Assembly (NCBI GenBank): GCA_032718475.1
Contig: JAUCBJ010007236.1
Location: 1-64,000, forward strand
DNA: 64,000 nucleotides
Source: Nemertoderma westbladi
Lineage: Eukaryota > Animalia > Xenacoelomorpha
Direction: 5' to 3'
Numbering within the stretch: the stretch's first letter is position 1; every line of letters starts with the position of its first letter. The translations under genes and the position numbers were made by a program. Shown here in pieces: positions 1 through 64,000 of the stretch. The notes under the pieces are model-generated. The model did no database searches, was not told the DNA's origin, and saw only the letters and a list, made by a program, of their open reading frames with translations.

Positions 1-37
1 AATAACGGGGCAATTCAGCAAAGGCTTTTACACCTTC

Positions 38-3000
38 TTTCATGTAGGAACATAGACCGTGTTTCAGGTAGGAACTTAGACCGTGTTTCAGGTAGGAACA
101 TAGACCTTTTTTCAGCTAGGAACATAGACCGTGTTTTAGGTAGGAACATAGACCGTATTTCAGGTACGAACATAGACCGTTTTTCTGGTAGGAACATAGA
201 CCTTTTTTCACGAAGGAACATAGACCGTGTTTCATGAAGGAACATAGACCGTGTTTCAGGTAGGAACATAAACCGAGTTTCAGGTAGGAACATAGACCGC
301 GTTTCAGGTAGGAACATAGACCGAGTTTTAGGTAGGAACATAGACCGTGTTTCAGGTAGGAACATAGACCGTGTTTCAGGTAGGAACATAGACCGTGTTT
401 CAGGTAGGAACTTAGACCGCGTTTCAGGTAGGAACATAGACCGAGTTTCAGGTAGGAACATAGACCGTGTTTCATGTAGGAACATAGACCGTGTTTCAGG
501 TAGGAACATAGACCGTGTTTCAGGTAGGAACTTAGACCGTGTTTCAGGTAGGAACATAGACCGTGTTTCAGGTAGGAACATAGACCGTGTTTTAGGTAGG
601 AACTTAGATCGCGTTTCAGGTAGGAACATAGACCGAGTTTCAGGTAGGAATATAGCCGTGTTTCATGTAGGAACATACCGTGTTTCAGGTAGGAACATAG
701 ACCGTGTTTCTGGTAGGAACATAGACCGTGTTTCAGGTTGGAACATAGACCGAGTTTCAGGTAGGAACATAGACCTTTTTTTTCAGGTAGGAACATAGAC
801 CGTGTTTCATGTAGGAACATAGACCGTGTTTCAGGTAGGAACATAGACCGTGTTTCAGGTAGGAACATAGACCGAGTTTCAGGTAGGAACATAGCCGTGT
901 TTCATGTAGGAACATACCGTGTTTCAGGTACGAACATAGACCGTGTATCAGGTAGGAACTTAGACCGTGTTTCAGGTAGGAACATAGACCGTGTTTCAGG
1001 TAGGAACATAGACCGTGTTTTAGGTAGGAACTTAGACCGCGTTTCAGGTAGGAACATAGACCGACTTTCATGTAGGAACATAGACCGAGTTTCAGGTAGG
1101 AACATAGCCGTGTTTCAGGTAGGAACATAGACCGTGTTTCAGGTAGGAACATAGACCGTGTTTCATGTAGGAACATGCCGTGTTTCAGGTACGAACATAG
1201 ACCGTGTATCAGGTAGGAACTTAGACCGTGTTTCAGGTAGGAACATAGACCGTGTTTCAGGTAGGAACATAGACCGTGTTTTAGGTAGGAACATAGACCG
1301 CGTTTCAGGTAGGAACATAGACTGAGTTTCAGGTAGGAACATAGACCGTGTTTCAGGTAGGAACATAGACCGTGTTTCAGGTAGGAACATAGACCGTGTT
1401 TCAGGTAGGAACTTAGGCCGCGTTTCAGGTAAGAACATAGACCGAGTTTCAGGTAGGAACATAGACCGTGTTTCATGTAGGAACATAGACCGTGTTTCAG
1501 GTAGGAACATAGACCGTGTTTCAGGTAGGAACTTAGACCGTGTTTCAGGTAGGAACATAGACCGTGTTTCAGGTAGGAACATAGACCGTGTTTTAGGTAG
1601 GAACTTAGACCGCGTTTCAGGTAGGAACATAGACCGAGTTTCAGGTAGGTACATAGACCGAGTTTCAGGTAGGAACATAGACCGTGTTTCATGTAGGAAC
1701 ATAGACCGTGTTTCAGGTAGGAACATAGACCGTGTTTCAGGTAGGAACTTAGACCGTGTTTCAGGTAGGAACATAGACCGTGTTTCAGGTAGGAACATAG
1801 ACCGTGTTTTAGGTAGGAACTTAGACCGCGTTTCAGGTAGGAACATAGACCGAGTTTCAGTTAGGAACATAGCCGTGTTTCATGTAGGATCATACCGTGT
1901 TTCAGGTAGGAACATAGACCGAGTTTCAGGTAGGAACATAGACCCTTTTTCAGGTAGGAACATAGACCGTGTTTCATGTAGGAACATAGACCGTGTTTCA
2001 GGTAGGAACATAGACCGTGTTTCAGGTAGGAACATAGACCGAGTTTCAGGTAGGAACATAGCCGTGTTTCATGTAGGAACATACCGTGTTTCAGGTACGA
2101 ACATAGACCGTGTTTCATGTAGGAACTTAGACCGTGTTTCAGGTAGGAACATAGACCGTGTATCAGGTAGGAACTTAGACCGTGTTTCAGGTAGGAACAT
2201 AGACCGTGTTTCAGGTAGGAACATAGACCGTGTTTTAGGTAGGAACTTAGACCGCGTTTCAGGTAGGAACATAGACCGACTTTCATGTAGGAACATAGAC
2301 CGAGTTTCAGGTAGGAACATAGCCGTGTTTCAGGTAGGAACATAGATCGTGTTTTAGGTAGGAACTTAGACCGCGTTTCAGGTAGGAACATAGACCGACT
2401 TTCATGTAGGAACATAGACCGAGTTTCAGGTAGGAACATAGCCGTGTTTCAGGTAGGAACTTAGACCGTGTTTCAGGTAGGAACATAGACCGTGTTTCAG
2501 GTAGGAACATAGACCGTGTTTTAGGTAGGAACTTAGACCGCGTTTCAGGTAGGAACATAGACCGAGTTTCAGGTAGGATCATAGCCGTGTTTCTGGTAGG
2601 AACATAGACCGTGTTTCAGGTAGGAACATAGACCGAGTTTCTGGTAGGAACATAGACCGTGTTTCAGGTAGGAACATAGACCGAGTTTCAGGTAGGAACA
2701 TAGACCTTTTTTTTCAGGAAGGAACATAGACCGGTTTTCATGTAGGAACATAGACCGTGTTTCAGGTAGGAACATAGACCGTGTTTCAGGTAGGAACATA
2801 GACCGAGTTTCAGGTAGGAACATAGCCGTGTTTCATGTAGGAACATACCGTGTTTCAGGTACGAACATAGACCGTGTATCAGGTAGGAACTTAGACCGTG
2901 TTTCAGGTAGGAACATAGACCGTGTTTCAGGTAGGAACATAGACCGTGTTTTAGGTAGGAACATAGACCGTGTTTCAGGTAGGAACATAGACCGACTTTC

Positions 3001-6000
3001 ATGTAGGAACATAGACCGAGTTTCAGGTAGGAACATACCGTGTTTCAGGTAGGAACATAGACCGTGTTTCAGGTAGGAACATAGACCGTGTTTCATGTAG
3101 GAACATGCCGTGTTTCAGGTATGAACATAGACCGTGTATCAGGTAGGAACTTAGACCGTGTTTCAGGTAGGAACATAGACCGTGTTTTAGGTAGGAACTT
3201 AGACCGCGTTTCAGGTAGGAACATAGACCGAGTTTCAGGTAGGAACATAGCCGTGTTTCATGTAGGAACATACCGTGTTTCAGGTAGGAACATAGACCGT
3301 GTTTCTGGTAGGAACATAGACCGTGTTTCAGGTAGGAACATAGACCGTGTTTCAGGTAGGAACATAGACCGTGTTTCAGGTAGGAACATAGCCGTGTTTC
3401 ATGTAGGAACATACCGTGTTTCAGGTAGGAACATAGACCGTGTTTTAGGTAGGAACTTAGACCGTGTTTCTGGTAGGAACATAGACCGTGTTTTAGGTAG
3501 GAACTTAGACCGCGTTTCAGGTAGGAACATAGACCGAGTTTCAGGTAGGAACATATCCGTGTTTCAGGTAGGAACATACCGTGTTTCTGGTAGGAACATA
3601 GACCGTGTTTCAGGTAGGAACTTAGGCCGTGTTTCAGGTAGGAACATAGACCGAGTTTCAGGTAGGAACATAGCCGTGTTTCATGTAGGAACATACCGTG
3701 TTTCTGGTAGGAACATAGACCGTGTTTCTGGTAGGAACATAGACCGTGTTTCAGGTAGGAACATAGACCGTGTTTCAGGTAGGAACATAGACCGTGTTTC
3801 AGGTAGGAACATAGCCGTGTTTCATGTAGGAACTTAGACCGTGTTTCAGGTAGGAACATAGACCGTGTTTCAGGTAGGAACATAGACCGTGTTTTAGGTA
3901 GGAACTTAGACCGTGTTTCAGGTAGGAACATAGACCGTGTTTCAGGTAGGAACATAGACCGTGTTTTAGGTAGGAACTTAGACCGTGTTTCAGGTAGGAA
4001 CATAGACCGTGTTTCAGGTAGGAACATAGACCGTGTTTCAGGTAGGAACTTAGGCCGTGTTTCAGGTAGGAACATAGACCGAGTTTTAGGTAGGAACATA
4101 GCCGTGTTTCATGTAGGAACATACCGTGTTTCTGGTAGGAACATAGACCGTGTTTCTGGTAGGAACATAGACCGTGTTTCAGGTAGGAACATAGACCGTG
4201 TTCCAGGTAGGAACATAGACCGTGTTTCAGGTAGGAACATAGCCGTGTTTCATGTAGGAACTTAGACCGTGTTTCAGGTAGGAACATAGACCGTGTTTCA
4301 GGTAGGAACATAGACCGTGTTTTAGGTAGGAACTTAGACCGTGTTTCAGGTAGGAACATAGACCGTGTTTCAGGTAGGAACATAGACCGTGTTTTAGGTA
4401 GGAACTTAGACCGTGTTTCAGGTAGGAACATAGACCGTGTTTCAGGCAGGAACATAGACCGAGTTTCAGGTAGGAACATAGACCGTGTTTCAGGTAGGAA
4501 CTTAGACCGTGTTTCAGGTAGGAACATAGACCGTGTTTCAGGTAGGAACATAGACCGTGTTTTAGGTAGGAACTTAGACCGTGTTTCAGGTAGGAACATA
4601 GACCGTGTTTCAGGTAGGAACATAGACCGAGTTTCAGGTAGGAACATAGACCGTGTTTCAGGTAGGAACATAGACCGTGTTTCAGGTAGGAACATAGACC
4701 GTGTTTCAGGTAGGAACATAGACCGTGTTTTAGGTAGGAACTTAGACCGTGTTTCAGGTAGGAACATAGACCGTGTTTCAGGTAGGAACATGGACCGAGT
4801 TTCAGGTAGGAACATAGACCGTGTTTCAGGTAGGAACATAGACCGTGTTTCAGGTAGGAACATAGACCGTGTTTCAGGTAGGAACATAGACCGTGTTTCA
4901 TGAAGGAACATAGACCGTGTTTTAGGTAGGAACATAGACCGTGTTTCTGGTAGGAACATAGACCGAGTTTCTGGTAGGAACATAGACCGTGTTTCAGGTA
5001 GGAACATAGACCGAGTTTCAGGTAGGAACATATACCGAGTTTCTGGTAGGAACATAGACCTTTTTTCAGGTAGGAACATAGACCGAGTTTCAGGTAGGAA
5101 CATAGACCGAGTTTCAGGTAGGAACATAGCCGTGTTTCATGTAGGAATATACCGTGTTTCAGGTAGGAACATAGACCGTGTTTCTGGTAGGAACATAGAC
5201 CGTGTTTCAGGTAGGAACATAGACCGAGTTTCAGGTAGGAACATAGACCTTTTTTCAGGTAGGAACATAGACCGAATTTTAGGTAGGAACATAGACCGTG
5301 TTTCATGTAGGAACATAGACCGTGTTTCAGGTAGGAACATAGACCGTGTTTCAGGTAGGAACTTAGACCGTGTTTCAGGTAGGAACATAGACCGTGTTTC
5401 AGGTAGGAACATAGACCGTGTTTTAGGTAGGAACATAGCCGTGTTTCATGTAGGAACATAGCCGTGTTTCTGGTAGGAACATAGACCGTGTTTCAGGTAG
5501 GAACATAGACCGTGTTTCTGGTAGGAACATAGACCGTGTTTCAGGTAGGAACATAGACCGAGTTTCAGGTAGGAACATAGACCTTTTTTCAGGTAGGAAC
5601 ATAGACCGAATTTTAGGTAGGAACATAGACCGTGTTTCATGTAGGAACATAGACCGTGTTTCAGGTAGGAACTTAGACCGTGTTTCAGGTAGGAACATAG
5701 ACCGTGTTTCAGGTAGGAACATAGACCGTGTTTTAGGTAGGAACTTAGACCGTGTTTCAGGTAGGAACATAGACCGTGTTTCAGGTAGGAACATAGACCG
5801 AGTTTCAGGTAGGAACATAGACCGTGTTTCAGGTAGGAACATAGACCGTGTTTCAGGTAGGAACATAGACCGTGTTTCAGGTAGGAACATAGACCGTGTT
5901 TTAGGTAGGAACTTAGACCGTGTTTCAGGTAGGAACATAGACCGTGTTTCAGGTAGGAACATGGACCGAGTTTCAGGTAGGAACATAGACCGTGTTTCAG

Positions 6001-7440
6001 GTAGGAACATAGACCGTGTTTCAGGTAGGAACATAGACCGTGTTTCAGGTAGGAACATAGACCGTGTTTCATGAAGGAACATAGACCGTGTTTTAGGTAG
6101 GAACATAGACCGTGTTTCTGGTAGGAACATAGACCGAGTTTCTGGTAGGAACATAGACCGTGTTTCAGGTAGGAACATAGACCGAGTTTCAGGTAGGAAC
6201 ATATACCGAGTTTCTGGTAGGAACATAGACCTTTTTTCAGGTAGGAACATAGACCGAGTTTCAGGTAGGAACATAGACCGAGTTTCAGGTAGGAACATAG
6301 CCGTGTTTCATGTAGGAATATACCGTGTTTCAGGTAGGAACATAGACCGTGTTTCTGGTAGGAACATAGACCGTGTTTCAGGTAGGAACATAGACCGAGT
6401 TTCAGGTAGGAACATAGACCTTTTTTCAGGTAGGAACATAGACCGAATTTTAGGTAGGAACATAGACCGTGTTTCATGTAGGAACATAGACCGTGTTTCA
6501 GGTAGGAACATAGACCGTGTTTCAGGTAGGAACTTAGACCGTGTTTCAGGTAGGAACATAGACCGTGTTTCAGGTAGGAACATAGACCGTGTTTTAGGTA
6601 GGAACATAGCCGTGTTTCATGTAGGAACATAGCCGTGTTTCTGGTAGGAACATAGACCGTGTTTCAGGTAGGAACATAGACCGTGTTTCTGGTAGGAACA
6701 TAGACCGTGTTTCAGGTAGGAACATAGACCGAGTTTCAGGTAGGAACATAGACCTTTTTTCAGGTAGGAACATAGACCGAATTTTAGGTAGGAACATAGA
6801 CCGTGTTTCATGTAGGAACATAGACCGTGTTTCAGGTAGGAACATAGACCGTGTTTCAGGTAGGAACATAGACCGTGTTTCTGGTAGGAACATAGACCGT
6901 GTTTCAGGTAGGAACATAGACCGTGTTTTAGGTAGGAACATAGCCGTGTTTCATGTAGGAACATAGCCGTGTTTCTGGTAGGAACATAGACCGAATTTTA
7001 GGTAGGAACATAGACCGTGTTTCATGTAGGAACATAGACCGTGTTTCTGGTAGGAACATAGACCGTGTTTCAGGTAGGAACATAGACCGTGTTTCTGGTA
7101 GGAACATAGACCGTGTTTCAGGTAGGAACATAGACCGTGTTTTAGGTAGGAACATAGCCGTGTTTCATGTAGGAACATAGCCGTGTTTCTGGTAGGAACA
7201 TAGACCGTGTTTCAGGTAGGAACATAGACCGTGTTTCAGGTAGGAACTTAGACCGTGTTTCAGGTAGGAACATAGACCGTGTTTCTGGTAGGAACATAGA
7301 CCGTGTTTCAGGTAGGAACATAGACCGAGTTTCAGGTACGAACATAGACCGAGTTTCAGGTAGGAACATAGACCGTGTTTCAGGTAGGAACATAGGCCGT
7401 GTTTTAGGTAGGAACTTTGACCGTGTTTCTGATAGGAACT
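38..7440 (+). repeat. Intronic 24-bp minisatellite array, consensus GAACATAGACCGTGTTTCAGGTAG, ~310 copies
   Basis: Directly visible tandem unit with recurrent variants (CAT/TAG/CTG for CAG, CTT for CAT, CGAG/CGCG, 22-23-bp deletion units). It decays into unique intron at ~7440. Confidence 0.98.
48..67 (+). CDS. DNAH5: Probable 20-nt dynein microexon (E-H-R-P-C-F-R, phase 0 to 2), which is also the first unit of the 24-bp array
   Basis: Preceded by a pyrimidine tract and acceptor (cttttacaccttctttcatgtag) and followed by AG|GTAGGA. Its phase-2 end joins the phase-2 acceptor at 7609 to give [15 protein letters not shown], which parallels human DNAH5 LPIFRASVTLAIP (recalled). An in-frame TAG at 45-47 prevents a longer exon in this frame. 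Confidence 0.65.
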
Positions 7441-10400
7441 ATTATTATACAGATGGAAGTGTTAAGCAAACGTTAACCTTTGGTTGTTTGGGCGGTGATC
7501 TTCAAAATTATTGGGGTGAACGTGGTCAATGGCTATGGATGCAATGAAAATTGTTATTACTATTTTATCTCAAAGAATAATTAAATGTTTTTAATTGTAC
7601 TTTTATAGAGCTGATGTTACTTTAGAAATACCGTCGATAAACTTGCAACCGAGTTTAGAGGATATTCAACATGCTGTAAATAGAGTGGCCCATTGCATCG
7701 TTGGTGTCAGTAAGGGCGTGGCTCAGGTTGGTTTACTGTTATTATACAGTTTGAACTTAAGACAAAATGTATATATTAAATAATTTTTCAAGAAATATAA
7801 ATTTATGAGATAGGAAGTAGGTTTTAGATCACGATTGAATAAAAATATTATGCTAGAATACGAAGTCAGTATGGGATGTTCATCGTTGCTATTTGTAGTT
7901 CCTATTATCATACTTAGTATTTAATCTTGTAAAGTAATTTTCTCTTTGTTTTCGTTACAACCAACGGAATGGACGGCGGGTTTCTTAAAAGGAAAAAATT
8001 TACATTCCAGTGGAATAAAGACCGCCAGCCACCGGTGCTGGGAGAGCGGAAACCTGCCGAACCAGTCCCAGCGGCGGACCACAGACGGTCGTCTATCCAA
8101 TCAACCGTCAGCGAGGTGGGAGAGGGGACCCGGGTGCGGAAAGTGGAGATTGAGGGCGTCATGGTCAACGTCCATCATCAAACCAAAAACTACTTCAAGT
8201 TAGTTGCGAATAACTACAGGATTGGTTGTTTTTATTTATAGATGATACTGTGTTTAGAGACCGACCGCCCTTGCGGTCTCACAAGTGTGAAGCTATAGAG
8301 ACACATCAATTACTGCGATTGCATTAAGACATTAAGAGTTGGGTTACATTGGGTCATTATATTCAGCAGTTACATATAGTTACGTTATGTTACAATTCCA
8401 GGTCGGTGTCAGAGAACAAGGAAGTGGCCAAACTAGTTTCAGTTCTTTCCAGTTCAATCCAGTCCACAAAGAAAGAAGTCCAGTCGGCTTTGGATCTGTT
8501 CGAAAAATATTCTGGTGAGCCAATGACATACTAAGTCACAATAATGCAGTATGTTAATTTAATGTATTTAATAATGCAGTTTACGGACAGAAAAAGCTAT
8601 AGATGCATTAATTGTTTCACCGGGAGTAATTAGTTGTTTAGAACCGTGGCTGATCGAGCACTGAGCGAAACAGTGTTTGGAACTTAAGGGATACGTGGGT
8701 GTACTTTAAAGCCTATAATATGATTATATCTGATATTATTAGTGTAATATTATTATGGTACACCAATCAGAGCCTACTTTCTAGAATTCCCGTTTAATTT
8801 CCTTAGATTTATGGAATCTTGATCGAGAATCAACTTTGGAGGATTTCCTCAAAGAAAACCCCGAGTTGAACGACTTCCAGGCCAGGATATTCTCTTACAA
8901 AGAGCTCGGACACGTGGTTGCTAGGGAACCAGAGTTCTATGCTGCCGGTGAGTGAAACACTGAAATAACTCTAAGTCACTAATGTGTATTACTGACCACT
9001 AAGGCACCGTTACGTAAGGAAATATACAAAAAAAGCGAACTGGGAATTACCTAATATTACAGAGTGATGCTTTTTTTCTCATATAATAGGATTTATATTA
9101 TAAAATAATTGTATTTTCAGGTCCCATTGCCGTTTTCACTGATAAGATGAAGGTAGCGTTGAAGTCTGAGATGACGGCCTGGGTGAATAGCTACGGTAAA
9201 GCCTGTAACACAAAGTACAGGAATATTATGACTGAAATATTTACGTTCACTGAGGATATAGGCAAACGCCTTAGTCGTCCCATAAAGGACCTAGACGATA
9301 TTCGGTTGGCTATGGCGGCGTTGAAGAGTTTAAGGAGAGAGGAGATCCGAATTGATATGTCGCTGTCTCCAATAGAGGAATCCTACGCCATGCTCACCAA
9401 GTTCGTACCGTTTTAGTAATAATAATCTTTGGCACCATATTTTTTAACACCTAACTTCTCTTTGTATACAAAAAAGTCTAAATTTGTAAATAAATTAAGA
9501 AGTGTGAAAAAGATGAGGTCATTAAATAATTAGCCTTTTATTGAACATTGTTATAGTCCGCATGAAAGTAATAAGTCTTACAAAGTATGATCAGAATGCA
9601 GGGTGTGAGTGATATGAAAATTATTATCTAAAATAATATAATGATAATGATAATGAAAATTATCTTAGAAAAATTATCATCTGAAAATTATCTAATGTCA
9701 CTTTCTGCATATATTTAATTTAATTTATTAAAATACAAACTACCGGAACCAATACTAAAGTTCTCTCTCTATATCGCCCCCCCCCCCCCCTCCCCCCCAC
9801 CCTCTCTCTCTTTCTTGAATAAAGGTCACAGAATGATATACTTAAATGTTAACAGATTAATGTGTCTATCCTCCCTTAGATACGATCTCCATGTAGCGAA
9901 AGAGGAGTTAGAAAAGGTTGATACTCTACGATACTCATGGGACAAACTCCAAGTTCAAGCCGTCAATGTCCAGAACCATTTGGTCGACATCCAACCCAAC
10001 TTCAAGGGTTCCCTCATAGACAACGTCAAGTCCTTGATAGTCGATTCCGCTACTTTCTACGACACCTACAAATCGAAGGGCCCTATGGTGGCGGGACTGC
10101 ACCCTAGAGACGCCAGCGACAGATTACTCGTGTTCCAGAACCAGTTCGATACGCTCCACCGTCGTTTCATCACCTACACCGGAGGAGAGGAGCTGTTTGG
10201 TCTTCCAGTTACCGACTTCCCGGAACTACAAACCGTTAAGAAAGAACTCAACCTCCTGCAACGTCTCTACATGCTCTATAACAGCGTTATCGACACTGTG
10301 AACAGCTACTATGATATTCCTTGGAATGAGATAGACATTGAGAAGATTAACAACGAGCTTACCGAATTCCAGAATCGTTGTAGGAAGTTGCCGAAAGCTT

Positions 10401-13400
10401 TGAAAGACTGGCAGGCCTTTGAAGATCTTAAATCCACTATAGATAATTTCAACGATTCTTGCCCACTCCTCGAAATGATGTCGAACAAGTCGATGAAACC
10501 GAGGCATTGGGAGAGAATCACCGACTTAACCGGACATACCTTCGACGTAGAAAGCGATAACTTTCTTCTCAGGAATGTCATGGAAGCTCCCTTGCTTGAG
10601 CACCGTGAGGATCTAGAAGATATTTGCATAGCCGCTGTCAAGGAGAAGGATATAGAGGCTAAACTAAAGCAGGTCATTGCTGAGTGGAGTGTTCAAGTGT
10701 TGAATTTCGGTGGGTTTAAGAATCGAGGTGAACTTTTGTTGAAGGGCGACACAATCACAGATGTTACCGTGCTCATGGAGGACAGTCTCATGGTATTGAG
10801 CTCGTTGCTAAGTAACCGTTATAATGCGCCGTTTAAGAAGAAAATCCAGCAGTGGGTCCATAACCTTAGCAACACTCAGGATATTATAGAGAATTGGATG
10901 GTCGTGCAGAATCTTTGGGTCTACCTGGAGGCCGTGTTTGTGGGTGGTGACATCGCGAAACAGCTGCCCAAGGAAGCGAAACGTTTCCACAACATCGATA
11001 AATCTTGGGTTAAGATAATGACCCGCGCACATGAGACTCCCAACGTGGTTCAGTGTTGCGTCGGTGACGAGACTTTGGGGCAGCTGCTGCCGCATTTGTT
11101 GGACCAGCTGGAACAGTGCCAGAAGAGTCTCACTGGATACCTCGAGAAAAAACGTTTGTTGTTTCCACGGTTTTTCTTTGTTTCAGATCCCGCCCTTCTA
11201 GAAATTCTAGGCCAGGCTTCCGATTCCCACACTATTCAAAACCATTTACTTTCAGTATTCGATAATACTAAGAACGTGAAGTTTCACGAAAAGGACTACG
11301 ATAGAATTCTGGCGATAATGTCGTCGGAAGGAGAGTCGGTAGAACTTGAGAAACCGGTGAAAGCCGAAGGTAATGTGGAGTCATGGTTGAATGACCTCAT
11401 GTTGATGGCCCAGAAATCGTTGCACGGAGTCATTAGAACCGCTGCCTTATCCATACAGGACCAAAACTTTAATCTCATTGAGTTTTTGAATGCTTTCCCC
11501 ACCCAAGTTGGTTTGCTCGGTATTCAGATGCTCTGGACTCGCGATTCGACCGAGGCTCTTACAAACGCCCGCTTCGATAAGAAGGTTATGGCGCAGACCA
11601 ACCAGGCCTTCCTCGATCTCCTCAACACCCTCATTAGTGTGACAACTCAAAACTTAGCGAAATTCGAGAGGACAAAATTCGAAACTATGATAACTATTCA
11701 TGTACATCAAAAGGATATTTTCGATGACATGTGCCGTTTGCACATCCGAACACCGAACGATTTTGAGTGGACAAAACAGTCGCGGTTTTATTACATTGAA
11801 GACACTGACAAAATGTTGATTTCTATTACTGATGTGGATTTCCATTACCAGAACGAGTTTCTCGGTTGTACTGATCGATTGGTTATAACTCCTCTCACAG
11901 ATCGGTGTTACATCACTCTTTCTCAGGCGCTGCATATGAGTATGGGCGGAGCTCCGGCGGGGCCAGCTGGTACCGGTAAAACCGAAACCACGAAGGACAT
12001 GGCCAGATGCCTCGGAAAATACGTCGTTGTTTTCAATTGCTCCGATCAAATGGATTACCGGGGTTTGGGTCGGATCTACAAGGGTTTGGCTCAGTCCGGC
12101 AGTTGGGGTTGTTTCGACGAGTTTAACCGAATTGAGCTACCCGTATTGTCAGTAGCAGCACAACAAATCGCTATAGTACTGACTGCCAAAAAGGAACGCA
12201 AGAAAGAATTTATCTTCTCCGATGGCGATATCGTAGAGCTGAGCCCAGAATTCGGTATCTTTTTGACAATGAACCCCGGATACGCCGGGCGCCAGGAGCT
12301 GCCCGAAAATTTAAAAATAAATTTTAGAACTGTGGCCATGATGGTGCCAGATAGGCAAATTATTATTCGGGTAAAACTAGCAGCTGCTGGGTTTGTAGAG
12401 AATATTATATTAGCTAGAAAGTTCTACGTTTTGTACAAATTGTGCGAAGAGCAACTTTCTAAACAAGTTCATTATGATTTTGGATTGAGAAATATCTTAT
12501 CCGTGTTAAGAACTCTGGGAACTGTTAAACGTGCTAACCCCAATGACACAGAGAACACCATTGTTATGAGAGTTCTCAGAGATATGAATCTCTCAAAACT
12601 TATCGATGAAGATGAACCACTGTTTATGTCTCTGATCAATGATCTGTTCCCAGGAATAGTCCTTGATAAGGCCGGATACCCAGAGCTGGAAGGCGCCATA
12701 GGGAAGCACATCGAAGAATCTGGATTGGTCCACCACCCTGCTTGGTTTCTCAAAGTCATTCAGCTGTTTGAGACGCAGCGTGTGCGTCACGGTATGATGG
12801 CCTTAGGGCCTTCTGGCGCAGGGAAGACCTGTTGCATTCATGTATTGATGAAAGCCATGACAGAGTGTGGCGAGCCTCACAAAGAAATGCGTATGAACCC
12901 CAAGGCTATAACCGCCTCTCAGATGTTCGGCCGGTTGGATGTGGCCACCAATGATTGGACTGATGGTATATTCTCTACCTTATGGCGGCGCACCCACAAG
13001 GTTAAAAAGGGAGACCATGTATGGCTGCTACTTGATGGACCAGTTGATGCGATCTGGATTGAGAACTTGAACTCAGTTCTGGACGATAACAAGACGCTTA
13101 CTTTGGCTAATGGTGACCGGATACCAATGGCACCTAATTGTAAAATCATTTTTGAGCCCCACAATATCGATAACGCCTCCCCTGCCACGGTGTCTCGTAA
13201 TGGAATGGTGTTCATGAGCTCCTCGGTTTTAGACTGGGATCCCATCATTAGAGGCTGGTTGAAGAAACGGAATGAGCAGGAATCCAGCATTCTCTATGAG
13301 TTATTCAAGAATTCCTTCTTTAAAGCTTGGATTTTTGCCAGCGAACACTTGGAATTTAAGATGGATGTACTGGAGGCATTTGTCGTTGGTCAGTGTTCGA

Positions 13401-16400
13401 GACTTTTGGATGGTATAATTCCCACCCGCGATGAATTGGGAGGTAAGTATGCATCTGGCGGTCACTTAGGGCGTCTCTATGTGTTTTCCTTGATGTGGTC
13501 AATTGGTGCACTCTTAGAACTTGATGGAAGGGCTAAATTGCAAGAGTTCCTTCAAACAAAAGAGCTTGACCTTGATTTGCCGACAATGGATGAAAATGAT
13601 ACAATATTTGATTTTCTCGTCGATAAGAATGGTTCATGGGTGCACTGGAACAGTAAAGTCGAGGCATACACTTACCCAGCTGACCATACACCAGATTACT
13701 CCACTATCTTAGTTCCCAATGTAGACAACGTGAGAACCGACTTTTTAATGAACGCCATAGCCAAACAAGGTAAACCTGTATTGCTCATTGGCGAGCAAGG
13801 AACTGCTAAAACAGTTATGATAAAAGGATATATGGCTAAGTATAACCCAGAGTTTCATACGACTAAGGCATTAAATTTCTCGAGCGCGACAACACCTAAT
13901 ATGTTTCAGCGAACCATCGAGAGCTACATAGATAAACGTATGGGCTCCACTTATGGCCCACCTGCAGGGAAAAAGATGACTGTATTTATTGATGATGTCA
14001 ACATGCCAACTATTAACGAATGGGGCGACCAAATAACCAATGAGATTGTTAGACAGTTGCTAGGAAACAGCGGTTTTTACAACCTAGACAAACCTGGTGA
14101 CTTTACCACTGTTGTAGACTTGCAACTAATTGCTGCTATGATCCAACCAGGTGGAGGTCGGAACGACATTCCCCAGCGTTTAAAGCGACAATTCTCTATA
14201 TTCAATTGCACCCTTCCTAGTAATATTTCTATCGATAAGATATTTGGTATCATCGGTACTGGATATTTTTGTAAATCTCGTGGGTTCTCATCCGACGTTG
14301 CCGATCTAGTCTCTAAATTAGTACCTCTCACAAGGAGATTGTGGCAAGCTACTAAAATAAAAATGTTGCCAACCCCCGCCAAATTCCACTACATCTTTAA
14401 CTTGAGAGATTTGTCCCGAATCTGGCAAGGAATGTTGAACAGTATAGCTGAGGTTGTTACAGATACTTCGATTCTTATGAGCTTGTGGAAGCATGAGTGT
14501 CAACGTGTTGTTTCTGACAGGTTCACAAACGTCACGGATATTCAATGGTTTGATAGAAAGATGATCGCGTTGGTTACTGAGGAGTTTGGTGAGGATAAGG
14601 CCAATGTTCTATCAGAATCAAAGTATTTTGTTGATTTCTTGCGCGACGCCCCAGAACCCACTGGTGAAGAACCAGAAGACATGGAAATTGAGGCACCGAA
14701 GGTTTATGAAAGTTTTGAAACATGGGAAGTTTTACAACAGCGTTTGCTTATGTTCATGGCGCAACATAATGAGACAATTCGGGGTGCAGGAATGGATTTG
14801 GTCTTCTTCCAAGACGCCATGATCCATCTCGTCCGTATAAGTAGAATTATACGAACCCCGCAGGGTAACGCTCTACTGGTTGGTGTCGGTGGTAGTGGGA
14901 AGCAATCGCTTACGAAGTTGGCTTCCTTTATTGCTGGCTATAAAACCTTCCAGATAACTCTGACGCGTGCATACGGTGTCTCCAACCTAATGGATGATCT
15001 AAAGTATTTGTACAAAACTGCAGGAGGTAAAGGCCAAGGTATTACTTTCATTTTTACGGATCAAGAAATTAAAGAGGATGGTTTCCTTGAATATTTAAAC
15101 AATGTATTGTCAAGCGGGGAAGTTTCTAATCTTTTCCCGAAAGATGAAATGGATGAGATTCTCCAAGAATTGATTCCAGTTATGAAGAAGGAATTTCCCC
15201 GGCACCCTCCATCCAATGAAAACTTATACGACTATTTTCTTACTCGTGCAAAAAGGAACCTCCATGTGGCTCTTTGTTTTTCACCAGTTGGTGAAAAATT
15301 TCGAAGTCGTTCTATGAAATTCCCAGGTCTTATATCTGGGTGCACCATGGATTGGTTTCAACGGTGGCCGCGAGATGCATTAATTGCCGTGGCTGACCAT
15401 TTCTTATCGGTGTTTAATATTGACTGCGTTGAATTTGTCAAACAGGAACTCATTCAGTGCATGGGCTCCATCCATGATGGTGTGGCTGAAGCTTGTGTGG
15501 ACTATTTCCAACGGTTTCGCCGTGCAACTCACGTGACTCCAAAGTCATATTTATCGTTTTTGGGTTCTTACAAAGCCGTCTACGCAGAAAAGCATTCCCA
15601 CTTTTCCGAACTTGCGAGACGAATGAATACAGGTCTTGAAAAGTTGGTCGAGGCCCAAGAATCTATTGCAGTGCTCAGCAAGGAGCTCGCCGTAAAAGAA
15701 AAAGAATTGGCTGTTGCATCAGCTAAAGCAGAAGAAGTTCTTAAAGTAGTTACTGTATCAGCACAGGCTGCTGAGAAGGTCAAAAACCAAGTCCAAAAAG
15801 TAAAAGACAAGGCCCAAGTTATTGTAGATGCTATTGCAGAGGATAAGATTCTTGCAGAGGGAAAACTAGAGGCAGCAAAGCCTGCGTTGCAAGAAGCCGA
15901 ACATGCATTGCAAACCATTAAACCTGCGGACATTGCAACAGTGAGGAAACTAGGAAAACCACCCCATTTAATTATGAGAATTATGGATTGTGTTTTGATT
16001 CTATTCCAAAGGAAACTTGAGTCAACCCAGCAGGATCCCGAACGTCCTTGCCCCAAACCGTCGTGGGGAGACAGTCTCAAGCTGATGGCGCAGGGTGGCT
16101 TACTAAACAGCTTGGTTAACTTTCCTAAAGATACAATTAATGAGGAAACGGTTGAATTAATGAAGCCCTACATCGACATGGAAGATTACAATTATGACAA
16201 TGCGAAGAAAGTGTGCGGAAACGTTGCGGGGCTTTGCTCTTGGACCAAAGCAATGGTAATGTTTTTTGGAATAAACAAGGAGGTTCTACCATTGAAAGAT
16301 AATCTCCTGATTCAGGAGAAGAAACTTCAGTCAGCCATGAGCGACCTTAATAGCGCTCAGGCTCAACTTGATAGCAAACAAAGGGAATTGGATGCTGTGC

Positions 16401-19400
16401 AAGCAGAATATGATAAGGCGATGAAGGGTAAGCAGGATTTAATGGATGATGCTGATCGTTGCAAAAGGAAAATGGACACAGCCAGTACATTGATTAACGG
16501 CCTGGGTGGTGAAAAAACTCGTTGGACAAATCAGAGCAAAGAATTTATGGAGCAGATTGGTAGGCTTGTTGGAGATGTGCTAATGGGGTCTGCATTTTTG
16601 TCTTACTGTGGCCCCTTCAATCAGGAGTTTAGACAAATGCTACTCAAAAAGTGGCAGAAAGAAATGAAGTCGAGAAAGATTCCTTACAATATTGATCTCA
16701 ACTTAATAGATATGTTGGTAGAAGCAACAACAATAGCTGATTGGAGTTTACAGGGATTGCCTAATGATGAACTCTCTGTACAAAATGGGATCATTGTAAC
16801 AAGCGCGACGAGGTACCCTCTGCTAATTGACCCACAGACCCAAGGAAAGACTTGGGTTCGTAACAAAGAAGCAAACAAGGAACTTCAAATCACATCACTC
16901 AATCACAAGTATTTTAGAACGCATTTGGAGGATGCACTCTCATTGGGGCGACCGATGCTTATTGAAGATATTGGCGAGGATTTAGATCCAGCTTTGGATA
17001 ATGTGTTGGAGAAAAATTTTATTAAAGTTGGTAAAACTCTGAAAGTAAAAGTTGGAGACAAAGAGTGCGATGTCATGCCAGGATTTATGTTGTATTTGAC
17101 AACAAAGATGCCAAACCCTGTCTACACACCGGAGATTTCGGCAAAATCATCCATCATCGACTTCACGGTCACCATGAAAGGATTGGAGGATCAACTGCTG
17201 GGACGCGTTATCCTGACAGAAAAGAGCGAACTTGAAAGCGATCGAGTTAAACTCATAGAAGATGTTACCAACAATAAGAAGACTATGAAGGAGTTGGAAG
17301 ATAACCTGCTTTATCGCTTAACGTCCACACAAGGGTCACTTGTTGAGGATGAATCACTGATTACAGTATTACAAACAACAAAACGAACTTCCGATGAAGT
17401 CAATGAGAAACTGAAAGTGGCTGCCGAAACTTCTATCATGATAAACACGGCCCGTGAGGAATTCCGACCTGTAGCCACTCGTGGAAGCATCTTGTATTTC
17501 TTGATCGTGGAAATGTCTCAAGTTAATTGCATGTACCAGACAAGTTTGAAGCAATTTTTGGGTTGCTTTGATTTGTCAATGGAGAGAAGCAAGAAATCTC
17601 CTATAACTATTAAACGAATCAACAATATTATCGAGTATTTATCATTCGAAGTGTTCCGTTATACAGTTCGAGGACTTTACGAAGAACACAAAATTCTATT
17701 CACATTGCTGGTGGCACTTAAGATTGATCTGCAATCTAAGAAAATAAAACACGAAGAATTCCAAGTTCTCATTAAAGGTGGCGCAGCTCTCGATTTGAAC
17801 GACGTTCAAGCGAAACCTGCAAAGTGGATCAACGATATGGCGTGGCTGAATCTCGTCGAGTTGAGCAAACTGCCGTACTTCCGGGAGATATGCAACCAAG
17901 TGGAACGAAACGAACGACAATGGAAGGTTTGGTTTGATAAGGATGCTCCGGAGGAGGATGTTATACCGGACGGATACAATCAATCATTGGACACGTTCAG
18001 ACGTCTCCTAGTCATCCGATCGTGGTGCCCCGATAGAACACTGGCTATGGCGAAGTCCTACATAGCGGAGAGCATCGGGGACCGGTACGCGGAGGGCGTC
18101 ATACTCGACGTCGAAGAACTCTGGGCCGAAAGCGAGGCGCGGAGTCCCATCGTAGGTTTACTGTCGATGGGATCGGATCCCACCACCGCGATCGAACAGG
18201 TCGCCAAGAAGATTCAAGTCGAATGCCGTGCGATATCAATGGGTCAAGGGCAGGAGGTCCACGCCAGGAAACTTCTGCAGAACTTTACCACAAATGGCGG
18301 ATGGGCACTACTCCAGAATTGCCATTTGAGTTTGAAATTCTTAGATGAGATTATCACCATGATGACAGATCAGGAGGTTATGCACGAGGACTTTCGCTTG
18401 TGGATAACCACGGAAGTTCACCCGAAATTCCCGATCACTCTCCTGCAAATGTCGGTGAAATTCACCAACGAGCCACCCCAAGGGATTAGGCCGAGTTTGC
18501 GGAGAACCTACGTAGGAATGTCGCAGGATTTTCTCGACATCACAAACATGACGCAGTGGAAGCCCATGCTGTACGGCATCGCATTCATGCACACTACCGT
18601 CCAGGAACGACGGAAATTCGGGCCACTAGGATGGAACATCCCGTACGAATTCAACCAATCCGATTTCAACGCCACCGTCCAATTCATCCAGAACCACTTG
18701 GATGATATGGACATAAAGAAGGGCGTCTCGTGGAACACTGTTCGCTATATGATCGGGGAGATCCAATACGGTGGCAGAGTCACTGACGACTTCGATAAAC
18801 GACTTCTCAACACCTTCGCCAAGGTCTGGTTCAGCGAACAGATGTTTCTCCCTACCTTCCGGTTCTATAAGACGTACGCGATTCCTAAGTGTATGAACGT
18901 GGCCCAGTATATGGAAGCGATTAACGCGTTACCCCCCATAGACACACCTGAGGCCTTCGGTCTGCACCCTAACGCTGATATAACATACCAGTCGAACACA
19001 GCTAAGAATATTCTTGACACAATTTTAAGCATTCAACCAAAGGTTAGTAAATAATCCGTGTTGGGGTGTATATAGTGTTTCTTTATGTAAGATTATAAAT
19101 CGGTTGTTTTTTGTGCAATTATTTACATAAACAAGGTTTAATGTAAATTTGGTTCTTTACAAAAATTTTGAAAGAAATATTATTATTTTTGAGGTAGAGT
19201 TTGTACAATGAATGTAATTAAATTATAATTAGTAAGTTAATTAGTTTTTATTCTTTGGCACCTGTCTCGGTCAGTCACTCAGCGTTGATATAAAGTGTGA
19301 CGATATTTACCAACCCCCCCCCCCCCCCATCTCCCTCCTTCCTGTCACCTCACAATAATGTAATGTTCTAATTTAATTTAGTTATTAAAGTTCGAAGAGT

Positions 19401-22400
19401 CTAATAATTTCATATAGACCTAGTTACTTCATAATGTTTGAACACCATCTAGCCTTACATTGAGTCACTTTTCTTCAGGAAAGCGCTGGCGGTGGAGAGG
19501 AGACGAGAGAAACTGTCGTCGATCGGATGGCTAAGGATATGTTGGCCAAACTACCAGACGATTATCTTCCTTACGAAGTCAAGCAGCAACTCAATAAACT
19601 CGGGTCGTTACAGCCAATGAACATATTCCTGCGGCAGGTGAGAATTGATTCATTGGCTATATATTATAAAAAGTAATTACTAGTGGCGTGCAAGCACGCG
19701 GGATGTAAATCTTCTTTTCAGATTCAATCTATACACCAATTATTGTAGTAGTACGGTTGAAGGCATACATTATTACTAAAATTCATTCGCCTGGAATTAG
19801 TAATAAATTCACAATCGCCCATACCTTCACTGAGAAGGCTATCAGCTATGTATAATAATTAACACACACTAATGCTAACCTATGAAGAATTTCAAGTTTG
19901 TAAGGGGTGGAGTTTAGGCAGTAGGGCCTAAGCAAACAATATGGGTGTATTAAGTACAATAATATTGGCAACCTCATTTATACTAAGCCTGTGTAGAAAT
20001 CCATTACATAAGCAATTTTTCATCATGAACACCAGCTGTTATTGGTGTTATTTTACCATTGCGTCTACGGCACTTTTCGTTTATTTCATTTTTTGCAAAA
20101 ACTAATTACTGTATTTTTCTAAAAATTGCTTTATACACCCATTCACACCATACACTACTGGAGGGTACTAAAAACAACAAAATTGACCGGATAGTTTCGG
20201 AGCCTTTCTTGTGACAAACAAACAAACAGACAGACAGACACGATTTTCTTACAGTAAATAAATCTGAAGATTTACAAATTAATTACCATTACAAAAATTT
20301 ATTAATTACATTAACTTTCTCAGGAAGTAGACCGAATGCAGCGGGTTATCGCGACGGTTAGGGCCACGTTGATCGATCTGCAACTCGCTATCGAAGGAAC
20401 TATTATAATGAGCGAGAATCTTCGGGATGCCCTGGATGCGTTCTACGATGCTAGGATACCCGCGATATGGTTGAAGGTACGTTGTATCATGTGTTGCTAG
20501 GATACCCGCGATATGGTTGAAGGTAGGTTGTATCATGTGTTGCTAGGATACCCGCGATATGGTTGAAGGTACGTTGTATCATGTGTTGCTAGGATACCCG
20601 CTATATGGTTGAAGGTACGTTGTATCATGTGTTGCCATGATACCCGCTATATGGTTGAAGGTACGTTGTATCATGTGTTGCCAGGATACCCGCTATATGG
20701 TTGAAGGTACGTTGTATCATGTGTTGCTAGGATACCCGCGATAAGGTTGAAGGTACGTTGTATCATGTGTTGCTAGGATACCCGCTATATGGTTTGAAGG
20801 TACGTTGTATCATGTGTTGCTAGGATACCCGCGATATGGTTGAAGGTACGTTGTATCATGTGTTGCTAGGATACCCGCTATATGGTTGAAGGTACATTGT
20901 ATCATGTGTTGCTATGATACCCGCTATATGGTTGAAGGTACATTGTATCATGTGTTGCTACGATACCTGTTATATGGTTGAAGGTACGTTGTAACATGTG
21001 TTGCTAGGATACCTGCGATATGGTTGTGCGTCTATTTGTAATTTATTTTTTTGATCTTTAGGATTCATTTGATTTATCTTTATCTTTTCGGTAAATTTAT
21101 CTTCCATATGTTTTTATTGCAGGTTTCCTGGGAATCCAGTACTATTGGTTTCTGGTTCACCGAGTTACTGGAACGCAACTCTCAGTTCCACACCTGGTTA
21201 TTTGCGGGTCGACCCAACACGTTCTGGATGACGGGATTCTTTAACCCACAGGGATTTCTAACAGCAATGAAACAGGTTCGTATTAACCAATCATATTGCA
21301 GTAAGTCGGTACCTTCATTTAATCAGTTGACGTTACCATGACCTACTATAATAGGACATTATGTTACTACTGATCGCATGTCTGATCATACTCCTATATG
21401 GAGTCCATTCTGGGCTCTAACTGCTGAGGACACCAAATCTCTGGATGGCACATTCACAAGAATGCAACGCCGGGTTCATTGTGTCAAGTACAATGAACGC
21501 ATCTCCAACCAGACACTATATAACATTGGAGGTGTCTCATTGGTTCCCCCAAGCTTGACACTAGACAAAGCCGCCTCCGCTTTGCAGAACATTGTGTTCG
21601 CCGTGAGGACCGGCCTGTGGACAATCTTTTGCTTTGGCAGCCCCATGGAGAAATTAAGCATGGTGGACAGCCCATGACTTTCGTGAGACACCTCTTAAAG
21701 GACACTGGCCTTGAAGATGCCGATAATATAGCGCTGGTTCAACCCCCGGTGACGCGCTTTCTCATTTTTTCCACTTCTGAACAAACCCATAATATTACAC
21801 CTTTAATTACAGTTGCAATAACAGCTCAACTCCAATTCATTTATTAATAAGCCGACATTGCATTCATAATGCAGCTGCAATGCGGCATGTCGATTAACGA
21901 AGATGTGTTGCTGATAGTTATCATGTTGGCACTGACTACACTCATTCTTCTTTATTTAGACACGTTCCATTTACAGGTCTCTGTGATTGGTTAGTTTATC
22001 TCTAATATAATGAAACGTTTTTTATTTAGGAAGTGACTCGTGCCCACAAAGGATGGGCCTTAGATACTGTTGTATTACGCAATGACGTAACCAAGTTCCT
22101 TAAGGATGACGTCACTCAGCCACCCTCTGAGGGTGTCTATGTTTACGGTCTATATCTGGAGGGGGCCAGTTGGGATCGCCGTGGGTCTAAACTGATAGAA
22201 CCCAAACCTAAGGTTGGTAATTATAACCAGCATATTTTTATATAAATTGTATTTTATTATTTTTTTGAATATAAAATTTTTGAGATTAAACGTTTCTAAA
22301 CATGATTTTGGGTAACGCTTCTTGTGCCAACCAAGATGAGAATAATTATTGCATTATATTTAATATTCAAGCAATTGAAAAAAATTCATAAGTTTTAGTT

Positions 22401-23181
22401 ATCTCGTTTATCATTTCGCGGATTGGCCCCCTGAGAATGCCTTCCGATAGGGTGCGAAACCTATTGATCAGCTGACAGCGTTTTCTGATTACTAATTGCC
22501 TCCAACATTGGTCTACCGTATCGTTCTAGCTTGCATTACCTCATTACATACGATTTGGTATTTTACTCATAATAATAATTATAAATAACTATCAATTTAA
22601 TTATTATCTGGCTTTTTTCCTTCAATCATGTTAAGTGTGTTCAGCTTGCTATATAGGGATAATTTAAGTGGGTCTGTTCTATGCGCTGTTCATTAGGGAT
22701 AAAATCTCCGCTATACAGTCAGCCAGATAACATATCATCTTATTTTTAAACTCTCGAACTAAAATGAAGGTTATTTGTTTTAAACAAATAAAACTAAAAC
22801 TAAAACATACAAACAAATGAATGATATAACAATAGTGAAAAATATAACTTTATTTACCTTTGTTATTTTACAGTATCCACACATTTACTTTATTCCCCTA
22901 TGTTTTATTTCAGTAACACACTTTATTATTTTACCTAATATGTTGTCTTTGAGTATTTCTCAACTGTATTTCTTTAGGTTCTCTTTGAATCTCTACCCAT
23001 AATGCACATGTATGCTATAAACGCCACCACCTCCAGGGACCTCCGCATGTACGAATGTCCGATATACAAGAAACCCAGACGTACTGACCTCACTTACATT
23101 GCCGCAGTAGACCTAAAGACATCCCAGAACCCAGACCATTGGGTACTCCGTGGTGTAGCCTTGTTATGCGACATCAAATAA
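48..23181 (+). CDS. DNAH5: Axonemal outer-arm dynein heavy chain, DNAH5/DNAH8 (gamma) family; 5'-partial spliced gene. Exons: 48-67 (tentative), 7609-7726, 8011-8198, 8402-8514, 8807-8947, 9121-9400, 9880-19042, 19479-19637, 20324-20476, 21123-21275, 22030-22212, 22978-23181
   Basis: Exons join in frame across GT-AG introns. Four AAA P-loops are present ([32 protein letters not shown]) with the stalk region. The C-terminus [43 protein letters not shown] matches DNAH5/8 as I recall them. DNAH5 versus DNAH8 cannot be resolved in an invertebrate without a phylogeny. Confidence 0.95.
7609..7726 (+). CDS. DNAH5: Dynein exon ([39 protein letters not shown])
   Basis: Acceptor ttttatag| and donor CAG|gttggt; peptide resembles the DNAH5 tail region. 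Confidence 0.88.
8011..8198 (+). CDS. DNAH5: Dynein exon (WNKDRQPP...HHQTKNYF)
   Basis: Acceptor acattccag|TGG and phase-2 donor AA|gttagt; QTKNYFK is similar to DNAH5 QTKNYYK. Confidence 0.85.
8402..8514 (+). CDS. DNAH5: Dynein exon ([17 protein letters not shown]...FEKYS)
   Basis: Acceptor attccag|G and donor G|gtgagc; VSENKE..KLVSVLS motif. Confidence 0.9.
8807..8947 (+). CDS. DNAH5: Dynein exon ([28 protein letters not shown]...EPEFYAA)
   Basis: Acceptor tttccttag|AT and donor G|gtgagt; phase 1-1 fits both neighbours. Confidence 0.88.
9121..9400 (+). CDS. DNAH5: Dynein exon ([15 protein letters not shown]...[17 protein letters not shown]...[10 protein letters not shown])
   Basis: Acceptor attttcag|GT and phase-2 donor AA|gttcgt; [16 protein letters not shown] is a DNAH5/8 hallmark. 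Confidence 0.92.
9880..19042 (+). CDS. DNAH5: Giant 9,163-bp dynein exon (3,054 codons): distal tail, linker, AAA1-4, stalk/MTBD, AAA5-6
   Basis: Uninterrupted ORF (track ORF 9815..19054) with acceptor ctcccttag|A and donor AAG|gttagt; contains all four P-loops. Confidence 0.97.
19479..19637 (+). CDS. DNAH5: Dynein exon ([26 protein letters not shown]...PMNIFLRQ)
   Basis: Acceptor ttcttcag| and donor CAG|gtgaga; 53 codons of the C-terminal domain. Confidence 0.93.
19680..20270 (-). mobile_element. Putative non-autonomous Helitron-like element (~590 bp) in a dynein intron
   Basis: On the - strand it begins A|TC at 20270, carries a (CTGT)n(TTGT)n microsatellite near the 5' end, and ends in hairpin GCGTGC-TT-GCACGC followed by CTAG|T at 19680. 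The target site is AT with no TSD. Confidence 0.55.
20324..20476 (+). CDS. DNAH5: Dynein exon (EVDRMQRVI...[31 protein letters not shown])
   Basis: Acceptor tttctcag| and donor AAG|gtacgt; 51 codons; [14 protein letters not shown] motif. Confidence 0.93.
20449..21026 (+). repeat. 46-bp tandem repeat, ~12.5 copies; unit is the last 27 nt of the exon plus the first 19 nt of the intron (GCTAGGATACCCGCGATATGGTTGAAG|GTACGTTGTATCATGTGTT)
   Basis: Directly visible. The first copy overlaps the coding exon end and its donor, and later copies accumulate substitutions. Confidence 0.97.
21123..21275 (+). CDS. DNAH5: Dynein exon ([19 protein letters not shown]...[18 protein letters not shown])
   Basis: Acceptor ttattgcag| and donor CAG|gttcgt; [11 protein letters not shown] motif. 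Confidence 0.94.
21385..21730 (+). mobile_element. Degenerate RTE-clade non-LTR retrotransposon (LINE) 3' fragment in an intron
   Basis: Frameshifted translation [26 protein letters not shown]...ISNQTLY...[25 protein letters not shown]....G.P.TFV..L.KDTGL resembles the post-RT C-terminal region of RTE/RTEX ORF2 (recalled pattern LLYG.E.W.LT..LDG..TRMLR..RLRFAGH..LLW.P). Confidence 0.75.
22030..22212 (+). CDS. DNAH5: Dynein exon ([12 protein letters not shown]...[16 protein letters not shown]...EPKPK)
   Basis: Acceptor ttatttag| and donor AAG|gttggt; 61 codons. Confidence 0.94.
22978..23181 (+). CDS. DNAH5: Terminal dynein coding exon ending ...[14 protein letters not shown]
   Basis: Acceptor ttctttag| and TAA at 23179-23181; canonical axonemal dynein C-terminus. 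Confidence 0.95.
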
Positions 23182-23499
23182 ACTATATTAAACTGCCATT
23201 GGATGTCATGGCAACTTCCTGACATACATTATTTATAAATCATATTATCATGTTAATTATTTGTAATTGTAAAGTTTAATTTATTATGTAAACAATAGGT
23301 TCTGATTTTGATCCGTGGTATGATTACGCAATGTATAAGGTGTAAAGTATTCTGAAAAGTTTATATAACGATGTCTTAAACTGTTTATAAATTTCCAGCG
23401 TTGTATTTTATGTTATAAAGTCTGACAGAATTACTATAATTATTTTTGTATCCTAATTATTACTTTATTGTTTCCAATACTTTTTTTACTACTTCTGTG

Positions 23500-23505
23500 A
23501 ATAAA
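23500..23505 (+). promoter_or_regulatory. Likely polyadenylation signal of the dynein gene
   Basis: AATAAA ~320 nt after the stop, followed by a GT/T-rich tract at ~23547-23577. Confidence 0.55.
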
Positions 23506-23825
23506 CTAGTAACTATTAATAATTTCTTGTTTATACCTAATTATATGTGATGTCTTGTTTTGTTTTTTTATGTTTGAAAGTTAAGGTTGGTCGTTTGTGA
23601 ATTTATCATAGCTGCGATGTCCATGTTTGTTTCCTCTGTTTTATCTGATGAAATATAATTTAATTTAAGGTTTTATTTAACACATATTTTATTTTACTAG
23701 AAGAACACGAAATTAAAATGCCCTCACATATCTGGTAACCTCACATTGCCAACCTTCCATTTGATGACGTAAATAATAATGAATTATTGAACTTTCCTTT
23801 GATTGATTAGAAAAATGTCAAATAT

Positions 23826-23912
23826 GATAGCCCACAGTTGTCTTAGAACACACACACCCGGCTGATGTTAACCGGAAGTTTGACCTAGGTACCGGGTTCG
23901 AGCCCCAATAGG
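23826..23912 (+). mobile_element. Possible degenerate tRNA-derived SINE head
   Basis: A-box/D-arm-like TAGCCCACAGTTGTCTTAGAAC and B-box GGGTTCGAGCCCC about 65 nt apart; no complete cloverleaf. Confidence 0.35.
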
Positions 23913-24495
23913 ATCGATTGAAAGTTTTCGCTTTTGTGAGCATTATCATATTGTTCTATTACATTATTATATATTTGAAGACGAAAATGTCAATTCAACT
24001 CGCCCACACAAAAATAAGGAAGTCAAATTTTATAATTTTTTCTATTAATTTTTTTCCAGTTTTTAGATCATAAAAGAGCGCGTTCTAGGCCTACAGCCTT
24101 GTTTACCTGAGTGGTCAACTGCACATAGAAGTTTGGTGACCTAACGGATAGTCTAGCATGTGATCACTGTGTTTACTGGTGTGTACGTGTAGTTCACATA
24201 GTCTATCGTAGGCCTAGAGGTTCACCGCGCGGTCTACCTCTATGTTGGGGGTGAACATAACCCGATAGAAAAAAAACAAAAAACATACAGTAAAACACTA
24301 ATAAATTAGTGGTTTACTGTTTTACTAGTGTTTTCCTAATTTAGAATTATCCCTATTATTTTTACAAAGTCACATCAATACAATTATTGCAATTTTTGTG
24401 ACCAAAATCTCATATCTGCAACGTACCAATTATTAACGAATCAATAAACTACAACAAAAATTGAATATTGTAGCAACAAAAGCGGGTATTTCACA

Positions 24496-24501
24496 TTTAA
24501 T
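24496..24501 (-). promoter_or_regulatory. Candidate poly(A) signal (ATTAAA) of the minus-strand gene
   Basis: ~135 nt after the TAG, with GT/T-rich sequence downstream on the - strand (~24450-24480). Confidence 0.35.
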
Positions 24502-24636
24502 CAAAGATCTCATCTTCTTTTCAATCATATTGTAATAACTGCATCGTTTACAAGTAGTATTCCGCTACATTACTGCACCCACAGTGCAAATTATTATGAC
24601 GAACCGCATTCCGTGAAGGTCAACTGGAACCTATCG

Positions 24637-24837
24637 CTATAACGACTGCGGTGTATATCTATCAGTAAACCTTTCTAACGCTGTTCTGATATGTTGGGGT
24701 TGGTAGAAACTCCATTTCTGGAACGCAGAGTTTCTATCGCAGGGCCGCAGTTCGAGCGGCGAGGTGAGCGGCTTGTGAGAGTCGTCGCCCGTAAACGTAA
24801 GGCACTCGTGAGTCACCGCGTGAATAAACTGTCGCGT
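24637..24837 (-). CDS. Last coding exon of a ricin-B (beta-trefoil) lectin-domain protein, probably a polypeptide N-acetylgalactosaminyltransferase (GALNT family)
   Basis: Acceptor tgtattttatag| then TRQFIHAVTHECLTFTGDDSHKPLTSPLELRPCDRNSAFQKWSFYQPQHIRTALERFTDRYTPQSL*. It shows the IH....CL, L..C.....QKW (QxW) pattern and is GC-richer than its flanks. It is absent from the ORF track because it has no start codon. Confidence 0.75.
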   Translation of the reverse strand, partial: TRQFIHAVTHECLTFTGDDSHKPLTSPLELRPCDRNSAFQKWSFYQPQHIRTALERFTDRYTPQSL

Positions 24838-25109
24838 CTATAAAATACAATTATCGTAAACGAATTCCAGAATATCTCTGCTGAAACATATTTTCTTCAA
24901 CAATAATTAATTCAGTATACTGAGAAATGTATAAATTCGAAATTGTTTTTATTTGTGGCTAAATAATTACATTCAAAAAAGGTTTTTAGTTATGAGTTAA
25001 TGGCGCAAAATGATCGCTAACACCAACATCTATGTGTTTAGTGGAATTAAAAATTTAAATTTGTAATTTAAAATGTTAAGGAGTTAACATTTTACGTTAA
25101 CATCCTACA

Positions 25110-28100
25110 TACCTCGGTATTTATTCTCCACCCTGGTTCCCTACCTCGGTATTTATTCTCCACCCTGGTTCCCTACCTCGGTATTTATTCTCCACCCTGG
25201 TTCCCTACCTCGGTATTTATTCTCCACTCATGGTTCCCTACCTCGGTATTTATTCTCCACTCCTGGTTCCCTACCTCGGTATTTATTCTCCACTCCTGGT
25301 TCCCTACCTCGGTATTTATTCTCCACTCCTGGTTCCCTACCTCGGTATTTATTCTCCACTCCTGGTTCCCTACCTCGGTATTTATTCTCCACCCTGGTTC
25401 CCTACCTCGGTATTTATTCTCCACCCTGGTTCCCTACCTCGGTATTTATTCTCCTACCTGGTTCCCTACCTCGGTATTTATTCTCCACTCCTGGTTCCCT
25501 ACCTCGGTATTTATTCTCCACCCTGGTTCCCTACCTCGGTATTTATTCTCCAACCTGGTTCCCTATCTCGATATTTATTCTCCACCCTGGTTCCCTACCT
25601 CGGTATTTATTTTCCACTCATGGTTCCCTACCTCGGTATTTATTCTCCACCCTGGTTCCCTACCTCGGTATTTATTCTCCTCTCCTGGTTTCCTACCTCG
25701 GTATTTATTCTCCACCCTGGTTCCCTACCTCGGTATTTATCCTCCACTCCTGGTTCCCTACCTCGGTATTTATTCTCCACTCCTGGTTCCCTACCTCGGT
25801 ATTTATTCTCCTACGTGGTTCCCTACCTCGGTATTTATTCTCCACTCCTGGTTCCCTACCACGGTATTTATTCTCCTCTCCGGGTTCCCTACCTCGGTAT
25901 TTATTCTCCACCCTGGTTCCCTCCTACCTCGGTATTTATTCTCCACCCTGGTTCCCTACCTCGGTATTTATTCTCCACTCCTGGTTCCCTATCTCGGTAT
26001 TTATTCTCCACTCCTGGTTCCCTACCTCGGTATTTATTCTCCACTCCTGGTTCCCTACCTCGGTATTTATTCTCCACCCTGGTTCCCTACCTCGGTATTT
26101 ATTCTCCACTCCTGGTTCCCTACCACGGTATTTATTCTCCTCTCCGGGTTCCCTACCTCGGTATTTATTCTCCACCCTGGTTCCCTCCTACCTCGGTATT
26201 TATTCTCCACCCTGGTTCCCTACCTCGGTATTTATTCTCCACTCCTGGTTCCCTATCTCGGTATTTATTCTCCACTCCTGGTTCCCTACCACGGTATTTA
26301 TTCTCCTCTCCGGGTTCCCTACCTCGGTATTTATTCTCCACCCTGGTTCCCTCCTACCTCGGTATTTATTCTCCACCCTGGTTCCCTACCTCGGTATTTA
26401 TTCTCCACTCCTGGTTCCCTACCTCGGTATTTATTCTCCACTCCTGGTTCCCTATCTCGGTATTTATTCTCCACCCTGGTTCCCTACCTCGGTATTTATT
26501 CTCCACTCCTGGTTCCCTACCTCGGTATTTATTCTCCACCCTGTTTCCCTACCTCGGTATTTATTCTCCACTCCTGGTTCCCTACCTCGGTATTTATTCT
26601 CCACTCCTGGTTCCCTACCACGGTATTTATTCTCCTCTCCGGGTTCCCTACCTCGGTATTTATTCTCCACCCTGGTTCCCTACCTCGGTATTTATTCTCC
26701 ACTTCTGGTTCCCTACCTCGGTATTTATTCTCCACTCCTGGTTCCCTACCTCGGTATTTATTCTCCTACGTGGTTCCCTACCTCGGTATTTATTCTCCAC
26801 CCTGGTTCCCTACCTCGGTATTTATTCTCCACTCCTGGTTCCCTACCTCGGTATTTATTCTCCACTCCTGGTTCCCTACCTCGGTATTTATTCTCCACTC
26901 CTGGTTCCCTACCTCGGTATTTATTCTCCACTCCTGGTTCCCTACCTCGGTATTTATTCTCCTACGTGGTTCCCTACCTCGGTATTTATTCTCCACCCTG
27001 GTTCCCTACCTCGGTATTTATTCTCCACTCCTGGTTCCCTACCTCGGTATTTATTCTCCACTCCTGGTTCCCTATCTCAGTATTTATTCTCCACCCTGGT
27101 TCCCTACCTCGGTATTTATTCTCCACTCCTGGTTCCCTACCTCGGTATTTATTCTCCTACGTGGTTCCCTACCTCGGTATTTATTCTCCACCCTGGTTCC
27201 CTACCTCGGTATTTATTCTCCACCCTGGTTCCCTACCTCGGTATTTATTCTCCACCCTGGTTCCCTACCTCGGTATTTATTCTCCACTCCTGGTTCCCTA
27301 CCTCGGTATTTATTCTCCACCCTGGTTCCCTACCTCGGTATTTATTCTCCACTCTGGTTCCCTACCACGGTATTTATTCTCCTCTCCGGGTTCCCTACCT
27401 CGGTATTTATTCTCCACCCTGGTTCCCTACCTCGGTATTTATTCTCCACTTCTGGTTCCCTACCTCGGTATTTATTCTCCACCCTGGTTCCCTACCTCGG
27501 TATTTATTCTCCACCCTGGTTCCCTACCACGGTATTTATTCTCCTACGTGGTTCCCTACCTCGGTATTTATTCTCCACCCTGGTTCCCTACCTCGGTATT
27601 TATTCTCCACCCTGGTTCCCTACCTCGGTATTTATTCTCCACCCTGGTTCCCTACCTCGGTATTTATTCTCCACTCCTGGTTCCCTACCTCGGTATTTAT
27701 TCTCCACCCTGGTTCCCTACCTCGGTATTTATTCTCCACCCTGGTTCCCTACCTCGGTATTTATTCTCCACTCTGGTTCCCTACCTCGGTATTTATTCTC
27801 CACTCCTGGTTCCCTACCTCGGTATTTATTCTCCACCCTGGTTCCCTACCTCGGTATTTATTCTCCACTCTGGTTCCCTACCTCGGTATTTATTCTCCAC
27901 CCTGGTTCCCTACCTCGGTATTTATTCTCCACCCTGGTTCCCTACCTCGGTATTTATTCTCCTACGTGGTTCCCTACCTCGGTATTTATTCTCCACCCTG
28001 GTTCCCTACCTCGGTATTTATTCTCCACCCTGGTTCCCTACCTCGGTATTTATTCTCCACCCTGGTTCCCTACCTCGGTATTTATTCTCCACTCCTGGTT

Positions 28101-31100
28101 CCCTACCTCGGTATTTATTCTCCACCCTGGTTCCCTACCTCGGTATTTATTCTCCACCCTGGTTCCCTACCTCGGTATTTATTCTCCACTCATGGTTCCC
28201 TACCTCGGTATTTATTCTCCACCCTGGTTCCCTACCTCGGTATTTATTCTCCACTCTGGTTCCCTACCTCGGTATTTATTCTCCTCTCCGGGTTCCCTAC
28301 CACGGTATTTATTCTCCTCTCCGGGTTCCCTACCTCGGTATTTATTCTCCACCCTGGTTCCCTACCTCGGTATTTATTCTCCACTCCTGGTTCCCTACCT
28401 CGGTATTTATTCTCCACTCCTGGTTCCCTACCTCGGTATTTATTCTCCTACGTGGTTCCCTACCTCGGTATTTATTCTCCACCCTGGTTCCCTACCTCGG
28501 TATTTATTCTCCACTCCTGGTTCCCTACCTCGGTATTTATTCTCCACTCCTGGTTCCCTACCTCGGTATTTATTCTCCACTCCTGGTTCCCTACCTCGGT
28601 ATTTATTCTCCACTCCTGGTTCCCTACCTCGGTATTTATTCTCCTACGCTGGTTCCCTACCTCGGTATTTATTCTCCACCCTGGTTCCCTACCTCGGTAT
28701 TTATTCTCCACTCCTGGTTCCCTACCTCGGTATTTATTCTCCACTCCTGGTTCCCTACCTCGGTATTTATTCTCCACCCTGGTTCCCTACCTCGGTATTT
28801 ATTCTCCACTCCTGGTTCCCTACCTCGGTATTTATTCTCCTACCGTGGTTCCCTACCTCGGTATTTATTCTCCACCCTGGTTCCCTACCTCGGTATTTAT
28901 TCTCCACCCTGGTTCCCTACCTCGGTATTTATTCTCCACCCTGGTTCCCTACCTCGGTATTTATTCTCCACCCTGGTTCCCTACCTCGGTATTTATTCTC
29001 CACTCTGGTTCCCTACCTCGGTATTTATTCTCCCTCCGGGTTCCCTACCTCGGTATTTATTCTCCACCCTGGTTCCCTACCTCGGTATTTATTCTCCACC
29101 CTGGTTCCCTACCTCGGTATTTATTCTCCACTCCTGGTTCCCTACCTCGGTATTTATTCTCCACTCTGGTTCCCTACCTCGGTATTTATTCTCCACTCCT
29201 GGTTCCCTACCTCGGTATTTATTCTCCACCCTGGTTCCCTACCTCGGTATTTATTCTCCACTCTGGTTCCCTACCTCGGTATTTATTCTCCTACGTGGTT
29301 CCCTACCTCGGTATTTATTCTCCACCCTGGTTCCCTACCTCGGTATTTATTCTCCACCCTGGTTCCCTACCTCGGTATTTATTCTCCACTCTGGTTCCCT
29401 ACCTCGGTATTTATTCTCCACTCCTGGTTCCCTCCTACCTCGGTATTTATTCTCCACTCCTGGTTCCCTACCTCGGTATTTATTCTCCACCCTGGTTCCC
29501 CCTACCTCGGTATTTATTCTCCACTCCTGGTTCCCTCCTACCTCGGTATTTATTCTCCACCCTGGTTCCCTACCTCGGTATTTATTCTCCACTCTGGTTC
29601 CCTACCTCGGTATTTATTCTCCTACGTGGTTCCCTACCTCGGTATTTATTCTCCACTCTGGTTCCCTACCTCGGTATTTATTCTCCACCCTGGTTCCCTA
29701 CCTCGGTATTTATTCTCCACTCCTGGTTCCCTACCTCGGTATTTATTCTCCACTCCTGGTTCCCTACCTCGGTATTTATTCTCCACTCCTGGTTCCCTAC
29801 CTCGGTATTTATTCTCCACCCTGGTTCCCTCCTACCTCGGTATTTATTCTCCACCCTGGTTCCCTACCTCGGTATTTATTCTCCACTCTGGTTCCCTACC
29901 TCGGTATTTATTCTCCTACGTGGTTCCCTACCTCGGTATTTATTCTCCACTCTGGTTCCCTACCTCGGTATTTATTCTCCACTCCTGGTTCCCTACCTCG
30001 GTATTTATTCTCCACCCTGGTTCCCTACCTCGGTATTTATTCTCCACCCTGGTTCCCTACCTCGGTATTTATTCTCCACGCTGGTTCCCTACCTCGGTAT
30101 TTATTCTCCACCCTGGTTCCCTACCTCGGTATTTATTCTCCACCCTGGTTCCCTACCTCGGTATTTATTCTCCACTCCTGGTTCCCTACCTCGGTATTTA
30201 TTCTCCACCCTGGTTCCCTACCTCGGTATTTATTCTCCACTCTGGTTCCCTACCTCGGTATTTATTCTCCTACGTGGTTCCCTACCTCGGTATTTATTCT
30301 CCACTCTGGTTCCCTACCTCGGTATTTATTCTCCACTCCTGGTTCCCTACCTCGGTATTTATTCTCCACTCTGGTTCCCTACCTCGGTATTTATTCTCCA
30401 CTCTGGTTCCCTACCTCGGTATTTATTCTCCACTCTGGTTCCCTACCTCGGTATTTATTCTCCACTCCTGGTTCCCTCCTACCTCGGTATTTATTCTCCA
30501 CTCCTGGTTCCCTACCTCGGTATTTATTCTCCTACGTGGTTCCCTACCTCGGTATTTATTCTCCACTCTGGTTCCCTACCTCGGTATTTATTCTCCACTC
30601 CTGGTTCCCTCCTACCTCGGTATTTATTCTCCACTCCTGGTTCCCTACCTCGGTATTTATTCTCCACCCTGGTTCCCTACCTCGGTATTTATTCTCCACT
30701 CCTGGTTCCCTACCTCGGTATTTATTATCCACCCTGGTTCCCTACCTCGGTATTTATTCTCCACCCTGGTTCCCTGCCTCGGTATTTATTCTCCACCCTG
30801 GTTCCCTACCTCGGTATTTATTCTCCACTCCTGGTTCCCTACCTCGGTATTTATTCTCCACTCTGGTTCCCTACCTCGGTATTTATTCTCCACTCCTGGT
30901 TCCCTACCTCGGTATTTATTCTCCACCCTGGTTCCCTACCTCGGTATTTATTCTCCACCCTGGTTCCCTACCTCGGTATTTATTCTCCACTCCTGGTTCC
31001 CTACCTCGGTATTTATTCTCCACTCCTGGTTCCCTACCTCGGTATTTATTCTCCACTCCTGGTTCCCTACCTCGGTATTTATTCTCCACTCCTGGTTCCC

Positions 31101-34100
31101 TACCTCGGTATTTATTCTCCTACGTGGTTCCCTACCTCGGTATTTATTCTCCACCCTGGTTCCCTACCTCGGTATTTATTCTCCACTCTGGTTCCCTACC
31201 ACGGTATTTATTCTCCTACGTGGTTCCCTACCTCGGTATTTATTCTCCACCCTGGTTCCCTACCTCGGTATTTATTCTCCACCCTGGTTCCCTACCTCGG
31301 TATTTATTCTCCACCCTGGTTCCCTACCTCGGTATTTATTCTCCACCCTGGTTCCCTACCTCGGTATTTATTCTCCACCCTGGTTCCCTACCTCGGTATT
31401 TATTCTCCACTCTGGTTCCCTACCTCGGTATTTATTCTCCTACGCTGGTTCCCTACCTCGGTATTTATTCTCCACCCTGGTTCCCTACCTCGGTATTTAT
31501 TCTCCACCCTGGTTCCCTACCTCGGTATTTATTCTCCACCCTGGTTCCCTACCTCGGTATTTATTCTCCACCCTGGTTCCCTACCTCGGTATTTATTCTC
31601 CACTCTGGTTCCCTACCTCGGTATTTATTCTCCTCTCCGGGTTCCCTACCTCGGTATTTATTCTCCACCCTGGTTCCCTCCTACCTCGGTATTTATTCTC
31701 CACCCTGGTTCCCTACCTCGGTATTTATTCTCCACTCCTGGTTCCCTATCTCGGTATTTATTCTCCACTCTGGTTCCCTACCTCGGTATTTATTCTCCAC
31801 TCCTGGTTCCCTACCTCGGTATTTATTCTCCACCCTGGTTCCCTACCTCGGTATTTATTCTCCACTCTGGTTCCCTACCTCGGTATTTATTCTCCTACGT
31901 GGTTCCCTACCTCGGTATTTATTCTCCACCCTGGTTCCCTACCTCGGTATTTATTCTCCACCCTGGTTCCCTACCTCGGTATTTATTCTCCACCCTGGTT
32001 CCCTACCTCGGTATTTATTCTCCACTCTGGTTCCCTACCTCGGTATTTATTCTCCTCTCCTGGTTCCCTACCTCGGTATTTATTCTCCACCCTGGTTCCC
32101 TACCTCGGTATTTATTCTCCACTCCTGGTTCCCTACCTCGGTATTTATTCTCCACTCCTGGTTCCCTACCTCGGTATTTATTCTCCACTCCTGGTTCCCT
32201 ACCTCGGTATTTATTCTCCACTCTGGTTCCCTACCTCGGTATTTATTCTCCTACGTGGTTCCCTCCTACCTCGGTATTTATTCTCCACTCTGGTTCCCTA
32301 CCTCGGTATTTATTCTCCACCCTGGTTCCCTCCTACCTCGGTATTTATTCTCCACTCCTGGTTCCCTACCTCGGTATTTATTCTCCTACGTGGTTCCCTA
32401 CCTCGGTATTTATTCTCCTACGTGGTTCCCTACCTCGGTATTTATTCTCCACTCCTGGTTCCCTACCTCGGTATTTATTCTCCACCCTGGTTCCCTACCT
32501 CGGTATTTATTCTCCACTCCTGGTTCCCTACCTCGGTATTTATTCTCCACCCTGGTTCCCTACCTCGGTATTTATTCTCCACCCTGGTTCCCTCCTACCT
32601 CGGTATTTATTCTCCACTCCTGGTTCCCTCCTACCTCGGTATTTATTCTCCACCCTGGTTCCCTACCTCGGTATTTATTCTCCACTCTGGTTCCCTACCT
32701 CGGTATTTATTCTCCTACGTGGTTCCCTACCTCGGTATTTATTCTCCACTCTGGTTCCCTACCTCGGTATTTATTCTCCACTCCTGGTTCCCTCCTACCT
32801 CGGTATTTATTCTCCACTCCTGGTTCCCTACCTCGGTATTTATTCTCCACCCTGGTTCCCTCCTACCTCGGTATTTATTCTCCACTCCTGGTTCCCTCCT
32901 ACCTCGGTATTTATTCTCCACCCTGGTTCCCTACCTCGGTATTTATTCTCCACCCTGGTTCCCTACCTCGGTATTTATTCTCCTACGTGGTTCCCTACCT
33001 CGGTATTTATTCTCCACTCTGGTTCCCTACCTCGGTATTTATTCTCCACTCTGGTTCCCTACCTCGGTATTTATTCTCCTACGTGGTTCCCTACCTCGGT
33101 ATTTATTCTCCACTCCTGGTTCCCTCCTACCTCGGTATTTATTCTCCACTCTGGTTCCCTACCTCGGTATTTATTCTCCACTCTGGTTCCCTACCTCGGT
33201 ATTTATTCTCCACTCTGGTTCCCTACCTCGGTATTTATTCTCCACTCTGGTTCCCTCCTACCTCGGTATTTATTCTCCACTCCTGGTTCCCTACCTCGGT
33301 ATTTATTCTCCACCCTGGTTCCCTACCTCGGTATTTATTCTCCACTCCTGGTTCCCTACCTCGGTATTTATTATCCACCCTGGTTCCCTACCTCGGTATT
33401 TATTCTCCACTCCTGGTTCCCTCCTACCTCGGTATTTATTCTCCACTCCTGGTTCCCTACCTCGGTATTTATTCTCCACCCTGGTTCCCTACCTCGGTAT
33501 TTATTCTCCACTCCTGGTTCCCTACCTCGGTATTTATTCTCCACCCTGGTTCCCTACCTCGGTATTTATTCTCCACTCCTGGTTCCCTCCTACCTCGGTA
33601 TTTATTCTCCACTCTGGTTCCCTACCTCGGTATTTATTCTCCACCCTGGTTCCCTACCTCGGTATTTATTCTCCACTCCTGGTTCCCTCCTACCTCGGTA
33701 TTTATTCTCCACTCTGGTTCCCTACCTCGGTATTTATTCTCCACTCTGGTTCCCTACCTCGGTATTTATTCTCCACTCTGGTTCCCTCCTACCTCGGTAT
33801 TTATTCTCCACTCCTGGTTCCCTACCTCGGTATTTATTCTCCACCCTGGTTCCCTACCTCGGTATTTATTCTCCACTCCTGGTTCCCTCCTACCTCGGTA
33901 TTTATTCTCCACCCTGGTTCCCTACCTCGGTATTTATTCTCCACTCCTGGTTCCCTCCTACCTCGGTATTTATTCTCCACTCTGGTTCCCTACCTCGGTA
34001 TTTATTCTCCACTCTGGTTCCCTACCTCGGTATTTATTCTCCACTCTGGTTCCCTACCTCGGTATTTATTCTCCACTCCTGGTTCCCTCCTACCTCGGTA

Positions 34101-37100
34101 TTTATTCTCCACTCCTGGTTCCCTACCTCGGTATTTATTCTCCTACGTGGTTCCCTACCTCGGTATTTATTCTCCACTCTGGTTCCCTACCTCGGTATTT
34201 ATTCTCCACTCCTGGTTCCCTCCTACCTCGGTATTTATTCTCCACTCCTGGTTCCCTACCTCGGTATTTATTCTCCACCATGGTTCCCTACCTCGGTATT
34301 TATTCTCCACTCCTGGTTCCCTACCTCGGTATTTATTCTCCACCCTGGTTCCCTACCTCGGTATTTATTCTCCACCCTGGTTCCCTACCTCGGTATTTAT
34401 TCTCCACCCTGGTTCCCTACCTCGGTATTTATTCTCCACTCCTGGTTCCCTACCTCGGTATTTATTCTCCACTCTGGTTCCCTACCTCGGTATTTATTCT
34501 CCACTCCTGGTTCCCTACCTCGGTATTTATTCTCCACCCTGGTTCCCTACCTCGGTATTTATTCTCCACCCTGGTTCCCTACCTCGGTATTTATTCTCCA
34601 CTCCTGGTTCCCTACCTCGGTATTTATTCTCCACTCCTGGTTCCCTACCTCGGTATTTATTCTCCACTCCTGGTTCCCTACCTCGGTATTTATTCTCCAC
34701 TCCTGGTTCCCTACCTCGGTATTTATTCTCCTACGTGGTTCCCTACCTCGGTATTTATTCTCCACCCTGGTTCCCTACCTCGGTATTTATTCTCCACTCC
34801 TGGTTCCCTACCTCGGTATTTATTCTCCTACGTGGTTCCCTACCTCGGTATTTATTCTCCACCCTGGTTCCCTACCTCGGTATTTATTCTCCACCCTGGT
34901 TCCCTACCTCGGTATTTATTCTCCACTCCTGGTTCCCTACCTCGGTATTTATTCTCCTACGTGGTTCCCTACCTCGGTATTTATTCTCCACCCTGGTTCC
35001 CTACCTCGGTATTTATTCTCCACTCCTGGTTCCCTACCTCGGTATTTATTCTCCACTCTGGTTCCCTACCTCGGTATTTATTCTCCTACGTGGTTCCCTA
35101 CCTCGGTATTTATTCTCCACCCTGGTTCCCTACCTCGGTATTTATTCTCCACCCTGGTTCCCTACCTCGGTATTTATTCTCCACTCTGGTTCCCTACCTC
35201 GGTATTTATTCTCCACTCCTGGTTCCCTACCTCGGTATTTATTCTCCACTCTGGTTCCCTACCTCGGTATTTATTCTCCACTCTGGTTCCCTACCTCGGT
35301 ATTTATTCTCCTACGTGGTTCCCTACCTCGGTATTTATTCTCCACCCTGGTTCCCTACCTCGGTATTTATTCTCCACTCTGGTTCCCTACCTCGGTATTT
35401 ATTCTCCACTCCTGGTTCCCTACCTCGGTATTTATTCTCCACTCTGGTTCCCTACCTCGGTATTTATTCTCCACTCCTGGTTCCCTACCTCGGTATTTAT
35501 TCTCCACCCTGGTTCCCTACCTCGGTATTTATTCTCCACTCCTGGTTCCCTACCTCGGTATTTATTCTCCACTCCTGGTTCCCTACCTCGGTATTTATTC
35601 TCCACTCTGGTTCCCTACCTCGGTATTTATTCTCCTACGTGGTTCCCTACCTCGGTATTTATTCTCCACTCTGGTTCCCTACCTCGGTATTTATTCTCCA
35701 CTCCTGGTTCCCTACCTCGGTATTTATTCTCCACCCTGGTTCCCTACCTCGGTATTTATTCTCCACCCTGGTTCCCTACCTCGGTATTTATTCTCCACCC
35801 TGGTTCCCTACCTCGGTATTTATTCTCCACCCTGGGTTCCCTACCTCGGTATTTATTCTCCACCCTGGTTCCCTACCTCGGTATTTATTCTCCACTCCTG
35901 GTTCCCTACCTCGGTATTTATTCTCCACCCTGGTTCCCTACCTCGGTATTTATTCTCCACTCCTGGTTCCCTACCTCGGTATTTATTCTCCACTCCTGGT
36001 TCCCTACCTCGGTATTTATTCTCCACTCTGGTTCCCTACCTCGGTATTTATTCTCCACTCCTGGTTCCCTACCTCGGTATTTATTCTCCACCCTGGTTCC
36101 CTACCTCGGTATTTATTCTCCACTCCTGGTTCCCTACCTCGGTATTTATTCTCCACTCTGGTTCCCTACCTCGGTATTTATTCTCCACTCTGGTTCCCTA
36201 CCTCGGTATTTATTCTCCACTCCTGGTTCCCCCTACCTCGGTATTTATTCTCCACCCTGGTTCCCTACCTCGGTATTTATTCTCCACTCTGGTTCCCTAC
36301 CTCGGTATTTATTCTCCTACGTGGTTCCCTACCTCGGTATTTATTCTCCACCCTGGTTCCCTACCTCGGTATTTATTCTCCACTCTGGTTCCCTACCTCG
36401 GTATTTATTCTCCACTCCTGGTTCCCTACCTCGGTATTTATTCTCCTACGTGGTTCCCTACCTCGGTATTTATTCTCCACCCTGGTTCCCTACCTCGGTA
36501 TTTATTCTCCACTCCTGGTTCCCTACCTCGGTATTTATTCTCCACTCCTGGTTCCCCCTACCTCGGTATTTATTCTCCACCCTGGTTCCCTACCTCGGTA
36601 TTTATTCTCCACTCTGGTTCCCTACCTCGGTATTTATTCTCCTACGTGGTTCCCTACCTCGGTATTTATTCTCCTACGTGGTTCCCTACCTCGGTATTTA
36701 TTCTCCACCCTGGTTCCCTACCTCGGTATTTATTCTCCACCCTGGTTCCCTACCTCGGTATTTATTCTCCACTCCTGGTTCCCTACCTCGGTATTTATTC
36801 TCCTACGTGGTTCCCTACCTCGGTATTTATTCTCCACCCTGGTTCCCTACCTCGGTATTTATTCTCCACCCTGGTTCCCTACCTCGGTATTTATTCTCCA
36901 CTCTGGTTCCCTACCTCGGTATTTATTCTCCACTCCTGGTTCCCTACCTCGGTATTTATTCTCCACTCTGGTTCCCTACCTCGGTATTTATTCTCCACTC
37001 TGGTTCCCTACCTCGGTATTTATTCTCCACCCTGTTTCCCTACCTCGGTATTTATTCTCCTACGTGGTTCCCTACCTCGGTATTTATTCTCCACCCCGGT

Positions 37101-40100
37101 TCCCTACCTCGGTATTTATTCTCCTCTCCGGGTTCCCTACCTCGGTATTTATTCTCCACCCTGGTTCCCTCCTACCTCGGTATTTATTCTCCACCCTGGT
37201 TCCCTACCTCGGTATTTATTCTCCACTCCTGGTTCCCTATCTCGGTATTTATTCTCCACTCTGGTTCCCTACCTCGGTATTTATTCTCCACTCCTGGTTC
37301 CCTACCTCGGTATTTATTCTCCACCCTGGTTCCCTACCTCGGTATTTATTCTCCACTCTGGTTCCCTACCTCGGTATTTATTCTCCTACGTGGTTCCCTA
37401 CCTCGGTATTTATTCTCCACCCTGGTTCCCTACCTCGGTATTTATTCTCCACCCTGGTTCCCTACCTCGGTATTTATTCTCCACCCTGGTTCCCTACCTC
37501 GGTATTTATTCTCCACTCTGGTTCCCTACCTCGGTATTTATTCTCCTCTCCTGGTTCCCTACCTCGGTATTTATTCTCCACCCTGGTTCCCTACCTCGGT
37601 ATTTATTCTCCACTCCTGGTTCCCTACCTCGGTATTTATTCTCCACTCCTGGTTCCCTACCTCGGTATTTATTCTCCACTCCTGGTTCCCTACCTCGGTA
37701 TTTATTCTCCACTCTGGTTCCCTACCTCGGTATTTATTCTCCTACGTGGTTCCCTCCTACCTCGGTATTTATTCTCCACTCTGGTTCCCTACCTCGGTAT
37801 TTATTCTCCACCCTGGTTCCCTCCTACCTCGGTATTTATTCTCCACTTCTGGTTCCCTACCTCGGTATTTATTCTCCACTCTGGTTCCCTACCTCGGTAT
37901 TTATTCTCCTACGTGGTTCCCTACCTCGGTATTTATTCTCCTACGTGGTTCCCTACCTCGGTATTTATTCTCCACTCCTGGTTCCCTACCTCGGTATTTA
38001 TTCTCCACCCTGGTTCCCTACCTCGGTATTTATTCTCCACTCCTGGTTCCCTACCTCGGTATTTATTCTCCACCCTGGTTCCCTACCTCGGTATTTATTC
38101 TCCACCCTGGTTCCCTCCTACCTCGGTATTTATTCTCCACTCCTGGTTCCCTCCTACCTCGGTATTTATTCTCCACCCTGGTTCCCTACCTCGGTATTTA
38201 TTCTCCACTCTGGTTCCCTACCTCGGTATTTATTCTCCTACGTGGTTCCCTACCTCGGTATTTATTCTCCACTCTGGTTCCCTACCTCGGTATTTATTCT
38301 CCACTCCTGGTTCCCTCCTACCTCGGTATTTATTCTCCACTCCTGGTTCCCTACCTCGGTATTTATTCTCCACCCTGGTTCCCTCCTACCTCGGTATTTA
38401 TTCTCCACTCCTGGTTCCCTCCTACCTCGGTATTTATTCTCCACCCTGGTTCCCTACCTCGGTATTTATTCTCCACTCTGGTTCCCTACCTCGGTATTTA
38501 TTCTCCTACGTGGTTCCCTACCTCGGTATTTATTCTCCACTCTGGTTCCCTACCTCGGTATTTATTCTCCTACGTGGTTCCCTACCTCGGTATTTATTCT
38601 CCACTCCTGGTTCCCTCCTACCTCGGTATTTATTCTCCACTCTGGTTCCCTACCTCGGTATTTATTCTCCACTCTGGTTCCCTACCTCGGTATTTATTCT
38701 CCACTCTGGTTCCCTACCTCGGTATTTATTCTCCACTCTGGTTCCCTCCTACCTCGGTATTTATTCTCCACTCCTGGTTCCCTACCTCGGTATTTATTCT
38801 CCACCCTGGTTCCCTACCTCGGTATTTATTCTCCACTCCTGGTTCCCTACCTCGGTATTTATTATCCACCCTGGTTCCCTACCTCGGTATTTATTCTCCA
38901 CTCCTGGTTCCCTCCTACCTCGGTATTTATTCTCCACTCCTGGTTCCCTACCTCGGTATTTATTCTCCACCCTGGTTCCCTACCTCGGTATTTATTCTCC
39001 ACTCCTGGTTCCCTACCTCGGTATTTATTATCCACCCTGGTTCCCTACCTCGGTATTTATTCTCCACTCCTGGTTCCCTCCTACCTCGGTATTTATTCTC
39101 CACTCTGGTTCCCTACCTCGGTATTTATTATCCACCCTGGTTCCCTACCTCGGTATTTATTCTCCACTCCTGGTTCCCTCCTACCTCGGTATTTATTCTC
39201 CACTCTGGTTCCCTACCTCGGTATTTATTCTCCACTCTGGTTCCCTACCTCGGTATTTATTCTCCACTCTGGTTCCCTCCTACCTCGGTATTTATTCTCC
39301 ACTCCTGGTTCCCTACCTCGGTATTTATTCTCCACCCTGGTTCCCTACCTCGGTATTTATTCTCCACTCCTGGTTCCCTCCTACCTCGGTATTTATTCTC
39401 CACCCTGGTTCCCTACCTCGGTATTTATTCTCCACTCCTGGTTCCCTCCTACCTCGGTATTTATTCTCCACTCTGGTTCCCTACCTCGGTATTTATTCTC
39501 CACTCTGGTTCCCTACCTCGGTATTTATTCTCCACTCTGGTTCCCTACCTCGGTATTTATTCTCCACTCCTGGTTCCCTCCTACCTCGGTATTTATTCTC
39601 CACTCCTGGTTCCCTACCTCGGTATTTATTCTCCTACGTGGTTCCCTACCTCGGTATTTATTCTCCACTCTGGTTCCCTACCTCGGTATTTATTCTCCAC
39701 TCCTGGTTCCCTCCTACCTCGGTATTTATTCTCCACTCCTGGTTCCCTACCTCGGTATTTATTCTCCACCCTGGTTCCCTACCTCGGTATTTATTCTCCA
39801 CTCCTGGTTCCCTACCTCGGTATTTATTATCCACCCTGGTTCCCTACCTCGGTATTTATTCTCCACCCTGGTTCCCTGCCTCGGTATTTATTCTCCACCC
39901 TGGTTCCCTACCTCGGTATTTATTCTCCACTCCTGGTTCCCTACCTCGGTATTTATTCTCCACTCTGGTTCCCTACCTCGGTATTTATTCTCCACTCCTG
40001 GTTCCCTACCTCGGTATTTATTCTCCACCCTGGTTCCCTACCTCGGTATTTATTCTCCACCCTGGTTCCCTACCTCGGTATTTATTCTCCACTCCTGGTT

Positions 40101-43100
40101 CCCTACCTCGGTATTTATTCTCCACTCCTGGTTCCCTACCTCGGTATTTATTCTCCACTCCTGGTTCCCTACCTCGGTATTTATTCTCCACTCCTGGTTC
40201 CCTACCTCGGTATTTATTCTCCTACGTGGTTCCCTACCTCGGTATTTATTCTCCACCCTGGTTCCCTACCTCGGTATTTATTCTCCACTCCTGGTTCCCT
40301 ACCTCGGTATTTATTCTCCTACGTGGTTCCCTACCTCGGTATTTATTCTCCACCCTGGTTCCCTACCTCGGTATTTATTCTCCACCCTGGTTCCCTACCT
40401 CGGTATTTATTCTCCACTCCTGGTTCCCTACCTCGGTATTTATTCTCCACCCTGGTTCCCTACCTCGGTATTTATTCTCCACCCTGGTTCCCTACCTCGG
40501 TATTTATTCTCCACTCCTGGTTCCCTACCTCGGTATTTATTCTCCACTCTGGTTCCCTACCTCGGTATTTATTCTCCTACGTGGTTCCCTACCTCGGTAT
40601 TTATTCTCCACCCTGGTTCCCTACCTCGGTATTTATTCTCCACCCTGGTTCCCTACCTCGGTATTTATTCTCCACTCCTGGTTCCCTACCTCGGTATTTA
40701 TTCTCCACTCCTGGTTCCCTACCTCGGTATTTATTCTCCACTCTGGTTCCCTACCTCGGTATTTATTCTCCACTCTGGTTCCCTACCTCGGTATTTATTC
40801 TCCTACGTGGTTCCCTACCTCGGTATTTATTCTCCACCCTGGTTCCCTACCTCGGTATTTATTCTCCACTCTGGTTCCCTACCTCGGTATTTATTCTCCA
40901 CTCCTGGTTCCCTACCTCGGTATTTATTCTCCACTCTGGTTCCCTACCTCGGTATTTATTCTCCACTCCTGGTTCCCTACCTCGGTATTTATTCTCCACC
41001 CTGGTTCCCTACCTCGGTATTTATTCTCCACTCCTGGTTCCCTACCTCGGTATTTATTCTCCACTCCTGGTTCCCTACCTCGGTATTTATTCTCCACTCT
41101 GGTTCCCTACCTCGGTATTTATTCTCCTACCGTGGTTCCCTACCTCGGTATTTATTCTCCACTCTGGTTCCCTACCTCGGTATTTATTCTCCACTCCTGG
41201 TTCCCTACCTCGGTATTTATTCTCCACCCTGGTTCCCTACCTCGGTATTTATTCTCCACTCCTGGTTCCCTACCTCGGTATTTATTCTCCACTCCTGGTT
41301 CCCTACCTCGGTATTTATTCTCCACTCCTGGTTCCCTACCTCGGTATTTATTCTCCACTCCTGGTTCCCTACCTCGGTATTTATTCTCCACCCTGGTTCC
41401 CTACCTCGGTATTTATTCTCCACTCCTGGTTCCCTACCTCGGTATTTATTCTCCACTCTGGTTCCCTACCTCGGTATTTATTCTCCACTCTGGTTCCCTA
41501 CCTCGGTATTTATTCTCCACTCCTGGTTCCTCCTACCTCGGTATTTATTCTCCACCCTGGTTCCCTACCTCGGTATTTATTCTCCACCCTGGTTCCCTAC
41601 CTCGGTATTTATTCTCCTACCTGGTTCCCTACCTCGGTATTTATTCTCCACCCTGGTTCCCTACCTCGGTATTTATTCTCCACTCTGGTTCCCTACCTCG
41701 GTATTTATTCTCCACTCCTGGTTCCCTACCTCGGTATTTATTCTCCACCCTGGTTCCCTACCTCGGTATTTATTCTCCACCCTGGTTCCCTACCTCGGTA
41801 TTTATTCTCCACTCTGGTTCCCTACCTCGGTATTTATTCTCCTACCTGGTTCCCTACCTCGGTATTTATTCTCCACTCTGGTTCCCTACCTCGGTATTTA
41901 TTCTCCACTCCTGGTTCCCTACCTCGGTATTTATTCTCCACCCTGGTTCCCTACCTCGGTATTTATTCTCCACCCTGGTTCCCTACCTCGGTATTTATTC
42001 TCCACTCCTGGTTCCCTACCTCGGTATTTATTCTCCACCCTGGTTCCCTACCTCGGTATTTATTCTCCACCCTGGTTCCCTACCTCGGTATTTATTCTCC
42101 ACTCCTGGTTCCCTACCTCGGTATTTATTCTCCACTCTGGTTCCCTACCTCGGTATTTATTCTCCACTCCTGGTTCCCTACCTCGGTATTTATTCTCCAC
42201 CCTGGTTCCCTACCTCGGTATTTATTCTCCACTCCTGGTTCCCTACCTCGGTATTTATTCTCCACCCTGGTTCCCTACCTCGGTATTTATTCTCCACCCT
42301 GGTTCCCTACCTCGGTATTTATTCTCCACCCTGGTTCCCTACCTCGGTATTTATTCTCCACTCCTGGTTCCCTACCTCGGTATTTATTCTCCACCCTGGT
42401 TCCCTACCTCGGTATTTATTCTCCACTCCTGGTTCCCTACCTCGGTATTTATTCTCCACCCTGGTTCCCTACCTCGGTATTTATTCTCCACCCTGGTTCC
42501 CTACCTCGGTATTTATTCTCCACCCTGGTTCCCTACCTCGGTATTTATTCTCCACCCTGGTTCCCTACCTCGGTATTTATTCTCCACTCTGGTTCCCTAC
42601 CTCGGTATTTATTCTCCACTCCTGGTTCCCTACCTCGGTATTTATTCTCCACCCTGGTTCCCTACCTCGGTATTTATTCTCCACTCCTGGTTCCCTACCT
42701 CGGTATTTATTCTCCACTCCTGGTTCCCTACCTCGGTATTTATTCTCCACTCCTGGTTCCCTACCTCGGTATTTATTCTCCACCCTGGTTCCCTACCTCG
42801 GTATTTATTCTCCACCCTGGTTCCCTACCTCGGTATTTATTCTCCACTCTGGTTCCCTACCTCGGTATTTATTCTCCTACCTGGTTCCCTACCTCGGTAT
42901 TTATTCTCCACCCTGGTTCCCTACCTCGGTATTTATTCTCCACTCCTGGTTCCCTACCTCGGTATTTATTCTCCACTCCTGGTTCCCTACCTCGGTATTT
43001 ATTCTCCACTCCTGGTTCCCTACCTCGGTATTTATTCTCCACTCTGGTTCCCTACCTCGGTATTTATTCTCCACCCTGGTTCCCTACCTCGGTATTTATT

Positions 43101-46100
43101 CTCCACTCCTGGTTCCCTACCTCGGTATTTATTCTCCACCCTGGTTCCCTACCTCGGTATTTATTCTCCACTCCTGGTTCCCTACCTCGGTATTTATTCT
43201 CCACTCTGGTTCCCTACCTCGGTATTTATTCTCCTACCTGGTTCCCTACCTCGGTATTTATTCTCCACCCTGGTTCCCTACCTCGGTATTTATTCTCCAC
43301 CCTGGTTCCCTACCTCGGTATTTATTCTCCACCCTGGTTCCCTACCTCGGTATTTATTCTCCACCCTGGTTCCCTACCTCGGTATTTATTCTCCACCCTG
43401 GTTCCCTACCTCGGTATTTATTCTCCACCCTGGTTCCCTACCTCGGTATTTATTCTCCACCCTGGTTCCCTACCTCGGTATTTATTCTCCACTCCTGGTT
43501 CCCTACCTCGGTATTTATTCTCCTACGTGGTTCCCTACCTCGGTATTTATTCTCCACCCTGGTTCCCTACCTCGGTATTTATTCTCCACTCTGGTTCCCT
43601 ACCTCGGTATTTATTCCCCACCCTGGTTCCCTACCTCGGTATTTATTCTCCACCCTGGTTCCCTACCTCGGTATTTATTCTCCACTCCTGGTTCCCTACC
43701 TCGGTATTTATTCTCCACCCTGGTTCCCTACCTCGGTATTTATTCTCCACCCTGGTTCCCTACCTCGGTATTTATTCTCCACTCCTGGTTCCCTACCTCG
43801 GTATTTATTCTCCACCCTGGTTCCCTACCTCGGTATTTATTCTCCACCCTGGTTCCCTACCTCGGTATTTATTCTCCACCTGGTTCCCTACCTCGGTATT
43901 TATTCTCCACCTGGTTCCCTACCTCGGTATTTATTCTCCACCCTGGTTCCCTACCTCGGTATTTATTCTCCACTCTGGTTCCCTACCTCGGTATTTATTC
44001 TCCACTCTGGTTCCCTACCTCGGTATTTATTCTCCACCCTGGTTCCCTACCTCGGTATTTATTCTCCACTCCTGGTTCCCTACCTCGGTATTTATTCTCC
44101 ACTCCTGGTTCCCTACCTCGGTATTTATTCTCCACCCTGGTTCCCTACCTCGGTATTTATTCTCCACTCTGGTTCCCTACCTCGGTATTTATTCTCCACC
44201 CTGGTTCCCTACCTCGGTATTTATTCTCCACTCCTGGTTCCCTACCTCGGTATTTATTCTCCACTCCTGGTTCCCTACCTCGGTATTTATTCTCCACCCT
44301 GGTTCCCTACCTCGGTATTTATTCTCCACTCCTGGTTCCCTACCTCGGTATTTATTCTCCACCCTGGTTCCCTACCTCGGTATTTATTCTCCACCCTGGT
44401 TCCCTACCTCGGTATTTATTCTCCTACCTGGTTCCCTACCTCGGTATTTATTCTCCACGCTGGTTCCCTACCTCGGTATTTATTCTCCACCCTGGTTCCC
44501 TACCTCGGTATTTATTCTCCACTCCTGGTTCCCTACCTCGGTATTTATTCTCCACTCTGGTTCCCTACCTCGGTATTTATTCTCCACCCTGGTTCCCTAC
44601 CTCGGTATTTATTCTCCACTCCTGGTTCCCTACCTCGGTATTTATTCTCCACTCCTGGTTCCCTACCTCGGTATTTATTCTCCACCCTGGTTCCCTACCT
44701 CGGTATTTATTCTCCACTCTGGTTCCCTACCTCGGTATTTATTCTCCACCCTGGTTCCCTACCTCGGTATTTATTCTCCACTCCTGGTTCCCTACCTCGG
44801 TATTTATTCTCCACTCCTGGTTCCCTACCTCGGTATTTATTCTCCACCCTGGTTCCCTACCTCGGTATTTATTCTCCACCCTGGTTCCCTACCTCGGTAT
44901 TTATTCTCCACTCTGGTTCCCTACCTCGGTATTTATTCTCCACTCTGGTTCCCTACCTCGGTATTTATTCTCCACCCTGGTTCCCTACCTCGGTATTTAT
45001 TCTCCACTCCTGGTTCCCTACCTCGGTATTTATTCTCCACTCTGGTTCCCTACCTCGGTATTTATTCTCCACCCTGGTTCCCTACCTCGGTATTTATTCT
45101 CCACTCCTGGTTCCCTACCTCGGTATTTATTCTCCACCCTGGTTCCCTACCTCGGTATTTATTCTCCACCCTGGTTCCCTACCTCGGTATTTATTCTCCT
45201 ACGCTGGTTCCCTACCTCGGTATTTATTCTCCTACGTGGTTCCCTACCTCGGTATTTATTCTCCACCCTGGTTCCCTACCTCGGTATTTATTCTCCACTC
45301 TGGTTCCCTACCTCGGTATTTATTCTCCACTCTGGTTCCCTACCTCGGTATTTATTCTCCACCCTGGTTCCCTACCTCGGTATTTATTCTCCACTCCTGG
45401 TTCCCTACCTCGGTATTTATTCTCCACTCCTGGTTCCCTACCTCGGTATTTATTCTCCACTCCTGGTTCCCTACCTCGGTATTTATTCTCCACCCTGGTT
45501 CCCTACCTCGGTATTTATTCTCCACCCTGGTTCCCTACCTCGGTATTTATTCTCCTACGTGGTTCCCTACCTCGGTATTTATTCTCCTTCGTGGTTCCCT
45601 ACCTCGGTATTTATTCTCCACTCCTGGTTCCCTACCTCGGTATTTATTCTCCACCCTCGTTCCCTACCTCGGTATTTATTCTCCTACGTGGTTCCCTACC
45701 TCGGTATTTATTCTCCTACGTGGTTCCCTACCTCGGTATTTATTCTCCACTCTGGTTCCCTACCTCGGTATTTATTCTCCACTCCTGGTTCCCTACCTCG
45801 GTATTTATTCTCCACCCTGGTTCCCTACCTCGGTATTTATTCTCCACTCCTGGTTCCCTACCTCGGTATTTATTCTCCACCTTGGTTCCCTACCTCGGTA
45901 TTTATTCTCCTACGTGGTTCCCTACCTCGGTATTTATTCTCCACCCTGGTTCCCTACCTCGGTATTTATCCTCCACCCTGGTTCCCTACCTCGGTATTTA
46001 TTCTCCACCCTGGTTCCCTACCTCGGTATTTATTCTCCTACCTGGTTCCCTACCTCGGTATTTATTCTCCACCCTGGTTCCCTACCTCGGTATTCATTCT

Positions 46101-49100
46101 CCACCCTGGTTCCCTGCCTCGGTATTTATTCTCCACTCCTGGTTCCCTCCTACCTCGGTATTTATTCTCCACCCTGGTTCCCTACCTCGGTATTTATTCT
46201 CCACCCTGGTTCCCTCCTACCTCGGTATTTATTCTCCACTCCTGGTTCCCTCCTACCTCGGTATTTATTCTCCACCCTGGTTCCCTACCTCGGTATTTAT
46301 TCTCCACTCTGGTTCCCTACCTCGGTATTTATTCTCCTACGTGGTTCCCTACCTCGGTATTTATTCTCCACTCTGGTTCCCTCCTACCTCGGTATTTATT
46401 CTCCACCCTGGTTCCCTACCTCGGTATTTATTCTCCACTCCTGGTTCCCTACCTCGGTATTTATTATCCACCCTGGTTCCCTACCTCGGTATTTATTCTC
46501 CACCCTGGTTCCCTGCCTCGGTATTTATTCTCCACCCTGGTTCCCTACCTCGGTATTTATTCTCCACTCCTGGTTCCCTACCTCGGTATTTATTCTCCAC
46601 TCTGGTTCCCTACCTCGGTATTTATTCTCCACTCCTGGTTCCCTACCTCGGTATTTATTCTCCACCCTGGTTCCCTACCTCGGTATTTATTCTCCACCCT
46701 GGTTCCCTACCTCGGTATTTATTCTCCACTCCTGGTTCCCTACCTCGGTATTTATTCTCCACTCCTGGTTCCCTACCTCGGTATTTATTCTCCACTCCTG
46801 GTTCCCTACCTCGGTATTTATTCTCCACTCCTGGTTCCCTACCTCGGTATTTATTCTCCTACGTGGTTCCCTACCTCGGTATTTATTCTCCACCCTGGTT
46901 CCCTACCTCGGTATTTATTCTCCACTCCTGGTTCCCTACCTCGGTATTTATTCTCCACTCCTGGTTCCCTACCTCGGTATTTATTCTCCACTCCTGGTTC
47001 CCTACCTCGGTATTTATTCTCCACTCCTGGTTCCCTACCTCGGTATTTATTCTCCACTCTGGTTCCCTACCACGGTATTTATTCTCCACTCCTGGTTCCC
47101 TACCACGGTATTTATTCTCCACTCCTGGTTCCCTACCTCGGTATTTATTCTCCTACGTGGTTCCCTACCTCGGTATTTATTCTCCACCCTGGTTCCCTAC
47201 CTCGGTATTTATTCTCCACTCTGGTTCCCTACCACGGTATTTATTCTCCACTCCTGGTTCCCTACCTCGGTATTTATTCTCCTACGTGGTTCCCTACCTC
47301 GGTATTTATTCTCCACCCTGGTTCCCTACCTCGGTATTTATCCTCCACTCCTGGTTCCCTACCTCGGTATTTATTCTCCACCCTGGTTCCCTACCTCGGT
47401 ATTTATTCTCCTACGTGGTTCCCTACCTCGGTATTTATTCTCCACCCTGGTTCCCTACCTCGGTATTTATTCTCCACCCTGGTTCCCTACCTCGGTATTT
47501 ATTCTCCACTCCTGGTTCCCTACCTCGGTATTTATTCTCCTACGTGGTTCCCTACCTCGGTATTTATTCTCCACCCTGGTTCCCTACCTCGGTATTTATT
47601 CTCCACCCTGGTTCCCTACCTCGGTATTTATTCTCCACTCCTGGTTCCCTACCTCGGTATTTATTCTCCTACGTGGTTCCCTACCTCGGTATTTATTCTC
47701 CACCCTGGTTCCCTACCTCGGTATTTATTCTCCTACGTGGTTCCCTACCTCGGTATTTATTCTCCACCCTGGTTCCCTACCTCGGTATTTATTCTCCACT
47801 CCTGGTTCCCTACCTCGGTATTTATTCTCCACCCTGGTTCCCTACCTCGGTATTTATTCTCCACCCTGGTTCCCTACCTCGGCATTTATTCTCCTACGTG
47901 GTTCCCTACCTCGGTATTTATTCTCCACCCTGGTTCCCTACCTCGGTATTTATTCTCCACCCTGGTTCCCTACCTCGGTATTTATTCTCCACCCTGGTTC
48001 CCTACCTCGGTATTTATTCTCCACTCCTGGTTCCCTACCTCGGTATTTATTCTCCTACGTGGTTCCCTACCTCGGTATTTATTCTCCACCCTGGTTCCCT
48101 ACCTCGGTATTTATTCTCCACCCTGGTTCCCTACCTCGGTATTTATTCTCCACTCCTGGTTCCCTACCTCGGTATTTATTCTCCACTCCTGGTTCCCTAC
48201 CTCGGTATTTATTCTCCACTCCTGGTTCCCTACCTCGGTATTTATTCTCCTACGTGGTTCCCTACCTCGGTATTTATTCTCCACCCTGGTTCCCTACCTC
48301 GGTATTTATTCTCCACCCTGGTTCCCTACCTCGGTATTTATTCTCCACTCCTGGTTCCCTACCTCGGTATTTATTCTCCTACGTGGTTCCCTACCTCGGT
48401 ATTTATTCTCCACCCTGGTTCCCTACCTCGGTATTTATTCTCCTACGTGGTTCCCTACCTCGGTATTTATTCTCCACCCTGGTTCCCTACCTCGGTATTT
48501 ATTCTCCACCCTGGTTCCCTACCTCGGTATTTATTCTCCACCCTGGTTCCCTACCTCGGAATTTATCCTCCACTCCTGGTTCCCTACCTCGGTATTTATT
48601 CTCCACTCCTGGTTCCCTACCTCGGTATTTATTCTCCACCCTGGTTCCCTACCTCGGTATTTATTCTCCACCCTGGTTCCCTACCTCGGTATTTATTCTC
48701 CACTCCTGGTTCCCTACCTCGGTATTTATTCTCCTACGTGGTTCCCTACCTCGGTATTTATTCTCCACCCTGGTTCCCTACCTCGGTATTTATTCTCCAC
48801 TCCTGGTTCCCTACCTCGGTATTTATTCTCCTACGTGGTTCCCTACCTCGGTATTTATTCTCCACTCTGGTTCCCTACCTCGGTATTTATTCTCCACTCT
48901 GGTTCCCTACCTCGGTATTTATTCTCCACTCTGGTTCCCTACCTCGGTATTTATTCTCCACCCTGGTTCCCTACCTCGGTATTTATTCTCCACCCTGGTT
49001 CCCTACCTCGGTATTTATTCTCCTACGTGGTTCCCTACCTCGGTATTTATTCTCCACCCTGGTTCCCTACCTCGGTATTTATTCTCCACCCTGGTTCCCT

Positions 49101-52100
49101 ACCTCGGTATTTATTCTCCACCCTGGTTCCCTACCTCGGTATTAATTCTCCACTCATGGTTCCCTACCTCGGTATTTATTCTCCACCCTGGTTCCCTACC
49201 TCGGTATTTATTCTCCACCCTGGTTCCCTACCTCGGAATTTATCCTCCACTCCTGGTTCCCTACCTCGGTATTTATTCTCCACTCCTGGTTCCCTACCTC
49301 GGTATTTATTCTCCACCCTGGTTCCCTACCTCGGTATTTATTCTCCACCCTGGTTCCCTACCTCGGTATTTATTCTCCACTCCTGGTTCCCTACCTCGGT
49401 ATTTATTCTCCTACGTGGTTCCCTACCTCGGTATTTATTCTCCACCCTGGTTCCCTACCTCGGTATCTATTCTCCACCCTGGTTCCCTACCTCGGTATTT
49501 ATTCTCCTACGTGGTTCCCTACCTCGGTATTTATTCTCCACTCTGGTTCCCTACCTCGGTATTTATTCTCCACTCTGGTTCCCTACCTCGGTATTTATTC
49601 TCCACTCTGGTTCCCTACCTCGGTATTTATTCTCCACCCTGGTTCCCTACCTCGGTATTTATTCTCCACCCTGGTTCCCTACCTCGGTATTTATTCTCCT
49701 ACGTGGTTCCCTACCTCGGTATTTATTCTCCACCCTGGTTCCCTACCTCGGTATTTATTCTCCACCCTGGTTCCCTACCTCGGTATTTATTCTCCACCCT
49801 GGTTCCCTACCTCGGTATTTATTCTCCACTCATGGTTCCCTACCTCGGTATTTATTCTCCACCCTGGCTCCCTACCTCGGTATTTATTCTCCACCCTGGT
49901 TCCCTACCTCGGAATTTATCCTCCACTCCTGGTTCCCTACCTCGGTATTTATTCTCCACTCCTGGTTCCCTACCTCGGTATTTATTCTCCACCCTGGTTC
50001 CCTACCTCGGTATTTATTCTCCACCCTGGTTCCCTACCTCGGTATTTATTCTCCACTCCTGGTTCCCTACCTCGGTATTTATTCTCCTACGTGGTTCCCT
50101 ACCTCGGTATTTATTCTCCACCCTGGTTCCCTACCTCGGTATTTATTCTCCACCCTGGTTCCCTACCTCGGTATTTATTCTCCTACGTGGTTCCCTACCT
50201 CGGTATTTATTCTCCACCCTGGTTCCCTACCTCGGTATTTATTCCCCACCCTGGTTCCCTACCTCGGTATTTATTCTCCACCCTGGTTCCCTACCTCGGT
50301 ATTTATTCTCCACTCCTGGTTCCCTACCTCGGTATTTATTCTCCTACGTGGTTCCCTACCTCGGTATTTATTCTCCACTCCTGGTTCCCTACCTCGGTAT
50401 TTATTCTCCACTCCTGGTTCCCTACCTCGGTATTTATTCTCCTACGTGGTTCCCTACCTCGGTATTTATTCTCCACTCCTGGTTCCCTACCTCGGTATTT
50501 ATTCTCCACTCCTGGTTCCCTACCTCGGTATTTATTCTCCACTCCTGGTTCCCTACCTCGTTATTTATTCTCCTACGTGGTTCCCTACCTCGGTATTTAT
50601 TCTCCACTCTGGTTCCCTACCTCGGTATTTATTCTCCACCCTGGTTCCCTACCTCGGTATTTATTCTCCACCCTGGTTCCCTACCTCGGTATTTATTCTC
50701 CACCCTGGTTCCCTACCTCGGTATTTATTCTCCACCCTGGTTCCCTACCTCGGTATTTATTCTCCACTCCTGGTTCCCTACCTCGGTATTTATTCTCCTA
50801 CGTGGTTCCCTACCTCGGTATTTATTCTCCACCCTGGTTCCCTACCTCGGTATTTATTCTCCACTCCTGGTTCCCTACCTCGGTATTTATTCTCCTACGT
50901 GGTTCCCTACCTCGGTATTTATTCTCCACCCTGGTTCCCTCCTACCTCGGTATTTATTCTCCACCCTGGTTCCCTCCTACCTCGGTATTTATTCTCCACC
51001 CTGGTTCCCTACCTCGGTATTTATTCTCCACTCCTGGTTCCCTACCTCGGTATTTATTCTCCTACGTGGTTCCCTACCTCGGTATTTATTCTCCACCCTG
51101 GTTCCCTACCTCGGTATTTATTCTCCACCCTGGTTCCCTACCTCGGTATTTATTCTCCACCCTGGTTCCCTACCTCGGTATTTATTCTCCTACGTGGTTC
51201 CCTACCTCGGTATTTATTCTCCACCCTGGTTCCCTACCTCGGTATTTATTCTCCACCCTGGTTCCCTCCTACCTCGGTATTTATTCTCCACCCTGGTTCC
51301 CTCCTACCTCGGTATTTATTCTCCACCCTGGTTCCCTACCTCGGTATTTATTCTCCACACCTGGTTCCCTACCTCGGTATTTATTCTCCACCCTGGTTCC
51401 CTACCTCGGTATTTATTATCCACCCTGGTTCCCTACCTCGGTATTTATTCTCCACTCCTGGTTCCCTACCTCGGTATTTATTCTCCACCCTGGTTCCCTA
51501 CCTCGGTATTTATACTCCACCCTGGTTCCCTATCTCGGTATTTATTCTCCACCCTGGTTCCCTCCTACCTCGGTATTTATTCTCCACTCTGGTTCCCTAC
51601 CTCGGTATTTATTCTCCTACGTGGTTCCCTACCTCGGTATTTATTCTCCACTCTGGTTCCCTACCTCGGTATTTATTCTCCTACGTGGTTCCCTACCTCG
51701 GTATTTATTCTCCACTCTGGTTCCCTACCTCGGTATTTATTCTCCACTCTGGTTCCCTACCTCGGTATTTATTCTCCTACGTGGTTCCCTACCTCGGTAT
51801 TTATTCTCCACTCTGGTTCCCTACCTCGGTATTTATTCTCCACTCCTGGTTCCCTACCTCGGTATTTATTCTCCACTCCTGGTTCCCTACCTCGGTATTT
51901 ATTCTCCACTCCTGGTTCCCTACCTCGGTATTTATTCTCCTACGTGGTTCCCTACCTCGGTATTTATTCTCCTACGTGGTTCCCTACCTCGGTATTTATT
52001 CTCCACTCCTGGTTCCCTACCTCGGTATTTATTCTCCACTCCTGGTTCCCTACCTCGGTATTTATTCTCCTACGTGGTTCCCTACCTCGGTATTTATTCT

Positions 52101-55100
52101 CCTACGTGGTTCCCTACCTCGGTATTTATTCTCCACTCCTGGTTCCCTACCTCGGTATTTATTCTCCACTCCTGGTTCCCTACCTCGGTATTTATTCTCC
52201 TACGTGGTTCCCTACCTCGGTATTTATTCTCCTACGTGGTTCCCTACCTCGGTATTTATTCTCCACTCCTGGTTCCCTACCTCGGTATTTATTCTCCACT
52301 CCTGGTTCCCTACCTCGGTATTTATTCTCCTACGTGGTTCCCTACCTCGGTATTTATTCTCCTACGTGGTTCCCTACCTCGGTATTTATTCTCCACTCCT
52401 GGTTCCCTACCTCGGTATTTATTCTCCACTCCTGGTTCCCTACCTCGGTATTTATTCTCCACTCCTGGTTCCCTACCTCGGTATTTATTCTCCTACGTGG
52501 TTCCCTACCTCGGTATTTATTCTCCACTCTGGTTCCATATCTCGGTATTTATTCTCCACCCTGGTTCCCTACCTCGGTATTTATTCTCCACCCTGGTTCC
52601 CTACCTCGGTATTTATTCTCCACTCCTGGTTCCCTACCTCGGTATTTATTCTCCACTCCTGGTTCCCTACCTCGGTATTTATTCTCCACTCCTGGTTCCC
52701 TACCTCGGTATTTATTCTCCTACGTGGTTCCCTACCTCGGTATTTATTCTCCTACGTGGTTCCCTACCTCGGTATTTATTCTCCACCCTGGTTCCCTACC
52801 TCGGTATTTATTCTCCACTCCTGGTTCCCTACCTCGGTATTTATTCTCCACCCTGGTTCCCTACGTCGGTATTTATTCTCCTACGTGGTTCCCTACCTCG
52901 GTATTTATTCTCCTACGTGGTTCCCTACCTCGGTATTTATTCTCCACCCTGGTTCCCTACCTCGGTATTTATTCTCCACTCCTGGTTCCCTACCTCGGTA
53001 TTTATTCTCCACTCTGGTTCCCTACCTCGGTATTTATTCTCCTTCGTGGTTCCCTACCTCGGTATTTATTCTCCACTCTGGTTCCCTACCTCGGTATTTA
53101 TTCTCCACTCCTGGTTCCCTACGTCGGTATTTATTCTCCTACGTGGTTCCCTACCTCGGTATTTATTCTCCTACGTGGTTCCCTACCTCGGTATTTATTC
53201 TCCACTCTGGTTCCCTACCTCGGTATTTATTCTCCACTCTGGTTCCCTACCTCGGTATTTATTCTCCTACGTGGTTCCCTACCTCGGTATTTATTCTCCT
53301 ACGTGGTTCCCTACCTCGGTATTTATTCTCCACTCTGGTTCCCTCCTACCTCGGTATTTATTCTCCACTCCTGGTTCCCTCCTACCTCGGTATTTATTCT
53401 CCACTCTGGTTCCCTACCTCGGTATTTATTCTCCACTCCTGGTTCCCTCCTACCTCGGTATTTATTCTCCACCCTGGTTCCCTACCTCGGTATTTATTCT
53501 CCACCCTGGTTCCCTACCTCGGTATTTATTCTCCACTCCTGGTTCCCTACCTCGGTATTTATTCTCCACTTTGGTTCCCTACCTCGGTATTTATTCTCCA
53601 CCCTGGTTCCCTACCTCGGTATTTATTCTCCACTCCTGGTTCCCTACCTCGGTATTTATTCTCCACTCTGGTTCCCTACCTCGGTATTTATTCTCCTTCG
53701 TGGTTCCCTACCTCGGTATTTATTCTCCACTCTGGTTCCCTACCTCGGTATTTATTCTCCACTCCTGGTTCCCTACGTCGGTATTTATTCTCCTACGTGG
53801 TTCCCTACCTCGGTATTTATTCTCCTACGTGGTTCCCTACCTCGGTATTTATTCTCCACTCTGGTTCCCTACCTCGGTATTTATTCTCCACTCTGGTTCC
53901 CTACCTCGGTATTTATTCTCCTACGTGGTTCCCTACCTCGGTATTTATTCTCCTACGTGGTTCCCTACCTCGGTATTTATTCTCCACCCTGGTTCCCTAC
54001 CTCGGTATTTATTCTCCACTCTGGTTCCCTACCTCGGTATTTATTCTCCTACGTGGTTCCCTACCTCGGTATTTATTCTCCACCCTGGTTCCCTACCTCG
54101 GTATTTATTCTCCACCCTGGTTCCCTACCTCGGTATTTATTCTCCACTCATGGTTCCCTACCTCGGTATTTCTTCTCCACTCTGGTTCCCTACCTCGGTA
54201 TTTATTCTCCACTCCTGGTTCCCTACCTCGGTATTTATTCTCCACTCCTGGTTCCCTACCTCGGTATTTATTCTCCTACGTGGTTCCCTACCTCGGTATT
54301 TATTCTCCACCCTGGTTCCCTACCTCGGTATTTATTCTCCACTCCTGGTTCCCTACCTCGGTATTTATTCTCCTACGTGGTTCCCTACCTCGGTATTTAT
54401 TCTCCACCCTGGTTCCCTACCTCGGTATTTATTCTCCACTCCTGGTTCCCTACCTCGGTATTTATTCTCCACCCTGGTTCCCTACCTCGGTATTTATTCT
54501 CCACTCCTGGTTCCCTACCTCGGTATTTATTCTCCTACGTGGTTCCCTACCTCGGTATTTATTCTCCACCCTGGTTCCCTACCTCGGTATTTATTCTCCA
54601 CTCCTGGTTCCCTACCTCGGTATTTATTCTCCTACGTGGTTCCCTACCTCGGTATTTATTCTCCACCCTGGTTCCCTACCTCGGTATTTATTCTCCACCC
54701 TGGTTCCCTACCTCGGTATTTATTCTCCACTCCTGGTTCCCTACCTCGGTATTTATTCTCCACCCTGGTTCCCTACGTCGGTATTTATTCTCCTACGTGG
54801 TTCCCTACCTCGGTATTTATTCTCCTACGTGGTTCCCTACCTCGGTATTTATTCTCCTACGTGGTTCCCTACCTCGGTATTTATTCTCCACCCTGGTTCC
54901 CTACCTCGGTATTTATTCTCCTACGTGGTTCCCTACCTCGGTATTTATTCTCCACCCTGGTTCCCTACCTCGGTATTTATTCTCCACCCTGATTCCCTAC
55001 CTCGGTATTTATTCTCCACCCTGGTTCCCTACCTCGGTATTTATTCTCCACTCCTGGTTCCCTACCTCGGTATTTATTCTCCACTCTGGTTCCCTCCTAC

Positions 55101-58100
55101 CTCGGTATTTATTCTCCACTCTGGTTCCCTACCTCGGTATTTATTCTCCACTCTGGTTCCCTACCTCGGTATTTATTCTCCACTCCTGGTTCCCTACCTC
55201 GGTATTTATTCTCCACTCCTGGTTCCCTACCTCGGTATTTATTCTCCACCCTGGTTCCCTACGTCGGTATTTATTCTCCTACGTGGTTCCCTACCTCGGT
55301 ATTTATTCTCCACCCTGGTTCCCTACCTCGGTATTTATTCTCCACCCTGGTTCCCTACCTCGGTATTTATTCTCCACTCCTGGTTCCCTACCTCGGTATT
55401 TATTCTCCACTCCTGGTTCCCTACCTCGGTATTTATTCTCCTACGTGGTTCCCTACCTCGGTATTTATTCTCCACCCTGGTTCCCTACCTCGGTATTTAT
55501 TCTCCACCCTGGTTCCCTACCTCGGTATTTATTCTCAACTCTGGTTCCCTACCTCGGTATTTATTCTCCACCCTGGTTCCCTACCTCGGTATTTATTCTC
55601 CACTCCTGGTTCCCTACCTCGGTATTTATTCTCCACTCCTGGTTCCCTACCTCGGTATTTATTCTCCACCCTGGTTCCCTACGTCGGTATTTATTCTCCT
55701 ACGTGGTTCCCTACCTCGGTATTTATTCTCCACCCTGGTTCCCTACCTCGGTATTTATTCTCCACCCTGGTTCCCTACCTCGGTATTTATTCTCCACTCC
55801 TGGTTCCCTACCTCGGTATTTATTCTCCACTCCTGGTTCCCTACCTCGGTATTTATTCTCCTACGTGGTTCCCTACCTCGGTATTTATTCTCCACCCTGG
55901 TTCCCTACCTCGGTATTTATTCTCCACCCTGGTTCCCTACCTCGGTATTTATTCTCCACTCTGGTTCCCTACCTCGGTATTTATTCTCCACTCTGGTTCC
56001 CTACCTCGGTATTTATTCTCCACCCTGGTTCCCTACCTCGGTATTTATTCTCCACCCTGGTTCCCTACGTCGGTATTTATTCTCCTACGTGGTTCCCTAC
56101 CTCGGTATTTATTCTCCTACGTGGTTCCCTACCTCGGTATTTATTCTCCACCCTGGTTCCCTACCTCGGTATTTATTCTCCACTCTGGTTCCCTATCTCG
56201 GTATTTATTCTCCACCCTGGTTCCCTACCTCGGTATTTATTCTCCACCCTGGTTCCCTACCTCGGTATTTATTCTCCACTCCTGGTTCCCTACCTCGGTA
56301 TTTATTCTCCTACGTGGTTCCCTACCTCGGTATTTATTCTCCACTCTGGTTCCCTACCTCGGTATTTATTCTCCACCCTGGTTCCCTACCTCGGTATTTA
56401 TTCTCCACTCCTGGTTCCCTCCTACCTCGGTATTTATTCTCCACCCTGGTTCCCTACCTCGGTATTTATTCTCCACTCTGGTTCCCTACCTCGGTATTTA
56501 TTCTCCTACGTGGTTCCCTACCTCGGTATTTATTCTCCTACGTGGTTCCCTACCTCGGTATTTATTCTCCACTCCTGGTTCCCTACCTCGGTATTTATTC
56601 TCCACCCTGGTTCCCTACCTCGGTATTTATTCTCCACCCTGGTTCCCTACCTCGGTATTTATTCTCCACCCTGGTTCCCTACCTCGGTATTTATTCTCCA
56701 CTCCTGGTTCCCTACCTCGGTATTTATTCTCCACCCTGGTTCCCTACCTCGGTATTTATTCTCCACCCTGGTTCCCTACCTCGGTATTTATTCTCCACCC
56801 TGGTTCCCTACCTCGGTATTTATTCTCCACCCTGGTTCCCTACCTCGGTATTTATTCTCCACCCTCGTTCCCTACCTCGGTATTTATTCTCCACCCTGGT
56901 TCCCTACCTCGGTATTTATTCTCCACTCCTGGTTCCCTACCTCGGTATTTATTCTCCTACGTGGTTCCCTACCTCGGTATTTATTCTCCTTCGTGGTTCC
57001 CTACCTCGGTATTTATTCTCCACTCCTGGTTCCCTACCTCGGTATTTATTCTCCACTCCTGGTTCCCTACCTCGGTATTTATTCTCCACTCTGGTTCCCT
57101 ACCTCGATATTTATTCTCCACTCCTGGTTCCCTACCTCGGTATTTATTCTCCACTCATGGTTCCCTACCTCGGTATTTATTCTCCACTCCTGGTTCCCTA
57201 CACCTCGGTATTTACTCTCCACCCTGGTTCCCTACCTCGGTATTTATTCTCCTTCCTGGTTCCCTACCTCGGTATTTATTCTCCACCCTGGTTCCCTACC
57301 TCGGTATTTATTCTCCTACGTGGTTCCCTACCTCGGTATTTATTCTCCTACGTGGTTCCCTACCTCGGTATTTATTCTCCACCCTGGTTCCCTACCTCGG
57401 TATTTATTCTCCACCCTGGTTCCCTACCTCGGTATTTATTCTCCTACGTGGTTCCCTACCTCGGTATTTATTCTCCACCCTGGTTCCCTACCTCGGTATT
57501 TATTCTCCACCCTGGTTCCCTACCTCGGTATTTATTCTCCACTCCTGGTTCCCTACCTCGGTATTTATTCTCCACTCCTGGTTCCCTACCTCGGTATTTA
57601 TTCTCCACTCCTGGTTCCCTACCACGGTATTTATTCTCCTCTCCGGGTTCCCTACCTCGGTATTTATTCTCCACCCTGGTTCCCTACCTCGGTATTTATT
57701 CTCCACTCCTGGTTCCCTACCTCGGTATTTATTCTCCACTCTGGTTCCCTACCTCGGTATTTATTCTCCTACGTGGTTCCCTACCTCGGTATTTATTCTC
57801 CACTCTGGTTCCCTACCTCGGTATTTATTCTCCACTCCTGGTTCCCTCCTACCTCGGTATTTATTCTCCACCCTGGTTCCCTACCTCGGTATTTATTCTC
57901 CACCCTGGTTCCTACCTCGGTATTTATTCTCCTACGTGGTTCCCTACCTCGGTATTTATTCTCCACTCTGGTTCCCTACCTCGGTATTTATTCTCCACCC
58001 TGGTTCCCTACCTCGGTATTTATTCTCCTACGTGGTTCCCTACCTCGGTATTTATTCTCCACTCTGGTTCCCTACCTCGGTATTTATTCTCCACTCCTGG

Positions 58101-61100
58101 TTCCCTACCTCGGTATTTATTCTCCACCCTGGTTCCCTACCTCGGTATTTATTCTCCACCCTGGTTCCCTCCTACCTCGGTATTTATTCTCCACCCTGGT
58201 TCCCTACCTCGGTATTTATTCTCCACCCTGGTTCCCTCCTACCTCGGTATTTATTCTCCACTCTGGTTCCCTACCTCGGTATTTATTCTCCACCCTGGTT
58301 CCCTCCTACCTCGGTATTTATTCTCCACCCTGGTGCCCTACCTCGGTATTTATTCTCCTACGTGGTTCCCTACCTCGGTATTTATTCTCCACTCTGGTTC
58401 CCTACCTCGGTATTTATTCTCCACTCATGGTTCCCTACCTCGGTATTTATTATCCACCCTGGTTCCCTACCTCGGTATTTATTCTCCACCCTGGTTCCCT
58501 GCCTCGGTATTTATTCTCCACCCTGGTTCCCTACCTCGGTATTTATTCTCCACCCTGGTTCCCTACCTCGGTATTTATTCTCCACTCCTGGTTCCCTACC
58601 TCGGTATTTATTATCCACCCTGGTTCCCTACCTCGGTATTTATTCTCCACCCTGGTTCCCTGCCTCGGTATTTATTCTCCACCCTGGTTCCCTACCTCGG
58701 TATTTATTCTCCACCCTGGTTCCCTACCTCGGTATTTATTCTCCACTCTGGTTCCCTACCTCGGTATTTATTCTCCACTCTGGTTCCCTACCTCGGTATT
58801 TATTATCCTCCCTGGTTCCCTACCTCGGTATTTATTCTCCACTCATGGTTCCCTACCTCGGTATTTATTCTCCACTCCTGGTTCCCTACCTCGGTATTTA
58901 TTCTCCTACGTGGTTCCCTACCTCGGTATTTATTCTCCACTTCTGGTTCCCTACCTCGGTATTTATTCTCCACTCCTGGTTCCCTACCTCGGTATTTATT
59001 CTCCACTCCTGGTTCCCTACCTCGGTATTTATTCTCCACTCCTGGTTCCCTACCTCGGTATTTATTCTCCACCCTGGTTCCCTACCTCGGTATTTATTCT
59101 CCACCCTGGTTCCCTACCTCGGTATTTATTCTCCACCCTGGTTCCCTACCTCGGTATTTATTCTCCACTCCTGGTTCCCTACCTCGGTATTTATTCTCCA
59201 CCCTGGTTCCCTACCACGGTATTTATTCTCCTCTCCGGGTTCCCTACCTCGGTATTTATTCTCCACCCTGGTTCCCTACCTCGGTATTTATTCTCCACTT
59301 CTGGTTCCCTACCTCGGTATTTATTCTCCTACGTGGTTCCCTACCTCGGTATTTATTCTCCACTCCTGGTTCCCTACCTCGGTATTTATTCTCCACTACT
59401 GGTTCCCTCCTACCTCGGTATTTATTCTCCACTCCTGGTTCCCTACCACGGTATTTATTCTCCTCTCCGGGTTCCCTACCTCGGTATTTATTCTCCACCC
59501 TGGTTCCCTCCTACCTCGGTATTTATTCTCCACCCTGGTTCCCTACCTCGATATTTATTCTCCACCCTGGTTCCCTACCTCGGTATTTATTCTCCACCCT
59601 GGTTCCCTACCTCGGTATTTATTCTCCACCCTGGTTCCCTATCTCGGTATTTATTCTCCTCTCCGGGTTCCCTACCTCGGTATTTATTCTCCACCCTGGT
59701 TCCCTCCTACCTCGGTATTTATTCTCCACCCTGGTTCCCTACCTCGATATTTATTCTCCACCCTGGTTCCCTACCTCGGTATTTATTCTCCTCTCCGGGT
59801 TCCCTACCTCGGTATTTATTCTCCACCCTGGTTCCCTACCTCGGTATTTATTCTCCACTTCTGGTTCCCTACCTCGGTATTTATTCTCCACCCTGGTTCC
59901 CTACCTCGGTATTTATTCTCCTCTCCGGGTTCCCTACCTCGGTATTTATTCTCCACCCTGGTTCCCTCCTACCTCGGTATTTATTCTCCACCCTGGTTCC
60001 CTACCTCGGTATTTATTCTCCACTCTGGTTCCCTACCTCGGTATTTATTCTCCTTCCTGGTTCCCTACCTCGGTATTTATTCTCCTACGTGGTTCCCTAC
60101 CTCGGTATTTATTCTCCACCCTGGTTCCCTACCTCGGTATTTATTCTCCACCCTGGTTCCCTACCTCGGTATTTATTCTCCTTCCTGGTTCCCTACCTCG
60201 GTATTTATTCTCCACCCTGGTTCCCTACCTCGGTATTTATTCTCCTTCGTGGTTCCCTACCTCGGTATTTATTCTCCTTCGTGGTTCCCTACCTCGGTAT
60301 TTATTCTCCACCCTGGTTCCCTGCCTCGGTATTTATTCTCCACCCTGGTTCCCTACCTCGGTATTTATTCTCCACCCTGGTTCCCTACCTCGGTATTTAT
60401 TCTCCACCCTGGTTCCCTACCTCGGTATTTATTCTCCTACGTGGTTCCCTACCTCGGTATTTATTCTCCACCCTGGTTCCCTACCTCGGTATTTATTCTC
60501 CACCCTGGTTCCCTCCTACCTCGGTATTTATTCTCCACCCTGGTTCCCTCCTACCTCGGTATTTATTCTCCACTCTGGTTCCCTACCTCGATATTTATTC
60601 TCCACCCTGGTTCCCTACCTCGGTATTTATTATCCTCCCTGGTTCCCTACCTCGGTATTTATTCTCCACTTCTGGTTCCCTACCTCGGTATTTATTCTCC
60701 TACGTGGTTCCCTACCTCGGTATTTATTCTCCACTCCTGGTTCCCTACCTCGGTATTTATTCTCCACTACTGGTTCCCTCCTACCTCGGTATTTATTCTC
60801 CACTCCTGGTTCCCTACCACGGTATTTATTCTCCTCTCCGGGTTCCCTACCTCGGTATTTATTCTCCACCCTGGTTCCCTCCTACCTCGGTATTTATTCT
60901 CCACCCTGGTTCCCTACCTCGATATTTATTCTCCACCCTGGTTCCCTACCTCGGTATTTATTCTCCACCCTGGTTCCCTACCTCGGTATTTATTCTCCAC
61001 CCTGGTTCCCTATCTCGGTATTTATTCTCCTCTCCGGGTTCCCTACCTCGGTATTTATTCTCCACCCTGGTTCCCTCCTACCTCGGTATTTATTCTCCAC

Positions 61101-64000
61101 CCTGGTTCCCTACCTCGATATTTATTCTCCACCCTGGTTCCCTACCTCGGTATTTATTCTCCTCTCCGGGTTCCCTACCTCGGTATTTATTCTCCACCCT
61201 GGTTCCCTACCTCGGTATTTATTCTCCACTTCTGGTTCCCTACCTCGGTATTTATTCTCCACCCTGGTTCCCTACCTCGGTATTTATTCTCCTCTCCGGG
61301 TTCCCTACCTCGGTATTTATTCTCCACCCTGGTTCCCTCCTACCTCGGTATTTATTCTCCACCCTGGTTCCCTACCTCGGTATTTATTCTCCACTCTGGT
61401 TCCCTACCTCGGTATTTATTCTCCTTCCTGGTTCCCTACCTCGGTATTTATTCTCCTACGTGGTTCCCTACCTCGGTATTTATTCTCCACCCTGGTTCCC
61501 TACCTCGGTATTTATTCTCCACCCTGGTTCCCTACCTCGGTATTTATTCTCCTTCCTGGTTCCCTACCTCGGTATTTATTCTCCACCCTGGTTCCCTACC
61601 TCGGTATTTATTCTCCTTCGTGGTTCCCTACCTCGGTATTTATTCTCCTTCGTGGTTCCCTACCTCGGTATTTATTCTCCACCCTGGTTCCCTGCCTCGG
61701 TATTTATTCTCCACCCTGGTTCCCTACCTCGGTATTTATTCTCCACCCTGGTTCCCTACCTCGGTATTTATTCTCCACCCTGGTTCCCTACCTCGGTATT
61801 TATTCTCCTACGTGGTTCCCTACCTCGGTATTTATTCTCCACCCTGGTTCCCTACCTCGGTATTTATTCTCCACCCTGGTTCCCTCCTACCTCGGTATTT
61901 ATTCTCCACCCTGGTTCCCTCCTACCTCGGTATTTATTCTCCACTCTGGTTCCCTACCTCGATATTTATTCTCCACCCTGGTTCCCTACCTCGGTATTTA
62001 TTCTCCTCTCCTGGTTCCCTACCTCGGTATTTATTCTCCACTCCTGGTTCCCTACCTCGGTATTTATTCTCCACCCTGGTTCCCTACCTCGGTATTTATT
62101 CTCCTACGTGGTTCCCTACCTCGGTATTTATTCTCCACCCTGGTTCCCTACCTCGGTATTTATTCTCCACTTCTGGTTCCCTACCTCGGTATTTATTCTC
62201 CACTTCTGGTTCCCTACCTCGGTATTTATTCTCCACTCCTGGTTCCCTACCTCGGTATTTATTCTCCACTCTGGTTCCCTACCTCGGTATTTATTATCCA
62301 CCCTGGTTCCCTACCTCGGTATTTATTCTCCACCCTGGTTCCCTCCTACCTCGGTATTTATTCTCCACCCTGGTTCCCTACCTCGGTATTTATTCTCCAC
62401 TCCTGGTTCCCTACACCTCGGTATTTACTCTCCACCCTGGTTCCCTACCTCGGTATTTATTCTCCTTCCTGGTTCCCTACCTCGGTATTTATTCTCCTAC
62501 GTGGTTCCCTACCTCGGTATTTATTCTCCACCCTGGTTCCCTACCTCGGTATTTATTCTCCACCCTGGTTCCCTACCTCGGTATTTACTCTCCACCCTGG
62601 TTCCCTACCTCGGTATTTATTCTCCTTCCTGGTTCCCTACCTCGGTATTTATTCTCCTACGTGGTTCCCTACCTCGGTATTTATTCTCCACCCTGGTTCC
62701 CTACCTCGGTATTTATTCTCCACTCCTGGTTCCCTACACCTCGGTATTTACTCTCCACCCTGGTTCCCTACCTCGGTATTTATTCTCCTTCCTGGTTCCC
62801 TACCTCGGTATTTATTCTCCACCCTGGTTCCCTACCTCGGTATTTATTCTCCACCCTGGTTCCCTACCTCGGTATTTATTCTCCACTCTGGTTCCCTACC
62901 TCGGTATTTATTCTCCACCCTGGTTCCCTCCTACCTCGGTATTTATTCTCCACCCTGGTTCCCTACCTCGGTATTTATTCTCCACTCCTGGTTCCCTACA
63001 CCTCGGTATTTACTCTCCACCCTGGTTCCCTACCTCGGTATTTATTCTCCACCCTGGTTCCCTCCTACCTCGGTATTTATTCTCCACCCTGGTTCCCTAC
63101 CTCGTTATTTATTCTCCACTCTGGTTCCCTACCTCGGTATTTATTCTCCTTCCTGGTTCCCTACCTCGGTATTTATTCTCCTACGTGGTTCCCTACCTCG
63201 GTATTTATTCTCCACTCTGGTTCCCTACCTCGGTATTTATTCTCCACCCTCGTTCCCTACCTCGGTATTTATTCTCCACTCATGGTTCCCTCCTACCTCG
63301 GTATTTATTCTCCACTCCTGGGTCCCTACCTCGGTATTTATTCTCCACCCTGGTTCCCTACCTCGGTATTTATTCTCCACCCTGGTTCCCTACCTCGGTA
63401 TTTATTCTCCACTCTGGTTCCCTACCTCGGTATTTATTCTCCACCCTGGTTCCCTACCTCGGTATTTATTCTCCACTCCTGGTTCCCTACCTCGGTATTT
63501 ATTCTCCACCCTGGTTCCCTACCTCGGTATTTATTCTCCACCCTGGTTCCCTACCTCGGTATTTATTCTCCACCCTGGTTCCCTACCTCGGTAGTTATTC
63601 TCCACCCTGGTTCCCTACCTCGGTATTTATTCTCCACCCTGGTTCCCTACCTCGGTATTTATTCTCCACCCTGGTTCCCTACCTCGGTATTTATTCTCCA
63701 CTCCTGGTTCCCTACCACGGTATTTATTCTCCTCTCCGGGTTCCCTACCTCGGTATTTATTCTCCACCCTGGTTCCCTACCTCGGTATTTATTCTCCACC
63801 CTGGTTCCCTACCTCGGTATTTATTCTCCACCCTGGTTCCCTACCTCGGTATTTATTCTCCACTCCTGGTTCCCTACCACGGTATTTATTCTCCTCTCCG
63901 GGTTCCCTACCTCGGTATTTATTCTCCACCCTGGTTCCCTACCTCGGTATTTATTCTCCACCCTGGTTCCCTACCCCGGTATTTATTCTCCACCCTGGTT
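25110..64000 (-). repeat. Giant (>38.9 kb, runs off the window) 32-36-bp minisatellite in the last intron of the minus-strand gene; sense-strand unit GTAGGGAACCAGG(A)GTGGAGAATAAATACCGAG, ~1,200 copies
   Basis: Directly visible. Near-invariant core TTCCCTACCTCGGTATTTATTCTCC (+ strand) and a small set of interspersed variants (ACCCTGG, ACTCCTGG, ACTCTGG, TACGTGG, TCTCCGGG, and a +CCT insertion). Confidence 0.99.

Follow-up and report, generated by a model that had tools for sequence, protein, structure and literature searches.

Tandem repeats lying across exon-intron boundaries have been described in lancelets as "mirages", and were suggested to be a general feature there (PMC3087553, PMC3902484). 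They occur in Adh3, the globins BflGb6 and BflGb9, TnC and PGBD5, and leave splicing undisturbed (PMC3087553, PMC3902484). In humans, five donor-side cases plus F7 are reported (PMC1557585). F7 IVS7 carries a 37-bp unit in 5–9 copies, CBS IVS13 has 15–20 copies and 6-16 has 25 pseudo-sites; LMNB2 and PDGF are also listed. Only the most upstream of the 5–9 identical donors of F7 is used, and 6-16 and CBS use two pseudo-sites as well (PMC1557585). It was also reported that boundary repeats can give rise to alternative splicing (PMC2812944).

Two further systems are relevant. In the Rogers model, introns are gained when proto-splice sites carrying AG|GT are duplicated in tandem (PMC3087553). In Drosophila, the Y-linked dynein genes kl-3 and kl-5 have giant introns filled with megabases of simple satellite DNA, (AATAT)n for example, and depend on an expression programme dedicated to spermatocytes (PMC6508621).

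Three donor-centred arrays in two genes

The window is a stretch of 64,000 nucleotides of Nemertoderma westbladi DNA, and the features found in it are listed in Table 1. A first-pass annotation made from the letters had proposed three unrelated arrays of 24, 46 and 32–36 bp in two genes on opposite strands. The positions, periods and copy numbers were reproduced. The hosts are a dynein gene on the plus strand and a gene with a ricin-B-lectin domain (gene 2) on the minus strand. All three arrays have the head-to-tail structure of minisatellites, with 91–95% matches. That they are unrelated also holds, as arrays 1 and 3 have in common only a donor-centred stretch of 10 nt, which is not significant (equalled in 338 of 5,000 shuffles).

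Table 1. Positions of the arrays, intron tails and coding features in the window.
Feature	Position	Strand	Description
Array 1	38..7439	+	24-bp unit x about 305-310
Array 2	20449..21026	+	46-bp unit x 12.5; 12 donor copies
Array 3	25110..64000, continues past window end	-	32/33/35/36-bp units x ~1,190-1,196
Earliest complete exon-like copy (20 nt)	48..67	+	candidate micro-exon with pyrimidine-rich acceptor 25-47, or first copy after an interruption
Array-1 intron tail	7440..7608	+	unique, with acceptor
DNAH5-like outer-arm dynein heavy chain	7609..23181	+	11 exons in view
Dynein exon	20324..20476	+	final 28 nt form the opening part of the array-2 unit
Array-2 intron tail	21027..21122	+	unique, with acceptor
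Last coding exon of gene 2	24637..24837	-	ricin-B-type lectin repeat; PF00652, E 4.6e-5, below gathering score
Gene-2 intron tail	24838..25112	-	unique, 275 nt; intact GTATGT donor at start, AG acceptor at end

Each array is centred on a 5′ splice site, so that 3 of the 12 local donors bear an array within 64 kb. AG|GT sites number 238 in array 1, 12 in array 2 and 1,163 in array 3, and the copied donors mostly match the U1 consensus at 6–7 of 9 positions, as real donors do. The earlier statement that every unit ends in AG|GT and continues in frame went too far. The 238 sites of array 1 fall in about 305–310 units, and in array 3 the peptide NQEWRINTE is kept in frame in only 310 of 1,147 units (GGNQEWRINTE in 31), most units being frameshifting 32-mers. 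The ten introns with both ends visible measure 173–765 nt, in agreement with the 0.2–0.8 kb given before for local introns.

Comparison with the described systems

The arrays resemble the lancelet mirages, which are likewise reported at several loci of one lineage, in that their units duplicate AG/GT and span an exon-intron boundary, visibly in array 2 and probably in arrays 1 and 3. Their unit lengths fall inside the 10–160 bp quoted for mirages. However, mirages have few copies (3–6 for BflGb6), compared with about 310 and about 1,200 here, and include acceptor-side units, whereas the present arrays are all donor-centred. The host is not a lancelet; its dynein has 73% identity to Branchiostoma DNAH5. 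In a dynein tree of 19 rows, which holds 18 of the 120 homologues, the host sits on a long, unplaced branch.

In the human donor repeats the first monomer spans the boundary and the donor is reiterated into the intron, and array 2 has the same anatomy. Arrays 1 and 3 exceed the human repeats in length by one to two orders of magnitude, and they differ from them in holding only 2–6 intron bases per unit. Donor use was measured in the human genes, whereas the arrays described here are known from their sequence. The first-donor rule was established in mammalian cells at 5–9 copies, against about 1,200 here (PMC1557585).

The earlier parallel with kl-3 and kl-5 is a loose one. In both, satellite DNA fills an intron of a gene for an axonemal dynein heavy chain, but the fly satellites are megabase simple repeats and are not described as exon-derived (PMC6508621), while 7.4 kb of a probably exon-derived 24-bp unit is in view here; the largest array, moreover, sits in a non-dynein gene. 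The suggestion that such arrays had not been described is not supported, since the class is known from the lancelet mirages (PMC3087553, PMC3902484) and from human repeats of the F7 type (PMC1557585). What differs is the scale, about 1,160 donor copies against 3–25 in the cited papers, and the density of 3 in 12 local donors. The accessible parts of PMC12783039 and PMC10078293 contain no description of junction-derived arrays.

Array 2 lies across its own exon end

The unit of array 2 comes from the exon end and donor of its host. It consists of 28 exon nt and 18 intron nt. The donor lies at 20476|20477, and the array, which spans it, begins 28 nt earlier inside the exon. The direct exon overlap claimed for this array is thus borne out, and the in-frame continuation into the next exon is supported by 119 of 120 homologues, which align across the join. 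Use of the second donor would lead to a stop within 8 codons in the computed reading.

The joined dynein model has 3,617 residues without an internal stop, is 73% identical to homologue P0002, and includes an exon of 9,163 nt at 9880–19042. Two dynein introns are seen spliced in contigs of run X4, which has no cover at 7440–8741. One spliced X4 contig, aligned up to 20448, runs on for another 1,151 nt, where 568 nt would suffice to reach the stop codon. The open model and the spliced contig show that the dynein gene is intact and expressed.

Among 24 related dynein loci, 19 have a GT at the array-2 position, the following exon being visible in 10 of them, and none of the 19 has an array over that donor position. 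All three array introns have also kept a unique tail and an acceptor. This comparison of sequences indicates that the array-2 intron is older than its array. The shared position and the unique tails point to intron growth rather than intron gain. The duplicated segment does contain AG|GT, as in the intron-gain model. However, the introns here have unique tails and their own acceptors, and that of array 2 is neither new nor made solely of duplicated exon sequence. The intron-gain route put forward earlier therefore fails for array 2, since other animals have an intron at the same position.

The reading of array 1

In array 1, 20 nt of the unit can be read as EHRPCF and the opening two bases of an R codon, after which comes GTAG. 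The resulting join, EHRPCF-R|ADVTL, agrees with homologues (for instance DHRPFFR and DSRPFFR). It scores highest among the 48 readings that frame and rotation allow, and is equalled by 134 of 20,000 shuffled units. The exon after the array is aligned by 120 of 120 homologues, and use of the second donor would give an immediate stop in the computed reading. The in-frame join proposed for the 24-bp array, and with it a putative source exon, is probable on this homology.

Bases 1–47 are closed in the EHRPCFR frame by a stop at 45–47. This leaves two candidate sources, a 20-nt micro-exon at 48–67 and an exon upstream of the window. The whole micro-exon may have been amplified with its acceptor and donor, a refinement compatible with our main explanation that we advance only tentatively. 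The in-frame stop speaks for it, and AG and GT flank each unit. Positions 25–37 hold 11 pyrimidines in 13, compared with 2–10 in the 11 real dynein acceptors, and only 3 of 173 intronic AGs equal this. Yet 150 of 3,736 intronic 13-mers are as rich in pyrimidines. Bases 38–47 also match a frequent variant of the unit (CAT ends 38 units). The AG may therefore be just a part of the array, which may be interrupted here and go on upstream.

Gene 2 and the structure of array 3

Gene 2 may be GALNT-like. Protein searches retrieved no GALNT orthologue for it, and a word-index search with its exon returned no matches. HMMER gave five, of which two contain real lectin repeats (P0123, P0124); the other three were dropped as spurious repeat proteins. 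In the PDB there are only weak matches to lectin chains of plants, with E no better than 0.05, and the Atlas assignment to ricin-type lectins is below the recognition threshold.

Joining the array-3 peptide to the exon, GNQEWRINTE|TRQFIH, gives a QxW-to-Cys spacing of 16. The retrieved proteins contain 22 lectin repeats, of which 17 have the same spacing, 12 of the 17 belonging to one internally duplicated protein; 66 of 20,000 shuffles satisfy the same conditions. With the lectin profile, the ten top scores are all sense in-frame readings of array 3. The exact join is second-equal at 20.1 bits, the best reading scoring 21.9 and the exon alone 16.5, so that this test says more for the frame than for the exact point of the cut. 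Of the in-frame join proposed for the 32–36 bp array, the spacing and the shuffles favour a true reading; its putative source exon would lie beyond the window.

The array is made of 77 unit types with block duplications at the kilobase scale. The intron tail opens GTAT-GTAGGA. GTAGGA recurs at 78 unit junctions, and GTGTAG is present at 4. These letters are consistent with an origin at the start of its own intron. No three-tier G-quadruplex motif is found in array 3, which has 831 two-tier matches.

Probable origin and tolerance of the arrays

We consider it likely that the three arrays are splice-donor minisatellites of the mirage type, in which the exon end and the intron start were duplicated, grew, and were tolerated through use of the first donor. 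The earlier proposal that they arose from the exon end and donor of their hosts is directly visible for array 2, and homology suggests the same exon origin for the units of arrays 1 and 3. The process would start when a short segment, made up of the end of the exon and the opening bases of an intron already in place, was duplicated in tandem. Growth would follow by ordinary turnover, slippage and unequal exchange, as suggested by the mixed unit types and kilobase-scale block duplications. Judging from F7 and the lancelet data, the spliceosome would keep the first donor, so that the arrays are probably harmless. Against this, use of the first donor is not a universal rule, as the two pseudo-sites used in 6-16 and CBS show (PMC1557585).

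A bias towards donors may arise without dedicated machinery. The units are exon-like in GC (46–48%, compared with 45% in exons and 33% in introns). Should expansion come more easily to GC-richer seeds, then among seeds of exon origin those ending in a donor would be the likeliest to survive selection; the basis of this argument is the three arrays and general minisatellite biology. Tolerance of first-donor duplications together with ordinary array growth is likely enough to explain the arrays. Of the mechanisms offered earlier, harmlessness through spliceability has experimental precedent. R-loop or U1-site fragility lacks specific support, since 3 of 9 unamplified donors are similarly G-skewed.

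A broader explanation is that a lineage-wide process coupled to transcription or splicing, such as R-loops or U1-site fragility, actively seeds and expands repeats at 5′ splice sites, so that most large intronic satellites of this genome would be born at donors. We regard this as improbable. The occurrence of three of three arrays on donors, stressed in the first-pass annotation, has a rough local chance of 1.5e-4, but this is a single window selected for the coincidence. Among the dynein loci of 24 other animals, no alignment end was array-spanned (0 of 78 donor-side and 0 of 73 acceptor-side, two flagged ends having been discarded after inspection), and the local donors differ from those loci with a Fisher p of 0.002; the comparison loci, however, are not mutually independent, and being short-read contigs they break at arrays. 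The sense strands of the arrays are G-skewed (+0.26, +0.30 and +0.48), as the process would have it, yet the comparable skew of those unamplified donors means that skew does not mark the amplified ones. The lancelet authors do propose a lineage-wide tendency (PMC3087553). Against it, 9 of the 10 fully visible dynein introns contain no copy of their own donor (best 10–12 of 20), and tolerance accounts for the pattern without a new process. It is possible, though doubtful, that large satellites in this lineage arise mainly at splice donors, with units of exon end plus donor growing time and again to tens of kilobases and giant introns of more than 1,000 functional-looking, skipped donors. The open-licence literature yielded no genome-wide account of donor-born large satellites.

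Could the donor ladders be used instead? Internal donors might give alternative or decay-targeted transcripts, or the AG|GT copies might be recursive-splicing points that aid removal of the giant introns. Array 1 has 187 pyrimidine-AG copies directly before GT, and 370 of 1,184 array-3 units (~31%) are 33 or 36 nt long and frame-preserving, each of which would add 11–12 residues. Some human cases use two pseudo-sites (PMC1557585), and boundary repeats are known to yield alternative splicing (PMC2812944). But the units decay, breaking donors and frames, the sense strand of array 3 is 75% purine and has no pyrimidine tract, and the 19 other loci have the orthologous donor without the array, so that we find a functional ladder very unlikely. 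Nor do we give much credence, indeed hardly any, to arrays 1 and 3 being unrelated dispersed satellites or assembly-inflated repeats whose exon fit is fortuitous. Their source exons are putative, and an exact 40-unit block of array 3, recurring at lag 42 near 60600–61971, could be an assembly effect. Yet only 134 and 66 of 20,000 shuffles fit as well, both units end in a donor in the correct phase and strand, and the array-3 tail opens with the donor itself. The 77 unit types of array 3 also speak against this reading. Contigs from two studies (short-read, and one run may be the source) reach only 52–54 bases upstream of 7440, as would be expected at a real repeat.

Significance for splice-site choice

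If the arrays are tolerated splice-donor minisatellites, the birthplace of a satellite can be read from its sequence, which is rare. Should donor-born arrays be enriched genome-wide, splice-site tolerance would be linked to satellite origin and intron growth. If donors were the main birthplace, the genome would offer a natural series in which the choice of 5′ splice sites and the way satellite DNA originates could be tested. Judged by eye, the donor of gene 2 that looks best (7 of 9 positions) comes last, over 39 kb away from the exon, which speaks against first-donor use there. With some 1,160 or more near-identical donors, of which the last matches best, such an intron would put the first-donor (oriented scanning) rule to a severe test in nature.

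Repeat arrays at splice donors

On the evidence of the window, its homologues and a few public sequencing runs, the three arrays are an extreme and new case of an already described class of repeats. The first-pass annotation had proposed three satellites of an undescribed type, each born from the exon end and donor (5′ splice site) of its host gene, and had suggested a lineage-wide process behind them, which is here a conjecture. The observation of the arrays is largely right, and Tandem Repeats Finder reports all three. The claim of an undescribed type fails, since repeats at exon-intron boundaries, named mirages, are described for the lancelet Adh3, globin, TnC and PGBD5 genes; these reports suggest that mirages are general in lancelets and describe splicing as undisturbed (PMC3087553, PMC3902484). 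A study on human duplicated genes indicates that boundary repeats can change splicing (PMC2812944). The Drosophila kl-3 and kl-5 introns, which contain megabases of simple satellite (PMC6508621), offer a loose analogy. No genome-wide study of donor-born satellites was found in the open-licence literature. A donor bias across the genome, which we regard as somewhat doubtful, would make the finding considerably more interesting.

Arrays and other features of the window
Feature	Position	Gene strand	Description	Source
Array 1	38-7439	+	24 bp x 310.6 copies	Tandem Repeats Finder
Array 2	20449-21026	+	46 bp x 12.5 copies	Tandem Repeats Finder
Array 3	25110-64000, runs past window end	-	32 bp x 1,195.9 copies	Tandem Repeats Finder
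Dynein exons	7609-23181	+	11 exons	
Long dynein exon	9880-19042	+	one coding exon, 9,163 nt	
C-run tracts	9776-9807; 19309-19330		in dynein introns	
Inserted element	19680-20270	-	591 nt, in dynein intron	
Lectin exon	24637-24837	-	terminal exon	
Array 3 block repeats	60600-61971; 31181-40283	-	exact repeats	

The dynein gene and array 2

The plus-strand gene encodes an outer-arm dynein heavy chain with a complete domain set by domain search, and its best homologues are DNAH5-like proteins from many animals (72-75% identity). The modelled exons join into 3,617 residues with no internal stop, 73% identical to the dynein homologue P0002, and are separated by ten introns of 173-765 nt. A contig of the public run X4 (labelled 'DNA?') omits 436 and 686 nt of the gene at GT..AG, and the gene is therefore transcribed and spliced. 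In a tree built with 18 of 120 homologues, the host branch is long and unplaced and does not group with lancelet.

Array 2 shows the exon origin most plainly. Its unit consists of the final 28 nt of an exon and the initial 18 nt of the following intron; DARIPxxWxK runs directly into the peptide of the next exon in 119 of 120 homologues. Among 24 related dynein loci on metagenome contigs, 19 have GT at this donor position (10 with the following exon and AG visible) and five are intronless, while none carries an array over the donor. The intron is therefore older than array 2. Use of the second donor would lead to a stop inside eight codons. The X4 contig extends 1,151 nt past 20448, where the first-donor path needs 568 nt to reach a stop, a length that fits normal splicing, though it does not display the junction itself.

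Array 1

The exon at 7609 is aligned by all 120 homologues, and the seven residues before it are typically DSRPFFR, DHRPFFR or similar. EHRPCFR ranks top among 48 readings of the array 1 unit (score 12.4; runner-up 5.9), a score matched in any reading by 134 of 20,000 shuffled units, and it also ends with AG|GT in the phase required by the downstream acceptor. Contigs of two studies end 52-54 bases upstream of 7440, as expected for a real repeat.

Bases 1-47 are closed in the EHRPCFR/dynein frame, and the 37 nt before the array are unique and pyrimidine-rich near their end. This complication is absent from the first-pass annotation. Either a 20-nt micro-exon lies at 48-67, or an interruption splits the array and its exon is located further upstream. 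The micro-exon, with its acceptor in the pyrimidine-rich stretch, is possible: 11 of the 13 bases at 25-37 are pyrimidines, equalled at 3 of 173 intronic AGs. However, 150 of 3,736 intronic 13-mers are as rich, and nt 38-47 are identical to a common variant of the array 1 unit.

Array 3 and the lectin gene

The terminal exon on the minus strand matches ricin-B lectin (PF00652, E 4.6e-5, under the gathering score), with which its Atlas neighbours weakly agree. Given its GGNQxW motif, the gene may be GALNT-like; protein searches with the exon returned no orthologue for this reading. In the 1,147 donor-ending units on the sense strand, NQEWRINTE occurs in 310 and GGNQEWRINTE in 31; of 1,184 units, 742 are 32-mers that shift the frame. 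Joining the unit to the terminal exon gives a QxW-to-Cys spacing of 16, shared by 17 of the 22 lectin repeats in the proteins P0123 and P0124, 12 of them from one internally duplicated protein. A QxW, an open frame, a phase-0 GT and a fitting spacing arose together in 66 of 20,000 shuffles. With the lectin profile, the ten best of 68 candidates are all in the NQEWRINTE frame; the exact join is second-equal at 20.1 bits (top 21.9; 16.5 for the exon by itself).

GTATGT comes directly after the last unit and opens a normal tail of 275 nt; GTAGGA, present at 78 unit junctions, recurs four bases into this tail. The old start of the intron therefore lies at the far end of array 3. The units of the array fall into 77 types, and blocks of as many as 40 units are duplicated; exact repeats comprise 40 units at lag 42, 25 at lag 278 and 22 at lag 168, reflecting higher-order structure or an assembly effect. 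Nucleotides 44-67 share a 10-nt donor-centred stretch containing GTAGG with array 3 units, but 338 of 5,000 shuffles did as well, which is not significant. The GTAGG of the giant arrays is in none of ten other dynein donors.

Origin of the arrays

An array sits on three of the window's 12 donors. Among the ten fully visible dynein introns, one contains a copy of its own donor and none of its own acceptor. The chance of three-of-three arrays falling on donors is roughly 1.5e-4, a value biased by the window having been picked for the coincidence. In 24 other loci no array crossed any of the 78 donor-side or 73 acceptor-side alignment ends, a result biased by the breaking of short-read contigs at arrays. 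Two flagged ends were rejected, one lying at a stop codon and the other beginning within an intron.

The copied donors mostly fit the U1 consensus at 6-7 of 9 positions, as real donors do, so that silencing through weakness is rather improbable. A duplication spanning the donor would be nearly neutral if the most upstream of repeated identical donors is used, as in F7 with 5-9 copies (PMC1557585); applying this rule to 1,200 copies is an extrapolation. In 6-16 and CBS two pseudo-sites are used as well (PMC1557585), which counts against easy tolerance. Slippage and unequal exchange may then have lengthened the arrays. GC content is 46-48% in the units, 45% in exons, 33% in introns and 32% in the intergenic stretch. 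If GC-richer seeds were more prone to expansion, those of exon origin that survive would be donor ends, and a donor bias would arise without special machinery. R-loops at donors would fit the G-skew of the arrays on the sense strand, but 3 of 9 unamplified donors are similarly skewed.

Other observations in the dynein gene

One exon spans most of the dynein motor, whereas related animal loci have many short exons in the compared part, which suggests extensive mid-gene intron loss. Between 7440 and 9420, run X1 mismatches the window at many intronic positions (e.g. 14 in 585 nt) and run X2 at fewer, suggesting that the species is polymorphic. In the sequencing runs, numerous short contigs gather at the two C-run tracts, along with false joints.

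The 591-nt element is inserted between A and T, starts with TC and ends with CTAG after a GC hairpin, features which we take to be Helitron-like hallmarks. Its summed contig depth in X1 is ~69,500, against 14-77 in adjoining unique bins, and contigs at 19678-19679 show many different flanks. The element is likely a high-copy, non-autonomous Helitron.
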